From assembly GCA_965205025.1 (NCBI GenBank), contig CBDBFU010000028.1, positions 160,001 to 224,000 on the forward strand: DNA of 64,000 bases, in the 5' to 3' direction. Below are positions 1-64,000 of this stretch, in pieces. The notes under the pieces are model-generated. The model saw only the letters and a program-made list of their open reading frames with translations, had not been told where the DNA came from and did not search any database. This DNA is from Candidatus Poribacteria bacterium. Lineage in GTDB: Bacteria > Poribacteria > WGA-4E > WGA-3G. The position numbers and the translations under genes are program-made. Each line of letters begins with the position of its first letter. The first letter of the stretch is position 1.

Positions 1-1
1 T

Positions 2-388
2 ATCATTTCTGGACCTTTTAATCAGCTGGTCACTATTTCAGATATTCGTAATGCATATATGTTTGTCCAAATGACGGTAGGAGATATTCGTCCGAGAGAT
101 ACACTTCTCGGTCAGAACTACCCAAATCCATTTAACCCAGAAACCTGGATTCCGTATCAGATAAGTAATCCAACTGACGTTTCGATCCTGATTTATAATC
201 ACACGGGACATATAGTAAAAACACTGGAACTTGGTATGAAACCAGTAGGTATCTACGTGGACCGTTCGCAGGCTGCATATTGGGATGGGACAAATGAAAC
301 TGGTGAATCCGTAGCAAGTGGTGTGTACTTCTATACGCTCATCGCTGGCGAATTTTCTGCTACACGCAAGATGTTAATAATGAAATAG
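2..388 (+). CDS. C-terminal part of a secreted protein with an FlgD-Ig/T9SS-like C-terminal domain (5' truncated by the window edge)
   Basis: Frame is open from position 2; motifs LGQNYPNPFNPETWIPYQ, VKTLELG, AAYWDGTNETGESVASGVYFYTL, TRKMLIMK. Confidence 0.85.
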   Translation: MISGPFNQLVTISDIRNAYMFVQMTVGDIRPRDTLLGQNYPNPFNPETWIPYQISNPTDVSILIYNHTGHIVKTLELGMKPVGIYVDRSQAAYWDGTNETGESVASGVYFYTLIAGEFSATRKMLIMK

Positions 389-604
389 CATAACTCATGG
401 GTCATCTGATACAATCTATAGGTAATCTTTATTGGATGTGTAGCGTTATATTGTAATATTAGGTCAGAATCATTTAGTATCCTTAAACCTCATAATCAAT
501 ATGAGCTTAATATAGAAGAAACTTAGTTTCGAATTCTTTAGTATCTTGAATTATTAATCATTATGGTTTATAATTCAGATAAAATTATTGTAGAAGGATC
601 GGAT

Positions 605-1345
605 ATGGGAATTACAGATAAAGAGAAAGAATTTTATGAATCAAATGGATATCTATTGAAAAAAGGACTTGTCTCTGCGGAGGATATTGAGAGTATTCTT
701 GAAGAGATTGACGATATCCATAATCGTATGGCAGAGAATCCCACGGAAGGTATAGGAATTTCGTGGGAAGTATACGAAGATGATCCTGATCATCCCCCTC
801 TTATAAAACAATTAATGCATAGTGAAGTAGTTAGTGCTACACTCAACAAACTACTTAGATCTGATGATGTTCTCGATGTTTTAGAGGGAATGATGGGACC
901 TGACATATCATTATATCACAGTAAGCTGCTTCCGAAGGCTGGTGGTGATGGTACTGCGATTCCATGGCATCAGGATTATGCTTATTGGAAGAATGATAAC
1001 AATAAACCCGTGATGATTAATTGTCAGTTAGCAATTAGTGAAGCGAACCTTGATAACGGTTGCATACAATTTGTGCCTGGTAGCCATAATTGGGGATTAC
1101 AGGAACACGAACGCAAACAACAGACCTTCGGTGTCTTTCTTCCCGGTCACTATCAGGAACGTGAAGATGCTGTTGCTGTTGAAATGGAACCCGGTGATGG
1201 TGTCTTTTTTAATGCCCTCATAATACATGGGTCGGCACCAAATCTATCCAAGAAAGATAGATTGATGAATACCTTTGCCTATAATGTAACGGGTAACGGT
1301 ACATCTCAATCTCGTGAAGTCTTACGGGGCAAGGAACTAAATTAA
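605..1345 (+). CDS. Phytanoyl-CoA dioxygenase family (PhyH, Fe(II)/2-oxoglutarate dioxygenase)
   Basis: FYESNGYL N-terminus, PWHQD (HxD), DNGCIQFVPGSH, IIHGSAPN..R; ATG 605 preferred over 563. Confidence 0.9.
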   Translation: MGITDKEKEFYESNGYLLKKGLVSAEDIESILEEIDDIHNRMAENPTEGIGISWEVYEDDPDHPPLIKQLMHSEVVSATLNKLLRSDDVLDVLEGMMGPDISLYHSKLLPKAGGDGTAIPWHQDYAYWKNDNNKPVMINCQLAISEANLDNGCIQFVPGSHNWGLQEHERKQQTFGVFLPGHYQEREDAVAVEMEPGDGVFFNALIIHGSAPNLSKKDRLMNTFAYNVTGNGTSQSREVLRGKELN

Positions 1346-1347
1346 AA

Positions 1348-2355
1348 ATGAAAATAGGTTGTATTAGGATCTATCTCATTTTGTTGTTAATTGGAATCAT
1401 CTGTGGTTGTGGTGAGGATGAAGCCGGGAATAAGAATTTAGCACCGGTAATTTCTGTCTTTGAAGCAGAATCTGAGTTGGTTCAACCGGGTGGAAATGTT
1501 GTTATTCACTTAGAAGCTGTTGACCTTGAGAACGATATTTTGACTTACGAATGGTCGGTTGATTATGGAGAAATACAAGGAGATGCATCTGGTGCGACTT
1601 GGACTGCACCTGAAACAGAACGTAAGTATCAAATACAGGTAGTTGTTAGCGATGGTGAGAATACTACGACCAGTTCACTTGATATACAGGTGTGGAAAAT
1701 ACGTCCTGGCGATTATTATCCTTTAGCTGTTGGTAATATATGGCGTTACAGAGACGATGCTGACACGCAAATCGTTTTTGAGATTGTTGATACAATACAG
1801 ATCCAACTGGCAGGTGGAAAAACAGTTGAGAGTTATGTTCTGCAAAAATCGAGTTCAGAAGAAGGTTTAGAGAACATTGTCAACTATTCCTATTTGGGTT
1901 TTGATAGGGACGATGATGGTGAAATATCCGCCATCCTGCAACATGCCCAAAATACTAAATCCGGCACGGAAGACACGATTATGTTCACACCTTTTATTCC
2001 ATTATATCAATTTCCTCTCATCACAGGGGAGAAATGGGAAGTTAATTTTGAAGCAGGATTAGTTCCGGAACTCTTTCCCCTCGGTGGAGGCGTGGATGCC
2101 TTTGAAGTCCTCTCTGAAGAAACGGTTTCTGTTCCAGTAGGCACATTTGATAGTGTCTTCTTAGTACAAGAGACATTTCAATGGGGATTCGATATTGGTG
2201 CCAATCAAGATTTTCCAATAGACTTAACTGTAGTTCAAAAATGGCTTGCTCCTAATGTAGGTATAATTAAATTTACGCAATCACAAACTCGTGGGGAAGA
2301 AAAAGTAGTATCTGTCTTTGAGCTTGAATCCTATGAGTTAAATCAATCTAATTAG
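1348..2355 (+). CDS. Putative lipoprotein with an N-terminal PKD/Ig-like domain
   Basis: Lipobox-like ICGC after a hydrophobic signal; N.APVI...D.END.LTYEWS; C-terminal YYPLAVGN.W.Y / ETVSVPVGTF / WLAPNVGIIK domain. Confidence 0.7.
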   Translation: MKIGCIRIYLILLLIGIICGCGEDEAGNKNLAPVISVFEAESELVQPGGNVVIHLEAVDLENDILTYEWSVDYGEIQGDASGATWTAPETERKYQIQVVVSDGENTTTSSLDIQVWKIRPGDYYPLAVGNIWRYRDDADTQIVFEIVDTIQIQLAGGKTVESYVLQKSSSEEGLENIVNYSYLGFDRDDDGEISAILQHAQNTKSGTEDTIMFTPFIPLYQFPLITGEKWEVNFEAGLVPELFPLGGGVDAFEVLSEETVSVPVGTFDSVFLVQETFQWGFDIGANQDFPIDLTVVQKWLAPNVGIIKFTQSQTRGEEKVVSVFELESYELNQSN

Positions 2356-2366
2356 AGAGTATTATA

Positions 2367-3383
2367 TTGATGGGAGTAAACCGACCTAAAATCTTAACAA
2401 CGACAGTGGGTTCGTATCCTGTTCCTGCGTGGTTACATGCAACACCAACAGAACAGTCCTTAATAGATGCTACCCGTGTTGTTGTAGATATTCAACGACA
2501 AAAGGGTATTGACCTACCCACCGATGGAGAACTCTATCGGTTTGATGTGAACCATCCTGAAACAAACGGGATGATCGATTATTTTATAAGACCTTTATCA
2601 GGAATAAGTTCAGAAGTAGGTCGACAAGATTGGAATGAGTTTAGACAGATGCATACTATGTCGTTTCGAGCAAAACCTGCAGGAGTTGTGGAAGGTGAAT
2701 TAGGTGAAGGGACACTCAATCTTGTATCAGATTGTGCGCGGGCTGTTAGTGTTGCTGGTAGAAACCTGAAATTTACTGTTACTAGTCCATATATGCTTGC
2801 TCGTACTCTACTTGACAAATATTATGAGGATTTTGACGCTCTACTCTCTTCTTTATCTGAAGTATTAGCTGCCCAAGTAAAAGAGTTAGATTGTGAATGC
2901 ATTCAAATTGATGAGGCAAATATCCCTGGTAACCCAAAAGATGGACCTCGTGCAGCGAAAGCAATTAATATTCTTCTTGATGCATTTGAAGGAAAAAAGG
3001 CAGTTCATTTTTGCTTTGGTAATTATGGTGGTCAGGTCATACAAACGGGTGGTTGGGAAGCACTTATTGATTTCCTAAACTCGCTTCGATGCGATCATCT
3101 TGTATTAGAGTTAGCACATCGACCTGAAGCTGATCTTGAAGCACTTAAAGGCGTAACCACCGATATTACACTTGGTATTGGTGTGATTGATGTAAAGGTG
3201 AACCCTATAGAAACACCTGATGATGTTGCTATGAGTATAGAAAAGGCGGAGAAGGTGCTGGGAACCGGGAGAGTCGGTTGGATTCATCCTGATTGTGGAT
3301 TCTGGATGCTTCAACGTTCTATTGTTGATCAGAAGATAGAATCTCTTGTTAAAGGTAGGGATAAATATCTTGGCATAGATTAG
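2367..3383 (+). CDS. Cobalamin-independent methionine synthase family, single-barrel (core MetE-like) enzyme
   Basis: TTVGSYP, TDGE.YR, IQIDE, Zn ligands HFC, VLE and PDCG; 338 aa is about half of canonical MetE. Confidence 0.85.
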   Translation: MMGVNRPKILTTTVGSYPVPAWLHATPTEQSLIDATRVVVDIQRQKGIDLPTDGELYRFDVNHPETNGMIDYFIRPLSGISSEVGRQDWNEFRQMHTMSFRAKPAGVVEGELGEGTLNLVSDCARAVSVAGRNLKFTVTSPYMLARTLLDKYYEDFDALLSSLSEVLAAQVKELDCECIQIDEANIPGNPKDGPRAAKAINILLDAFEGKKAVHFCFGNYGGQVIQTGGWEALIDFLNSLRCDHLVLELAHRPEADLEALKGVTTDITLGIGVIDVKVNPIETPDDVAMSIEKAEKVLGTGRVGWIHPDCGFWMLQRSIVDQKIESLVKGRDKYLGID

Positions 3384-3413
3384 TAGAGTTTCTCATAGAT
3401 ACCTATAATTGCA

Positions 3414-3446
3414 GTAGGTGGTGTGTGTTGTATCACATACCACCTA
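3414..3446 (+). terminator. Probable intrinsic terminator
   Basis: Stem TAGGTGGTGTGTG / CACATACCACCTA followed by TTTT. Confidence 0.6.
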
Positions 3447-3514
3447 TTTTATTAGTAGTTGGCAAGCAATATTCGGTTTTAATCTTTGTGTGTATTGGTA
3501 GGTATCATGATATT

Positions 3515-3629
3515 ATACTATTTCTATAAATTATTGTCTCATTAGGCGGTTATTATGGTAGTCATTTTTCAGGTCACAAACTGAAAGTTTGTGGTACAAA
3601 AAAGAGACATTTTCAATTAGAAATGGTAT
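3515..3629. mobile_element. Degenerate MITE-like shell carrying a REP-B hairpin
   Basis: Imperfect IR ATACTATTTCTA...TGTCTC / GAGACA...TAGAAATGGTAT; core CACAAACTGAAAGTTTGTGGTAC at 3575-3597. Confidence 0.5.
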
Positions 3630-3724
3630 TACCTAAATCTAACAGTTTGCAGTACATGACAAATTGTCATTCAACTTGCGTAAGACAGCACTTACGTTTA
3701 TTCGATTAGTAGTTAGATATCAGT

Positions 3725-3973
3725 ATGAAAAAGTATCAGAATATAGCGGGAATTGCAGGAATCATCGGATTAATTCTTGGGATAACAATTCCGAGTATAG
3801 GTATGTTATTATACAATTGGAACTGTCCGTTTGGAAACGGTATTCTACAAAGAATTGGTTTTCTGGTTGTTAGTGGATTTGGAAGTGCGGTTGTAATTGG
3901 TAACCTTGTTGGAATTTTATTGATTGGAATATTAAGATTATATTCTTATTTTCAACAAAAAGATGGAGGTTAG
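3725..3973 (+). CDS. Small membrane protein (2 TM)
   Basis: 82-aa ORF with two hydrophobic segments; stop is 1 nt before the next ATG. Confidence 0.6.
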   Translation: MKKYQNIAGIAGIIGLILGITIPSIGMLLYNWNCPFGNGILQRIGFLVVSGFGSAVVIGNLVGILLIGILRLYSYFQQKDGG

Positions 3974-3974
3974 A

Positions 3975-4799
3975 ATGGGAATAGAGATACTTAATCTGGA
4001 TTTAATGTATATTCTGCTGCTTATGGGAGTTGGTATATGTGCAGGGTTTGTCAACACAGTTGCTTTCGGAGGTTCATTGTTAACTCTTCCTGCCTTAGTT
4101 TTCGTCATGGAAGCCATTCCCAGTTTTTCTTCTGGTATTCAAGTGACTGCCATTGCAAATGGAACGAATAGGATTGCGATATTTTTTCAAAATTTCAGTG
4201 CGATCTTAGGGTTTCGTAGCAAAGGTGTGTCAAACTTCCGACATGCCATCTCCCTAACTATCCCCGCCGTCATAGGTGCGTCAATTGGTGCTTTTATAGG
4301 TACCGAAATTCCAGATAAAGCCTTTAAACCTATTCTTGCTGTTGTCATGGTTTCAATGCTTCTATTGGCACTATTTAACCCAACTGAACTATTACAGAGG
4401 AAAGTAAATCCAAGTGGAGCTCAACATAAGATAATCACTACAATTGCACTCTTTTTTGTTGGTATCTATGGTGGATTCATTCAAGCAGGTGTGGGTCTGT
4501 TAGTTATTGCTACGTTACGTATTCTTGATGGTGGTGATCTTGTTATTACGAATGCACATAAGGTATTTATAATCTTTTTCTATACGATTATTGCACTTGG
4601 AATCTTTGTCAGTAAAGGACAAGTGAATTGGGTTTTAGGTATTTCGCTTGCATTCGGAAATGCTACAGGTGCATGGATTGGTAGTAATTTTGCAGTGAAG
4701 ATGGGAGATAAGTGGATCAAAGTGGTTCTAATAATAGCAGTTATCGGGTCTGTGACGAAATTGTTGTATGATACCCTTAGAGTATATGGGGTGGTATAA
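3975..4799 (+). CDS. Sulfite exporter TauE/SafE family permease
   Basis: AGFVNTVAFGGSLLTLP, ANGTNR, GIYGGFIQAGVG; multiple TM segments; RBS GGAGG before ATG 3975. Confidence 0.85.
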   Translation: MGIEILNLDLMYILLLMGVGICAGFVNTVAFGGSLLTLPALVFVMEAIPSFSSGIQVTAIANGTNRIAIFFQNFSAILGFRSKGVSNFRHAISLTIPAVIGASIGAFIGTEIPDKAFKPILAVVMVSMLLLALFNPTELLQRKVNPSGAQHKIITTIALFFVGIYGGFIQAGVGLLVIATLRILDGGDLVITNAHKVFIIFFYTIIALGIFVSKGQVNWVLGISLAFGNATGAWIGSNFAVKMGDKWIKVVLIIAVIGSVTKLLYDTLRVYGVV

Positions 4800-4862
4800 A
4801 ACAACGGTAGGAAGATTGGAAGAATGGATGGGTAAAAGAATAGAGATGTTTGGATAGTAGTC

Positions 4863-5462
4863 TTATTTTGGGATATTGAAACTTTCCAAACGGCAGTTGA
4901 TTAATTCTTCTGTTGATATCTTAGATAATTCATGTAATAGTGTGAGTATTTCCATCTGGAGATCATCTTGTTTATGGGTGATTTTCAGATGGTTTTGTTT
5001 TAACTTTGATAGTTCTATGGGTTTTTGATTATTCGGTATAACTATAATGGAACCATCTACCGACTCAAATTCTTCTGCGATGTCTTTCCAATCGTAACTT
5101 TCATCAAAAACTGTAATGATAGGGTGAGGAAATCTAAGTATTTCTGTTTGTATATTACCAATTGCGGTACTTAATGCTAAAGAGGTATTATATAATTTTA
5201 TGGCAGATTGACGTATTGGTAAATTCCAGAATGTGGCAGGTAAATTAAGACGTTGTGCAAGATTGATTAATCTATACAGTCGTCTCCAATCATGTGTTTC
5301 TTTAAGACTCTGTGAATTCCCATGAACTAATAGAATCTTCTGATTCTGCAGTTCAGCTAAGCCGGCAAATTCAAAGTTTCCTTGTCCGCCAGCTCTGTCC
5401 CCATAGAGTTGTATAGTTTTTGTAAAATGATTGTGATTATAGTTAAAATCAAGTGAAGACAT
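4863..5462 (-). CDS. Degenerate AccA-like protein (carboxyltransferase alpha fold), catalytic motifs missing
   Basis: LYGDR, AGLAEL, RRLYRLINLAQRLNLP, AIGNI..ILRFPHPIITV and LHELSKISTEELINCR are collinear with AccA; NFGMP, DTPGA and GEGGSGG are absent. Confidence 0.6.
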   Translation of the reverse strand: MSSLDFNYNHNHFTKTIQLYGDRAGGQGNFEFAGLAELQNQKILLVHGNSQSLKETHDWRRLYRLINLAQRLNLPATFWNLPIRQSAIKLYNTSLALSTAIGNIQTEILRFPHPIITVFDESYDWKDIAEEFESVDGSIIVIPNNQKPIELSKLKQNHLKITHKQDDLQMEILTLLHELSKISTEELINCRLESFNIPK

Positions 5463-5475
5463 TTTATACTACTAT

Positions 5476-5514
5476 AAAAAAAGCAGGGAGGTGTAGTTTT
5501 CTGCACCTCCCTGC
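5476..5514 (-). terminator. Intrinsic terminator of the giant protein-PorV-LysM operon
   Basis: GCAGGGAGGTG..CACCTCCCTGC stem with a 7-T tract on the minus strand. Confidence 0.8.
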
Positions 5515-5536
5515 CAGAATGATCTAATGAATTTAA

Positions 5537-6400
5537 TTATTCGCCGCTTCGTCCACCGATTGAACTAAGAACGAACCAACCGATTCCAGCGACAGCAGTT
5601 GTTACGAATACCAGAGCACGTTTTCCTGAAGATACCTCTTCATGTATACCTTTAGCATTCTTAATCATCATCTGTAATTCACTGATAGCCTTTTGATTTG
5701 TCTCAATTTTCATCAGAATAGATTTTACACTTTCTTGAATATTTCCAATAGAATCTTGAGTTGCCTTCAGATCTTTCTGAAGTGCTCCTAACATCTCATT
5801 AGAAGAATCAAGATGTCCGTGTAAATCTTCTAACTGTTTTACTATTGCATTCTTAGCATTTCTAACAGCTTTCTTGACATCAGCAGTGGATTCATCACCA
5901 GACTTCTTGACAGCATCAACGACTTTATCCTGTGATTTTAGGCTGTTTTCCAAAGCTTTAATTTGAGCTTGAAGTTTAGCAGTACTTCCCTTCATAGCTT
6001 CAATATCAGCCATCAATTTTTCACGTTTTGCCTCAGATTCTTCAAGTTCTGCACGTAGTTTATCTAATTCATCCTTTTCAATTTTTACGACATCTTCGGC
6101 ATCATCAACAATTTCCTTTGCCAAGGAAACAGGAATACGCAACTTTTCACCTGGATAAATCAGGTCAGGATTGGTGAAGTCATTATACTTTTTCAATTCT
6201 GGCCATTTTGTAGGATCTTTTAAGTGTTCTTGACAGAGATCCCAGAGTGTATCACCCTTAACAATAGTGATTAACTTGGTTTCTTCATCAGTCTCCTTTG
6301 GAGTAATCCGTGCGGAGGCAGATAAGACATAAACACCAGTAAGAGCAACACATATATAGAGAACCAGTGTTAATTTTAAAGTGTTTTTAATAATAGTCAT
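5537..6400 (-). CDS. LysM peptidoglycan-binding protein with long coiled coil and C-terminal TM helix
   Basis: Signal peptide; IVKGDTLWDL...W..L...N.FTNPDLIYPGEKLRIP; heptad region; hydrophobic C-terminus. Confidence 0.85.
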   Translation of the reverse strand: MTIIKNTLKLTLVLYICVALTGVYVLSASARITPKETDEETKLITIVKGDTLWDLCQEHLKDPTKWPELKKYNDFTNPDLIYPGEKLRIPVSLAKEIVDDAEDVVKIEKDELDKLRAELEESEAKREKLMADIEAMKGSTAKLQAQIKALENSLKSQDKVVDAVKKSGDESTADVKKAVRNAKNAIVKQLEDLHGHLDSSNEMLGALQKDLKATQDSIGNIQESVKSILMKIETNQKAISELQMMIKNAKGIHEEVSSGKRALVFVTTAVAGIGWFVLSSIGGRSGE

Positions 6401-6420
6401 CAGTATTCTCCTCTTTGGTG

Positions 6421-7434
6421 TTAAAATTCATAGGAGACAGAAACATAATGGGTGCTTCCTGCTCCACTGATTTCACTTGCCATACCATCTTGTATAGCAT
6501 AGTCAACCTGCAGTCCAGCAATGTTAACCCCAAATCCACCATAAAGCGTTCGTACATCACGTGATGCTTTCATCCCAGTACGTAGTGCGAAGTTGGTAGA
6601 TCTGTTAGTGAAAAGGTTATATTCAACACCGCCGCGGAGGCTGGTTGCACTTTCATCAAGATTAACGAATTCCTGTTCAATATCAACGGCGAATGTTACA
6701 ACATTCCCCATGTATAGATCATAAGCTACACCAGCATTCACTACCATTGGTACAGTTGCTTCACCTATAGAAGCCCCAAGGTATTTTGCGACCAACCCAT
6801 AATGGAATGTTGGAACCATTGCCTCATGATGTTGGTTATGTAATGCTTGATCCATCATATCTTCAGCAACATCAATGTGTAATGCATGTCCCATGATCCC
6901 GATATCTACACCGCCTAAACCGCTTTGGTTTTCAACAGTATCAACACCAAAGTTATCAGATAGCATACGACCTGTTAGACCGATATTGAAGTTTCCGAAA
7001 GCGATTCCATAAGAGAGTGAATAAGCATTTGTACTATAATCTGCTGTTCCACCATAGGTTGCCGATGAATCGTATATTGGGTAATTACCCACACCAGAAT
7101 TTAATGCGGCTAATCCTATTGAACCGTATGAACCGAGTGATTTTGTAATTGCGATAAAGTTATGACTTCTATCATGTGACAATCTTTGTGTAGAGAAATT
7201 TAGGCTTAGATCAGCCGCAGATCCCAGTCCGGCGGGATTCCAGACAGTTGCTGTGGCATCTTCTGCTATTGCTGTAAATGCGCCACCTAAACCGATAGAA
7301 CGCGCACCGGCACCGAGGCGTAAGTGAGGCATAGCGTTAACCTCTCCCTCAGCAAAACAGACAGGCGATATAGCCATGAGAAGTAATAATACGGGGATAA
7401 CACCGTATAGCAATTTTTGCTTTGTAGTAGACAT
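6421..7434 (-). CDS. PorV/PorQ-like (UPF0164, FadL-related) outer-membrane beta-barrel
   Basis: Signal peptide; GAGARSIGLGGAFTAIAEDATATVWNPAGL; C-terminal THYVSVSYEF. Confidence 0.85.
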   Translation of the reverse strand: MSTTKQKLLYGVIPVLLLLMAISPVCFAEGEVNAMPHLRLGAGARSIGLGGAFTAIAEDATATVWNPAGLGSAADLSLNFSTQRLSHDRSHNFIAITKSLGSYGSIGLAALNSGVGNYPIYDSSATYGGTADYSTNAYSLSYGIAFGNFNIGLTGRMLSDNFGVDTVENQSGLGGVDIGIMGHALHIDVAEDMMDQALHNQHHEAMVPTFHYGLVAKYLGASIGEATVPMVVNAGVAYDLYMGNVVTFAVDIEQEFVNLDESATSLRGGVEYNLFTNRSTNFALRTGMKASRDVRTLYGGFGVNIAGLQVDYAIQDGMASEISGAGSTHYVSVSYEF

Positions 7435-7450
7435 TAATTAATATCCTCCT

Positions 7451-7504
7451 TGGTAGCCGTTATCGTAAGTTGGACATTCTGTCCAACTTACGATTTACGG
7501 ACCA
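7451..7504. promoter_or_regulatory. Strong intercistronic hairpin without a U-tract
   Basis: 15-bp perfect stem ATCGTAAGTTGGACA-TTC-TGTCCAACTTACGAT, extended by CCGT/ACGG and TGGT/ACCA; abuts the AGGAGG RBS of the PorV-like gene. Confidence 0.7.
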
Positions 7505-7512
7505 TCTTTTAC

Positions 7513-10500
7513 TTAGCGCGTCAGTGCGAGCTTTAGCATGACGAATTCAGGTTCAATACCATCATTCACTTCTATTTGACAGAAATAGATACCTCGAGCT
7601 AAGTCTTCGCCACTGCTGGATTTACCGTCCCAACCGATTGCATTAGAACCAGCACCGGCAGGATTCTTTGTATAGTTACCAGCATCCATTACCTCGTTAT
7701 CAACAAGGACTCGGACTGGACGTAATGTAGAATCCAATATTGTGATACTAACATTTGCCCTGCGTGCGAGTACAAGAGAAATCCGAGTATTCTTACTGAA
7801 TGGGTTCGGGTAGTTGAAGGGTGCTGCCCACATAATTGGGGTGTCTCCACGCTCGACAAAGAAACTAAACTCATAAACAGCTGTGTTAGCTTCACGAGCA
7901 CCTTTATTCTTCTCAGAGACATTCCCCTGTTGATGTGCGTTGTCAGACACTTCTAACTTGACCACATATTTCCCAGGTTCCAAGTCAGCAGGAGGTGTAT
8001 AATTCACCTGTGATGCAGACTTCTGCTTGGATGTGAGGTTAATCAATTGATCATTGAAGACAAACCTGATGGAATCAACATTGACACCTGTACCAGCATC
8101 AGAATAAGCAATCGAAATATTTGGTTTACGTTCTTCATCGTGTTTATATGTCAAACGAGAACCATTTTGTGGTGATGCCATTGTGATGATAGGTGCAGCG
8201 GTATCAAAGGTAACAGTGAAGCCACCTTTTGCGGTAGAGGAATTACCGTATCCATCTGTTGCTCGAACATTAATCGTGTATGTTCCCTCTTCAAGTGGAG
8301 CATCAGGATTGAAGTCTAAGCGTGTGATTCCTTCATTGGCTCTATCTTCGTCATCATCAGAAGTTTTACCCTTCACCTCTTTGCCTTCACTGTCCATTAG
8401 GGTAATAGACATTTCTTCTACACCAGTATCATCCGTTGCACTCGCCGAGATAGTCGGGAGTCCAGCAAGGACTGTACCAGAAGGTGTAATGTTTGTAATG
8501 GCAGGTGCTGCTTCATCTACTTCTACAGTGAATGTCCATCTGAATTCCTTCGAACCACCTTCACTTGCAGCTATCAATGTTATTGAATGTGTTCCTGCAT
8601 TAAAACTATGCGTAACTTCAAACTTATTACCAGCATTATCAACTGGGTAAGAATGAGTTGGTGCAGTGTCATTAATCAGGTATTTCACACTCAAGAGATC
8701 AGACTCAGGATCAGAGATATCAGCGGAGATAGTTATTCCCATATCCTCATCAGCAACATCAGCTTTATTCAAGCGAACGACTCCTGTCGGAGCGTATGCT
8801 GAGATTATAGGTGCTGTCTTATCTTTCATCACTGAGAAAACGACCGAAGCTTCTGCTGTCTTCTTATTTGCATCAGTAACTTCAACAACAACAGTGTGCT
8901 CGCCGTCACCCAATGCTGGATCAACTGTATATGTGAGTTGGTTATCTTCAACTTCACCATCGGCATCTTCACCATTAATTGTAAATGTAGTTACATTAAC
9001 TTCCGTGGAACCCATGAATTCAGCCCTAATCACTGGTGTGCCGTGATCATAGGTTTGACCAGAAGCAGGTGAAAGGATTGAAACAGAAGGTCCAGGAATA
9101 TCAACAGTAAAGACAGTAGTTGCTTGTGCAGTCTTGCCATTGGCATCCGTCACTTCAACTGAAATTGTATGGTCGCCATGTGCTAATGCTTCAGCAAGAT
9201 CATGAGTAAATTGATTACCATCAACCTTTACTTCTGCATCTTCACCGTTAATAGAGAGTTTCACTTCTACTGGAGCGACACCTGTGAATTCACCAGCAAT
9301 AACGGGTGACCCATTATCATAGGTTAGACCTGCAGCGGGTGACTTAATTGTTACAGTAGGTTCAGGTAATCTTACGGAAAATACTGCAGTTGCTTTGGCT
9401 GTTTTACCATTCGCATCCACAACTTCTGCTACGACTGTGTATTCCCCATCATCTAAACCATCAGCAGGTGTAAATGTAAATTCGTTACCATCTACCTCTA
9501 CTTCAAGTTCTTCATCGTTAACCATTACTGTCAATTCAGGATCCACACCTGAAAATTCACCTTGAAGCATTGGTTTACCATGATCGAACAATTGTCCTGA
9601 CGCCGGTGAATGAATTGCTACTGAAGGACCAGGAATATCAACGGTAAAGACCGATGAAGTCTCAGCAGTCCTTCCATTTCCATCTGTTATTTCAACAGCA
9701 ATCGTATGTTCACCATGACTCAGAGCATCAGCCGGAGTATATGTGAATTCGTTGTTGTCGTTCACAGATGCTTCTACTACATTACCATCAATTGTCAATG
9801 CAACTACAATCTCATCAGCACCAGAGAAATTACCAGATATGACTGGTTTACCGTGGTCTAAAATCTGACCAGCAGTCGGTGATAGAATTGCAACTGTAGG
9901 TACAGGTAAACTAACGGAAAATACAACGGTTGCTTTGGCTGTTTTACCATTCGCATCTGTCGCTACTGCGACGACTGAATATTCACCATCACCGATTCCA
10001 ACTGGTGGGGTAAATGTAAACTCATTACCATCTACAACAACTGGAATAGCTTGACCATTAACTGTTACTGCAACTGTAGCCTCAACACCTGAGAACTCAC
10101 CTTGAAGCATTGGTTTACCGTGATCAAACATTTGTCCTGCAGCAGGTGAATGAATAGCTACCGTAGGACCAGGAATATCAACGGTAAAGACCGATGAAGT
10201 CTCAGCAGTTCTGCCATTTCCATCTGTCACTTCAACAGCAATCGTATGTTCACCATGACTCAGAGCATCAGCCGGAGTATATGTGAATTCGTTGTTGTCG
10301 TTCACAGATGCTTCTACTGCATTACCATCAATTGTCAATGCAACTACAATCTCATCAGCACCAGAGAAATTACCAGATATGACTGGTTTACCGTGGTCTA
10401 AAATCTGACCAGCAGTCGGTGATAGAATTGCAACTGTAGGTACAGGTAAACTAACGGAAAATACAACGGTTGCTTTGGCTGTTTTACCATTCGCATCTGT

Positions 10501-13500
10501 CGCTACTGCGACGACTGAATACTCACCATCATCTATTCCAACCGGTGGGGTAAATGTAAACTCATTACCATCTACAACAACTGGAATAGCTTGACCATTA
10601 ACTGTTACTGCAACTGTAGCCTCAACACCTGAGAACTCACCTTGAAGCATTGGTTTACCGTGATCAAACACTTGTCCCGCAGCAGGTGAATGAATAACTA
10701 CTGAAGGACCAGGAATATCAACGGTAAAGACCGATGAAGTCTCAGCAGTTCTGCCATTTCCATCTGTCACTTCAACAGCAATCGTATGTTCACCATGACT
10801 CAGAGCATCAGCCGGAGTATATGTGAATTCGTTGTTGTCGTTTACAGATGCTTCTACAGCATTACCATCAATTGTTAATGCAACTACAATCTCATCTGCA
10901 CCTGAGAAATTACCAGATATGACTGGTTTACCGTGGTCTAAAGTCTGACCAGCAGTTGGTGTTAGAATTGCAACTGTAGGTACAGGTAAACTAACGGAAA
11001 ATATAACGGTTGCTTTGGCTGTTTTACCATTCGCATCTGTCGCTACTGCGACGACTGAATATTCACCATCATCTATTCCAACTGGTGGTGTAAATGTAAA
11101 CTCATTACCATCTACAACAACTGGAATAGCTTGACCATTAACTGTTACTGCAACTGTAGCCTCAACACCTGAGAACTCACCTTGAAGCATCGGCATACCG
11201 TGATCATAGGTTTGTCCTGGAGCAGGTGAATGAATAGCTACCATAGGACCGGGAATATCAACGGTAAATATAGTGGATGTCATAGCAGTCTTTCCGTTAG
11301 CATCTGTAACTTCAACGGCGACTGTATGTTCACCATGACTTAACTCCATTGCAGGAGTGTAAGAGAATTGATTACCGCTTGTTTCCACTGCAACAGTCTC
11401 TCCATCAATAGAAAGTGCAACCATTACAGGATCAGCGCCAGTAAATTCACCCGTTATAATAGGTGTACCATGGTTATATACTTGAGTTGGTTCTGGTGAT
11501 AGAATTGCCACTGTCGGAATAGGTAATGTAATTGTAAAGGTTAAACCTGTCTGAGATGTTAATCCACTACCATCCGTAACTTCAACAGAGACGTTATGAT
11601 CGCCTTCAATGAAACCACCATCAGGCATATAAGTGAAGTTGTTTCCCTCTACATCCGCGGTTACATCAGCATCATTGACCATAAACTTCGTAATGTTTAC
11701 CTCACCACCACCAGTATAGAAACCGGTGATACTTGCTGGACTTGCATCAAATTGTTGTCCAGAAGCAGGGGCAGTTATTACGACTGTTGGGTTGATACCT
11801 TCTACAGCAAATGCGACTGAATGATTACCGATGTTACCAAGACTATCACTTACCTGAACAGCGAACTTATAGGCTCCACCTGCAAGTTTGTCTATTCGTG
11901 TATAGACGACAGAATCGCCATCTTGTTCAACCATACCTTGGTCAACATCAATCGGCATCTCTTCCTGAGTGTCGCTGTTAGGACGTAGCCGTGCTAAACT
12001 TACAGCTGCTGTATTATCAGCACTTACACCGACACCTAAATCGCCATCGTTATAGGTCGCCTGGAGGGTTGGCAAGTCATTGACTGTTGCCCCTTCAGTA
12101 GGCGTTACAAATTCAACCATTGGACCGGTGTTATCAAGATTAATCATTGCTAATGGGAAGGCTACCGAACCGTTTCGTTTGGTAGCCTCACCATGGGGTG
12201 TATACCATCCGTCAACGACGCTGCCGAGTTCATCTGCCATTAATGAGAATGAATTCTCAGCATCACTACCAGCTGTATACATAACACGGTGACCATCAAC
12301 AAGGACGCCAGTAAGATCATCAACCATCAACGAACCATTATTCACATTGAAACTAACGGAGATAGAATCACGGAGTGGGATCGTTTCTGGGAGCTCACCT
12401 TCGACAAGTTCACCATCAACTGCTGTTACTGTTAGATCAGTAATATCACTGACACGGAAGTTGAGGACATGTACGGTGACTATCGGTGAAGGCATATCAA
12501 GTTCACCTTGAACTTGCCAGTTCCCGAATTCGTCTGCAACAAGCGCATGATACATATATGTACCATTTGCCAACTGACCAACATCAACAGTAACAGTGCC
12601 GTCTTCCAGACTACCATCTGTTGCTGTCATGTTTCCATCGGCATCAGTTTGTACGACTCTGATACTACCACCTTCATAGGTAATAGGATTAGCAGTTGGT
12701 TCAACAGTGAATATAGCAACGGGTGTATCAACGGTAGGATCAACAATACCGCCAACAGTGTAGCTGTCATCTTCATTAGCTTCAATTGAGCCAGCGGCAT
12801 CAGCAACATCTGTGATGTTTGTCGGACCGAGTGGTGGCACATCATCAAGATTGTCTAATGAGAAGGACGTTTCGACACCACCTCGTTCTAAATATTCATC
12901 CCGTTTTGGATATTCGACTTGAGCCAGATTTGCCGGTGTGAGTGCATACGCACGTACCACATACTGGTTCTCGTCTTCGACTACAGAGCGTTCAGAAGCA
13001 CCATCGCCTCGGTTGATTGTATCATCAAGTTTGATGGTATTTTCTGCTGTGACGGTATCTTCCAATGCCAACTTACGCGTATCCACTTTATAAGACCATT
13101 TCCTAAGGGTCGCGGGACTTGTCCCTTCTGCCTCAGAAATGTCAACAAGTGCACCAATAACACCAACATTCGTAATTCCAGCATTTACCTCAGGAATATC
13201 GTACAAATCTGTAATTGGCACTTCGGATACATTCACAAGTTCAGATGGCTCTGCAGTACCAGTAATACGTTCCCACGTATCATCAACGGGGCGTTTAACT
13301 TCAACACGAATGCCTTCGGTTGGAGCTGAAGTAGTACCGTGCGTATAGACATCGAAAGTGAGTTCACCTTGCGGTGCGCCACTGTCCGGATTTACCATGC
13401 CATCTGAATTCACAACGGCAATTGCTAATACACCCGGATCAGGTCTGTAGGAATTTTGGACATTAACTGTGACTTTATTGTCAACAGTCTCAATGATTTG

Positions 13501-16500
13501 ACCATCGGCATCACGATCATGGGATTGAATCCATTGCATATTCCCTTCCATGTCCGCGTCATAAGCCCTGGCATATACTTTAAAACTAAATACTTTGCCC
13601 TTTGGATTATAGATATTCTTGTCCGCATTTTCGATATATGCATCTTCCAAATATGTATCATTGTGGACATCATCATCTTCATCCATCAGTGTACCGACAT
13701 CAACAGTTACAGTAAAGACACCTGCTTCAGTTTCGGTTATATCCCCGATAATAGCACCTGCAGGTAGATCTGTGTTGAATTCCACGGATGCGTAGGTATC
13801 ACGTTTCGCTGTCGCTGTAATCGTGAACGTAACTACAGGAGATTCCGAGGTATATTTATCAACAAGACCGCCAACTGTATAAGTTCCGTCACCATTATCC
13901 ATAAAGACAGAATTTTCTGGGTCAATGCTTGTTGCGACGACGTTTGTCGGACCGAGTGGACCAACGTCGTCATCATTGTCTACTGAGAATTTTTCGGTAA
14001 ACGCATCGCCTTCAGCAACTCCAGCTTCATCCTTCCCCTCGGTGGTAACTGGGTACGCACGTACCATGTAACGGTTACCATCCAACTCTACATACGTCAT
14101 GTCAGGATCGGATGCAGCGTGTGCAGCATCAAGATCAGCTTCAGTGATACTGTCTGCTAAAGCAGTGGTATCAACATCAACAGACCATTTGACGTAGCTG
14201 CTGGTTGAATCAACGTGGGTATCTGAAGCCTCATAGACAGCTGCTAAAGTTTTACCTTTAAACATGGCATCGGCTGTCATAGCACCATCAACAACATTAT
14301 CACCATCAGGTGCAGTCTCGACTTCAGCAGTACCAACATCCATCCAATCGTTGCCGTCCATACTGACTTGAACCAGAATAGCAGTTGTCTCTGGCACTGT
14401 CCGACGTGCTGCATATCCATCAAGTGTGATTGTACCTTGCGGTGCACCACTATCCGGACTTCTCATCTTGATGGAATCTTGATCAACATCGGCAATCAAG
14501 ACCTTCGGATCAACTGGAAGCACATCCGCATCAAGATGTATTTTGAACATCTCTGATGTATGTGAAAACTCTAATTCATTAGTAGTTACAGTTTGAATAG
14601 CGACTTCAGAACCGGCAGCGACTAAGTCTTGGAAATCTGTTACTGTCCAATGGACTTGGATAGTATCACCAGCTGTTTTATCGGCTTCTTTCAAGTCAAA
14701 CGTATAATCAGGATCATCAGACGTTAAATCAGGATCATAAATTGTAACCCATTCTCCATCGGCATTCTGATACTGTACCTTGATTTTTCCTGGATGGACT
14801 GTCCGTTCAGTGAGTGTAACTGTTAGAGTGATCATATCAGTATTACTGTAGAGATGATCATTTTCATAGGAGTCAACTTTACCGTTATGGTTGATATCAC
14901 CTAAACTTGCGGCTGTTACCTTTGATCTATCAGTCTCAGGACCAACGATTCTTAGTCTTGTTGGTGGCACATGAGAACCGACATTAAAGACTGTATCAAT
15001 CCCCATAGCACGGATACCAAAATCACCAGTTAGGAGTGGTATATTTTCACCTTGGATAGGCATTCCCATGGGACGTGCCGGATCAAATACTAAAGGAATT
15101 AGATTAAAGTCTTGGATGACAGCTCCAAACAGGCCACCAATTAATTTTAGTTGCTCATCACTGAGTTTTATATTTAAATTAGCCAAGAATGGTCCTGCTA
15201 ATCCTGCAATATCAGCATTTAGCAAACCAATCAATGCATTTACATCTAATCCTGCCAATACTTGGATATTTGGATCTGTCTGTCCTTGTAATTCTTCTCG
15301 GATTCGATCCCAAATATCTGATGCTAACATTGAATTTTCAACTGTCAATGGCAACCAAGTGCCTACCGGATTTCCATCAGCATCCAAATCAATTAACTGA
15401 TAAAGGAAATATCCTGTAGCTGTATCAAAACCAACTGTGTCACCAATACCAACTGCGTTACTTGCATGTATGTTTAGTACAGATGGTAGTGATGAATCTT
15501 TAGCAGTAGCGACAAAAATACCATCTTTATTCAAATAACCTGCAGTATTTGCATCCGCGGGTTCGATTGCGATATCTGCTGTTGGCGCAGTGGTGTCAAC
15601 CGTTAGGTTCGCAGTAATATGATCAACTGCAGCACCATTTGCATTATATACAACCGCTTCAATCTTAGATGTGCCACCTATTGGCGAATCTTCAATTGAA
15701 CCGATATCTGCATACCATAGCGATTCAATAGCATTATCAACATCCCCTATAGTGAATACTGATGATAAACGCGGATCAAAATTGCCTTCAAATGTTGTAA
15801 ACAATGCATTGGCATTTCGTAGTATCAACCTTCCCAATTTGTTTACATCACTACCTTTAATTTTAAATTCAGATGCAGGTTTACCCAATTGGGGTAGGAC
15901 TATCGTTGCAACTTCTGCTGCGACATCTGGGGTAATCAGATCCTCAAGAATACCACGATCAGCAAATTGAAGGTTTTTGGGATCTGGCATTGACCAACTA
16001 CTTATAGTGTATGTATTAGTAGGATCAAGGCTGTGTGTACCTGCTTTTGAATCAAGTGCTTCAAAAACTGCTTCAGGATTAATTACCTCAAGCATGACAG
16101 GTTCAACCAATGTAACTTCAAAGTAGTAGTAAGTACTACCTTTGGGAAGGATACCTATCTTACTTTCCCAAACAACGCCGTTTTCACCATGCACTGGGTC
16201 CATATCAACGGCGATGTAATCTCCATCCAAACCTGTCTCTGAATACCGTAGCACAACACCTGAGAAGAGTTGGTTGCCTAAAGCTGGCCATGCAGGTAAG
16301 TTAGTTGCAGCAAGTGATTCCTCTAAACTGAAGACATAAGGAATCGTATCAGCTTGAAATTCATCGGTAGTTATTCGTTTTCCTTCACCGACGATGTAGT
16401 CGTCGATCCTGAATTCAACACGTCCTCCTTCAAGTGTAGACGGAACACGTACATTAAGATTTAGACTATCACTTGTGAGATACTTCTGTTTGAACGGACC

Positions 16501-17445
16501 TTCTGGATCATCAAGGTTGAAAATTGCGCTCAGCAGTGAAGGTGTAATTCCATTTCCAAAGTTATCAGGGTCCAACTGATCTTCATTAAGAGGATAGAAA
16601 GGAGACCGTGGATTCCGTGCAGTGAGTACTTGTTTAATTTGTTTCTTTGGTAGGAACCCTTTTGGAACTTGTGCAAGAATAATGTCAACAACATCATCAA
16701 CATATTCATCTGCTAAATCCTTAGATAATCCAGCAGCTTCAATCATATCTCTGATAAAGGCTCGTCCGTGTACTCTATTCAGGGAAAGTCCACCGAGTTT
16801 TGACTTGCCATTTATATTTGATGGAGTCAATTCAACAGGATCACCCATCCCTTCTTTTGGGGGGTCAGGTTTCACTGGTGGTGGTACAGGATCCACTGGT
16901 GGTGGTACAGGATCCACTGGTGGTACAGGATCCACTGGTGGTGGTACAGGATCCACTGGTGGTGGTACAGGATCCACTGGTGGTGGTACAGGATCGGTTG
17001 GAGTTGCCGCAGCAATCAACGCTGCGAGTTCATCAAGTGCAGTGGCAAGCTCATCACCCTTTAAACTAAGTAAAGCCACAGTGGTATTATCTTTTAGCAC
17101 TGCTTGGACATCCGCATCTGCTATCAAAGCAATGTGATCATCAGTTAGTGTGATACCTTGAGCCGCAGCAATGCCTTTTAACGTGGCTCCTGTAGGATCG
17201 GACGTAACTAAAGTGATAGCAGTATTGATTAGGGTCGGTATATCAAGAGGTGAGCCCTTAAGACCATCCAAAAGCGGTGGCAGGTGAACTTTCACGTCAT
17301 CACGCAAAAGTGTATCTTTATGTTCATCAAACACTTGTTGCGCTAAAGAGGCATCCTCTTGCGCTAACACAATGCCTGGGGTTAAACTGTGAAAAACACA
17401 CAATGTAAAAATCAAAAACGAAACAAAGAGTGTTCGTTTTTTCAT
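7513..17445 (-). CDS. Giant (3310 aa) secreted Ig-like-repeat surface protein/adhesin with an FlgD/T9SS-like C-terminal domain
   Basis: Sec signal; Pro-rich linker; many ~90-aa repeats (P.V.I.SP..GQ..DHG.P...G.F.G...L..GEH.V.V...D.NG); CTD PFNYPNPF...WDGKSSSGEDLARGIYF. Confidence 0.9.
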   Translation of the reverse strand: MKKRTLFVSFLIFTLCVFHSLTPGIVLAQEDASLAQQVFDEHKDTLLRDDVKVHLPPLLDGLKGSPLDIPTLINTAITLVTSDPTGATLKGIAAAQGITLTDDHIALIADADVQAVLKDNTTVALLSLKGDELATALDELAALIAAATPTDPVPPPVDPVPPPVDPVPPPVDPVPPVDPVPPPVDPVPPPVKPDPPKEGMGDPVELTPSNINGKSKLGGLSLNRVHGRAFIRDMIEAAGLSKDLADEYVDDVVDIILAQVPKGFLPKKQIKQVLTARNPRSPFYPLNEDQLDPDNFGNGITPSLLSAIFNLDDPEGPFKQKYLTSDSLNLNVRVPSTLEGGRVEFRIDDYIVGEGKRITTDEFQADTIPYVFSLEESLAATNLPAWPALGNQLFSGVVLRYSETGLDGDYIAVDMDPVHGENGVVWESKIGILPKGSTYYYFEVTLVEPVMLEVINPEAVFEALDSKAGTHSLDPTNTYTISSWSMPDPKNLQFADRGILEDLITPDVAAEVATIVLPQLGKPASEFKIKGSDVNKLGRLILRNANALFTTFEGNFDPRLSSVFTIGDVDNAIESLWYADIGSIEDSPIGGTSKIEAVVYNANGAAVDHITANLTVDTTAPTADIAIEPADANTAGYLNKDGIFVATAKDSSLPSVLNIHASNAVGIGDTVGFDTATGYFLYQLIDLDADGNPVGTWLPLTVENSMLASDIWDRIREELQGQTDPNIQVLAGLDVNALIGLLNADIAGLAGPFLANLNIKLSDEQLKLIGGLFGAVIQDFNLIPLVFDPARPMGMPIQGENIPLLTGDFGIRAMGIDTVFNVGSHVPPTRLRIVGPETDRSKVTAASLGDINHNGKVDSYENDHLYSNTDMITLTVTLTERTVHPGKIKVQYQNADGEWVTIYDPDLTSDDPDYTFDLKEADKTAGDTIQVHWTVTDFQDLVAAGSEVAIQTVTTNELEFSHTSEMFKIHLDADVLPVDPKVLIADVDQDSIKMRSPDSGAPQGTITLDGYAARRTVPETTAILVQVSMDGNDWMDVGTAEVETAPDGDNVVDGAMTADAMFKGKTLAAVYEASDTHVDSTSSYVKWSVDVDTTALADSITEADLDAAHAASDPDMTYVELDGNRYMVRAYPVTTEGKDEAGVAEGDAFTEKFSVDNDDDVGPLGPTNVVATSIDPENSVFMDNGDGTYTVGGLVDKYTSESPVVTFTITATAKRDTYASVEFNTDLPAGAIIGDITETEAGVFTVTVDVGTLMDEDDDVHNDTYLEDAYIENADKNIYNPKGKVFSFKVYARAYDADMEGNMQWIQSHDRDADGQIIETVDNKVTVNVQNSYRPDPGVLAIAVVNSDGMVNPDSGAPQGELTFDVYTHGTTSAPTEGIRVEVKRPVDDTWERITGTAEPSELVNVSEVPITDLYDIPEVNAGITNVGVIGALVDISEAEGTSPATLRKWSYKVDTRKLALEDTVTAENTIKLDDTINRGDGASERSVVEDENQYVVRAYALTPANLAQVEYPKRDEYLERGGVETSFSLDNLDDVPPLGPTNITDVADAAGSIEANEDDSYTVGGIVDPTVDTPVAIFTVEPTANPITYEGGSIRVVQTDADGNMTATDGSLEDGTVTVDVGQLANGTYMYHALVADEFGNWQVQGELDMPSPIVTVHVLNFRVSDITDLTVTAVDGELVEGELPETIPLRDSISVSFNVNNGSLMVDDLTGVLVDGHRVMYTAGSDAENSFSLMADELGSVVDGWYTPHGEATKRNGSVAFPLAMINLDNTGPMVEFVTPTEGATVNDLPTLQATYNDGDLGVGVSADNTAAVSLARLRPNSDTQEEMPIDVDQGMVEQDGDSVVYTRIDKLAGGAYKFAVQVSDSLGNIGNHSVAFAVEGINPTVVITAPASGQQFDASPASITGFYTGGGEVNITKFMVNDADVTADVEGNNFTYMPDGGFIEGDHNVSVEVTDGSGLTSQTGLTFTITLPIPTVAILSPEPTQVYNHGTPIITGEFTGADPVMVALSIDGETVAVETSGNQFSYTPAMELSHGEHTVAVEVTDANGKTAMTSTIFTVDIPGPMVAIHSPAPGQTYDHGMPMLQGEFSGVEATVAVTVNGQAIPVVVDGNEFTFTPPVGIDDGEYSVVAVATDANGKTAKATVIFSVSLPVPTVAILTPTAGQTLDHGKPVISGNFSGADEIVVALTIDGNAVEASVNDNNEFTYTPADALSHGEHTIAVEVTDGNGRTAETSSVFTVDIPGPSVVIHSPAAGQVFDHGKPMLQGEFSGVEATVAVTVNGQAIPVVVDGNEFTFTPPVGIDDGEYSVVAVATDANGKTAKATVVFSVSLPVPTVAILSPTAGQILDHGKPVISGNFSGADEIVVALTIDGNAVEASVNDNNEFTYTPADALSHGEHTIAVEVTDGNGRTAETSSVFTVDIPGPTVAIHSPAAGQMFDHGKPMLQGEFSGVEATVAVTVNGQAIPVVVDGNEFTFTPPVGIGDGEYSVVAVATDANGKTAKATVVFSVSLPVPTVAILSPTAGQILDHGKPVISGNFSGADEIVVALTIDGNVVEASVNDNNEFTYTPADALSHGEHTIAVEITDGNGRTAETSSVFTVDIPGPSVAIHSPASGQLFDHGKPMLQGEFSGVDPELTVMVNDEELEVEVDGNEFTFTPADGLDDGEYTVVAEVVDANGKTAKATAVFSVRLPEPTVTIKSPAAGLTYDNGSPVIAGEFTGVAPVEVKLSINGEDAEVKVDGNQFTHDLAEALAHGDHTISVEVTDANGKTAQATTVFTVDIPGPSVSILSPASGQTYDHGTPVIRAEFMGSTEVNVTTFTINGEDADGEVEDNQLTYTVDPALGDGEHTVVVEVTDANKKTAEASVVFSVMKDKTAPIISAYAPTGVVRLNKADVADEDMGITISADISDPESDLLSVKYLINDTAPTHSYPVDNAGNKFEVTHSFNAGTHSITLIAASEGGSKEFRWTFTVEVDEAAPAITNITPSGTVLAGLPTISASATDDTGVEEMSITLMDSEGKEVKGKTSDDDEDRANEGITRLDFNPDAPLEEGTYTINVRATDGYGNSSTAKGGFTVTFDTAAPIITMASPQNGSRLTYKHDEERKPNISIAYSDAGTGVNVDSIRFVFNDQLINLTSKQKSASQVNYTPPADLEPGKYVVKLEVSDNAHQQGNVSEKNKGAREANTAVYEFSFFVERGDTPIMWAAPFNYPNPFSKNTRISLVLARRANVSITILDSTLRPVRVLVDNEVMDAGNYTKNPAGAGSNAIGWDGKSSSGEDLARGIYFCQIEVNDGIEPEFVMLKLALTR
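9560..11270 (-). repeat. About three near-identical 540-bp intragenic tandem units (two Ig domains each); ends approximate
   Basis: Sequence at 9661, 10201 and 10741 is nearly identical, period 540. Confidence 0.9.
16873..16994 (-). repeat. 21-bp (one 18-bp) tandem repeat encoding PPPVDPV
   Basis: About six iterations of GGATCCACTGGTGGTGGTACA on the + strand. Confidence 0.9.
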
Positions 17446-18061
17446 TAACTTTTCCTCCTCGTTAAGTCACGCTAAAACGAGACTAAATACTGAAGTTTTA
17501 AATGGGCGATAAACACGACATAAAAGACCGGAGGTAGGTGTTTGCCCATCCAAATAACATCCTACTACCAAGTATAAAAATTCTTTTTCCTACTACGTAA
17601 GTCAACCCAAAGATAGTGTTAACATATCTTGAATAAATGTCAAAAGCAGCAATTCTTGGCACCGAAGATTGTAGCATCCCAATGTGGATACGAAGCGATA
17701 GTTTACCTAATAGATTCGGTTGATTACGTATATCTAATGTTTTATTGACTGAAAATGAGTCCATAATAAAGGAACATCGGATATTTTAACAAATGTCAAA
17801 ATAATACACAAGTATTTAATTGGAAAATAGTGTTTAATTCTTGTAAAAATATCAAATTTCCCATCCTATCATTTTATATCAACGATTAAATTATAGTCAT
17901 AGATAACATATTACCATAAATTAAAATATAAGTCAAATGATTTTCTTAATTTATGTATACAAATTCTTACCTTTTTAGTATTGATATTTCCAATTTACAA
18001 TTGGCAAAAATCTATTAATTGACAGAATACTATTAAAGGTTAAAATTGTCAACAAAGATTC

Positions 18062-18820
18062 ATGTTGGAGAAAATAGGTATGTTAAACACCTCAGAAAAA
18101 TCTCATCTTGATGAATACGGATATTTATTGTTGGAAAATATGATTTCAACAGATACAGCCGCGATATTACGGGAACGTTCTATGGAACTTGCAGAATTAG
18201 AACAAGCATCTGGTCATGGTCATACATATATGCAGGATGATCGTGCTCAACGAGTTTGGAATCTCATTGATAAAGGAGAAGTCTTTGAAGAGGCAATTCA
18301 ACACCCGAATATGCTTCCTGCGATGGAATATCTTCTTGGTGGTGATTGTACGCTCAGTTCTTTTACAGTCAATATCCTTTATCCTGGAGCACCAGATGGT
18401 GGTCTCCATATTGATTATCCCTTATCATCGCTTCCGACACCTCGTCCAAACTTTCCATTGGTTGCCAACAGTGTTTGGTTTTTAGATGATTTTACACTTG
18501 AAAACGGAGCTACCAGTTGTGTACCAAGTAGTCATCATAGGTTGGAAGCAGTGCCTGAATCGGGAGTGGAATATGATGATGAGAAACAGATCTGTGGACC
18601 TGCGGGATCAGTTTTAATTGTCAATGGTGCGGTTTGGCATGGTTCATCAGAGAATAGAAGTGATACGACTCGTGTCGCGTTACTCGGCTTTTTCTGTCGT
18701 TCTGTTCTAAAACCACAACAGGATCATATTAAGATTGTATCTGATGAAGTAATTGACCGTGCTTCTCCGACCTTAAAACGTTTACTTGGATTTAATTCGT
18801 TGCCAAATTTGAATACGTAG
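18062..18820 (+). CDS. Phytanoyl-CoA dioxygenase family protein
   Basis: LDEYGYL, LHIDYP, DDFTLENGATSCVPSSH, WHGSSENRS..R. Confidence 0.9.
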   Translation: MLEKIGMLNTSEKSHLDEYGYLLLENMISTDTAAILRERSMELAELEQASGHGHTYMQDDRAQRVWNLIDKGEVFEEAIQHPNMLPAMEYLLGGDCTLSSFTVNILYPGAPDGGLHIDYPLSSLPTPRPNFPLVANSVWFLDDFTLENGATSCVPSSHHRLEAVPESGVEYDDEKQICGPAGSVLIVNGAVWHGSSENRSDTTRVALLGFFCRSVLKPQQDHIKIVSDEVIDRASPTLKRLLGFNSLPNLNT

Positions 18821-20237
18821 TAATTGAATCTAAGAGGGATAGGGCAGCTTGTTCACCACTGTGGATACAATCTGGGATTCCGATGCCAGTGTATGCGTTC
18901 CCTGCTAATGTAATTCCTTTAATGTTTTTTATTATAGCTTGGATATCACTAATATTGCTCTGGTGTCCTACCAAATATTGTGCCATTGATTGGCTATGAT
19001 GGCTGACAACTGTAAATATAGGTTCGGTTTTAATACCGAGTAAATTGGACACATCTTTTATAGTCAGAGAAACAACTCCCTCAAGACCCAAATTTTGCAT
19101 TGTATTCTCACCCACGAATGCACGAATTAAGACATTTTCCAGAGGTACGCGATTCTCAAATTTAACACTGCTAAATGAGCAACCAATTAAATTCAGTTGT
19201 TCTGTTATAGGGACAACAAAACCCATTCCGTTGAGAGGATGTGAAATATCTTCACGACGGAAAGCCATATTAACTGTGGTTGAGGATGTGTATGGTATAG
19301 TATTGAGTTTTTCTGCTACAGTAGGGATTTCATTGTTTATGATTTGACTTGTACGTGGCGCGGGTAGTGCAATGCAGAGTAAATCTGTTTCTACAGTAGT
19401 ATCGTTTTCAAGAACAACCTGCCAAGTGGAGTTGCCATCATATTTGTGAATTGTCTTAACTGTAGTGTTGTGTTGGATACACTCTGAGAGTTGCTCGGTA
19501 AGTGTATCAACTAAGGTCTGCATACCATTTGTGAAGGATAAGAATAGACTGTATCGTGGTCCACTTGTATCCCTACTTGTTTGGGATGCTCTCTTTTTTT
19601 GGTTAATGAGTGCTCTTATGATACTGCCATGTTCCTTTTCCATTTCCAAGAATCGGGGGAATGTTGCTTTCAAACTTAGATTTTCTGCATCTGAAGTGTA
19701 GATACCACCAATCATGGGTTGTGCCATACGTTCAAATGCTTCAGTACCAAGTCGGCGTCTAACGAACTCTGCAACCGATTCATCATCAGGATTTTCTTGG
19801 GGTGAAATGATCAGATCTAATAATATTCGGAGTTTACCTTTCAAACTGAATATAGGTGTTTTTATAAATGGTAGGAAAGATCCGGGAGCCATCATGTAAA
19901 ATCCTTCTGGTACAGGAATGAGTTTTCTGTTCCGTACTACGAAGCTTCTTCTGACTTTGGAATTTGTACTGATCAGATGTTTATCAATCCCGAGTTCTTC
20001 ACATAACGCTTTTGCCCACGGTTTTGTTGATATAAAGGCGTCTGGACCGTGTTCAATGACAAATCCATCTCGATGTTCTGTTTGTATAACACCACCAACT
20101 CTGTTGCTTGCTTCAAGTAACTTTAAGTCGAGAGGGATATCTCTTTTTTCTGCTTCAGTTTTTAGTCGATAGGCAGCTGCCAAGCCAGTAATTCCACCTC
20201 CGATGACGATGGCGCGTTTGTTTGGTTGGGTCATCAT
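18792..20237 (-). CDS. hemY: Protoporphyrinogen/coproporphyrinogen III oxidase (HemY/CgoX)
   Basis: GGGITGLAAAY FAD motif, EHGPDAF, GGIY, LAGNAYTGIGIPDCI. Confidence 0.92.
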   Translation of the reverse strand: MMTQPNKRAIVIGGGITGLAAAYRLKTEAEKRDIPLDLKLLEASNRVGGVIQTEHRDGFVIEHGPDAFISTKPWAKALCEELGIDKHLISTNSKVRRSFVVRNRKLIPVPEGFYMMAPGSFLPFIKTPIFSLKGKLRILLDLIISPQENPDDESVAEFVRRRLGTEAFERMAQPMIGGIYTSDAENLSLKATFPRFLEMEKEHGSIIRALINQKKRASQTSRDTSGPRYSLFLSFTNGMQTLVDTLTEQLSECIQHNTTVKTIHKYDGNSTWQVVLENDTTVETDLLCIALPAPRTSQIINNEIPTVAEKLNTIPYTSSTTVNMAFRREDISHPLNGMGFVVPITEQLNLIGCSFSSVKFENRVPLENVLIRAFVGENTMQNLGLEGVVSLTIKDVSNLLGIKTEPIFTVVSHHSQSMAQYLVGHQSNISDIQAIIKNIKGITLAGNAYTGIGIPDCIHSGEQAALSLLDSITTYSNLATN

Positions 20238-20254
20238 CTATGTTTCAGTTAAAA

Positions 20255-21202
20255 TTATTCAGATTTCTCACAGACAAAATCTGCTAACATGGAGATAAAG
20301 TTCGGATGGTCTCCAACAGTTTGTGCCCGGATAAAATCTATTCCGTTTTCTTTTGCAGTTTCTTTTGCTTCAATATCAAGGTCGTATAACACCTCAACAT
20401 GATCGCATAGAAAACCGATTGGTGAAACAACAACCGTATCAACACCTTGCTCCTTTTTTGTTTTCAACAGATCATTGATATCGGGTTGTATCCAAGGGAT
20501 AGGACTGTTTTCTACCTCACTTTGATAAGCTAATGTGAAGTCAGATTTTGCTAACATTGCTGTTGTTGCTTCGGCGGTTTTTCTAAACTGTTGTGTATAT
20601 TGTGAATTATCCGCGGCAGCCTGAGGAATTGAATGTGCTGTGAAAATAAGCTCGGATATCTCAAACTTATCCCCACATGCGGTCTTGATAAGATCTGCAA
20701 TTGCACTCACATATCCATCGTGCGTATACCATGGCTCAAGGTAATCAATTGTTATGTTCGTATTCTCAAGAGCATCAATACCTTTTTGGACGGCATTTTG
20801 ATACCATTCCCAACTGACTTTTGCTTGGTGTGGTGCCATAATAATACCGAGGATATTACGGTGACCTTTTTGTGCAATTTCAGCGATGACTTCCTTTAGG
20901 TAAGGTGTCCAATGTCTGAATCCTGCATAAACCGGTAATCGCAAATTCCGTTCTTCCAATGCATTTTGTAACGCTTTTGCTTGTTTATAGGTTAATTCGT
21001 TAAATGGTGAATATCCACCTAATTTAATGTAATGAGTTGAGATATCTCTAACCCGTTCTTTTTGTGATTCTGCATCCCCCGCAATCCCTTCAACAAAACA
21101 GTAGGCTTCCCCAGGACAAGAATTTATATTATACTTATTGCAACATCCCGGTGTTGGACCACCAAATGCGACCAGTAATACACAATCATAATTCATTATC
21201 AT
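20255..21202 (-). CDS. hemH: Ferrochelatase (probably coproporphyrin ferrochelatase, CpfC type)
   Basis: LLVAFGGP, GGYSP, FTAHSIP, AYQS..W..PD, PIGFLCDHVEVLYDLD. Confidence 0.92.
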   Translation of the reverse strand: MIMNYDCVLLVAFGGPTPGCCNKYNINSCPGEAYCFVEGIAGDAESQKERVRDISTHYIKLGGYSPFNELTYKQAKALQNALEERNLRLPVYAGFRHWTPYLKEVIAEIAQKGHRNILGIIMAPHQAKVSWEWYQNAVQKGIDALENTNITIDYLEPWYTHDGYVSAIADLIKTACGDKFEISELIFTAHSIPQAAADNSQYTQQFRKTAEATTAMLAKSDFTLAYQSEVENSPIPWIQPDINDLLKTKKEQGVDTVVVSPIGFLCDHVEVLYDLDIEAKETAKENGIDFIRAQTVGDHPNFISMLADFVCEKSE

Positions 21203-21205
21203 CTC

Positions 21206-22663
21206 CTATGTCATATTAGCAAATTGTGCTGGCATGAAACCAGGATCAGTATCAATTGCCTGTTGAAAAGCTTCACGAGCGAGGGTTTCATTTCCATTTG
21301 TACGATGTGCTAACCCAATTGAAAAATAAGCTTGAGCAAGTTTCGTACCCTCAAGACCACTGACTAAAGCCTTATAGATGGATTCCACACCGAGGTTAGG
21401 ATCGTCTCCATTCCTGAAGGATGAGAGTATATGATTATATCCGTACAAAAGATGTGCAGGTGCGTATTCAGGATCTAATTCAAGTGCGATGTTTATAGCA
21501 TTTTTTGCTTCATAGAAAAAATCACCTTTCTCCAGAACACTGGACACCGTTCGGGATGCTTGTATAAGTGTATCCGCGTATTCAGTCCATGCTTCTGGTA
21601 GGTTAGAGAATTTCTCTGTGGCACTTTTCATAATGGCAATTGCTAAGCCTAAGTCGTCCCCTTCTGCAACTTCTTCTGCAGTCTCCCTATACACATCATA
21701 GTCTTCTAATTCTTTTGTTTTTTGGTGTAGTTTTTCAATATCTGCTTTAGGTATTGCAGAAGGTTTATAATGTTGCCATCCCGGTTCAGGATCATCAATT
21801 AATCCTCTGTAGACGCGTAAAATGGCATACCGAGGTGTTCCCCATACCTCAGCTATTTCACTTATCCAACCCGGCATGTTTGATTCCATGTCATTTAATA
21901 CATCTGATAAAGACAAGTCTTGCTCTACACGTTTACGGACTTCTGTAATGAAATATGATTCAATTTTAAGAAGTAAATCTATTTCCTCATCATGAGCTAA
22001 AGGACCGTGTCCCGGGAGAACATGATCTGGGGAATATGTCCTCAGTTCTTCAATTGTGTTAATCCAATCGTGATTCGCCATGAGTCCTTCATTCATAACT
22101 GGTTGTCCAAAAATCGGGAAACTCCCTGTCATGATGGTATCACCTGAAACAATACATCCTTCAGCTGGAATCCTAATGGCTGTAGCATCATCTGTTTCTG
22201 CTTTTCCTAAATGAATAAGGTGAAGCAGCTGATTTCCTAAATCGAGTTCTGTTTCGTATTCAAATGTATGTTGTGGAAGAAAAGGTGGATCTCCTAAAGT
22301 AAAACCACGGGAACGTAGAAATGCTTCCTGACGGGGAGCTCTATTAACCATAAAATCTTTGGTCAGTTCACGTGCTATAACAGTAGCACCCTCTTGTTGG
22401 AAGATTGTATTCCCATTTGTATGATCCCAGTGATAATGTGTATTGATGGCATAAAGAATCGGTTTATCAGTGACGGATCTAATAGCCGCAAGTAGACGTT
22501 TTCCCATCATTTGGTTAACTTGTGTATCAATTACCGCAACGCCATTATCCCCTATAATAATTGATGAGTTTACAATATTTCGAAACAGATAAACCCGATC
22601 TGTTATTTTAACGAGATGTCCATATTGTCGAGGGACAAAAGGATTTTCAATTGTCTTGTTCAT
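21206..22663 (-). CDS. MBL-fold metallo-hydrolase with C-terminal TPR repeats
   Basis: NTHYHWDHTNGN, SGD, PGHG; TPR-like AINIALELDPEYAPAH and AREAFQQAIDTDP. Confidence 0.85.
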   Translation of the reverse strand: MNKTIENPFVPRQYGHLVKITDRVYLFRNIVNSSIIIGDNGVAVIDTQVNQMMGKRLLAAIRSVTDKPILYAINTHYHWDHTNGNTIFQQEGATVIARELTKDFMVNRAPRQEAFLRSRGFTLGDPPFLPQHTFEYETELDLGNQLLHLIHLGKAETDDATAIRIPAEGCIVSGDTIMTGSFPIFGQPVMNEGLMANHDWINTIEELRTYSPDHVLPGHGPLAHDEEIDLLLKIESYFITEVRKRVEQDLSLSDVLNDMESNMPGWISEIAEVWGTPRYAILRVYRGLIDDPEPGWQHYKPSAIPKADIEKLHQKTKELEDYDVYRETAEEVAEGDDLGLAIAIMKSATEKFSNLPEAWTEYADTLIQASRTVSSVLEKGDFFYEAKNAINIALELDPEYAPAHLLYGYNHILSSFRNGDDPNLGVESIYKALVSGLEGTKLAQAYFSIGLAHRTNGNETLAREAFQQAIDTDPGFMPAQFANMT

Positions 22664-22671
22664 TAATGTTC

Positions 22672-23751
22672 CTAAAAACTTTTTGCGATTTTTACAAAAT
22701 GTTTAACATTTTCAAAAGGTGTATCTCTGTGAAGTCCGTGGCTTAAATTCAGTATATGTCCTATTTTTCCGCCTTGTTCTAAACAGGTGTGAACTGCATT
22801 AGATATATCAGAGAATGAACCATCCCTAAGTATATCGTTATCAACATTTCCTTGAAATGCGATAGAGCTATTTATGTCGGTCTTTACTTTCTTCAGATTC
22901 AAACATTTCCCAATGCTAAGCACACCCGCTCCACTTTGGTGCATCATATCAATATAAGGACACTCTTTAGCAAATAGAATAGCCGGGGTTTGAGAATTAA
23001 TAGCAGAGAAAATTCGTTGATGGTATGGTAGGGCAAATGTCTTGTATATTTCACTGGATAATACATCTGCGATAGATTCGAATAGTTGAACAATCTGAAC
23101 CCCTCGACTTATCTGAAAATTCAGATAATGTATCGTCATTTCTGTCAACTTATCTAATAAGCAATGCATTAAATTTGGTTCAGATTCCATCATTTGGAAA
23201 ACAGGTTTAGCTTTTTCTGATATCCCTTCACCTTTTTTCATAGGACTCTCTCCCGCTATAAGGAAAAAGGCAAGTGTTAATGGAGCACCTGCAAAACCGA
23301 TTAAAGGTAATTCACCATTCAGTGTTTCACGGAGGGAGTGTATGACATTACCCGTGTATTCCAATTGTATCTGTGGATTGTCAAGAGGTTTAAGTCCATC
23401 AATTTGTTCTTTGTTCCGTATAGGTGGATTCAAGAATGGTCCAGGACTAAACCGGAAGTGTGCCCCCATTGAAGCGAGTGGAGTCAGAATATCTTTATAG
23501 ACTATAATTGCGTCAACACCAATACGTTTTGGGAGGAGGGAGATTTCAACTGCTAAGTCCACATCGGTGTGTGAATCGGGACCAGGGCAAGTACGGAAAA
23601 GTCGCTCTAATGGTAGGTTTTTCTCTTGTCGTATCTTTCGATATAATGGATCTGATCTACCAGCTTGTCGCATCATCCAAACAGGTACACGTTCTACAGG
23701 TAGACATTTTGCAGCGCGGAGAAGTAGATCGTTTTGTAATTGTTGTTCCAT
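22672..23751 (-). CDS. hemE: Uroporphyrinogen decarboxylase
   Basis: PVWMMRQAGR, DAII..DIL, PLIGFAGAP, QGNVD, HILNLSHG; ATG 23751 chosen over the upstream TTG. Confidence 0.93.
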   Translation of the reverse strand: MEQQLQNDLLLRAAKCLPVERVPVWMMRQAGRSDPLYRKIRQEKNLPLERLFRTCPGPDSHTDVDLAVEISLLPKRIGVDAIIVYKDILTPLASMGAHFRFSPGPFLNPPIRNKEQIDGLKPLDNPQIQLEYTGNVIHSLRETLNGELPLIGFAGAPLTLAFFLIAGESPMKKGEGISEKAKPVFQMMESEPNLMHCLLDKLTEMTIHYLNFQISRGVQIVQLFESIADVLSSEIYKTFALPYHQRIFSAINSQTPAILFAKECPYIDMMHQSGAGVLSIGKCLNLKKVKTDINSSIAFQGNVDNDILRDGSFSDISNAVHTCLEQGGKIGHILNLSHGLHRDTPFENVKHFVKIAKSF

Positions 23752-23839
23752 ATTTTTAATGGATTTACCTTTACCGCGCTTTAATTGCAAGAAGTACTAA
23801 TGTTAATTCCCTAAACACAAGTGAAATATAATTACTCTA

Positions 23840-24168
23840 ACGAGTTGTGTTAAATAACTTTTAGCAACCAATAATTTCACATATATAATAGTTGATATGA
23901 ATATCCTACATTAGTTAAGACTTTCTTTAGTCCCGTAGGGACGGAATGTCTATAGAAAAACGTGTTTGACCACTATCTTGAGTCCCGTAGGGACGGAATG
24001 TCTATAGAAAAACGTGTTTGACCACTATCTTGAGTCCCGTAGGGACGGAATGTCTATAGAAAAACGTGTTTGACCACTATCTTGAGTCCCGTAGGGACGG
24101 AATGTCTATAGTAAAAAAACAAAATCCGTAAAAACAACAAATACATTTAGTTAACTGGCACAAGTCGT
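23840..24168. mobile_element. MITE with AC...GT ends and 7-bp TSD (IS982-like), carrying a 52-bp tandem hairpin array
   Basis: IR ACGAGTTGTGTTAAATAACT / AGTTAACTGGCACAAGTCGT; exact DR TACTCTA at 23833-23839 and 24169-24175. Confidence 0.75.
23929..24111 (+). repeat. 3.5 identical 52-bp tandem units with a GTCCC-GTA-GGGAC hairpin (REP-like)
   Basis: AGTCCCGTAGGGACGGAATGTCTATAGAAAAACGTGTTTGACCACTATCTTG at 23929, 23981, 24033; partial at 24085. Confidence 0.95.
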
Positions 24169-24196
24169 TACTCTAAAGTTTAGTTAGACAAATTCC

Positions 24197-24556
24197 TCAT
24201 TCTGTTATACGTTTTTTCTGATACCGTTCTATTAGTTGTCTTAATTTTGCATAACTCTTCACATTTTTCATGATTCTCCCACTTTCTCTTTCTTCAAGAT
24301 AGAGTAAGAATCCCATAAGGTATAGGCTTGCAAGGAACAGTATAAAACCGGAACAACACTGTACTAATGCCCCATGGTTAGAGAGGTTTAAATTTATGTA
24401 TGGGGTGACAATAACATCTTCGCTTAGTGAATCAGGTGATACCTGTTCTGGCCAATCGATTGAAACGAGGTCACCCCATCCAGTAATACCAATTGAGAGA
24501 AAAGCAATTGAAAGAGTAAAAACAATAAAGAACGGAATACCCATATCGTATACCAA
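24197..24556 (-). CDS. Hypothetical membrane protein (2 TM); start uncertain
   Basis: 119-aa ORF abutting the upstream dehydrogenase stop; two hydrophobic segments and a basic tail. Confidence 0.55.
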   Translation of the reverse strand: MVYDMGIPFFIVFTLSIAFLSIGITGWGDLVSIDWPEQVSPDSLSEDVIVTPYINLNLSNHGALVQCCSGFILFLASLYLMGFLLYLEERESGRIMKNVKSYAKLRQLIERYQKKRITE

Positions 24557-25627
24557 CTAAGAAGATACTTTTATCAGTCCCTTCGTACAACTATCTTCTC
24601 TATTACGAACTTTCGTGATACCTTCAACGAGTGAATCGAGTGGAAATTCATGACTAATAATCTTATCCATATCAACATCTCCACTTGAAATAAGTTGAAC
24701 AGCTTCTTCCCAAGTATTTGGTGCCAACCAGGAAAATCTAATTGTCTTATCCATAAGGATAGTATCAAGTATAGGAACCTGCATTACATCAGTATCCCCG
24801 GGGAGACCGAAGATTACGATTGTAGCGTGTCGTCCTGTAACTTCAAGTGCTGTATGGATAGCATCAAGTGAACTTGTAGCAGTTATAGCACGATCAGCCA
24901 ATTCACCTTCATTCATATCTTCAATCAATGCCCCAAGGTCTGCTACATAGTGTGGAGAATCGGTGTCTTTAACATTAACTACTTCATCTGCTCCAAGATC
25001 TTTACCACAATCAAGACGATAGTCGCGTGTACCTACAAGTAGCACGTTTTTCAATCCACGACTTTTCAATACCTGAACCATCATAAGACCTATTGGTCCT
25101 GGACCAAAAACAACAGCTGTCTGTCCTTCTTCTGCGTTAAGATTATTGACTGCATATAGTCCACATGCCAGTGGTTCGGTAAGAGCACCTTGATCGTATG
25201 TAACGTTGTCAGGTAATTTTACTGTCCAACGGTAATCAGAGACTGCATATTCCGCGAAACCACCATCGACACCTACACCCAATACACGTTTTTCCGGACA
25301 TAGGTTGGATAGTCCTTTTTTACTCCAAGATGATTCTGGGTTGGATTGTACTGGATTAACAACAACGCGATCACCAACCTTAAATCCACCAGTTTTTTCA
25401 GCTTCGTTTCCAACTTCAACGACTTCACCAGTAAATTCATGTCCGAGAATTAAAGGTCCTTTTCCATCATCGGTTTCAAGTGAACTGTTCCCAAAATAGT
25501 ATGCCACATCTGACCCACAGATGCCAACTGAACGTACTTGAACCAATAAGTCTGTATCGGACGGTGCGGGTACTGGTCTATCTTCAAGATTCATTGATTC
25601 TGGTTCATAGAATATTTGCGATTTCAT
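24557..25627 (-). CDS. Zinc-dependent alcohol/polyol dehydrogenase (MDR family)
   Basis: GICGSD, LGHEFTGEV, GDRV, GPGPIG; RBS GGAGG. Confidence 0.9.
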   Translation of the reverse strand: MKSQIFYEPESMNLEDRPVPAPSDTDLLVQVRSVGICGSDVAYYFGNSSLETDDGKGPLILGHEFTGEVVEVGNEAEKTGGFKVGDRVVVNPVQSNPESSWSKKGLSNLCPEKRVLGVGVDGGFAEYAVSDYRWTVKLPDNVTYDQGALTEPLACGLYAVNNLNAEEGQTAVVFGPGPIGLMMVQVLKSRGLKNVLLVGTRDYRLDCGKDLGADEVVNVKDTDSPHYVADLGALIEDMNEGELADRAITATSSLDAIHTALEVTGRHATIVIFGLPGDTDVMQVPILDTILMDKTIRFSWLAPNTWEEAVQLISSGDVDMDKIISHEFPLDSLVEGITKVRNREDSCTKGLIKVSS

Positions 25628-25747
25628 TTTATTCCTCCTTATATGAACAGAGTTAGTGTATCATACCTATACAAAATATACAATGTAATTCCTTGTATGT
25701 TTATAACTGATTTCGTGAGTTTTTTTGAATATCTCAGTATATTTAAT

Positions 25748-25902
25748 CAGGACTTACGCATTTCATCTTAAAGTCCCCCTGACAAGGGGCGGGGAATGCC
25801 CTAAGGCATTCATACCGTTGATTCTTTAGGGGGTTAAAACACTGAAATGACGGCTTTTTAAGTCAAATTTCACCTTTTTCTGCTTATATTGCGTAAGTCC
25901 TG
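25748..25902. mobile_element. MITE (13-bp perfect IR) containing a G/C-run hairpin repeat interrupted by a 35-nt micro-element
   Basis: CAGGACTTACGCA / TGCGTAAGTCCTG; flanks TTTAAT/GTTAAT; core AAGTCCCCCTGACAAGGGG[35 nt]TTTAGGGGG. Confidence 0.75.
25790..25824. mobile_element. 35-nt micro-element, copy 1
   Basis: CGGGGAATGCCCTAAGGCATTCATACCGTTGATTC; 33/35 identical to 55294-55328. Confidence 0.75.
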
Positions 25903-25917
25903 GTTAATATTCTTATA

Positions 25918-26760
25918 TTACAATAAATATTTCATTGTTAAGAATAGATAACGACTACAGAATTCTCCCATGAGGACTGTTATGATAGCTATGAAAAGAA
26001 ATCCTGTTGCAGCTCGCGTTGCCCCTACCTCATCGCGTTCAACAGACCTTGGTCGTAGACAATCCCATGTAATGAAATATAGGAGTAGTGTAGCAGCAAA
26101 ACCTAACCCTATTCGCATATAAAAAATCAATTTAATATGGAAACTAAAAGGTACCGTATTTGCTGCATGTGATCTAAAAAACAGACCCAGACAAAACAGG
26201 ACTATAGATACAATCAGCACGACTAATAGAGTTGTATTATATCTTCTTAATAAATGTACAGGTAATTCGGGTGTTACAAGATACCAATGTCCAAACCACA
26301 TACCAGTATGAACTATACCAATAAGTGCAGCGGAAATAAGGAATTGGAACGGTAAGATAAAATGTATTACCGGTAATTGCACCTGATTAATGTATGTTAA
26401 GGCACTGATAATAATCAAACCACACCCACAAAATGACCCACCACCAAATAACAGCATTCTGATAATTGGATACTTGAACCACCAGCTGATAGTATAGGCA
26501 AAAAGTAATAGGAAAAATACGATTATCAGAATAGCTTCTGTATCTTCCCAGTAGAAGAAGAAATTTGAGATACTTACAGACTGCTGATGTAGGTATAGAT
26601 TAGCACACCTTGCTAACCCCACAACAAGAAGATATATTCCACCCATAAGACGATAAAAGTTTGCACCAACTACACCTTTGGGTATAAGGATAAGTACGAC
26701 AAACCCACCAACAGACAGTTGTGTGAATACAAGGTAGAAGATTTCGCTAATACTAAACAT
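25918..26760 (-). CDS. Polytopic membrane protein of unknown function (possibly DmsC/NrfD-like)
   Basis: About 8 TM segments; FTQLSVG N-terminus and GMWFGHWYL motif. Confidence 0.6.
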   Translation of the reverse strand: MFSISEIFYLVFTQLSVGGFVVLILIPKGVVGANFYRLMGGIYLLVVGLARCANLYLHQQSVSISNFFFYWEDTEAILIIVFFLLLFAYTISWWFKYPIIRMLLFGGGSFCGCGLIIISALTYINQVQLPVIHFILPFQFLISAALIGIVHTGMWFGHWYLVTPELPVHLLRRYNTTLLVVLIVSIVLFCLGLFFRSHAANTVPFSFHIKLIFYMRIGLGFAATLLLYFITWDCLRPRSVERDEVGATRAATGFLFIAIITVLMGEFCSRYLFLTMKYLL

Positions 26761-26765
26761 AGTTT

Positions 26766-26802
26766 AAAAGAAACCCCATTATAGTAAAACCATAATGGGG
26801 TT
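26766..26802 (-). terminator. Intrinsic terminator after rplL
   Basis: AACCCCATTAT / ATAATGGGGTT stem with a T-rich tail on the minus strand. Confidence 0.75.
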
Positions 26803-26854
26803 CAGATACTTAACTATAGAAGGTTACCTTCATATATGAAGGTCTGATTTTATA

Positions 26855-27253
26855 CTATATGATTTCGACTTCAGCACCGACAGCTTCAAGTTGCTCTTTA
26901 GTTTTCTCTGCGTCTTCTCTGCTTAAACCTTCTTGAATAACAACAGGAGCAGATTCAACTTTCTCTTTTGCTTCCTTCAAACCAAGTCCTGTGATAGAGC
27001 GTACCTCTTTGATAAGAGGAATCTTCTGACCACCGATCTCTTTGATTTGTACATCAAATTCGGTTTTTTCAGCAGCTTCTTCACCCTCACCATCTGCTGC
27101 TGCCCCTGGCGCAGCAGCGACACCTGCTACTGCCATTGCAGGCATGGCTGAAGCACTAACTCCAAACTTTTCTTCAAGAGCTTTAACTAATTCAGACAGT
27201 TCTAAGACCGTCATTTCACTAATCTCATCAATGATTTTTTCTAAATCTGCCAT
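26855..27253 (-). CDS. rplL: 50S ribosomal protein L7/L12
   Basis: [38 protein letters not shown]. Confidence 0.97.
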
Positions 27254-27284
27254 TTTTCAATCCTTTCTAAGAAAATTACAAAGC

Positions 27285-27845
27285 CTATTCAGCGGCTTTC
27301 TTTTGTTCGGCGACCTGTGTTAGGACAGATGTCACCTGACCGATTGTATTATTTAGTACATTCACAAACCCTTGTATCGGTGATCCATTGTTAAGCACAT
27401 TTACAAGTCCATATAGAGGAGCACCTATTCCACCAATTGTTTTAGCAATAAGTTCATCTTTTGATGGCATATCTTGTAGTGCTTTAACACCATCAGCATC
27501 AATGACTGTTGATCCAAGAATGCCACCTTTAATTTTTAAATTTTCATGCTCTTCAATGAAATCGTATAGTAATTTACTCGATGCAGCAGGATCATCACAC
27601 CCTGCAAGAGCAGTGTTACCTTTTAAGTATGGCGCAATACCTTCAAGTTCTCTTTCTTGCGCAACGACATTAATTAACGTATTCTTACAAACCTTATACT
27701 GGATATTAGCATCACGAAGTCGTTGGCGTAAATCGTTAACCTCCGCAACAGTTAGTCCTTGAAAATCTGTAAGAAGAATGACATCCGAACTTTCAAAAAG
27801 CTCGCGAATTTGTCCAACCTGCTGAACATTAGCTTCATTCGGCAT
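27285..27845 (-). CDS. rplJ: 50S ribosomal protein L10
   Basis: DFQGLTVAEVNDLR, VCKNTL, KIKGG; position between rplA and rplL. Confidence 0.95.
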   Translation of the reverse strand: MPNEANVQQVGQIRELFESSDVILLTDFQGLTVAEVNDLRQRLRDANIQYKVCKNTLINVVAQERELEGIAPYLKGNTALAGCDDPAASSKLLYDFIEEHENLKIKGGILGSTVIDADGVKALQDMPSKDELIAKTIGGIGAPLYGLVNVLNNGSPIQGFVNVLNNTIGQVTSVLTQVAEQKKAAE

Positions 27846-27884
27846 AGGTTAGCTCCTTTCCCAATTTGGCTATTTCATCCGAAA

Positions 27885-28016
27885 TAGAAAAACCCCCATT
27901 GGACTGGAGGCTTGACTCAACTACGGAAAGTAAAATGTTCTACTACCTAAGTAGTATTCAATGAACTCAATCCGAGTCTCGGTAGGTAATTAAGCCAAAG
28001 CCCCTACTTTCTACAA
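27885..28016 (-). promoter_or_regulatory. L10 leader (autoregulatory RNA) with attenuator-like hairpin
   Basis: Minus strand GTAGAAAGTAGG...TTAA..CCTACCGAG resembles the L10-leader core; then AAGCCTCCA-GTCCAA-TGGGGGTTTTT. Confidence 0.7.
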
Positions 28017-28069
28017 CTCTATTCTGGTATGATAAATATAGTTTAAACCTTAATTATGTACCGTATGTA

Positions 28070-28182
28070 TGAAGATTAAGAAAATATTTCGGTAATTCTA
28101 ATTTTACCAAACCTGGTAGGTGCGGTTTCCTAACCGCACTGGATCTTTCTTTAAAATTACCGAATTTAAAAATTAATCTACA
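28070..28182. mobile_element. TG...CA-ended MITE shell with REP-A core, inserted in a hairpin loop
   Basis: TGAAGATTAA / TTAATCTACA, inner IR TCGGTAATT / AATTACCGA, core GTAGGTGCGGTTTCCTAACCGCAC (28116-28139); homologous to 55233-55378. Confidence 0.75.
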
Positions 28183-28280
28183 TATATACGGCACATCTCC
28201 AATTTTTTTGGATTATTTGATTAATATCTGCATGTATGTGTTCTGGTATAGATAATAAGTTAATTTGGACAATTAAGTGT

Positions 28281-28979
28281 TTATGTAAATTGCTGTGGAT
28301 CTATACGAATACCAACACCCATTGTTGATGAAATTGCTACACTTCTAATATACCGACCTTTAGTTGAGGATGGACGTGCCTTCACAAGAACATCCATAAC
28401 TGTCGTCAGATTATCCTTAATTTGGCTTTCTTCAAAGGATGTCTTGCCAATAGGAACATGTACGATCCCTGATAAACGTTCAACACGATATTCAATTTGT
28501 CCTGCCTTAATATTTTGAAGTGTTTCTGTAATATCCATTGTAACCGTTCCGGCTTTTGGGTTCGGCATAAGTCCTCTTGGACCCAGAACTCTTCCTAATT
28601 TTGGCATAATACTACGCATGAGATCAGGGGTAGCAATTGTAGCATCAAATTCAAGCCACCCATCAGTGATCTTATCAACAAGTTCATCTGATCCAACAAA
28701 ATCTGCACCTGCTTCTTCAGCTTCTTTAGCTTTATCACCTTCAGCAAAAACAACAACTCGAACAGATTTTCCTGTACCGTGTGGTAATGCAACTGTTCCA
28801 CGTATATTTTGGTCAGCGTCCCTTGCATCTAAACCAAGTCTGGATGCCAAATCAATGGTTTCATCAAATTTCGCTGTACTTGTTTTTTTCAAGAGTGATA
28901 CAGCCTCGTCAACTGTATATAAACTAAGTCGATCAACATTCTCCTGAATATCGTTATATCGTTTTCCTCTTTTCGCCAT
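28281..28979 (-). CDS. rplA: 50S ribosomal protein L1
   Basis: [36 protein letters not shown]. Confidence 0.97.
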
Positions 28980-28986
28980 TTTACAC

Positions 28987-29032
28987 TCCAAGTTCATTTA
29001 ACCTATTCATCCAAGTTCATTTAACCTATTCA
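28987..29032. repeat. Exact 23-bp tandem duplication upstream of rplA
   Basis: TCCAAGTTCATTTAACCTATTCA x2. Confidence 0.9.
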
Positions 29033-29089
29033 AATGAATAAAACCTATAATGTATTCATAGTCTATTATTTGATAGATTAACCAGTTAT

Positions 29090-29512
29090 TTAGTTTATAT
29101 TCAATCCCATGCTTCGTGCGGTACCTTCAACCATTCGGACAGCTGCTTCAATGTCATTTGTATTGAGATCAGGTAATTTCGTTTGAGCAATCTCTCGGAT
29201 CTGATCACTGGAAACCGTTGCGACTTTATTTCGGTTTGGTTCTCCCGAACCTTTAGCAATTTTTGCTGCCGATTTAAGCAATACTGCAGCAGGGGGCGAT
29301 TTCACTATAAAGGTAAAAGATCTATCGCTATAACATGTAATGATCGTGGTAACAACCATTCCAGTTTGCTGCTGTGTTTGTGCATTGAAGGTCTTAATAA
29401 ACTCCTGCAGGTTGATTGCATAAGGTGCTAAACTCGGACCGACGGGAGGCTGTGGTGTTGCCTGACCAGAAACCAATTGAAGTTTGACTACACCTGCTAC
29501 TTTTTTTGCCAT
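29090..29512 (-). CDS. rplK: 50S ribosomal protein L11
   Basis: [30 protein letters not shown]. Confidence 0.97.
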
Positions 29513-29543
29513 TATCTTACTACTCCGTTACTTCTAAATAAAA

Positions 29544-30116
29544 TTAAAGTCTTTCAACCCCTAAGAACCCTAATTCAAGAGGGGTTGAACGTCCAAAAAT
29601 TGAAATAGAAAGGCTGAGTCGCTGCCTTTGCATATCAATTCCGAGTATCTCAGCAGTAAAACTACTGAAAGGCCCTTCAATAACACGTACTTTATCACCG
29701 ACAGAGTAGGTAATCTCAGGCATAGGTGCTTCTTCTTGTACGGTGGAACTATGTAGCATGCGTTCTATATCTTCTGCCCCTAAGGGTGTTGGATTGGCAT
29801 TCCCTAAAAAATTCATTACCCCCGGCGTTTCTTGGATAAACGCCCAACTCCTTTGACCGATTCCATTATCAACGTGAGGACCAATTTCATGTAAACAGTT
29901 TACAAGAACATATCCAGGATAAGTTGGTGATGTCCTTTCCTTACGTTTTCCGTCCTCATTCTTCACAGTGGTAGACATAGGTACGTTAATCTGGAGAATC
30001 TCCTCGCGAAGTTCTTTATCGGAATCAGAATCCGATGCAAGTCGTCTTTCTAAATTAAACTGTATTTTCTTTTCATGTCCAGTATATACCTGAACAATAT
30101 ACCAGAATCCGCTCAT
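29544..30116 (-). CDS. nusG: Transcription termination/antitermination factor NusG
   Basis: WYIVQVYTGHEKK, YPGYVLV, TPGV..FLG, KOW VGDKVRVIEGPF, IFGRSTP. Confidence 0.95.
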   Translation of the reverse strand: MSGFWYIVQVYTGHEKKIQFNLERRLASDSDSDKELREEILQINVPMSTTVKNEDGKRKERTSPTYPGYVLVNCLHEIGPHVDNGIGQRSWAFIQETPGVMNFLGNANPTPLGAEDIERMLHSSTVQEEAPMPEITYSVGDKVRVIEGPFSSFTAEILGIDMQRQRLSLSISIFGRSTPLELGFLGVERL

Positions 30117-30226
30117 AGATTACTCTCGCTGTGATATGACAAGCTTAAGTCGTTTTATAGAATTTCGTACTCCGAATCAGTAGTAATATTAATGGGATTG
30201 TTAGAAAATCTATACTTTTTAACCTT

Positions 30227-30342
30227 TTATAAGGAATAAATTCCTTAAGAAAGACATTCCCCATCCTGACATAGGTTCATTTAGTTATAAGGAATAAATT
30301 CCTTAAGAAAGACATTCCCCATCCTGACATAGGTTCATTTAG
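30227..30342. repeat. Exact 58-bp tandem duplication spanning the secE 3' end
   Basis: TTATAAGGAATAAATTCCTTAAGAAAGACATTCCCCATCCTGACATAGGTTCATTTAG at 30227 and 30285. Confidence 0.95.
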
Positions 30343-30657
30343 GTTAAGTGCATAGGTCGTAATGAGTACAACTACTAATGGAATACAAGCAACAACAGTA
30401 TAGTGTATACGGCGGTTCTCCAATCCTTTACCAAAGAAAAATACAGCAACAGGAATTATAACCAAGATAATATTAGCAGGCCATTCCCATTTTGGCTGAG
30501 CGGAACTACCATCCACTAACCAAAGAAAAAGTCCCAGTAAACCACTGGCAATTAAAACAACTACCGTACTACCGCGCACCTGTTCCCAATCAGGTTTAGA
30601 CACCTTCTGCCATTCTAATATAATATTCTGTATGTAAGCTTTGAAACGTGCAATCAT
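30277..30657 (-). CDS. secE: Preprotein translocase subunit SecE (extended)
   Basis: Lies between tRNA-Trp and nusG; EWQKVSKP...TVVVLI...FLWLVD. Confidence 0.85.
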   Translation of the reverse strand: MIARFKAYIQNIILEWQKVSKPDWEQVRGSTVVVLIASGLLGLFLWLVDGSSAQPKWEWPANIILVIIPVAVFFFGKGLENRRIHYTVVACIPLVVVLITTYALNLNEPMSGWGMSFLRNLFLITK

Positions 30658-30670
30658 AAGTATTTAAAGG

Positions 30671-30744
30671 CAGGCCAGGAGGGATTCGAACCCCCAACAT
30701 CCGGTTTTGGAGACCGGCGCTCTACCAGTTCGAGCTACTGGCCT
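30671..30744 (-). tRNA. tRNA-Trp (CCA)
   Basis: Cloverleaf; anticodon arm CCGGT-CTCCAAA-ACCGG; GTTCGAATC T-loop. Confidence 0.95.
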
Positions 30745-30756
30745 ACAGATTATATT

Positions 30757-30909
30757 CTACCGATTCTCCTTATGGAGTGTATGTTTACGACAGAAACGAC
30801 AATATTTCTTACGTTCATACCGATCCTGTTGTGTCCGTCTATTACGTGTGGTTACGTAATTTCTTTGTTTACATTCATCACATGCTAAGGTAACAATATC
30901 TCTGGGCAT
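30757..30909 (-). CDS. rpmG: 50S ribosomal protein L33 (Zn-ribbon type)
   Basis: [17 protein letters not shown]...[15 protein letters not shown]. Confidence 0.95.
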
Positions 30910-30930
30910 TTTTCGTACCTCGTATTTTAC

Positions 30931-31006
<76 letters not shown>

Positions 31007-31024
31007 AATTAATTATGCTTCACA

Positions 31025-31097
31025 AGCGGGAGACGGGATTCGAACCCGCGACGCATGGCTTGGAAGGCCAATGCTCTACCAGCTGAGCTACTCCCGC
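31025..31097 (-). tRNA. tRNA-Gly (TCC)
   Basis: GCGGGAG acceptor; anticodon loop CTTCCAA. Confidence 0.95.
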
Positions 31098-31108
31098 ACA
31101 ATCTGAGA

Positions 31109-31190
31109 TGGGGGCGGACGGATTCGAACCGCCGTAGGCGTAGCCAACAGATTTACAGTCTGCCCTTTTTGACCGCTCAAGCACACCCCC
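31109..31190 (-). tRNA. tRNA-Tyr (GTA)
   Basis: GCAGA-CTGTAAA-TCTGT; long variable arm. Confidence 0.95.
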
Positions 31191-31196
31191 AATATA

Positions 31197-31268
31197 AGCT
31201 GACGAGAGGAATCGAACCTCCAACCTAGTGATTACAAATCACTTGCTCTACCATTGAGCCACGTCAGC
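31197..31268 (-). tRNA. tRNA-Thr (TGT)
   Basis: AGTGA-TTTGTAA-TCACT anticodon arm. Confidence 0.95.
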
Positions 31269-31402
31269 ATTCTACTGTTCTTGTCTTATTATGTCAGAAA
31301 AACTAAACACCTCAAAATAAACTGTATCGGGAATCATTGGTTAAATAAACGCAGATTAACTTGTGCCTTACAGATATACATAAGGCAAAAATATACCCTT
31401 AA

Positions 31403-31431
31403 AGTATACTTAATCTTTAAGGGTATGTCAA
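31403..31431 (-). promoter_or_regulatory. Sigma70 promoter of the tRNA/secE/rpl cluster
   Basis: TTGACA-17-TATACT, overlapped by IR ATACCCTTAAAG / CTTTAAGGGTAT. Confidence 0.7.
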
Positions 31432-31449
31432 GTAAATCTATGTCTATGT

Positions 31450-31827
31450 TTACCCTTCGTCCTCAATATCCGTTCCACTCTCTTCGTCAGTTTCTGATTT
31501 ACTTTCCTCTTCATCACTGACTTCTTGTGCATTTTCTCCATATAGTTCTTCAAAATGTTCTTCAGCATCAACAGCATCAAATCCAGAAGACTCTGATGCA
31601 AAGATGGAGGGAGTGTCGGATTCTATTGGCTCAGGATCAACTTTCTTGTATAACAACTCACCAGCTGCTAACTCTTCTGTGGCGATTGAAACAGGCATCT
31701 TTTTCTTTGATAAACCTGCTCCTAAAAGTTCATCATTTAGTGCACGAGCCCTTTTGGCAATAATATTAACAGCAAGATATTTATTACTAACCTGCTCATC
31801 TAATTCTTCAAGATAAACAATTGGCAT
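31450..31827 (-). CDS. rpoZ: RNA polymerase omega subunit with an acidic C-terminal extension
   Basis: NKYLAVNIIAKRARAL, K.PVSIA.EEL..G. Confidence 0.88.
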   Translation of the reverse strand: MPIVYLEELDEQVSNKYLAVNIIAKRARALNDELLGAGLSKKKMPVSIATEELAAGELLYKKVDPEPIESDTPSIFASESSGFDAVDAEEHFEELYGENAQEVSDEEESKSETDEESGTDIEDEG

Positions 31828-31880
31828 TGATCCTCTCCTTTATGCAAAGACTCCATTGTGTAAAGACTCGTTATACTCTA

Positions 31881-31946
31881 ATTATATTCTTTATCTACAT
31901 TGAAGTCAAATTTATTTTGACTTCTTAAGGGTTAAGATGGTAAAAT
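31881..31946. promoter_or_regulatory. Back-to-back sigma70 promoters for rpoZ and mqnC
   Basis: Minus: TTGACT-17-TATAAT (31909-31881); plus: TTGACT-18-TAAAAT with TGn extension (31917-31946). Confidence 0.7.
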
Positions 31947-31986
31947 TCTATATTATTAAATGACACTCAGGTATAAGGAATGACGA

Positions 31987-33054
31987 ATGGATAAGACTGT
32001 CGAACACATTTTAAATAAAGCCCTTGAGGGTGTGCGTTTGAATTTTGATGACGCACTTACACTTTTTAAGTCTTATGACCTACTCCCGTTAGGACATGCA
32101 GCAGATGTTATTCGGCAGCGGAAACATTCTGAAGGGTTTATTACCTATATTGTAGATCGAAATATTAACTACACTAACTGGTGTTATGTGGATTGTGATT
32201 TTTGTGCATTCTACCGGCACAGAAAAGATCCTGACGCCTATGTCATGGAACGTGAAGAACTTGGACAAAAAATACAAGAAACTATAGATTTGGGTGGTGA
32301 ACTCATCCTAATGCAGGGTGGATTGCACCCTAAACTCAAATTGGAATGGTATGAAGATTTACTGAGATGGATTAAGTCTAATTATAAAATTCATGTCCAC
32401 GGTTTCTCTCCACCTGAACTGGATTGGTTTGCAAAGATCAACCGTATGTCACTAAGAGACGTTCTTTCCAGACTTCGTGATGCAGGATTGGATTCAATCC
32501 CTGGTGGAGGTGCTGAGATCTTAACCGATCATGCCAGAAATATTATTAGTCCAAAGAAGTGCACTGCAGATGAATGGCTTGAAGTCATGAGACAAGGTCA
32601 TCTTGTCGGACTCAAATCAAGTGCTACAATGATGTATGGACACGTTGAAAGTTACGCTGAACGGGTTGAACATCTCATGAGACTACGCGATCTTCAAGAC
32701 GAAACAGGTGGGTTTACCGCATTTATATGTTGGTCATTCCAACCCAACAATACTGAACTCTCACATATTCCCCCAGCAGGAAGTTTTGAGTATCTCAAGA
32801 CATTGGCGATTTCACGCTTAGTTCTTGATAATATAGACAACTTCCAATCCTCATGGGTTACACAAGGTCCTAAAATAGGACAACTCTCATTAAAATTCGG
32901 GGCTAACGATATGGGTGGGACAATGATTGAAGAGAATGTCGTTAGTAAAGCGGGTACAGTCTATTGTATGCCGATAGAAGAGATTGAACGCACAATATCT
33001 GAATTGGGTTTTATACCGAAACGCAGAAACTTCTTCTACGACATTCTAAATTAA
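31987..33054 (+). CDS. mqnC: Cyclic dehypoxanthine futalosine synthase (radical SAM, futalosine menaquinone pathway)
   Basis: TYIVDRNINYTN.CYVDCDFCAFYR, LMQGG, SIPGGGAEIL, QSSWVTQG, GANDMGGTMIEENVV. Confidence 0.9.
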   Translation: MDKTVEHILNKALEGVRLNFDDALTLFKSYDLLPLGHAADVIRQRKHSEGFITYIVDRNINYTNWCYVDCDFCAFYRHRKDPDAYVMEREELGQKIQETIDLGGELILMQGGLHPKLKLEWYEDLLRWIKSNYKIHVHGFSPPELDWFAKINRMSLRDVLSRLRDAGLDSIPGGGAEILTDHARNIISPKKCTADEWLEVMRQGHLVGLKSSATMMYGHVESYAERVEHLMRLRDLQDETGGFTAFICWSFQPNNTELSHIPPAGSFEYLKTLAISRLVLDNIDNFQSSWVTQGPKIGQLSLKFGANDMGGTMIEENVVSKAGTVYCMPIEEIERTISELGFIPKRRNFFYDILN

Positions 33055-33205
33055 ACGCGAGTTTGATAAAGTCCATTGTAGCGTAAACTTTCCAGTTTGC
33101 GCACATAGACCACAAACTGGAAAGTTTGTGGTACAAGAACAGTAAGGTGTGCCTTCCAAGAAAGGACATGTTTTGAGCTGATGCCATTTATTATCAAACT
33201 GGCGT
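33055..33205. mobile_element. IS982-like MITE with 8-bp TSD carrying an inverted REP-B doublet
   Basis: IR ACGCGAGTTTGATAA / TTATCAAACTGGCGT; DR TAAATTAA at 33047-33054 and 33206-33213; doublet at 33078-33134. Confidence 0.8.
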
Positions 33206-33209
33206 TAAA

Positions 33210-35165
33210 TTAACGATAATCCTCATGTATCCAAGGATTAGCCATCTTCTTCCGATTAGCAAACCAATTATCATAGGCTTGTTGTTTCTTAGTTTGAAGT
33301 AGGCTTCTCAGTCGGTCTTTTTTCTGTGTAGAATCCTTCTCAAACAGTTCTAAATCAGCTTCTTCCCGTTCAGTTAATTCAATAATATATGTAGATGAAT
33401 CCCCAGCCAGTGGTCCTTTCACATCTCCTACTGCCATATTAAAGGCTGCAAACATAACTGCTTGTGAGTTCCCCATACCAGAAACATAAGAACTACCAGG
33501 TGTAAGATTAAATAGATTGCTTTCTTGAACTGTTTTCTGTTCTGAAGATATACCCTCTGGTGCAGTATATTTCTTAAGTAAATCATCCAGAGATTCGGTG
33601 TCTGTCTTTTGTTTAACCAACGCTTGTGCATCTGCCAAAGCGAGTTCTTTTGCTTTTATATCTCTTAAATCGTCGATAACCTGGCTCTTTACATCATCAA
33701 AGGAAGGAATTGCTGCGGGTTTTTTACCAAGTACTTTTGCAACATAAAAGGCAGTAACATCTCCATTGTATTTCTTTGATTCAATAGTGTTAATTACCCC
33801 GACCTCCATGTCAAAAAGTTCCTCAAGTAAACCCTGATTACTCCACTTAGATCCTATTTCTGGTATCGTTACAACATCTTTATCGAAAAAACCTGTTTCA
33901 GCAACACTAAGTGAAAGATCTTTATATCTATCAAGTCCAATGGCAGTCTCATAATCTTCTACTTCAATATCAAACAATAAATCATCAGCAACTCTTTTTG
34001 CCTTATCAACACCAACAATTTTAATCACTTCTTCACGGATTTGATTCTCTACCTCAGGAAAAGGCTTTATACTACCCTCTAATTTCTCCTCTAATTTGAT
34101 GATATGATACCCATAAGAGGTTTCAACCAAACCGCTTACTTCGCCAGGTTGCAAAACATCGAAACAAGCTTCTTCAAATGGTTTTACCATATCTCCCCGT
34201 GCAAAATAATCCCCTGGTGGAAGATTAGGATTGCCACCCCGTAAAGCACCACCATTAGCCCCAGATGGTCCCTCTGAATGTGTTTTCGCTAAATCAGCAA
34301 AAGATGCTCCTGAAACTAATTCAGCATTAACTGTTTTTAATAATTCTTCAGCAGCAGTCTTTACTTCTGTTTTTTGTTCATCAGTCGCATTATCTGGAAA
34401 CACTTTCAATATATGCCGTGCTTTTACAACTTCAGGTGTAGTAAATTTACTCTGATTTTGGTTGTAGTAGTCCTCAATATCAGTTTTCGTTACAAAATCC
34501 TCAGGTTTAATTCGTATGAACTTCACATTTAACTGTTCTTCGTTTTTATACTTCGCTTGGTTCTCTTCGAAATACTTTTGAGCTTCAGCATCATCAACAT
34601 TTACTGTAGAACTATAATCACTATGTCGGAATTCGATATATTTGACCTTTGCTTTATTGGACTCCAGACGATATGCCTGTTCAGCTTCAGTATCTGTCAC
34701 CAACTCAAGACCTTGAATATTATCTCTTAGGAGTGTAGAACTTAGTTGTTGACGAATATTCTGCTTATACAATTCAGCCATTCCGAAACCTTCGTACTGA
34801 TTATATGCCTGAACACGGCTGCTATCACTCCGTATATATCGTTCAATCTCGGCATCACTAATCTTAGCACTACCTTCAATTGCCCTTCTGACTAAGAAGT
34901 CAATTATCTCTTTTTGTACAAACTTCTCATCTGGTTCTCCGCCATACTGCTGATTTCGACGGGATTGCATTTGGTCTGAAACCATCTTCTCAAAATTCCC
35001 GCGTGATACCTCTAAAGATTGTATCTTAACAACTACTTCTTCCTCAGTACCATCACCTTGTCCACCAGAACCACTATATAGCATAATAGATCCCACCACG
35101 AAAACTATGGCAATGACCCACATAAATATCTGCGCAATGAATTTCTCCCGAAGAAAGATGATCAT
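33210..35165 (-). CDS. PpiD/SurA-like membrane-anchored parvulin peptidyl-prolyl isomerase
   Basis: N-terminal TM; VKARHIL, SFADLAK.HSEGPS, MVKPFEEACF, VETSYGYHIIK. Confidence 0.88.
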   Translation of the reverse strand: MIIFLREKFIAQIFMWVIAIVFVVGSIMLYSGSGGQGDGTEEEVVVKIQSLEVSRGNFEKMVSDQMQSRRNQQYGGEPDEKFVQKEIIDFLVRRAIEGSAKISDAEIERYIRSDSSRVQAYNQYEGFGMAELYKQNIRQQLSSTLLRDNIQGLELVTDTEAEQAYRLESNKAKVKYIEFRHSDYSSTVNVDDAEAQKYFEENQAKYKNEEQLNVKFIRIKPEDFVTKTDIEDYYNQNQSKFTTPEVVKARHILKVFPDNATDEQKTEVKTAAEELLKTVNAELVSGASFADLAKTHSEGPSGANGGALRGGNPNLPPGDYFARGDMVKPFEEACFDVLQPGEVSGLVETSYGYHIIKLEEKLEGSIKPFPEVENQIREEVIKIVGVDKAKRVADDLLFDIEVEDYETAIGLDRYKDLSLSVAETGFFDKDVVTIPEIGSKWSNQGLLEELFDMEVGVINTIESKKYNGDVTAFYVAKVLGKKPAAIPSFDDVKSQVIDDLRDIKAKELALADAQALVKQKTDTESLDDLLKKYTAPEGISSEQKTVQESNLFNLTPGSSYVSGMGNSQAVMFAAFNMAVGDVKGPLAGDSSTYIIELTEREEADLELFEKDSTQKKDRLRSLLQTKKQQAYDNWFANRKKMANPWIHEDYR

Positions 35166-35277
35166 ATATTTTTTATACTCCTCAATTTCAAATAATGCTA
35201 ATATTAATGATACTCTATCACTGACTATATTTCAATTAATTTTTCTTTAACACTTGCATTTAGTTCTGTTTTATCAT

Positions 35278-35317
35278 ATAATTTGCAATCAGTGCCAATA
35301 ATTTGCAATCAGTACCA
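35278..35317. repeat. 20-bp tandem direct repeat just upstream of the ogg ATG
   Basis: ATAATTTGCAATCAGTGCCA / ATAATTTGCAATCAGTACCA. Confidence 0.85.
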
Positions 35318-36214
35318 ATGGTAATAGATAATCTCAGGGATTTTTGTCTAAAATACACATTAGAATCCGGACAATCATTTAGATGGAGTCGTATTAATGA
35401 TGCTTATTACGGTGTTGTTGAAGGTAGAATACTCAGACTCCAACAAAAAAATAAAAGCACTTTAAAAATTGAGAGTTCTCGGAATGAAGATGAAGAAATC
35501 ATCACAAAATTCCTCTTTCATTATTTAGACTTGAATCGAGAATTGGCACCAATATTGACTGCTGTAAGGGTTGATGGGTATATTGCAAAAGCAATAGACC
35601 GTTTTTGGGGGATGCGTATTCTGAATCAGGAATTATGGGAAACTATAGCCTCATTTATTCTTTCTCAGAACAATAATATATCACGGATTCGAAATATTAT
35701 TCATACACTCTCTGAAAAATTCGGTCAAAAAATAGAATTTAACGGCTATGTGAATTATACATTTCCAACACCAAATTCACTTGCTGATGCAGGAATTGAT
35801 GAAATTTTTTCCTGTGGTACAGGATATCGAGCCAGATATTTATGGAATGCAGCAGCAAAGATCTCAAAAGGGGAACTCTTGCTGGATATGTTAAAAAGGT
35901 TGCCCTATACTGAAGCAAAAAATGAACTAATGAAGCTTGAAGGAGTAGGCGAGAAGGTCGCCGACTGCATTTGTCTATTTTCACTTGGACACCTTGAAGC
36001 ATTGCCAATAGATGTATGGATAAAACGGATCTTTGAACAGATATATTTACGTAAAAAAGCAAGTATGTTTGAAATACGTCAATTCGCCAAGAATTATTTT
36101 GGTAAAAATATTGGATACGCTCAACAATATCTATTTCATTATGCCCAAAGTAATCAAAATTGGGCAGACCCCAAACATTTGGCATTAAAAGATATACAAT
36201 ACAAGAAATCATGA
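35318..36214 (+). CDS. 8-oxoguanine DNA glycosylase (Ogg1 type, HhH-GPD)
   Basis: TLESGQSFRW, RILNQE.WE, SQNNNI.RI, GYRA.Y, LEGVGEKVADCI.LF, PIDVW, GYAQQYLF. Confidence 0.9.
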   Translation: MVIDNLRDFCLKYTLESGQSFRWSRINDAYYGVVEGRILRLQQKNKSTLKIESSRNEDEEIITKFLFHYLDLNRELAPILTAVRVDGYIAKAIDRFWGMRILNQELWETIASFILSQNNNISRIRNIIHTLSEKFGQKIEFNGYVNYTFPTPNSLADAGIDEIFSCGTGYRARYLWNAAAKISKGELLLDMLKRLPYTEAKNELMKLEGVGEKVADCICLFSLGHLEALPIDVWIKRIFEQIYLRKKASMFEIRQFAKNYFGKNIGYAQQYLFHYAQSNQNWADPKHLALKDIQYKKS

Positions 36215-36251
36215 TAAGTTGTAGTACATATATTATATATAGGAGAAATCA

Positions 36252-36614
36252 ATGTCTGAAACAAGCAATAAAAACGTCGTTGCTATCTTAGAAGAACATG
36301 TAGAGCATGCAATCTCAACCGTCAAGACCTTAAGAGACCAGAAACTTGAACTTGAAGCAGAAGTTGCACGCCTTAATAATGATCTGATGCAGAGAGATGC
36401 CAAAATACAAGAATTGGAAACAGAAATAAGTGAAATGAAAGAAACCTCGGAATTAACTCGACAAGCAAGTGAAGAAGAAAGAGCAGCAATCCGACGACAA
36501 CTGGAAGGACTCATGCTCGGTCTTGCTGAACCCGATGGAAACGAAAGTCAAGTTGAGGAAATATCAGGTAATACTGAAAACGAGGTCACATTTACACGAA
36601 AAAATGATGTATAG
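36252..36614 (+). CDS. ZapB-like coiled-coil protein
   Basis: LEEHVEHAISTVKTL...ELEAE heptads; RBS AGGAG. Confidence 0.6.
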   Translation: MSETSNKNVVAILEEHVEHAISTVKTLRDQKLELEAEVARLNNDLMQRDAKIQELETEISEMKETSELTRQASEEERAAIRRQLEGLMLGLAEPDGNESQVEEISGNTENEVTFTRKNDV

Positions 36615-36643
36615 TAGGTCATTATAAAGTGAAGTGGTAAACG

Positions 36644-37774
36644 GTGCGTGTCTTAGTTCTTTCTCATTCATATATAATGAAACCGTACCGGAGAAAGTTC
36701 ACCCTTATAGCAGCTAAACCAAATATCAGAGTACGAGTTCTCACACCCAATAAGTGGTACGAGAGTTTTCAAGAAATTAATTTCTCTCCCGATGAAAATA
36801 CTGACTGTGATGAAGTGGCTTGTCCAATTCGCTTCTCTGGCTATGGAAGTCGCTTCTATTATCGTGGGAATATAGCAAAGCATTTTAAGGACTTTAAACC
36901 TGATATTATTCATCTTGAAGAGGAAGCATGGAGTCTTAATGCTCTACAGACTGTGCGTCTAAAACGTAGATATTGTCCCAACAGTAAATTCATCTTTCGC
37001 ACCTCTCTCAGCATCCCTTCAAAACAACGTTTTGGCCCTTTACCAATCTGGATTGAAAAACGTGTATTCCGAGAAACAGATATTGCTTTCCCTCTAAGTA
37101 AAAATGCCGGTGAAATATTGAAACTGAGAGGGTACGAAGGCAAACAGATACCATTCCCTAACGGAGTAGATATTTCTCTATTTAATAAAAGGGATATGTA
37201 CCAATTAAAAGTTATACTCGGTATTCATGACTGCTTTGTCATCGGTTATATTGGCAGAATAATTCAAATGAAGGGGATTGACACCCTTATTGAAGCTGCA
37301 GCAAAGTTAAACTTCCCTTTCAAATTACTGATTGTTGGTAAAGGGGAAGACAAACCAATTTTCGAATCCCTCGCAGCAAAGCATCAAATCAATGAAAAAA
37401 TCGTTTGGATTGATGCTGTTCCCCCGGAAAAAGTCCCCGACTATCTAAACTGCATGAATACGTTAGTTCTACCCTCACGGACTACCTCGGATTGGGTGGA
37501 GTTTTTCGGTAGAGTCCTAATCGAAGGTATGGCATGTGAAGTTCCTGTCATCGGATCTAATTCTGGTGAAATACCACATGTAATCGGAGATGCAGGCTTG
37601 GTTTTCACAGAAGGAGACGCATCTGAATTAGCTGAGAAAATAAAAATAATTGCAGATGAACCCACACTATACAATACTTTTCAAAAACGTGGCTTAGAAA
37701 GAGTACAAGAATTTACATGGGAGACAATTGCAAAACGAACTTATGATGTCTATCAAAACCTGTTAGCAAATTAA
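36644..37774 (+). CDS. Glycosyltransferase family 4
   Basis: FKPDIIHLEEE, PNGVD, GYIGR...KG, LVLPS....W.E.FGRVLIEGMAC. Confidence 0.9.
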   Translation: MRVLVLSHSYIMKPYRRKFTLIAAKPNIRVRVLTPNKWYESFQEINFSPDENTDCDEVACPIRFSGYGSRFYYRGNIAKHFKDFKPDIIHLEEEAWSLNALQTVRLKRRYCPNSKFIFRTSLSIPSKQRFGPLPIWIEKRVFRETDIAFPLSKNAGEILKLRGYEGKQIPFPNGVDISLFNKRDMYQLKVILGIHDCFVIGYIGRIIQMKGIDTLIEAAAKLNFPFKLLIVGKGEDKPIFESLAAKHQINEKIVWIDAVPPEKVPDYLNCMNTLVLPSRTTSDWVEFFGRVLIEGMACEVPVIGSNSGEIPHVIGDAGLVFTEGDASELAEKIKIIADEPTLYNTFQKRGLERVQEFTWETIAKRTYDVYQNLLAN

Positions 37775-37831
37775 GATTGGATCAGGAAAGTAAACCAGAT
37801 AGGTTATATTGAGTTTGATAAGTTGGAAGGA

Positions 37832-37914
37832 TGCCCCCGACTGGACTCGAACCAGCATGCCAATTAAGGCACAGGCCCTCAACCTGCCGTGTATACCAAT
37901 TCCACCACAGGGGC
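37832..37914 (-). tRNA. tRNA-Leu (GAG)
   Basis: GTGGTGGAATTGGTATACAC D-arm; GCAGG-TTGAGGG-CCTGT; long variable arm. Confidence 0.93.
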
Positions 37915-37930
37915 ATTGAAGACACTTATA

Positions 37931-37959
37931 ATTATACTTTTTCAAGGTCTATTTGTCAA
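37931..37959 (-). promoter_or_regulatory. Consensus sigma70 promoter for tRNA-Leu
   Basis: TTGACA-17-TATAAT on the minus strand. Confidence 0.85.
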
Positions 37960-38878
37960 GTATTTTAAGGTATTCGGGTGTGTAAAGTTTATGGCATTAA
38001 TTTACTTAATATAAACTGTATCAAATTCTAATTTCACACTTTTTCCATAAGACTTAAAAAAATTGAAGAAAATATAAACATCTAACAACTAACACACATA
38101 TATCACAATAACATAAAATAAATTAAATATAATTGTCAAAATATAAACAAAATGTTATAATACTATATCGTTCAATAATTATAAACTAAAGACAATACAT
38201 TACTTGGAAGATACGAAATATTATTTATACCGTGAAAGGGTAACTATTTTCTAATTATTTAGGCTTCTAAACTTTATGCCAAATTCAACCAAATCCACTA
38301 TCTGGGAAATAGGAAAATCCATGTTAGAATTACAACGAAAATGTTCAGAATTAACACCTTATAAGCAGATACAGAGGAAAATCAATCCGAATTTAACCGA
38401 ATATTTTTTTAGTTTTAAAATTTTACACCTATTACTCAAATCCTTTGTTATCCCAACCCCCAACAGGGTTTACGGCGCATTAAAAAATCATTTCTTAAAA
38501 AGCAACTAAAAAAACTTGAAAAACTAAAAATTAGACCGACTTCAAACAAAACAGACTATCATGCACACCAGAAAACTACAGTGTATCTCATTACTACGAA
38601 TCGTCCATACAGATATAATTCTCTTCATAGGATCAAAGAGAAAAGTAAAAGACACAAAATTCATCACCACTTTATAATTTTTACAAATTCTTGTAACCTT
38701 AAAAAAGTGGCTCTAAACTTAGTATAGGACTAACGGGAGAGGGATTTTATCAATGTCACACCGTGTGACAAAAAGTGTAACTATTTTCAACACTATAATT
38801 TTGACAATTCTATTTCAGGGGGGAACTAAGAATCTAATGATAAGTCTATTTTTTGGAGTTTTCTATATCAAAAATACC

Positions 38879-38948
38879 GTACTCCAGCGGAGTACTATGT
38901 CTATAGAAAACAATATCGGAACAGGCTGCACTCCAGCGGAGTGCTATG
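38879..38948 (+). repeat. Tandem pair (49-bp period) of REP-like hairpins
   Basis: GTACTCC-AGC-GGAGTAC-TATGTCTATAGAAAA and GCACTCC-AGC-GGAGTGC-TATG. Confidence 0.8.
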
Positions 38949-39199
38949 TACCAATACACTTCGTATGAAAAACATCATATAGACACTTAATATACACTAA
39001 AGTTATATCATAATTAACGAATGTGATTCACGGAGAATTGGTATGTTTAAATTATAAACCCTTATAGAATAAGGCTTCGTAGAATTGCTCCGTGAAGGTT
39101 TCCGTGAAAGTGCAACCATTTCAAGACGACAAAAATTAACAGTTATTACAATACACAGTATCCATACATCTAACATGACTGGAGAATAGATGTATACTA

Positions 39200-39341
39200 A
39201 CGCAAGCTTGATAAATAAGAAATGTCAGTTCTATAAACAGTATTTGTCATGAGGATAGCCTTTGTAGCACAAACTTTCCAGTTTGTGCACTCTGGTGTTA
39301 GTTTATACATCGGGTTACAATGTATCTTTTCAAACTCACGT
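39200..39341. mobile_element. IS982-like MITE with 7-bp TSD carrying REP-B; inverted relative to 62079-62220
   Basis: ACGCAAGCTTGATAA / TTTTCAAACTCACGT; DR TATACTA at 39193-39199 and 39342-39348. Confidence 0.8.
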
Positions 39342-39346
39342 TATAC

Positions 39347-39462
39347 TAAGCAATATTAAATAATAATCTTGTGATTTTCAATAGGTGTTCAAACCGTAGG
39401 GGCGGGGTTAACCCGACCGTCATTGACGCACAATGTAAATATTTAATATTGAAAATTGCTTA
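39347..39462. mobile_element. IR-bounded shell carrying a REP-D hairpin
   Basis: TAAGCAATATTAAATA / TATTGAAAATTGCTTA (14/16); core GTAGGGGCGGGGTTAACCCGACC at 39396-39418. Confidence 0.55.
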
Positions 39463-39579
39463 AAGATGATACTTAAGATAAATATTGGTATCCAGGTACG
39501 ATAGCAGCGTAATGTTTAATGACAAAAACTTTACACACCCGAGGTATTCCATAGAGACACTAAATAGGATTACAAACAC

Positions 39580-42519
39580 ATGCAGAATTCTGAGCAAGCA
39601 TTAGAACAAGTCCTCACAAATGAAATTGATGGGGAGGTTAGATTTGATGCATACTCAAAAGCACTATATAGTACAGATGCAAGTCTATATCAAATTGATC
39701 CAATAGGCGTTATTGTCCCAAAGAACAAGCAGGACGTAATAAAAACGGTTCAGATTGCTGCTGAACGAAAAATTCCAATTCTACCACGCGGTGGCGGAAC
39801 AAGTCTGGCAGGACAGAGTGTTGGTGAAGCAATCATTATAGACATGTCTAAGTTTATGAACGAATGTTTAGAAATTAACATTGATGAACATTGGGCACGC
39901 GTCCAACCCGGAATTGTCCTTGATGAACTAAATCACCAACTCAAACAACATGGACTGATGTATGCTCCAGATGTAGCAACAAGCAGCCGCGCAAACGTTG
40001 GCGGAACAATCGGAAATAACTCAGCGGGATCTCACTCCCTTATATATGGTAAGACTATAGACCATGTCATGTCACTCGACCTGATCCTTGCCAATGGAGA
40101 TGAAATTACTGCTGTCCCTTTATCTTTCCAGGAATTAGCATCAAAAAAAGAATCCTCTACCTTGGAAGGGAACATCTATCGTGAACTCTGCAGGATTTGT
40201 GCTGACAATGAGGATGAAATTCGTAAGAGATACCCTCAAATTCTTCGAAGAGTTGCAGGATATAACCTTGATGAGTATGTTCCTAATGCTGGTTCAAAAG
40301 AGGTAACACCCTACCGTCGAGACGGATGTGATGCACATCATCCTTTTAACTTAACTAAAATAGTTGTTGGTTCAGAAGGCACTTTGGCAACTACGGTTGA
40401 AGCGAAAATCAATTTAGTTCCTATACCCATAATGACAGGTTTATGTGTTGTTCATTTTGACTCACTCATAACTTCAATGGAAGCAATGCAGACTATCTTA
40501 GACTGTAATCCTACAGCCGTTGAACTAATTGATAAAACTATACTTGGCATGGCACGTGGTTCCATAGAATTCTCAAGACTAACAAGTTTTATACAGGGTG
40601 AACCTGAAGCACTTCTTGCTGTTGAATTTTATGGAGAGAATGAAGATGAACTGAACAATCACATAGACAAGCTTGAAAATACATTGAAACGTGAGAATTT
40701 CGGATATGCTTTTGTCAGATGTTTTACTGCCGAAGAAAAAGCAAGGGTTTGGGAAACCAGAAAAGCAGGACTCGGTTTACTTATGGGGATGAAAGGGGAC
40801 GCAAAACCGATAGGGTTTGTTGAAGATGCCGCAGTAGCAATCGAGAAGTTACCTGAATATGTCACACGATTCGATAAAATCGTAAAAAAACATGATACAA
40901 CTGCATCATACTACGCTCATGCAAGTGTTGGACTACTCCACAACCGGCCTGTAATCAATCTAAAATCAGAAACTGATATTCATAAGATGCATAATATAGC
41001 AAGGGAAGTAAGAGACCTGCTTTTAGACCTTGGTGGAGCAATGAGTGGAGAACATGGAGATGGTCTGGTACGTAGTGAATGGATCGAAAGCATGTTTGGG
41101 CTGCAAATTTACCAAGCACTACGAGAAGTTAAAAACGCATTCGACCCTGACGGAATTATGAATCCTGGGAAGATCATCGATCCACCCCCAATGACGGAGA
41201 ATCTACGTTTCGGTCCAAAATATAACACTATTAACATTGAAACCTATTTTGATTATTCTGCTCAAGATGGGTTCAACCGTGCTATAGAGATGTGTAATGG
41301 AGTCGGTGCATGTAGGAAGACACTCACCGGCACAATGTGTCCATCTTTCATTGCTACACGGGAAGAGGAACATTCTACACGTGGTCGGGCAAATGCTCTC
41401 CGTTCAGTTATTTCTGGAGCATTACCCACTAAAGATTTTACAAGTGAACGACTCTATGATGTTCTGGATTTATGTTTAGGCTGCAAAGCATGCAAGGCGG
41501 AATGTCCTTCTAATGTTGACATGGCTAAAATAAAGTATGAAGTGTTGGCTCATTACCGAAAAGCAAATGGACTTCCTCTTCGGAATAGGCTCTTTGGGGA
41601 AATAGGGTCGCTTGCTGGTTTGGGGTCAGCATTTGCACCATTCTCCAATTGGGCAACGAATAACCCCGTTTCAAAATGGATTGCTGAACAACTCATGGGA
41701 ATTGACCGACGAAGAGACATGCCTTCTTTTGTTCATACTACTTTTGAAAAATGGTTTACAAAACGTTCATCCCAAAATTCTTCAGACAAAAAAGTTGTTC
41801 TGTTTCACGATACTTTTTTGAATTATAGTGAACCAAATATCGGCAAAGCTGCTACCTACGTTTTAGAATCCGCAGGTTATGAAGTGATTCTACCTGAGAA
41901 ACGGTGTTGTGGAAGACCTTTAATATCTGAAGGCATGTTGGATAAAGCCATTGATAACGCACATTACAATATAGAAAAACTGCATAAATATGCTGTGCAA
42001 GGAATACCAATAATCTGTTGTGAACCGAGTTGTACATCCGCATTAACTGATGATTATGTTGATCTTATCAACACACCTGAAGCAAAGCAGGTTGCAGACG
42101 CAACTTATTCAATAGAGGAGTTCTGTATAAATGAGAAACAAGAGGATAATCTACAACTCTCATTTAATGGACAATCAAACGATATCCTATTACATGGACA
42201 TTGCCATCAGCGCGCACTTGTCGGTACACAACCTGTTAAGCAATTGCTTGAAATGCCACCTGGGAATACTGTTGAAATAATTGATTCAAGTTGCTGTGGT
42301 ATGGCAGGTTCGTTTGGTTACGAAAAATCACATTACGATATCTCAATGAATATTGGGGAACTCCGTCTTTTCCCTTCTATCCGTGAAAGAAATGATAACT
42401 TTATACTGTCAGCGTCAGGATTCTCATGTCGACATCAGTTAGAACACGGAACCGGTATTCTACCTAAACACCCTATCAAGGTGTTAAGCGAAGCTATAAA
42501 AGCCGATAAAGGGCTATAG
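39580..42519 (+). CDS. FAD-linked oxidase fused to Fe-S/CCG domains (GlcD-GlcF/YdiJ-like 2-hydroxyacid dehydrogenase)
   Basis: PRGGGTSLAGQ, GSEGTL, SGEHGDG, CNGVGAC, CLGCKACKAECP, CCGRP, CCGMAGSFG. Confidence 0.9.
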   Translation: MQNSEQALEQVLTNEIDGEVRFDAYSKALYSTDASLYQIDPIGVIVPKNKQDVIKTVQIAAERKIPILPRGGGTSLAGQSVGEAIIIDMSKFMNECLEINIDEHWARVQPGIVLDELNHQLKQHGLMYAPDVATSSRANVGGTIGNNSAGSHSLIYGKTIDHVMSLDLILANGDEITAVPLSFQELASKKESSTLEGNIYRELCRICADNEDEIRKRYPQILRRVAGYNLDEYVPNAGSKEVTPYRRDGCDAHHPFNLTKIVVGSEGTLATTVEAKINLVPIPIMTGLCVVHFDSLITSMEAMQTILDCNPTAVELIDKTILGMARGSIEFSRLTSFIQGEPEALLAVEFYGENEDELNNHIDKLENTLKRENFGYAFVRCFTAEEKARVWETRKAGLGLLMGMKGDAKPIGFVEDAAVAIEKLPEYVTRFDKIVKKHDTTASYYAHASVGLLHNRPVINLKSETDIHKMHNIAREVRDLLLDLGGAMSGEHGDGLVRSEWIESMFGLQIYQALREVKNAFDPDGIMNPGKIIDPPPMTENLRFGPKYNTINIETYFDYSAQDGFNRAIEMCNGVGACRKTLTGTMCPSFIATREEEHSTRGRANALRSVISGALPTKDFTSERLYDVLDLCLGCKACKAECPSNVDMAKIKYEVLAHYRKANGLPLRNRLFGEIGSLAGLGSAFAPFSNWATNNPVSKWIAEQLMGIDRRRDMPSFVHTTFEKWFTKRSSQNSSDKKVVLFHDTFLNYSEPNIGKAATYVLESAGYEVILPEKRCCGRPLISEGMLDKAIDNAHYNIEKLHKYAVQGIPIICCEPSCTSALTDDYVDLINTPEAKQVADATYSIEEFCINEKQEDNLQLSFNGQSNDILLHGHCHQRALVGTQPVKQLLEMPPGNTVEIIDSSCCGMAGSFGYEKSHYDISMNIGELRLFPSIRERNDNFILSASGFSCRHQLEHGTGILPKHPIKVLSEAIKADKGL

Positions 42520-42550
42520 GACACATTTCCCCCTACAAGGAGATCGAACA

Positions 42551-43996
42551 ATGCGGAAGATTTTTGAACCGCTTGAAGACTTTAAAACTATTGATTTACC
42601 TGAAAAGGAATTACCGTTTTGGAAAATCGCTGGTCCAGGGGCAATCTTAGTTGGTTTATCCATTGGTGCTGGTGAAATTGTCATTTGGCCCCTAATTGCT
42701 GCTGAATACGGTGGGAGTATGGTCTGGGCAGCAGTTTTGGGTGTCTTTCTACAGCTTTGGATAAACTTTGAAGTCGGAAGATATACAATTGCTACTGGGG
42801 AAACTGTATATACAGGTTATAGTCGTATATGGCGGGGATTTGCTCCACTCTTCATCCTACTAATCGTCGTCGGTTGGATCGCACCTGGTTGGGCACGGGA
42901 ATCTGGTGCTGCCCTAAAAGCTCTCATTTTCAATTCAAAATGGATGGAAGGAACATTCTGGGGATCAGATACTTTTTGGATTATAATTACCTTCTCTCTT
43001 GCTTCTCTCATTCTATTCGGACCAAAAATGGTCTATCAGTCTGTAGAACACACTATTGAGATACTTGTTGCAGTGGTAACCGTAGGACTTATACTTGTTG
43101 CTATTTTAGTCGGTTCTTGGGATACTTGGAAGGAATTAGGGTCAGGTATAATAAATGTTGGGTATAAGGATCCTAAGATGTCAGTAAAAGCCTTATTTAT
43201 TGCTTTAGTTTTTGCAGGAGCAGGGGGGACCGCGAATCTATTCTATACCTTCTATCTACGAGATAAGAATATAGGTATGGGTGCGAGAGTTCCAGGTCTA
43301 CGAAATCCACTCAGAGGTCGGACTGAAAAAGTTCCTGCAGGTGGATATCTCTTTGAAGATACCGAAGATAATCGTCGACGTTTTGCTGATTGGTGGCGTT
43401 ACATTAAAAGTGATCAAATGCTTTTCTTTTGGGCACTTAATACATTTACAATTCTACTATTCATTTTCGGCGCACTGGCAGTCCTACGTCCAGAAGGAAT
43501 TGTGCCTGATAAAAGTCAACTTATTTTCGATGAAGCAAATATATTAGGCAAAAGCTTTGGTGAATTCGGACGACGCATCTTCCTTATGGTTGGGGTTGCT
43601 ACCCTGTTTGGAACACAACTCGCACTACTTGATGGTGTGGGTCGATCTATTTCAGATATAATTTATACCAACTTTAAAAAGGCACAAAAACGTGCAATGA
43701 GTTGGTGGTATCTACTCATAGTAGGGATCTGGATTGTCGCTGGAATTGTAATTACCTATATCATGGAACAGTTAAATGTTAGTGGTCTCGGTTTCCTATT
43801 CAGTGCCGCATATATGGGTGGATTTGCAATGGCAATCTACGTTCCACTAACTTTGTATATGAATTATCGCTTTTTACCTGGATTCGCAAGACCAAAAACT
43901 TTATCAACTATTATGATGTTTATTGCATCTGCTGTATATATCGGATTTGCAATCGCAAGTATAATTTGGGAGATTAATCGACTCATTGGAGGTTAA
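42551..43996 (+). CDS. Nramp-related (APC superfamily) transporter
   Basis: GPGAILVGLSIGAGE..IWP, E.GRYT.ATGE; about 11 TM segments. Confidence 0.75.
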   Translation: MRKIFEPLEDFKTIDLPEKELPFWKIAGPGAILVGLSIGAGEIVIWPLIAAEYGGSMVWAAVLGVFLQLWINFEVGRYTIATGETVYTGYSRIWRGFAPLFILLIVVGWIAPGWARESGAALKALIFNSKWMEGTFWGSDTFWIIITFSLASLILFGPKMVYQSVEHTIEILVAVVTVGLILVAILVGSWDTWKELGSGIINVGYKDPKMSVKALFIALVFAGAGGTANLFYTFYLRDKNIGMGARVPGLRNPLRGRTEKVPAGGYLFEDTEDNRRRFADWWRYIKSDQMLFFWALNTFTILLFIFGALAVLRPEGIVPDKSQLIFDEANILGKSFGEFGRRIFLMVGVATLFGTQLALLDGVGRSISDIIYTNFKKAQKRAMSWWYLLIVGIWIVAGIVITYIMEQLNVSGLGFLFSAAYMGGFAMAIYVPLTLYMNYRFLPGFARPKTLSTIMMFIASAVYIGFAIASIIWEINRLIGG

Positions 43997-43997
43997 A

Positions 43998-44819
43998 ATG
44001 GACAAGAATTCCCAGAAGGCCTTTTTTGAAAAGGAAGGCTATCTTATTGTTGAAAACATATTATCACAAGCAGAAGTAGTGGAGTGCCAATCAGAAATTC
44101 AACGCTTACATGAGTTTGCTGCAGGTCAAGAATCCGAAACAGAAAAAGATCGCGCAGATATAGCACGAAGACATGTACAGCACGAACCTTTCGCCAAAGA
44201 CGAAACACAAGGGAATGAATTACCTGTTCTTAGAAAAGCTGAAAATACAAGACAATACTCAGACATTTTTCGTAATTTAGCACAACATCCTAATCTTGTA
44301 GCAGTACTTCAAAACCTTCTCGGTGAAGATCTACTCCTATTTAGAAGTACTCTTATGTTTAAACCTGCTCTTCACGGATCATCACATGGATTGCATCAAG
44401 ATTCTGCATATTGGCCTATGGAACCACCAAGATTGGTCACTGTTAGTATTGCTCTTAACGACGCTACTCCTGAAAATGGGTGCTTTAAAGTTGTCCCACG
44501 CAGCCACTTATGGGGTGTTCAACAGTGGGGTGGCATTGCAAGACAACAGGATGCTGAACTTACAGATCGTGAAGAAGTCGCAAAACAGCAAATGGATGTT
44601 CCTCTCTCAGCTGGTAGTGCACTGTTTTTTCACAGTCTCATGGTACACGGCTCTGGTCCAAATACAACACCACATCCCAGAAATACCGCTCTATATGCAT
44701 ATTTTTCACCTGAGGTACGATATGTAACTAAAGATGGAAAAGGAGAACGTGCATTCCCTGTAATTTCCGGACTTGACGGAAAAGATGAGATGACGTTCAT
44801 TGCACAGAAGGCATCTTAA
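43998..44819 (+). CDS. Phytanoyl-CoA dioxygenase family protein
   Basis: FFEKEGYL, LHQDSAYW, ENGCFKVVPRSH, VHGSGPN..R. Confidence 0.9.
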   Translation: MDKNSQKAFFEKEGYLIVENILSQAEVVECQSEIQRLHEFAAGQESETEKDRADIARRHVQHEPFAKDETQGNELPVLRKAENTRQYSDIFRNLAQHPNLVAVLQNLLGEDLLLFRSTLMFKPALHGSSHGLHQDSAYWPMEPPRLVTVSIALNDATPENGCFKVVPRSHLWGVQQWGGIARQQDAELTDREEVAKQQMDVPLSAGSALFFHSLMVHGSGPNTTPHPRNTALYAYFSPEVRYVTKDGKGERAFPVISGLDGKDEMTFIAQKAS

Positions 44820-44838
44820 CGCAAACAAAAGGGGAACC

Positions 44839-45633
44839 ATGAAAGTCGCCTTGGAAAAACACACAGCAATTGTCACTGGTGGTGCACAAGGGATTGGCAA
44901 GGCAATAGTACAATTGCTGGTAAAGAATGGTGCAAGTGTTGCCATTGTTGATATAGATGTGGAATCAGGTAACAAAACCACACAAGAAATCCGAGAAATA
45001 GGTGGAAAGTCTATCTTCGTTGAGGCGGATGTTGCAAATCCTAATCAGATGGAAGCAGCTGCAAAAACCATCATTACGGAACTCGGCAGCATTCAGATTC
45101 TTATCAACAATGCGGGAATAAATACACGCAGTGAACGTGTTCCAATACACCAATATACTTTAGAAGATTGGCATCGTATTTTACAAGTTGACCTAACCGG
45201 TGTATTCGTCGTAAGTCGCACAATCATCCCCTACATGCTTGAGAACCCACCAGGTCGTATTGTCAACATTAGTTCCATTGCTGGATTAGTGCCACTCCGT
45301 CTTCAAAGTGCATTCGTTGCAGCAAAAGCTGGTGTTGCAAATCTAACACGTTCAATGGCACTGGAACTCGGTCCACAAGGTATTCTGGTAAATGCTGTTG
45401 CTCCCGGTTCAACATTAACAAAAGGCACAAAAGCACTCTTTTACGGGGAAGATGGTGCCTATACAGAAAAGGCTGCAAGTCTTCTCTCTCACATCCCCCT
45501 TGGTCGACCAGGGAACGTGGAAGAAATAGCTGCAGCCGTTTTATTTTTAGTCGCGCCTGAAGCAAGTTATGTAAATGGAACTATTCTAACTGTTGATGGT
45601 GGATGGACAGCAGGTTATACTCGAGATTGGTGA
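44839..45633 (+). CDS. Short-chain dehydrogenase/reductase with atypical FxxxK active site
   Basis: TGGAQGIG, NNAG, NISS, SAFVAAK, VNAVAPG, VDGGW. Confidence 0.9.
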   Translation: MKVALEKHTAIVTGGAQGIGKAIVQLLVKNGASVAIVDIDVESGNKTTQEIREIGGKSIFVEADVANPNQMEAAAKTIITELGSIQILINNAGINTRSERVPIHQYTLEDWHRILQVDLTGVFVVSRTIIPYMLENPPGRIVNISSIAGLVPLRLQSAFVAAKAGVANLTRSMALELGPQGILVNAVAPGSTLTKGTKALFYGEDGAYTEKAASLLSHIPLGRPGNVEEIAAAVLFLVAPEASYVNGTILTVDGGWTAGYTRDW

Positions 45634-45660
45634 GCATAGATATGTTCTTGGTCCGTATAA

Positions 45661-46077
45661 TCAAGGATTTGGTGGTGAAGTGCAAATCAAAACTTCCAAT
45701 GTTTCATCACCTGTGTTTTCTATCCCATGCTCACACCACGGTGGCAAGTGAATAAATGTACCCGCCTTTACTGGAACCTTCTCATCCGCAATAGTCATAG
45801 TGCCTTCACCGCGAATGATCACATAACACTCCTCAGTATGATGACTACCGGGTTCTAATACCACATGAGGTGGTACAAAAAACATCACCATCCCTAAATT
45901 CTCTGCAGGTGCTTTCGGATTGGCAGGATGAACAACACGTACCCCAATTCCATCACAACCAGGATATTTTACCGGCACACCATCCTGAACAGTTACGACG
46001 TTTGCTCTAACCTGTCCTTTAGGTTTGGATACAGGGGGTTCTCCTTCATATCCTTTAAACATTTTTATTTTTGCCAT
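45661..46077 (-). CDS. Cupin domain protein
   Basis: SHHTEECY.II.GEG, G.FIHLPPW.EHGIEN.G. Confidence 0.85.
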   Translation of the reverse strand: MAKIKMFKGYEGEPPVSKPKGQVRANVVTVQDGVPVKYPGCDGIGVRVVHPANPKAPAENLGMVMFFVPPHVVLEPGSHHTEECYVIIRGEGTMTIADEKVPVKAGTFIHLPPWCEHGIENTGDETLEVLICTSPPNP

Positions 46078-46105
46078 CAGATTACCTCAAAACTCAAGGA
46101 TATGT

Positions 46106-46855
46106 TTACGACACAACACTGTTACGTAAAACACCAATTCCCGCAATTTCTACCTCAACAACATCACCTGATTTCAAAGCAGTTGTTGTGCCAGGAGTTC
46201 CTGTGTAAATTGCATCACCAGGTTCCAATGTTATTGCCTTAGATATGAAACTCACAATTTCTGGTACAGGAAAAATTAAGTCTGCCGTTGTTTGAGATTG
46301 TACCACATCTCCATTAATTCGTGTTTCTAACTGAAGATCGCTATAATCAAGATCTGTAACAACTACAGGTCCCATAGGTCCAAACGTATCAGAAGCTTTG
46401 GCACGCCACCATTGCAGATCATTCTTCTGCCATGTTCGAGCACTCACATCGTTCCCACAAGACACACCTAAAATGTTAGCAGCTGCTTCATCAGGATTGG
46501 CTTTAGATGTACGCTCCTTAATGATGACAACCAATTCACCTTCCGCATGCACATCATCATCACCATCAGGAAGGACAATCTCTCCTTCAGGATCATTAAT
46601 ACAAGATGGGGTCTTGATAAAAATCTCTGGATTCTTCGGTTCAGGTGCATCACCTAAATGACTCCGATAATTCAAGCCAACTGCTAACACTTTGGATGGT
46701 TTCGTCGGGGCAAGCAGTTTTACATCTTCTATAGATATAGATTCACCGGTCTCGTTAAAATCTGTAAATGGACAAGCATCCAATTTTCGTATATTATCTC
46801 CATCAACAATTCCATATTCAACAGTTCCATTCAAGTCATATCGAGCTAATTTCAT
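46106..46855 (-). CDS. Fumarylacetoacetate hydrolase family protein
   Basis: KVLAVGLNY..H, H.EGEL, GNDVSAR, RAK..DTFGP.GP, TLEPGD.I.TGTP. Confidence 0.92.
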   Translation of the reverse strand: MKLARYDLNGTVEYGIVDGDNIRKLDACPFTDFNETGESISIEDVKLLAPTKPSKVLAVGLNYRSHLGDAPEPKNPEIFIKTPSCINDPEGEIVLPDGDDDVHAEGELVVIIKERTSKANPDEAAANILGVSCGNDVSARTWQKNDLQWWRAKASDTFGPMGPVVVTDLDYSDLQLETRINGDVVQSQTTADLIFPVPEIVSFISKAITLEPGDAIYTGTPGTTTALKSGDVVEVEIAGIGVLRNSVVS

Positions 46856-46986
46856 ATATAATCCTCCTTTGTTATTCTCACATATATATACCGTTTTGTC
46901 AACAATTCTTCCGATATATCACCTAACAAACTCCATCTGTCAAATCGTTCAGATAAACTGGACAATTGCATACTACTGACAAAACT

Positions 46987-47015
46987 TTGACTTTTTTATC
47001 TCTACGAGTTACAAT
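46987..47015 (+). promoter_or_regulatory. Sigma70 promoter of argC-lpxB-lpxK
   Basis: TTGACT-17-TACAAT. Confidence 0.65.
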
Positions 47016-47047
47016 ATACAATATAGACTATTTACGAAGGTAATTGC

Positions 47048-48091
47048 ATGACAAAAATCGGAATCGTCGGTGCATCCGGCTATAGTGGCAGTGAATTATT
47101 AAGATTTTTAGTTAACCATTCTGGTCAACTGAAGGTAGAACTTGTCACATCAGAAACCTACGCTGGACAACGGGTCGAATCCGTACTACCACACCTTCGA
47201 GATTTCATTGATCTTGATTTTGAACCATTAGAGATCGGATCACTAAAAAACCGTGTTGATGTTGTTGTTTTAGCTGTACCTCATAAGGTTGCAATGACAT
47301 ACACACCACAAATCCTCGCGCAAGACTTGCGAGTCGTAGATTTTAGTGCTGACTACCGTCTTAAAAATGTACAAATCTATAGCGATTGGTACCATACTGA
47401 ACATACAAGTCCTGATCTATTCCAAAATGCTGTATACGGTTTACCCGAACGTTACCGTGAGAAAATTCGAGATGCGAAACTCGTTGCCAATCCTGGATGT
47501 TATCCTACCAGTGCTATACTCGCCACATTACCCTTACTTAACAATAGACTCATAGATTTAGATTCTATTATTGTTGATGCCAAATCTGGAATATCTGGAG
47601 CAGGTCCTAAACCCAAAGATACAACCCATTACCCAAATAGAGAATCTAATCTTGTAGCATACAATATTGGTAAACACCGTCATACACCTGAGATAGAACA
47701 GGAATTAGGTGCAATTGCTGGGGATTCAATTTCAATAACCTTCACTCCACATTTAGTTCCCATGACTCGTGGCATTCTCAGTACAGTTTACGCTCGATTG
47801 GAACAACCACTTGACACTGAAACAGTACTTGATGTCTATAAAAACTTCTATCAGAGTGAACCATTTATACGAGTTCTCGACATTGACGAATACCCCCAAA
47901 CAAAATCTGTCCTGGGTAGCAACTATTGTGATGTTGGAATTGAAGTAGACAAACGAACACAACGCATTGTTGCTATGGCTGCTATAGATAATCTTGGTAA
48001 AGGGGCAGCGGGTGCAGCAGTTCAGAATCTAAACCTTATGTTTGACTGTGATGAAACTGACGGTCTAAAATCACCTGGACTGATGCCTTAG
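47048..48091 (+). CDS. argC: N-acetyl-gamma-glutamyl-phosphate reductase
   Basis: GASGYSG.EL, D.SADYR, ANPGCYPT, DAKSG.SGAG, IDNL.KGAAG. Confidence 0.95.
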   Translation: MTKIGIVGASGYSGSELLRFLVNHSGQLKVELVTSETYAGQRVESVLPHLRDFIDLDFEPLEIGSLKNRVDVVVLAVPHKVAMTYTPQILAQDLRVVDFSADYRLKNVQIYSDWYHTEHTSPDLFQNAVYGLPERYREKIRDAKLVANPGCYPTSAILATLPLLNNRLIDLDSIIVDAKSGISGAGPKPKDTTHYPNRESNLVAYNIGKHRHTPEIEQELGAIAGDSISITFTPHLVPMTRGILSTVYARLEQPLDTETVLDVYKNFYQSEPFIRVLDIDEYPQTKSVLGSNYCDVGIEVDKRTQRIVAMAAIDNLGKGAAGAAVQNLNLMFDCDETDGLKSPGLMP

Positions 48092-48136
48092 TTCCCTTAC
48101 TTGACATTCGGAGTTTGCCATTACAAACCTATCCTA

Positions 48137-49285
48137 ATGGAACTTATGATTGTCGCTGGTGAACCCTCCGGTGACCTACACGCCTCACACGTCGTAACTG
48201 CACTCAAGAAACTACACCCCGATATCACAGTATACGGTATGGGTGGAGATATGATGGAAGAATCAGGTGTGTCACTGGATATACACATCCAAGATTCTGC
48301 TGTGATGGGAATCTTAGAAGCTATCACTGTTCTCCCTAAATTCCTCAAAAAACTCTCACTGCTAAAGAAAAGACTCCGAGATAAACATCCTGATCTGTTG
48401 CTACTTGTTGACTTTGCGGAGTTTAATACCCCATTAGCAAAATATGCTCAGAAGTTAGGTATTAATGTAGTTTACTATATACCTCCAAAAGCATGGGCAT
48501 GGCGTCCTGGTAGAGCGAAAAAAATCGCTGAACGCACAAATGTTGTTGCCGCAATTTTCCCTTTTGAATCAGAATTCTATGAGAAGGCTGGCGCATCTGT
48601 AAAATTCGTAGGACACCCTTTAGTAGACTTTGCCTACACTGATCTCACATCGGAACTGGCACGTGAGAAATTAGGAATTCAAAATGATTCCCATGTAATC
48701 GGTTTAATGCCCGGAAGTAGACGATCAGAAGTGCAACGCATTCTACCAATTATGCTCCAAGCAGCTGTAAATATCCAAAAAACATATCCTGATACTGAAT
48801 GGATACTCCCCAAAGCACCAAGTATATCAGATGAACAGATAGAATCTTGTAAAATCGGAATTGATGATGTGCCTACTATTAAACTGATACACGATGATAC
48901 ATACACAGCAATGCGAGCTGCAACATTGATGTTCGTCACCTCTGGAACAGCAACACTTGAAACTGCTTGTATTGGCACACCGATGATAATACTCTATCGC
49001 ACTTCACCCTTAAATTGGAAGATCGTAAACTGGTTAACACATTTAGAACACAGTGGTTTACCTAACCTAATAGCAGGTAAACGTATTGTACCAGAATTGC
49101 TACAAGAAAATTTATCCACACAAAGTCTAACAGATCTCACAATTAACCTGTTTCAGAATCCCAATCAACTTGAGATACAAAAAATAGCTCTAAATCATGT
49201 CTATAACCAATTAGGGGAGTCCGGTGTAGCAGATAATACGGCACAAATAATATTGGACCAAGCTGCATTGGCAACTAAGTCCTAA
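48137..49285 (+). CDS. lpxB: Lipid-A-disaccharide synthase
   Basis: VAGEPSGDLH, YYIPP.AWAWR, FVGHPL, LMPGSR..E, SGTATLE. Confidence 0.93.
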   Translation: MELMIVAGEPSGDLHASHVVTALKKLHPDITVYGMGGDMMEESGVSLDIHIQDSAVMGILEAITVLPKFLKKLSLLKKRLRDKHPDLLLLVDFAEFNTPLAKYAQKLGINVVYYIPPKAWAWRPGRAKKIAERTNVVAAIFPFESEFYEKAGASVKFVGHPLVDFAYTDLTSELAREKLGIQNDSHVIGLMPGSRRSEVQRILPIMLQAAVNIQKTYPDTEWILPKAPSISDEQIESCKIGIDDVPTIKLIHDDTYTAMRAATLMFVTSGTATLETACIGTPMIILYRTSPLNWKIVNWLTHLEHSGLPNLIAGKRIVPELLQENLSTQSLTDLTINLFQNPNQLEIQKIALNHVYNQLGESGVADNTAQIILDQAALATKS

Positions 49286-49287
49286 CA

Positions 49288-50400
49288 ATGAAACACATCC
49301 TCTATTCATTCATTACTACTAAACAACCTGGTTTCTTCACCTCTCTCTTTCGGATACTACTAACACCGTTAACATGGTTCTACGGAACAATAGTTTGTAT
49401 ACGTAACTTCTGTTACGATTCCAATATACTTAAACAGACAAAATTACCATGTCCTGTAATTAGTTTTGGAAATATAGTTGTTGGAGGAACAGGTAAAACA
49501 CCAGCTGTTGAATCAACAGCAAAACTACTACAAGAAGCAGGATATAAGGTCGCTATTCTACTACGCGGTTATGGAAGAAAAAGTTCAGAAAAGATTTTGA
49601 TCGTCTCGGATGGGCATAGATGTCTATGCACAAGATTAGAAAGTGGGGATGAGGCATACCTACTTGCACACAAACTTAATGGAATACCGATTATCGTCGG
49701 TAAAAATCGAGTTGATACCGGAAAAATTGCCTGTGACCAATTTGATTGTGATATTATCCTATTGGATGATGGATACCAGCATCGTAAATTGGTACGGGAT
49801 ATTGATATTCTAACAATTGATTCTACACAACTCTTTGGTACAGAATCACTACTACCAATAGGAACACTCAGAGAACCATTAGCATCGTTAAAACGTGCAA
49901 ATATCATTCTACTCACTCGAGTAGATATATCTAACACACAGATTGCCAACTTGAAGAATAAGATTAATCAACGGATTCAAAATACTCCTATTTTAGAGAG
50001 TATACACCATCCATCATCATTGTATGAGTTAGGAAATCATTATATTCCGATTGATAAATCCAAAACAATTCCAATGAAGAATTTAGAAGGCAAACGGATT
50101 TTAGCAGTGTGTGGAATCGGAAACCCAGAGGCATTTAAAAAAACACTACTATATTTCAATCCAGAATTTATTGAGTTATTACCATTTCCAGACCATCATA
50201 TCTATACTGATTCAGATATAGAAAAAATAATACAACAGTCTAAACAAGTCAATGCTGAATGGGTCATTACTACACAGAAAGATGAAGATAAACTATCATC
50301 ACTATCACAACATATACGAGTTCTCGTATTATCAATTGAACTTATTATAACTGATGGAAAAGAAGTATTACTCAAAGAATTGCAGACTAAAATAAACTGA
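49288..50400 (+). CDS. lpxK: Tetraacyldisaccharide 4'-kinase
   Basis: GNI.VGGTGKTP, RGYG, GDE, LDDGYQH, LLP.G.LREP, FPDHH, TTQKD. Confidence 0.93.
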   Translation: MKHILYSFITTKQPGFFTSLFRILLTPLTWFYGTIVCIRNFCYDSNILKQTKLPCPVISFGNIVVGGTGKTPAVESTAKLLQEAGYKVAILLRGYGRKSSEKILIVSDGHRCLCTRLESGDEAYLLAHKLNGIPIIVGKNRVDTGKIACDQFDCDIILLDDGYQHRKLVRDIDILTIDSTQLFGTESLLPIGTLREPLASLKRANIILLTRVDISNTQIANLKNKINQRIQNTPILESIHHPSSLYELGNHYIPIDKSKTIPMKNLEGKRILAVCGIGNPEAFKKTLLYFNPEFIELLPFPDHHIYTDSDIEKIIQQSKQVNAEWVITTQKDEDKLSSLSQHIRVLVLSIELIITDGKEVLLKELQTKIN

Positions 50401-50402
50401 AT

Positions 50403-51305
50403 TTAGGGTAATGGTTCACCCTCTTGTGAAGTCATTTCAGCATAAAGATCTTGTAATCGTCCGGTCATCTCTCCTGGACTCCCCGTTCCAATCTGCCTAC
50501 CATCCACCTCTAATACAGGGCTTAATTCACCAACTGTTCCTGTAGTAAACATCTCATCTGCGGTATACACCTCTGTTAAAGAGACATTCCGCTCTATCAT
50601 CGGAATCTGCGCGGATTTAGCGAGTTGGATAACATTACCTCGTGTAATCCCAGGTAAACAACTGTCTGCATGGGGTGTAATTACTTCACCTCGCTTGATT
50701 ATAAAGATATTTGTCGCATTAGTCTCAGAAACAAAACCAAAAATATCAAGCATAATCGCATCGTCTACCCCAGCGACATTCGCCTCTATTTTAGCCAGTA
50801 TGTTGTTTATCAAATTGTTGTGGTGGATTTTAGAATCTACACATTGTGCAGTATTTCGACGAATTGTAGAAGTTATCAAACGTATACCGGTACTTGCGTA
50901 AATAGGTGGTTTCCATTCTGCTAAAACAATTAAGCATGTACCATACTGATTTACCTGCGGATTCATACTTGAGGTAACTTTTTTACCTCTACTAAGGGTT
51001 AGACGTATATGGACTTCATCACGCATTCCATTAGCTTCTAATGTCTCAAAAATAGCCTTTTTAATGTCATCCCGGGATGGAATTCCTTCAAACGCCATTG
51101 CATGTGCAGAATCAATTAATCTATCAAGATGTGGATCCAAGGCAAATATCTTTCCTTTATAGATACGAAGTCCTTCCCATACCCCATCCCCACCTTGGAC
51201 AAGACTATCAAAAACCGATATTTTCGCTTCTTCACGGGGAAATAATTCCCCACCAACATGAATTAATATGTTCTCATTTCGAGAATCAGGTAATTGTGGT
51301 TTCAT
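50403..51305 (-). CDS. Aminotransferase class IV (branched-chain aminotransferase-like)
   Basis: KISVFD...GDGVWEGLR, SETNATNIF, LPGITR, ADEMFTTGT. Confidence 0.88.
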   Translation of the reverse strand: MKPQLPDSRNENILIHVGGELFPREEAKISVFDSLVQGGDGVWEGLRIYKGKIFALDPHLDRLIDSAHAMAFEGIPSRDDIKKAIFETLEANGMRDEVHIRLTLSRGKKVTSSMNPQVNQYGTCLIVLAEWKPPIYASTGIRLITSTIRRNTAQCVDSKIHHNNLINNILAKIEANVAGVDDAIMLDIFGFVSETNATNIFIIKRGEVITPHADSCLPGITRGNVIQLAKSAQIPMIERNVSLTEVYTADEMFTTGTVGELSPVLEVDGRQIGTGSPGEMTGRLQDLYAEMTSQEGEPLP

Positions 51306-51454
51306 TTACTCTCCTAATTTATTTCTGTTTCAATCATAGTATAGTATCTGAAAGGTTAATTGAATAAAATTTTCAGTTCCTTCCGATTAACTGGACAATT
51401 TATATGCATCTATAAAAGATGAGGCATAAACTTCTTAAAACATACGAATGATTC

Positions 51455-53386
51455 TCATATCCAACTATATACTGCGGAACGTAATACCAAACTCAATAAA
51501 GGCCAAAAACAACCCATCAACGCTTCACCTAATACCAATCCAATGAAGAATGGGATAGCCTTTCGGTATGCATTAATCCCACCGTTCCGCAAAATAATCC
51601 ACTTCGTAACCATTGCAATTAAGAGTGGAAACCAAATAACATCTGTTGTACCTGGTGCCACTCCAATCACATATCCTGCAGGATGGAGTGGACACCATAC
51701 AAAGCGAGACCGTAGAAACATTATTCCCAAATTCGCAAAAAAGGTTATACCGAGAACACTACTGGCTAACCAATCCATCGGCTTTGGATTTACTAACCAT
51801 GATGATAGGAAATTATATGTATCTGCACCCCCCGCATGTATTTGCTCAGAACCCGCAGCAACACCCTCACTATAAATCGTATACGGATACAGTATTAGAC
51901 TTGATAAGATTCCGACAAGACTGGCTATTACCAGAACTGTAAACATCGTCCGGTTACGGATACTTGTTCTTTCTGCCAGTTTAAACGCCTCAAGTTGATC
52001 AGGCATTGGATGTGTACGGAATGAAGCATAACTCGCACCACTCAACCAATTCATCAGAGAGAGCATCGTCAAATTCCCCGCACGTAAACGTCTGGTTCCA
52101 AGAAGTGAAATCATCATATATTGAGGTGTTAAATACCCAATAGCGTGTATTGGAGGACCCAGTTCCGCACGCATACGTGTTAAACCGACTACAATCAGCA
52201 AATATATCACAATAAATACGACAAATGCCCACAACGACATCCCTCCTCGAATACAAAATATAGCCAGCAATAAGAGTGATAGAGCTAAGATGATTAATGT
52301 TGTGCGATGGGATAATGCTTCATTCTTAGCTTCTAATGACTTTGGTCGAATTGCTTGGGATAATACCAATGCAAAATGCTTCCTACCATTCCAACAGGCA
52401 ATTGCAAGTAACGCAAGTAATGCACCTGCTCCTTGTTCACCTAAAAAGGGGTATCCCTGTACTTTAGATACACCTGAAGCACTACCAAAAAGCAATTGGA
52501 TCTTCTTCATCATATAGAAGAACGTACAGGAAAATGCCAAATCAAGTGGAAGAATAAACGAGAATCCTATCAGATAAGGATGAACACGAAGCGGAGTACT
52601 ACCCATTGCATTCCACGGTTTTTGCGTAAAATACATGTTAAGATTGTATTTTCTGACAGGAATTTCTGGCAATATAGGATAGAAATACTGCAACCCATTT
52701 AGTAGATTAATACCAGCAGCGATACCAAAACCTATCCATAATAACTTACTTCTAAATACACCACGGTTTGTGGTTATCTCCAGTGGGATCTGTATAATTG
52801 GATATGCAAGTTTCTCATTCTCTATCCACTGCTTTCTGATTAACGATGTCAAACATAGAAAAATGAGCATCAATAAGAAAATCACCGCAGACCAGGACAG
52901 AATAGGAACTATCCAATAATTTAAATATCCTCCAGTAAAGAAGTTAACATTACCTTCGTAAAAATCATTGACTGTTTTTGGGTCTTTTACGACAAGCCAT
53001 TCAGGCAGGTGATGGAATAACAATGCTTCCCAATCATTCTCTGGCGTAGCAAAACGATACGCATAAGGGATCAATCCCATTAATCGAGGCATGCAGTCAT
53101 GACCTGAAAATGCACTCCCAACTGCAAGCATACTATACACAACAATAAGATCACGCTGCGAAAGTGAGATCTGCGGGGCAATGCTACGTAACCAAAGATT
53201 AATTACTGTAATCACAAAAATCCCAAACATCACATTCACAGACATTGCTACCGTCGTCAGATGGGCTGTGTGCCATATCATCTCAACATAAGCTATCCAG
53301 TAACTATTAGCGACAATTAGGAGTGTACCAATCAATACTGCCCTTTTCGCAATAGGACGTGTTGATTGTAAGTTTGTATGGTTCAT
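51455..53386 (-). CDS. Large polytopic membrane protein, putative (oligo)peptide transporter-like
   Basis: About 15 TM segments; RKQWIENEKLAYP, TRMRAELG, WCPLHPAGY, PFFIGLVLGE. Confidence 0.7.
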   Translation of the reverse strand: MNHTNLQSTRPIAKRAVLIGTLLIVANSYWIAYVEMIWHTAHLTTVAMSVNVMFGIFVITVINLWLRSIAPQISLSQRDLIVVYSMLAVGSAFSGHDCMPRLMGLIPYAYRFATPENDWEALLFHHLPEWLVVKDPKTVNDFYEGNVNFFTGGYLNYWIVPILSWSAVIFLLMLIFLCLTSLIRKQWIENEKLAYPIIQIPLEITTNRGVFRSKLLWIGFGIAAGINLLNGLQYFYPILPEIPVRKYNLNMYFTQKPWNAMGSTPLRVHPYLIGFSFILPLDLAFSCTFFYMMKKIQLLFGSASGVSKVQGYPFLGEQGAGALLALLAIACWNGRKHFALVLSQAIRPKSLEAKNEALSHRTTLIILALSLLLLAIFCIRGGMSLWAFVVFIVIYLLIVVGLTRMRAELGPPIHAIGYLTPQYMMISLLGTRRLRAGNLTMLSLMNWLSGASYASFRTHPMPDQLEAFKLAERTSIRNRTMFTVLVIASLVGILSSLILYPYTIYSEGVAAGSEQIHAGGADTYNFLSSWLVNPKPMDWLASSVLGITFFANLGIMFLRSRFVWCPLHPAGYVIGVAPGTTDVIWFPLLIAMVTKWIILRNGGINAYRKAIPFFIGLVLGEALMGCFWPLLSLVLRSAVYSWI

Positions 53387-53531
53387 TGAAGTTGGAAGGT
53401 AAAGGCCTAAATTCTGAAAATGTACTACTGAAATTACTGAAGGTATTACGAATTATTTGGAAAGATTCTCATAGGTATGGTATACTATAAATTAGAAGTA
53501 TGTCAAGATGAAAATAGAAGAATATCCAGTA

Positions 53532-53596
53532 TATTCTCATGGGTTAAAACCTTAGATCACAGATCCAATTGTGCTACGGTTTTAACCTTTAGAATA
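53532..53596. repeat. Long imperfect hairpin with a degenerate REP-B-like core
   Basis: TATTCT..GGTTAAAACC / GGTTTTAACC..AGAATA; minus-strand core GTAGCACAATTGGATCTGTG. Confidence 0.5.
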
Positions 53597-53930
53597 AGTA
53601 CAGACTATAGACCATCCTTGACAATTTTTAACATTTGTTAAAATCACAACTTACAAGATTTTATGATTGAAGGTGTATCTATAACAGAGTTTGAAATACA
53701 CTTACTCTTGTTTTCTCAATTTCTGCTATTCTAATGTATAATTCCTAATAGAATTTATATCAATAGGAACACATCAAACAATTAAACACACATTAGACTT
53801 AGGAACTTATGGATAAAACTCTATTATTTTAGCTTACACATTTTGAACTAATTTCTAAAACATACCAACCTATGGATATTGTGTAAGTTTTATTTCTTAT
53901 CAATGACACCAGTATATAGGAGCTATTAAT

Positions 53931-55034
53931 ATGGAACTATCATTTGAAAAAGATGAACTTTTATATTCACTACAAGTTGTACAAGGTGTAGCAAGTGAAC
54001 GCAATACTTTGCCAATTCTACAAAATGTTCTCATCCGGGCAGAAAACGGTAAAATCGAGTTTTCCGCTACCGACTTGGAAGTTGGTATAAGAGTTGTTGT
54101 GTTAGGCACAATCAAGGAAGAAGGATCAATCACTGTTTCAGCAAAAAAATTCACTGATTTAGTGAGAGAATTACCAAGTAAACCAATTGAATTGGCTACC
54201 ACAGCAAACGATCGTGTCGAATTAACATGTGGAGAAGGAGTCTATAAAATGATTGGGCTTTCAGATGAAGACTTCCCTGAAATACCATCTGTTGATGGAG
54301 AATCAATAATTATAGACGGAAATATCTTGAATTCTGTAATTCACAAAACCGAATTTGCTGCATCCAGAGATGAGGTCCGTTACCTACTCAACAGCCTTTA
54401 TTTTAATATTCTTGAGGATAAAACTGAAATTGTCGCAACTGATGGAACAAAACAACTCGCACTGACACATTGTGATCCGCTAAATACTCCTGATGAATCA
54501 AGCGGCTTTATCGTACCATTAAAGGCTGTCAGAGAGATTGAAAGGACATTTGCTGAATCTGGTGAAGTTAAGATCGCATTGGCAAAAAATCAACTTCTAC
54601 TGGCAAATGACAATACCACACTCACAACCCGTTTGGTTGAGGGTGAATATGCCAATTACCAAGGTGTAATTCCTGAATCATCAGAAGGACGTGCTGTTGT
54701 TACAAAAGAACTATTATTGCGAGCAACAAGACGAGTGGCATTACTTTCAAACCCTAAGAACTATTTAATCTGTTTAGAGATTGATCCAGAACGCATAACT
54801 ATTTCAGCAAACTCTCCAGAACTCGGTGAAGCACGCGAAACTGTCGAAGTAGAATCAAGTACTGGAAGTGTACGGATCGGTGTTGATGCACGGGTTCTCA
54901 CTGAAGTCATAGCACACATCGAAACTGATTCTCTTATCATAGAGTTTTCCGGGGAATTTACACAATTTGCTGTGAAACCGCAGAGCGATGACACCCACAC
55001 ATGTATCATCATGCCAATGCGGTTAGAATCATAG
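53931..55034 (+). CDS. dnaN: DNA polymerase III beta sliding clamp
   Basis: TLPILQNVL, ATDLE, VATDG, TRLVEG.Y, IMPMR; RBS AGGAG. Confidence 0.95.
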   Translation: MELSFEKDELLYSLQVVQGVASERNTLPILQNVLIRAENGKIEFSATDLEVGIRVVVLGTIKEEGSITVSAKKFTDLVRELPSKPIELATTANDRVELTCGEGVYKMIGLSDEDFPEIPSVDGESIIIDGNILNSVIHKTEFAASRDEVRYLLNSLYFNILEDKTEIVATDGTKQLALTHCDPLNTPDESSGFIVPLKAVREIERTFAESGEVKIALAKNQLLLANDNTTLTTRLVEGEYANYQGVIPESSEGRAVVTKELLLRATRRVALLSNPKNYLICLEIDPERITISANSPELGEARETVEVESSTGSVRIGVDARVLTEVIAHIETDSLIIEFSGEFTQFAVKPQSDDTHTCIIMPMRLES

Positions 55035-55055
55035 GTTTTGAAATAAAGGATAATT

Positions 55056-55102
55056 AAATCAACCCTATGGACTACTTACAAAGCAGACCATAGGGTTGAT
55101 TT
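55056..55102 (+). terminator. Probable terminator after dnaN
   Basis: AAATCAACCCTATGG / CCATAGGGTTGATTT stem. Confidence 0.7.
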
Positions 55103-55217
55103 CGTTTGGATTAAATCCCATAGGAACGTAATGGCTATGTATAGTTGTTTAGAATACCCGTATTCTCTGTGTAAACAGTGTAATTCGTGATATAATCACT
55201 AAAGAATTTCGATCTTT

Positions 55218-55389
55218 GTACCGCAAACTTTATGAGGATTAAGTAAATATTTCGGTAATTCTATTTTTCCCAAACCCGGTAGGTGCGGTTTCCCGGGGAA
55301 TGCCTTATGGCATTCATACCGTTGATTCACCGCACTGGATATTTCTCCTGAATTACCGATTTAAAAAATTAATCTTCATTTAGTTTGCG
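55218..55389. mobile_element. Four-layer nested element: REP-B > TG...CA MITE (55233-55378, TSD TTTA) > REP-A > 35-nt micro-element
   Basis: GTACCGCAAAC-TTTA-[TGAGGATTAA..TCGGTAATT..GTAGGTGCGGTTTCC-(35 nt)-ACCGCAC..AATTACCGA..TTAATCTTCA]-TTTA-GTTTGCG. Confidence 0.8.
55294..55328. mobile_element. 35-nt micro-element, copy 2
   Basis: CGGGGAATGCCTTATGGCATTCATACCGTTGATTC in place of the TA seen in intact REP-A copies. Confidence 0.75.
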
Positions 55390-55486
55390 ACAAAAACTCA
55401 TACCTGTCAAATGCAATACGTCCATTTAGGGTTGAATCCAACGTTCTATCTCAGACACGAATTCGACATTGAATCCAAAATCATAC

Positions 55487-56918
55487 CTACATTTCTTCCC
55501 CTTCTTTCTCAGGTTTTATATCCGATAAATATCTATCTTTTTCAATAATTGCCATCTCAGTCATCTTCACCATTACACTCTCCGGATGGACTGCATACCA
55601 CTTTCCATCTGCAAAAGTAGTTACGGTATGGATTCTTTCACTTATCTCAGATGATTCAGAGAAATAATCATGTGGCAACCAATTTTCAAACGTGACGCCT
55701 TCACCATTATCCCATTTCCATTTACCATCTTTTCTGTCAGCACTTAACCCTATCCAATAAAATGTATGTCCAAATACCGCACCTAACCACTCCTGCTCCT
55801 TGGAATCGTTAATCGCTACAAGATGTGCTTTTTCTTTTTTGGCTTGAGCAATTGCCTCATCTCGTGTTCTGCATATAACTCTTTTATAGGCATGTCCATT
55901 TAAGGGATTAACGATCCATACCTCATTAGACACTGGTAGCGGAGATTGTTCTGGTGTTGGGGATTGTTGTTTTTCATCTTTTACCGTTTTCATCTTTGGT
56001 GGCAACGGTATTGGTGGAATTGGATCACTATCAAATGTAAATGTTAACCCATCAAGCCGTTGTCCAGGTTCAAGACGCACCTCTTCAGGAGGAGTCTCTA
56101 ATCTCTGATACCCTAATGACAATGTGTAAATTACAGTCTTATGCCGATTACGCAGATATTGGACGAAATTGCCTTTATCATCAATCCAAATGCCAACTCC
56201 TCCACCTCCAGTGCCTCTTCCACTATCATCTTCATAACGGTGTTTAAGGGCAATCTGAATACGTGCATTTGAGAGTGGTGTACCATCCTTAAACATGACA
56301 CGTCCCCGAATCCGCATACGAGGTCGCACAATTACCTCAACGTTCTTGATATGTATATCAGGATCAATCCCAAAACCAATTTCATTAAAATCATTCCTAG
56401 GATAAAAATCTATATCATTTATACGGAGAGAGACCACTTTAACATCAGGTTCAAAATCGTTCTCTTGAAAGCCAAAATTAGTTTGAGTAAAACCATCAAT
56501 ATAGTCTGGATTGAATCCTTTGTCATACCATGTCAGATAATCTTTAAGAAAATCATAAATAATTATCTGGTAAACGTTGGTCGATATTTTTTGATAAGAC
56601 CCCAAAATAATGTGGTCCTGGTGGAATACCCGTTATAGAAAAACTTCCATCCGCATTCGTCTCAGTTCGATTCATTTCAAAATAGTCATAAGGAAGATAA
56701 AGTGAAAATGTATCTCCATCATCAATTTCAAGAGGAGCGATATAAACTGGTAATTCAGCCATGGGATTACCTTCTGTATCAACTACACGTCCCGATACTG
56801 TCCCCGTACCTTCCTGACAAATACCGAGTAGTATGAATATACTGAAGAGTGTCTGTATTATTAGAAACATTACAATTGTCTTTTCTCTAAAACCCTTTTT
56901 AATCATTATTGCCTCCAT
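55487..56918 (-). pseudogene. Frameshifted secreted protein: carboxypeptidase-regulatory-like domains plus C-type lectin domain
   Basis: ORFs 56553-56918 (signal/TM, VSGRVVD.EGNP, DGSFSITGIPPG) and 55487-56605 (NPLNGHAYK..WIGL..W.W.NGE...NW) overlap out of frame near 56560 and parallel the C-terminal half of the upstream ECF fusion. Confidence 0.7.
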
Positions 56919-56950
56919 ATTAACTATGAGTCTATATTCCTAAGTTGAAA

Positions 56951-58996
56951 CTACTCAAAGTTCCCGCCATTTTTTTCTATTAAAGCTGTTTGCATCCAAC
57001 GCCATCCAACATTTTCTGGACCAATATCTTCCCATTTCTCACCATTCAAAACTACATAATCCTCATCACCGTTGTCATCGTTAGGTTCAAACTTTCCCCA
57101 ATTGGTATATTCAAGAGTATCTCCATTCTGCCATTGCCATTGTCCCTCTTCATCTATATCAGTAAGACCAATTAATAGACGCCTCGGATTGAAAACCTTA
57201 CTTATCCACTTCTGTTCTTCTTCATCATTTATCGTAACAAGATACGCATCTTCATCCTTTGCTTGTAGAATGGCATCTTCTGGACTGGTACAACTGATTT
57301 TCTTATAGGCATGTCCATTTGCAGGATTAACAACCCAAACATCTCGTGCGTCAATTCCACTATGAACTGATGCATTTGCTTGGAATTGAGGTTCCTCTTG
57401 AATATTCGGTAATATCGGTTCTGCCAAGGTAAAGGTTACTTCATATTTCCGTTCATTAGGTTTTACAATTATCGGTTTTAATAACACCCTTTGTGTTTTA
57501 TATTCAATTGACATAATGTAAAATCCAGGACCATCTAATTGATGCCAGATAAATTGAACAAAGTTCCCAGCAATATCTGTCTTTTGTCCCCATGAAACCC
57601 CGCTTTCATCACCATCTAAATCCAAATGTTTTACTTTGAATTTAATTCGTTCATTGGCAACTGGTGTACCATCTACTTGTAACACCTTTCCCTTGACTTC
57701 TATGAATTGACGAACTGTAACTTCAATGTTGTGAAGTTTTTCTCTGGTTTTAGCAGCAAATACAATTCCACGCCCCCTTCCACTTCCAACAGTATAGAAG
57801 GTCATTCCCTTAGTTTTTATTTTTATGATTTCAGAATCCGGTTCGTAGAATGGTAACACTCCCAATAACACTGGTTCTGTGTATAGAGTCGGTATATGGA
57901 AACTACCGTCTGTATTAATTTCTGCTGGATATGCTAATGGGTCATCAGGCCAGTCACTATCATCTGATACTTCTTGTGGAAACCAAGCTCCATTACCGTC
58001 TTCAACAGGCATAATTGCGATCTTGACATCATCAACTGGATTTCCTTTCTCATCTATGATATGACCAGAAGCCGAATAATTTTCCTTGTTATTCTGTTTG
58101 TCACTATTGTCATCACTTTCATCTGCAGCATCTACTGTTCCAATCTGATTCTTAACATTAGGATCAGAGGGTAAATTTGAAAATACACTGGCATCTACAA
58201 TGTCTACTGACATCTCAGATGTTGCTTCTATATTGTACGGTTTCTGAAATACAGCCTGACGTTGTGAACCAAATCCAAGCATCAATGCAACCAATAAAAA
58301 CGTTGAAGTTGTTATAATCCAAGGCATAACTGGTTTGCCACCTGAAGACGAGGGATCAATCTGTATGCCAGTTTCTTTGATTGTTCTAACAATGTTCTCT
58401 GTTAAGTCTACTGAGGGTTGGAAACCCCCTAAAGTCTCACGTACCATACGATCCTCCTTAGCTAAACGCCTACGCGCACGATGAAGACGGCTTTTTACTG
58501 TATTCAACGATACACCTAAAAACTCACTTATCTCTTTAATTGGACTATCAGCGAGATAATGAAGTGTCACTACAATTCGTTCGCTTTCTGGTAACTTTTG
58601 GAGGAGACGTTGAACAAGAGCAATCCGTTTTTCTGATACGCGTTCTTCTCGTTGTGCTGACGCATAATCAGAATAATGCTGTTCCTCAAGTTGAACAATT
58701 GGAACAGTTTCTAAGGATTCCATTTTTTGCGGGGACTTTCTTAACCATGTATCACACATGCGATTTGCTATCACATAGAGCCATCCGGCAAACAACTGGG
58801 GATTCTTCAATGTGTTGAGTTTTCTATAAGCTCTAAGGAAAGTGTCTTGTGTAATCTCTTCAGCAATATGAAAATCACCAATCTTACGCCATGCAAGCGC
58901 GTGGACACGTTTCTGGTATCTCTGCACTAAAATAGTAAATGCATCTTGATCACCAGATAATGTCTGTTTTATCAATTGATAATCGGTAGCTTCCAT
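56951..58996 (-). CDS. ECF sigma-70 factor fused through a TM helix to carboxypeptidase-regulatory-like and C-type lectin domains
   Basis: Region 2 AEEITQDTFLRAY..F.GWLY.IA; region 4 EISEFLGVSLNTVKSRLHRAR; TM WIITTSTFLLVALMLGFG; CTLD NGHAYK..LVTIND.EEQ.W..IGLTD..EGQWQW..YTNW..EPN..WED. Confidence 0.88.
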   Translation of the reverse strand: MEATDYQLIKQTLSGDQDAFTILVQRYQKRVHALAWRKIGDFHIAEEITQDTFLRAYRKLNTLKNPQLFAGWLYVIANRMCDTWLRKSPQKMESLETVPIVQLEEQHYSDYASAQREERVSEKRIALVQRLLQKLPESERIVVTLHYLADSPIKEISEFLGVSLNTVKSRLHRARRRLAKEDRMVRETLGGFQPSVDLTENIVRTIKETGIQIDPSSSGGKPVMPWIITTSTFLLVALMLGFGSQRQAVFQKPYNIEATSEMSVDIVDASVFSNLPSDPNVKNQIGTVDAADESDDNSDKQNNKENYSASGHIIDEKGNPVDDVKIAIMPVEDGNGAWFPQEVSDDSDWPDDPLAYPAEINTDGSFHIPTLYTEPVLLGVLPFYEPDSEIIKIKTKGMTFYTVGSGRGRGIVFAAKTREKLHNIEVTVRQFIEVKGKVLQVDGTPVANERIKFKVKHLDLDGDESGVSWGQKTDIAGNFVQFIWHQLDGPGFYIMSIEYKTQRVLLKPIIVKPNERKYEVTFTLAEPILPNIQEEPQFQANASVHSGIDARDVWVVNPANGHAYKKISCTSPEDAILQAKDEDAYLVTINDEEEQKWISKVFNPRRLLIGLTDIDEEGQWQWQNGDTLEYTNWGKFEPNDDNGDEDYVVLNGEKWEDIGPENVGWRWMQTALIEKNGGNFE

Positions 58997-59315
58997 CTGT
59001 CTTCTCCAAATGAATGTTTCATAATACAAAGACACTTAATTTCGATGCAAAGGTTGCATAAAATGCAAATACAACAATAATTTATCAATAATAAAGTGAA
59101 AAATATACAGATTAAGAATACTATCTGTCAAAGAAAGGACTACATAAGGAACGAAATAATATCATTATACTGATACCATTTTCAATTGACATTTACATTA
59201 CGACATATCACTAAATAGAACAAATTAGCGAAAAAGTTGTAGTCCCGTATGAAGTTAAAAAAATAAAATAGGTAATTTGGACCCAGAGCTGGTAGGTGCG
59301 GTTTCCTAACCGCAC

Positions 59316-60770
59316 TATAGGCGTCAATTTTAGAAAAAGGATGTCTGATTTTTCAATAATAATTATTGTTAAGTGAAAACACCTCCTATATAATGTATAA
59401 AAATATTACCTTTTACTTTATACAAGAGGTGTTTCCAATGAATACATTATCACAGGTTCCTGAAAAAATGCAACAGATTCTAACAACCATTGCTGATGAA
59501 GCAGCCCTTGAAACAGGATTTTGCAAAAGAAATCGAAAACTTGCGGGGAGTCATTTTGCTCAGACACTTATTTATAGTTGGTTAGAAAATCCTGATGCCA
59601 CCTATACTCAACTTACACATACTGCTGCTTCTCTCGGTACTCCAATCTCACGACAAGCGATTGAACAACGATTTACTGCTGAAGCTGCACAAACCCTCAA
59701 AGCAATCCTTGACGCGGCTGCGTCCGAAGTGATTTCTGCGGATCCACAAGTTCTCCCACTCCTTGAACAGTTCAACGGTATCTATATACAAGATAGTTCC
59801 TGGATAACACTCCCTGATACGCTTCACGATATTTGGGAAGGTGCCAGTAAAAAGGATTATCCGAACAAATCCGAACTGAAACTCCATCTACGCTTCGATG
59901 TTGCTACAGGGACATTCGAACACTTTCAACTCACCAACGGCATCACCGCTGATAGCACTGTAGAAAAACAGATTGACCGGCTCCCCCAAGGGAGTTTACG
60001 CCTTGCGGATCTCGGTTATTTTTCGCTACAAACCCTTCAAGAACTTACGGACGAAGGGGTCTTTTGGATTTCACGGTATAAAGTTAGGTGTTCGGTTTTT
60101 GACAATACAGGAAAGCCTCTTTGTTTACATAAATGGCTCAAGTTTCAGACCGAAAACATTATCGAAACAGATATTTTCATAGGTTCAAAAAAGCGGATGA
60201 AAGTAAGATTAGTAGCTCAGAGACTCTCCGAAGAAGAAACCGAAAAACGACGACGAGATATCAACTATCGTGCTAAACGAAAGCATACACAAGCATCACA
60301 GGCACGACTCCAACTCGCAGGTTGGAATATCTACATTACAAATATTGGAACGGATCAACTCACCGCTGAACAGATATGTGTCATTGCGCGGATTCGATGG
60401 CAGATCGAGTTGATATTTAAGTGCTTTAAAAGCCTTGGAAAAGTAGACACATCACGAAGTAAAAAACCGTATCGTATTCTATGTGAAATATATGCTAAAC
60501 TGATCGCTGCAATCATTCGGCATTGGGTGATGTTGGTCATAGGATGGCGATGTTTACGGCATAGTTTATCGAAAACAGTAGAGCTTATTACGTCCTACAC
60601 ACGCACAATCACAATAAGCTTTCGCAAGTCAAAGAGACATCTTAGAGAGACATTTGATGAGATAAAACAAGTATTCGAAAACGGGTGCTACATTGAAAGA
60701 AGAGCTAATAGAAAAACAACATTGGAATATCTTGAAAATGCTACAAAAAACCGCTAAATTGACGCCTATG
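59316..60770 (+). mobile_element. IS4-family insertion sequence (IS231/IS186-like ends) flanked by inverted REP-A copies
   Basis: IR TATAGGCGTCAATTT / AAATTGACGCCTATG; REP-A at 59292-59315 (+) and 60771-60794 (-); no direct TSD. Confidence 0.85.
59438..60757 (+). CDS. IS4-family DDE transposase
   Basis: ISRQAIEQRF, IQDSS, LADLGYF, YITN, RIRWQIELIFK; stop codon abuts the right IR; RBS GAGGT. Confidence 0.9.
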   Translation: MNTLSQVPEKMQQILTTIADEAALETGFCKRNRKLAGSHFAQTLIYSWLENPDATYTQLTHTAASLGTPISRQAIEQRFTAEAAQTLKAILDAAASEVISADPQVLPLLEQFNGIYIQDSSWITLPDTLHDIWEGASKKDYPNKSELKLHLRFDVATGTFEHFQLTNGITADSTVEKQIDRLPQGSLRLADLGYFSLQTLQELTDEGVFWISRYKVRCSVFDNTGKPLCLHKWLKFQTENIIETDIFIGSKKRMKVRLVAQRLSEEETEKRRRDINYRAKRKHTQASQARLQLAGWNIYITNIGTDQLTAEQICVIARIRWQIELIFKCFKSLGKVDTSRSKKPYRILCEIYAKLIAAIIRHWVMLVIGWRCLRHSLSKTVELITSYTRTITISFRKSKRHLRETFDEIKQVFENGCYIERRANRKTTLEYLENATKNR

Positions 60771-60863
60771 GTGCGGTTAGGAAACCGCACCTACCGGGTT
60801 TTAGAAATATGAAAATTACCGAATTTAAAAGTTAATCTTGATGAAGATTGCGATACAAATATC

Positions 60864-60927
60864 GGGCGGGTAGACCCCGCCCCTACGAAGAGGAAGAGAA
60901 GAGTCGGGAATCGGAGTTCCCTCCTAC
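60864..60927 (-). repeat. Two further GTAG-led REP-like hairpins (REP-D, REP-E)
   Basis: Minus strand GTAGGGGCGGGGTCTACCCGCCC (60864-60886) and GTAGGAGGGAACTCCGATTCCCGAC (60903-60927). Confidence 0.7.
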
Positions 60928-61132
60928 AGAAGAGACTAATGAATAAATTAATACCTATGGTGACAAAAAGTTTACACACCCCATTAGTTGCTGTAGGTTG
61001 ACTACTACCAATATATGTGATATATTAATTATGCATTTTTTGAAGAAAATTGATTAATGACCATCAAATATAATAATTTATGTCTAATTTTAAAATTAAC
61101 CAATATCTGTTGTGAATGGAGTTGACTATTAT

Positions 61133-62062
61133 ATGGAGCGAATCGTTGCATTTATCCTGATCATAACCTTTACACTCATAGGTAGATTTGTTTCTGCGGA
61201 TAACACCGATATACACGAAAATGCAGGCACACGCGCTATGACGTTCCTAAAAATCGGGGTTGGGGCAAAAGGTATGGGGATGGGTGAATCTCAGGTGGCT
61301 GCCACTGATGATATTTACGCATCCTTTTGGAATCCAGCTGGTCTCGTAAGACTACAAAGACCAGGACTCGCGTTAATGCATAATGAATGGTTTGCTGGAA
61401 TCAATCATGAATTTGTCGGTTTTGCATTTCCTCTTACCAGCAATGATATCACTGGAGTAAGTGCTAATTTTTTATCATTTGGAGAATTGCAAGGACGTGA
61501 TCAAGATGGGAATGAAACTACTGTTTTTAGACCCTACGATTTGGCAATAGCGGTATCATACGCACGGAAAATCCGTACCATGGCATTGGGTTTTAATGCA
61601 AAATACCTACGAGAACAGATAGCTGACGAGAATGGTACTGGAATTGCATTTGACTTCGGTGGATTATATACATTCACACAGGTTCCTGTTTCAATAGGTT
61701 TTAACGCGCAAAACGTTGGTCCACGAGTTCAATATGTTGAAGATGCATTTGAATTGCCTTTCACACTCAGATTAGGTGCAGCATATACTTTGTGGGATGA
61801 TGCTTGTGTATTATCTATAGACTTCATACGTCCTACAGATAATGACAATGGAGTAGGTGCTGGAATAGCATATAATATTGCTAATGTATTGCAAATCAGA
61901 ACTGGGTATAAATATACATTTGGAGGAAATGACTTAGGTGCTTTATCAGGTCTTCGCTCTGGATTTGGATTAACTCTCAAACGATTTCAAATAGATTATG
62001 CACTTATTCCTTTTGGTGTCTTGGGATTAACACACCGATTTTCACTGATTGCTACTTTTTAA
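61133..62062 (+). CDS. Second PorV/PorQ-like outer-membrane beta-barrel
   Basis: FLKIGVGAKGMGMGE..A..DD..A.FWNPAGL; C-terminal DYALIPFG.LG.THRFSL..F. Confidence 0.88.
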   Translation: MERIVAFILIITFTLIGRFVSADNTDIHENAGTRAMTFLKIGVGAKGMGMGESQVAATDDIYASFWNPAGLVRLQRPGLALMHNEWFAGINHEFVGFAFPLTSNDITGVSANFLSFGELQGRDQDGNETTVFRPYDLAIAVSYARKIRTMALGFNAKYLREQIADENGTGIAFDFGGLYTFTQVPVSIGFNAQNVGPRVQYVEDAFELPFTLRLGAAYTLWDDACVLSIDFIRPTDNDNGVGAGIAYNIANVLQIRTGYKYTFGGNDLGALSGLRSGFGLTLKRFQIDYALIPFGVLGLTHRFSLIATF

Positions 62063-62078
62063 CATTTAGACTTACCTA

Positions 62079-62220
62079 ACGTGAGTTTGATAAGACACAT
62101 TGTAACCCGAACTTTTAGTTAACACCAGAGTGCACAAACTGGAAAGTTTGTGCTACAAAGACTATCTTCAGGGCGAAGTTCTGTTTGTCGAACTGACATT
62201 TTTTATTATCAAACTGGCGT
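62079..62220. mobile_element. IS982-like MITE with 6-bp TSD carrying REP-B
   Basis: ACGTGAGTTTGATAA / TTATCAAACTGGCGT; DR TACCTA at 62073-62078 and 62221-62226. Confidence 0.8.
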
Positions 62221-62918
62221 TACCTACCATTATATTCTGTTGCGGCTTCTATAAATGCTTTGAATAATTTGCGTCTGTGCTCCTTAAATTCACCTGAAGT
62301 AGTCATCCTTTCTGGATGATATTGCACTCCAACCACAAACCTTTTACTCGGATCCTCTATAGCCTCAACGGTATCATCAATTGTACATAATGCTGTCACA
62401 ACAAAACCTTCTCCCAGTTTCTTCACAGACTGATGGTGGGCAGAATTAACTCCATCCATCTCCATTTCTATTACTCTACCAATTAAATTCTCTTGTTCTA
62501 ATTCAATTTTTATTGTATGTTCTGAATCCGTTCCATCTCCTCTTTTTGAATGTGAGTCTATATGTTGGTGAAGACTACCACCTGTCGCTACATTCATGAC
62601 TTGAATTCCCCGACAGATACCGAAAACAGGAATGTCCTTCTCAATAGCCTTTTCATACAAGTCAAATTCCAATTCATCGCGGTTTATATTCACATATTGT
62701 GTTCTTGGATCCATTTCTTCATCATAATAATCTGGATCTATATCTCCGCCACCAGGCAATAAGAGTCCTTGGATGTCGTCAATCTGTTCTTCAGTTGACT
62801 TTTCATCACGAATTAATAGTACTACCTCTCCTCCGAATTCCTCCAATGTATTCACATAATTTGCGAAATCATGACTACCATCCCTGTTCACTACTGGAAT
62901 GCCGATTTTTGGTTTCAT
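62220..62918 (-). CDS. Gamma-glutamyl-gamma-aminobutyrate hydrolase family (peptidase C26, PuuD-like)
   Basis: GLLLPGGGDIDP..Y, PVFGICRGIQ.MNVA.GG.L.Q, VNS.HHQ, GVQYHPE. Confidence 0.9.
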   Translation of the reverse strand: MKPKIGIPVVNRDGSHDFANYVNTLEEFGGEVVLLIRDEKSTEEQIDDIQGLLLPGGGDIDPDYYDEEMDPRTQYVNINRDELEFDLYEKAIEKDIPVFGICRGIQVMNVATGGSLHQHIDSHSKRGDGTDSEHTIKIELEQENLIGRVIEMEMDGVNSAHHQSVKKLGEGFVVTALCTIDDTVEAIEDPSKRFVVGVQYHPERMTTSGEFKEHRRKLFKAFIEAATEYNGR

Positions 62919-63071
62919 CTATATTTCTCCTTTCAAAGCAATAATGCTTTTCTATGATTATCATACTAAATTTAATTATATCCAATACCTACATTGATAA
63001 CAAGCAAGAGTTATGGGAGGCAAACTCTATGGTGTTTGCAAAAAGAGGGCATGCATGTTATAATATAGCAC

Positions 63072-63866
63072 ATGGAATTTATGTTGGACATGGATCCTGG
63101 AAGTACAGTTTCTATCACTGAGGATGGAGAATCTATACTCACCTATCATTATGGTGAATCTGTATGGCATCCATACTTTCATCCCGTCTATGCACCAAAT
63201 GGAGAGTTGATGACTAACGAGATAGAAGGAACGGAACAGAAATATCCATCAGGACTCTCTTTTTCATTTCGAACAGTACTTAATATAAAAAGGAATCCTG
63301 TTAAATTAACCAAAATTACCGACTTGATTAATCAAACACCCTCCGAAATAGAAGATGTGGTGGAGTTTACAAATTCAGTCATTTGGGAATCCTCGGAACT
63401 AAAATTACTACAGACAAATAATATCTATCTCTATCCCCTCCAAGATGGTGTTCGGATTATAGATCTATCAGTAGAAATGTCCACTAATTCAGATACTCTG
63501 TTGTTTGAGGACGGTCTGGGTCTGAGTTATAATGCTGTTGATATGGAGCATAGGAAGGTAGCAGATTCCGAAGGTAGAATCGGAGAATCTGAAGTAAACG
63601 GAAAAGAAGCAGACTGGGGAACATTGTGTGGTATTATTAATGATACTCCAGTTGGGAGTGCAATTCTACCTGATAACTCTAATGGTAAAACAGTTTTTCA
63701 TTCCGTAGATACACAACGTGGATACTTGTCTGCTCAGTACTCACCATTGACCCTCAATCCAGACGTAAAGCAGGCATTTAATTTTCGTTTTTTGGTCTAT
63801 CTTGGGGATCTATTTACCTTTGATGTACAAAAACACTTTACAAAATATATGAATGAGAAACATTAA
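63072..63866 (+). CDS. Hypothetical protein of the soluble 'PmoA-family' beta-sandwich type (not a methane monooxygenase)
   Basis: LTYHY...HPYFHPVYAPNGE..T, DSEGR.GE..NGK.A.W. Confidence 0.55.
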   Translation: MEFMLDMDPGSTVSITEDGESILTYHYGESVWHPYFHPVYAPNGELMTNEIEGTEQKYPSGLSFSFRTVLNIKRNPVKLTKITDLINQTPSEIEDVVEFTNSVIWESSELKLLQTNNIYLYPLQDGVRIIDLSVEMSTNSDTLLFEDGLGLSYNAVDMEHRKVADSEGRIGESEVNGKEADWGTLCGIINDTPVGSAILPDNSNGKTVFHSVDTQRGYLSAQYSPLTLNPDVKQAFNFRFLVYLGDLFTFDVQKHFTKYMNEKH

Positions 63867-64000
63867 TACTCTTACTGGAAAATCGTTCTCTAACTCATGA
63901 AAAATAGATCACCACTACCCATATATATTCCTAATTCCTCATCTTTGCCAGACGAGAAATTGATGTATAAGAACACTGATGTAAATAACAATACATCAAA

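Follow-up and report, generated by a model that had tools for sequence, protein, structure and literature searches.

A 35-nt hairpin micro-element inserted repeatedly into other hairpin repeats in sponge-symbiont Poribacteria

Introduction

Non-autonomous elements derived from IS200/IS605, known as palindrome-associated transposable elements, carry a hairpin at the left and another at the right end, they go in 3' of a fixed target of four or five nucleotides, with target bases neither lost nor gained, and they show a strong lagging-strand bias. Very small repeat modules, SDR4-6, were reportedly described in Nostoc punctiforme by Elhai in 2008 and are said to be 21-27 nt long. REPs are defined by a conserved GTAG (or CGTC) at one end of a hairpin (PMC3733652). 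Two properties of the enzymes that act on such hairpins are described in PMC3479197: For TnpA-REP and IS608, the nucleotides just 5' of the hairpin foot base-pair with the cleavage site and thereby serve as a guide, and the monomeric TnpA-REP can cut on either side of a single hairpin and transfer to any 3'-OH.

Here, we describe a 35-nt hairpin unit, labelled X, in the genome of a sponge-symbiont poribacterium (G000). The analysis started from a stretch of 64,000 nt of this genome, referred to as the window. X is a discrete non-coding, non-autonomous micro-element and ranks with the smallest known DNA units that appear to be mobile.

Results

Structure, ends and copy number of X

The window contains exactly two matches to X, both on the forward strand and without mismatch (Table 1), and no match was obtained in any of 100 shuffled sequences. 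These are the two 35-nt copies with identical ends that a sequence-only reading of the window had located: the loop, CTAA in one and TTAT in the other, is the sole difference between them. Folded as DNA, each copy forms a 7-bp hairpin of about -7 kcal/mol (z about -2.9). The layout of X is a 5' CGGGG followed by a covarying 7-bp stem, a free loop, and ATACCGTTGATTY at the 3' side. Pairing is the only requirement on the stem, and it is bracketed by the sequence-specific single-stranded arms CGGG(G) at the 5' side and ATACCGTTGATTY at the 3' side. At each of the seven stem positions, pairing is kept in 85-92 of 94 distinct copies, and three pairs have changed on both sides together: pair 4 (TA/CG, 73/13), pair 6 (CG/AT/TA, 66/9/5), and pair 7 (CG/TA, 61/23).

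Table 1. Copies of X, their host repeats and empty sites in the window
Feature	Position	Strand	Basis
X copy 1 (C-ending subtype, loop CTAA)	25790..25824	+	exact match; 7-bp hairpin fold
X copy 2 (C-ending subtype, loop TTAT)	55294..55328	+	exact match; hairpin fold
Host B, left half (CCCCCTGACAAGGGG)	25775..25789	+	window sequence
Host B, right half (TTTAGGGGG); GA between the halves absent	25825..25833	+	comparison with intact genome copies
Host B carrier repeat, 18-nt inverted arms at its bounds	25743..25907	.	arms 25743-25760 and 25890-25907, 94% complementary
REP-A hairpin, left part (GGTAGGTGCGGTTTCC), GTAG-tagged	55278..55293	+	window sequence
REP-A hairpin, right part (ACCGCAC); TA of the intact loop absent	55329..55335	+	comparison with intact REP-A copies
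MITE-like carrier of REP-A, 47-nt imperfect inverted arms	55215..55396	.	inverted-repeat arms
Intact REP-A loop (empty site, GGTTTCCTAACCGCAC)	28124..28139	+	sequence match
Intact REP-A loop (empty site)	59300..59315	+	sequence match
Intact REP-A loop (empty site)	60771..60786	-	sequence match

A search of the whole genome, which the reading had asked for, detected the 3' half of X at 301 sites, 231 of which also have the 5' end. The full copies are 35 nt (162), 36 nt (64) or of another length (5), and they correspond to 113 unique contexts of 8+8 nt; in other species, 92 copies correspond to 53 unique contexts. The information content is 1.7-2.0 bits inside X and at most 0.5 bits just outside positions 1 and 35 genome-wide, and because of this sharp fall we conclude that the ends are real rather than ragged. 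Nor does X belong to the interior of a larger IS. Its termini, CGGGGAAT.. and ..GTTGATTC, do not form an inverted repeat, and no target duplication was present at the flanks in the sequences compared; in both respects the initial reading was upheld. There are two subtypes, X_C of 35 nt that terminates in ..GTTGATTC, and X_T of 37-38 nt that terminates in ..GTTGATTTGG (..GTTGATTT, usually followed by GG). The length originally given thus applies to X_C but not to X_T.

X replaces host nucleotides in structured repeats

The hosts of the two window copies are unrelated, as had been proposed: one is the GTAG-tagged REP-A (at 55294), the other, host B (at 25790), is a CCCCC..GGGGG hairpin, and each lies in a different carrier. 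The outer CCCCC/GGGGG stem of host B still pairs around X. The three intact REP-A copies of the window read GGTTTCC-TA-ACCGCAC, and this confirms that X took the place of TA. For host B, no intact copy is present within the window; about 40-45 intact copies elsewhere in the genome read AAGGGG-GA-TTTAGGGGG, so that the 2-nt loss regarded as likely at this site is the loss of GA. In the relative G004, the orthologous spacers are devoid of the carriers altogether: one lacks the whole host B carrier, and the other is about 250 bp shorter and lacks the REP-A carrier.

The genome-wide comparison revealed many insertions of X by itself, both into other hairpin repeats and into X, at positions that are exposed. 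In most contexts two host nucleotides are swapped out, and X and its host always have the same relative orientation, with few deviations. For X_C, the lost dinucleotide is TA in the REP-A loop, GA in host B, CA in host C, and GT in the tail of X itself; for X_T, it is CG in host C', TG in the 5' arm of REP-A, and CG in the loop of a sister hairpin. An exception to the 2-nt rule is the 3' arm of REP-A, where A plus X stands in place of 5 nt. Over six site types, 120 copies are in forward and two in reverse orientation within their hosts. Adjacent copies in G000 are mostly direct (37 of 40 pairs) and rarely inverted (3 of 40), with no head-to-head junction; the inverted neighbours seen in G022 and G013 are copies nested in a sister hairpin, not doublets.

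Between filled and empty copies of a host, no more than 0-3 of 135-137 flanking nt differ, and these near-identical copies with and without X bear out the idea of a very small mobile unit that lands in structured repeats. A composite repeat of about 450 bp is present as six near-identical paralogues differing only by the presence or absence of X at five hairpin sites (occupancy: none, a, c, a+d, a+c+d+e, and b+c+d+e). We can therefore conclude that gain and loss of X are independent of host duplication. Sites c and d show all four combinations of presence and absence, therefore either the paralogues also convert one another or X is also lost precisely, and some of the filled/empty pairs may reflect these processes and not fresh insertion. 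Moreover, many copies of X have a common context and were spread by the host, hence the number of independent insertions is far below 231. No orthologous filled/empty pair was obtained between strains: at about 90% identity whole carriers differ, and the contigs assembled from sequencing runs collapse at repeats.

Distribution of X among genomes

A 15-mer core of X is present in all 40 genomes of the genus, with 1-498 copies each (250 in G000, 249 in G014). A second, sister genus has it in 41 of 44 genomes, and it was found in none of 44 other genomes of the phylum. Copies in other genomes are 94-100% identical to the query copy, whereas the flanking genes match those of the window at only about 70-80%.

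Discussion

Our data are best accommodated by a scenario that we regard as rather probable: X is a discrete micro-element that was inserted repeatedly into hairpins, moved by a trans-acting protein, and then spread together with its hosts. The almost invariant arms next to a stem that is free to covary point to recognition by a protein. This protein would recognize both conserved arms, whatever paired stem lies between them, cut at the ends of X, and join X into single-stranded or extruded hairpin DNA. Once in a host repeat, X also spreads passively with it, and gene conversion between host copies probably spreads it further.

The leading candidate for the mover, if a tentative one, is a trans-acting Y1 HUH enzyme of the RAYT/IS200 type. 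Such an enzyme could transfer the strand whose 5' end it holds to a free 3'-OH within a hairpin. Specifically, a resident Y1 HUH transposase might act on X in trans on single-stranded DNA, which we consider possible but doubtful; the enzymes in question are the class-2 RAYT that serves REP-A and the class-1 IS200-like enzyme that serves the REPs C and C'. The hairpin of X carries conserved single-stranded arms, there is neither target duplication nor inverted ends, and the 4 nt directly 5' of the hairpin foot, at what is the guide position in TnpA-REP and IS608, are CGGG. The GG at this position is complementary to CC, the commonest dinucleotide 5' of X (57 of 113 unique contexts in G000 and 21 of 53 in other species). 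In each of the three REP-A sites, X has the orientation of the GTAG-bearing strand. There is a weak trend with the class-2 RAYT: the median number of X copies is 118.5 where this enzyme gives a strong hit and 39.5 where it does not (20 genomes each, Mann-Whitney p = 0.05, not corrected for relatedness). In G004, a class-2 RAYT gene has copies of X about 100-250 nt upstream of it. However, X is not the end of any tnpA, tnpB or RAYT locus, a point that the initial reading had wished to see tested. It lies within about 1.5 kb of the Y1 gene in just 4 of 36 loci of class-1 and other Y1 genes and in 2 of 23 class-2 loci, with one place common to both sets, and TnpB was not found in G000. The genes of both Y1 transposase classes in the genus have REPs of their own beside them, C/C' or REP-A, and not X: REP-A-type sequences occur in 14 of 23 class-2 RAYT loci in other genomes of the genus, in some of them on both sides of the gene. 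The copy number of X is unrelated to the number of Y1 hits (Spearman rho -0.01): G009 has 21 Y1 hits but five copies of X, PF01797 gave no hit (E <= 0.001) in G024, G010, G023, and G001, which contain 44-191 copies, and class-2 RAYT is absent from G000 and G014. X lacks the GTAG and CGTC tags. Its orientation is not linked to the local GC skew (116 of 231 copies in G000), and there is no replichore strand bias, as copies on both strands are interspersed along the 3.5 Mb of the one-contig genome G022 (a coarse test with the first 100 of 181 sites, 0.13-3.48 Mb, and the position of the origin not mapped). Finally, the 2-nt replacement is not explained by the Y1 reaction, and IS200/IS605 or RAYT reactions are not known to have a 2-nt target loss as their signature. 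Thus, the proposed single-strand HUH mobilization agrees with the absence of a target duplication, the fixed orientation and the CGGG at the guide position, but was not confirmed by the gene-association tests, and the mobilizing enzyme may be something other than Y1 HUH.

Three explanations do without a Y1 enzyme. X might have no enzyme of its own and might be copied into hairpins by template switching during replication, if a nascent strand stalled in a hairpin switches to a copy of X elsewhere and back, with later spread by amplification of the host repeats and gene conversion. Hairpins, the targets of X, are places of fork stalling, a few target nucleotides are lost and none duplicated, the four combinations among the paralogues indicate that conversion or recombination acts, and the octamer tails (CTTGATTC)n beside X are evidence of slippage at this sequence. 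Moreover, no gene that mobilizes X was found, nor was a reverse transcriptase when we looked for one. However, template switching predicts ragged ends defined by microhomology, whereas the ends of X are sharp over 113 + 53 unique contexts, and neither the near-invariant single-stranded arms beside a freely covarying stem nor the preservation of X between species, far above that of the flanking genes, fits this idea; we judge it improbable. We think equally little of the view that X is mainly a functional motif of the host, such as a site bound by a conserved protein or an RNA hairpin with an effect on neighbouring transcripts, and that its mobility is incidental. It would account for the presence of the core in every searched genome of one genus and in nearly all of the second, for the conservation of X far beyond that of the neighbouring genes, for the location of 219 of 231 copies outside long ORFs even though ORFs cover 84% of the genome, and for the orientation in spacers between genes of the same direction (70 co-oriented, 32 anti-oriented, 2 mixed; p = 2e-4). 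Yet species of a single genus carry anywhere from 1 to 498 copies, the positions of X are not conserved along the 60 kb that are syntenic in G000 and G004, copies pile up within other repeats and within each other, X has no preferred position inside spacers, and none of the Rfam families matches it. The least probable explanation, already disfavoured, is that X is immobile by itself and entered each host family by one chimeric accident followed by amplification of the host. Large groups with a single context, e. g. 53 copies in the 3' arm of REP-A and 44 in X itself plus octamer, and the correlation of X variants with the host site would agree with it; the many unique contexts, the paralogues that differ by X alone at five sites and the same 2-nt replacement in seven unrelated contexts do not.

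How does X, as a mobile micro-element, compare to known systems? Two candidates were rejected. X is not an IS630/Tc1-mariner MITE since it has no terminal inverted repeats and no TA duplication, and it is not a CRISPR repeat since the copies are solitary or directly nested without a regular array (19 bits with Rfam CRISPR-DR25 at a gathering score of 36). The IS630-family IS and MITEs of the same genome share with X that they aim at hairpin tips and have a dinucleotide at the target; in contrast to X, the ends of the IS630 element are inverted (ATGAAGATTAA..TTAATCTTCAT), its transposase is of the DDE_3 type, and it sits at the loop TA. X is a target of this IS, not its derivative, and its copy number does not follow the DDE_3 hits (rho 0.08). 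Non-autonomous elements derived from IS200/IS605 resemble X in their asymmetric ends, subterminal hairpin(s) and lack of target duplication, and in a guide beside the hairpin foot that recognizes a short sequence 5' of the insertion (PMC3479197). X differs by its one hairpin in 35 nt, its loose preference for CC, the 2-nt loss, and the lack of a replichore bias.

The closest known kinds are the REP/REPIN-RAYT elements and the small dispersed repeats of cyanobacteria. Like X, the REPs and REPINs of E. coli and Pseudomonas are extragenic imperfect palindromes of 20-40 nt with hundreds of copies, and their hairpin has a 5' extension that is short, conserved and single-stranded (PMC3116915, PMC3733652, PMC3479197). 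They have no coding capacity and cause no target duplication, and they are restricted to lineages and persist vertically. The genomes that contain X also have genuine GTAG-tagged REPs, served by Y1 genes of their own. X differs from a REP in that its consensus has no GTAG/CGTC tag, in its long conserved 3' arm of 13 nt, in sitting itself inside other REPs with a loss of 2 nt, and in an abundance that does not follow the total of Y1 hits, although a weak trend exists with the class-2 RAYT; unlike a REPtron it does not flank Y1 genes, and unlike REPINs it forms no inverted doublets in G000. The SDR4-6 modules are reportedly likewise units of tens of nt that are precisely inserted in other repeats or palindromes and nested, with no transposase identified. 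Whereas X has 35-38 nt and belongs to Poribacteria, they are cyanobacterial. The suggestion that X had not been described before holds for Poribacteria in the literature searched; the small repeats reported from cyanobacteria would be its analogues.

Anatomy of the X unit

The sequence-only reading had described a 35-nt hairpin unit, here called X, in two copies. Its pattern matches the window exactly twice and none of 100 shuffles, the 4-nt loop is the sole difference between the two copies, and both are intergenic. Folding as single-stranded DNA gives each copy a 7-bp hairpin of about -7 kcal/mol (z about -2.9), and at both sites the stem of the host hairpin is still able to close around X. 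The same reading had counted three intact loops (GGTTTCC-TA-ACCGCAC) of REP-A, the GTAG-tagged hairpin that hosts the second copy, and no intact copy of host B, the CCCCC..GGGGG hairpin that hosts the first. Both counts hold for the window, and the dinucleotide loss that it predicted for host B is borne out by the filled and intact host-B copies of the genome.

To describe X genome-wide, we searched the assembly under study (5.66 Mb, 33 contigs, 38.5% G+C) with a pattern anchored on the 3' half of the unit, and a copy was called full if its 5' end differed from CGGGGAA at no more than one position. There are 301 sites of the 3' half, and 231 of these have the 5' end. The full copies are 35 nt long in 162 cases, 36 nt in 64 (those with a 5-nt loop) and of another length in 5. 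The arms carry 1.7-2.0 bits at most positions, and the information content falls to 0.5 bits or less directly outside positions 1 and 35; thus, the ends of X are sharp. The stem varies in sequence with pairing kept in 85-92 of the 94 distinct copies at each position, three stem positions have changed jointly on both sides, and the loop sequence is free. As a unit, X is discrete and has exact ends, and in its arm-stem-arm layout only the stem covaries. There are two subtypes: X_C ends in ..GTTGATTC and X_T in ..GTTGATTT, the latter being followed by GG in 16/27 unique contexts of this genome and in 13/34 of other species, and X_T is probably 37-38 nt long. An Rfam search with X returned sub-threshold chance matches only.

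The remaining 70 sites have no clear 5' end (more than one mismatch). A 5'-truncated form of X was considered and rejected: at about two dozen of these sites, an IS630-type element or its MITE has split the loop of X, and the corresponding left halves are present. An IS630-family IS of about 1.25 kb was found in nine copies; it has a 395-aa ORF (DDE_3, 80.6 bits, and HTH_32) and the ends ATGAAGATTAA..TTAATCTTCAT. Eight of the nine copies sit at a TA in the loop of an X hairpin, and the ninth in that of a different small hairpin; this IS and its MITEs thus land preferentially in X. The tails of X are often trailed by tandem octamers (CTTGATTC)n in the genome under study and by hexamers (TGATTC)n in other species (e.g. 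locus L035), and TTGATTCCTTGATTC occurs 59 times in this genome; such tandem repeats suggest slippage at the tail or a series of nested insertions there.

Locations of the features discussed (contigs C2 to C27 belong to the genome under study)
Feature	Location	Strand	Observation
X copy in host B	window 25790-25824	+	
X copy in REP-A	window 55294-55328	+	
Spacer with first X copy	window 25628-25917		
Spacer with second X copy	window 55035-55486		
Composite on C5	C5:46301-46800		X at no site
Composite on C22			X at site a
Composite on C18			X at site c
Composite on C20			X at sites a, d
Composite on C14	C14:338426-339059		X at sites a, c, d, e
Composite on C7			X at sites b, c (doubly), d, e
341-bp composite	L171:6700-7040 (C14:330700-331040)		two X copies
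Y1 gene	C27:53137-53481	-	
Y1 gene	C27:72631-72975	+	
Y1 gene	C27:86996-87340	+	
IS630-family IS	L179:1-1521 (C2:364100-365620)		
Tandem octamers	C2:389221 onward		
Sister hairpin unit	C4:11524		

Host hairpins and junctions

The 231 full copies fall into 113 unique contexts of 8+8 nt, and 92 copies from the fetched loci of other species into 53. With a slightly looser pattern, the latter loci gave 101 copies in 70 contexts, and the flanks form a stem of at least 5 bp in 13 of these 70; in 200 permutations, such contexts numbered 2.1 on average and 7 at most. The recurrent hosts in the genome under study are REP-A (loop, 5' arm and 3' arm), the related hairpins C and C', and host B. Moreover, X is itself a host of X, in the tail as well as in the loop. 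Junctions were read from filled host copies against the far commoner intact ones, and this comparison demonstrates that 2 nt are replaced, with no duplication, in seven unrelated contexts. For X_T in C', a clean 36-nt insertion with a shift of one base describes the junction equally well, and the 3' arm of REP-A is an exception in that A plus the unit stands in place of 5 nt. The dinucleotide 5' of X is CC in 57/113 unique contexts of this genome and in 21/53 of other species, and the orientation of X is fixed within each host type.

Bases replaced by X (in square brackets) and orientation of X in its hosts (copies in the genome under study)
Host	Inserted unit	Junction	Forward	Reverse
REP-A loop	X	TTTCC[TA]ACCG	18	2
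REP-A 5' arm	X_T	GGTAGG[TG]CGG	7	0
REP-A 3' arm			53	0
Host B	X	AAGGGG[GA]TTTAGG	12	0
Host C	X	AAGCCC[CA]GCGGGG	21	0
C'	X_T	GAGTCC[CG]TAGGGAC	9	0
X tail	X	CATACC[GT]TGATTC		
Sister hairpin loop	X_T	CATA[CG]CGCATTC		

Apparent inverted doublets of X in two other genomes of the genus (G022 and G013) are actually X nested in a sister hairpin. The sister units (loci L172-L178 of these genomes; present also in the genome under study) have related stems and the same or a variant tail; they read GGCGAATGC..GCATTCGCC..TTCATACCGTTGATTT, with the tail variant ..GCATTCGGCGTTGATTT, and X nests in their loops in reverse orientation. Together with X, they point to a superfamily of such modules.

Independent mobility of X

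Many copies of X have multiplied along with their host, and the copy number therefore overstates the number of events. The decisive evidence on independent mobility is the comparison of paralogues. The flanks of the nearest empty copies differ at 0 of 137 nt for two filled sites in host C and at 2-3 of 135 nt for four filled sites in the REP-A loop, and in the pairwise alignments of these filled and empty paralogues the unit is the sole difference. A composite of about 450 bp, in which REP-A and C' are combined with two C hairpins, has at least six near-identical copies, and these differ in the sites occupied by X (see the table of locations). Since the empty forms are canonical REP forms that also flank Y1 genes, insertion is the parsimonious direction. 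All four combinations of X occupancy are present at sites c and d, which also calls for repeated insertion, for precise loss or for gene conversion among paralogues. X has inserted independently into many hairpin contexts, and the usual outcome is the replacement of a dinucleotide.

Between the genome under study and its closest species, G004, no orthologous difference made up of X only was found: the whole carrier, i. e. the larger repeat with inverted arms around the host hairpin, is absent from G004 at both window sites, and X is missing from the syntenic stretch of G004, which aligns over about 59 kb of the window. The two spacers are wholly different in G004 (L004, L012) though the genes are about 90% identical; G004 has another repeat at the first site and a spacer shorter by about 250 bp at the second. 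Likewise, no X-only difference was readable in the Logan contigs of four runs over an 18-kb stretch with eight copies, as these contigs break or pile up at repeats. One contig in run X3, from a related strain of about 90% identity, has 10 other letters in place of a 341-bp composite with two X copies.

Placement and taxonomic range

In the genome under study, 219/231 copies of X lie outside long ORFs, and in spacers between genes of the same direction X is co-oriented with the genes in 70 cases and against them in 32. The orientation of X relative to the local GC skew, a proxy for the replication strand, gave no signal (116/231), and in G022, which is a single contig, plus and minus copies are interspersed over 3.5 Mb.

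The range of X is narrow, yet universal within two genera. A cyanobacterial origin, with X as a small dispersed repeat of the Nostoc type, was considered and rejected: a scan of the species collection gave at least 80 loci, and among the matches listed, 76 carry the title Candidatus or uncultured Poribacteria and the other 4 'uncultured bacterium'. A 15-nt core of X is present in all 40 genomes of the genus, with 1 to 498 copies, and in 41/44 from another genus within the family; it is absent from the 5 genomes of three further genera of this family and from the 39 genomes of other families of the phylum. In G023 and G016, the X copies are 94-100% identical to the query copy despite flanking genes that are only about 70-80% identical to those of the window, and thus the arms of X are under constraint.

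Candidate movers

A Y1 gene is present in three copies on contig C27 (loci L001-L003), two of them within a segmental duplication of more than 1 kb. Its protein exceeds the cut-off of the NCBIfam IS200 model (85 bits, cut-off 55) and falls short of that of the RAYT model (32.7 bits, cut-off 80), and its best solved relatives are ISDra2-type TnpA proteins (E = 1e-9). These IS200-like (class 1) genes have tandem REP C' on both sides in inverted orientation, a REPtron-like arrangement. A decayed junction resembling the X_T tail followed by C' lies just upstream of each start codon. Relatives of class 1 occur in 22/40 genomes of the genus, and C' or C flanks 17/30 fetched loci. RAYT-like (class 2) genes have strong matches in 20/40 genomes, and REP-A-type sequences are present in 14/23 class-2 loci, in some on both sides of the gene. 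The REPs differ between the two classes of Y1 genes: C/C' goes with class 1 and REP-A with class 2. The genome under study has no class-2 RAYT gene (best match E = 2e-9, to another family) and more than 200 copies of REP-A, and this population appears to be orphaned.

The idea that X might form the end of a tnpA or RAYT locus did not hold: X lies inside the flanks of about 1.5 kb in only 4/36 loci of class-1 and other Y1 genes and 2/23 class-2 loci. X thus serves neither class as its cognate REP, and it is not the end of a tnpA locus. Moreover, the copy number of X is not correlated with Y1 matches (rho -0.01, 40 genomes): G024, G010, G023 and G001 have 44-191 copies and no PF01797 match, and G009 has 21 Y1 matches and 5 copies. 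HUH mobilisation, which had been proposed from the asymmetric ends, internal hairpin and missing target-site duplication, is not supported by genomic association. The one hint in its favour is the median number of X copies, 118.5 in genomes with class-2 RAYT and 39.5 in those without (40 genomes, p = 0.05, uncorrected for relatedness), and this may simply reflect more REP-A hosts.

The IS630 transposase was rejected as the mover of X, as copy number and DDE_3 matches are not correlated either (rho 0.08, 40 genomes). Neither TnpB (PF07282) nor a reverse transcriptase (PF00078) was found in the genome under study (95.5% complete). Protein families within 600 nt of X showed no convincing enrichment: the best counts are 8/39, 7/17 and 4/9 members at a base rate of 395/7081 ORFs, and the family with 4/9 is the IS630-type IS that targets X.

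Discussion

How X is moved can be framed as a model. A trans-acting protein would read the two arms of X around any paired stem and would join the unit into single-stranded or extruded hairpin DNA. By analogy, a RAYT-type enzyme acting in trans may be regarded as the leading candidate, a tentative assignment that is possible, if rather unlikely. According to PMC3479197, TnpA-REP and IS608 use the nucleotides immediately 5' of the hairpin foot as a guide, which pairs with the cleavage site, and a TnpA-REP monomer cleaves on either side of one hairpin and could pass its covalently bound 5' end to any 3'-OH. The layout of X is similar to that of these Y1 HUH substrates, with CGGG at the guide position and the complementary CC as the preferred target flank, and it is for this reason that we keep the RAYT-type enzyme as the leading candidate. 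The negative association tests speak against it, and the loss of 2 nt of the target is not known as an outcome of such Y1 HUH reactions.

Alternatively, X might have arisen or spread through template switching during replication; hairpin targets and a small loss of bases are consistent with such an origin, which is at odds with the sharp ends and the invariant arms of the unit. Returning to movement by a protein, we consider a more far-reaching proposal quite doubtful: X and the sister units would be a distinct class of ultra-small mobile DNA, limited to one family of Poribacteria, in which a structure-specific enzyme outside the known transposase families swaps a hairpin cassette of 35-38 nt for a dinucleotide inside other hairpins. 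The near-invariance of the cassette across two genera would follow from recognition of its two single-stranded arms by this enzyme.

X bears on a question that is still unsettled, namely how REPs and small dispersed repeats (SDRs), the smallest repeats of bacteria, multiply. The genome under study offers filled and empty sites in near-identical paralogues, exact junctions, a recurring dinucleotide replacement, an arm-stem-arm layout and a range of two genera; taken together, these features open to testing the question of which protein recognises a 35-nt hairpin and inserts it into other hairpins. In addition, parasitism is layered here: X invades REPs that have Y1 enzymes of their own, and an IS630-family IS preferentially targets X itself. 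This bears on the complete turnover of intergenic DNA in uncultured sponge symbionts at about 90% genome identity.

In the accessible part of the literature on Poribacteria repeats, REP, RAYT, MITE and transposases, we found no account of such elements in Poribacteria. Compared to the IS200/IS605 derivatives, X lacks the two hairpins, the fixed target and the strand bias. It behaves like the REPs of REP/REPIN-RAYT systems, but without three of their defining features, the tag, the flanking of RAYT genes and the doublets. The closest behavioural precedent is probably provided by the small dispersed repeats of Nostoc (Elhai 2008). X is a real, well-defined and very small hairpin unit of the mobile type, a REP-like or SDR-like micro-repeat.
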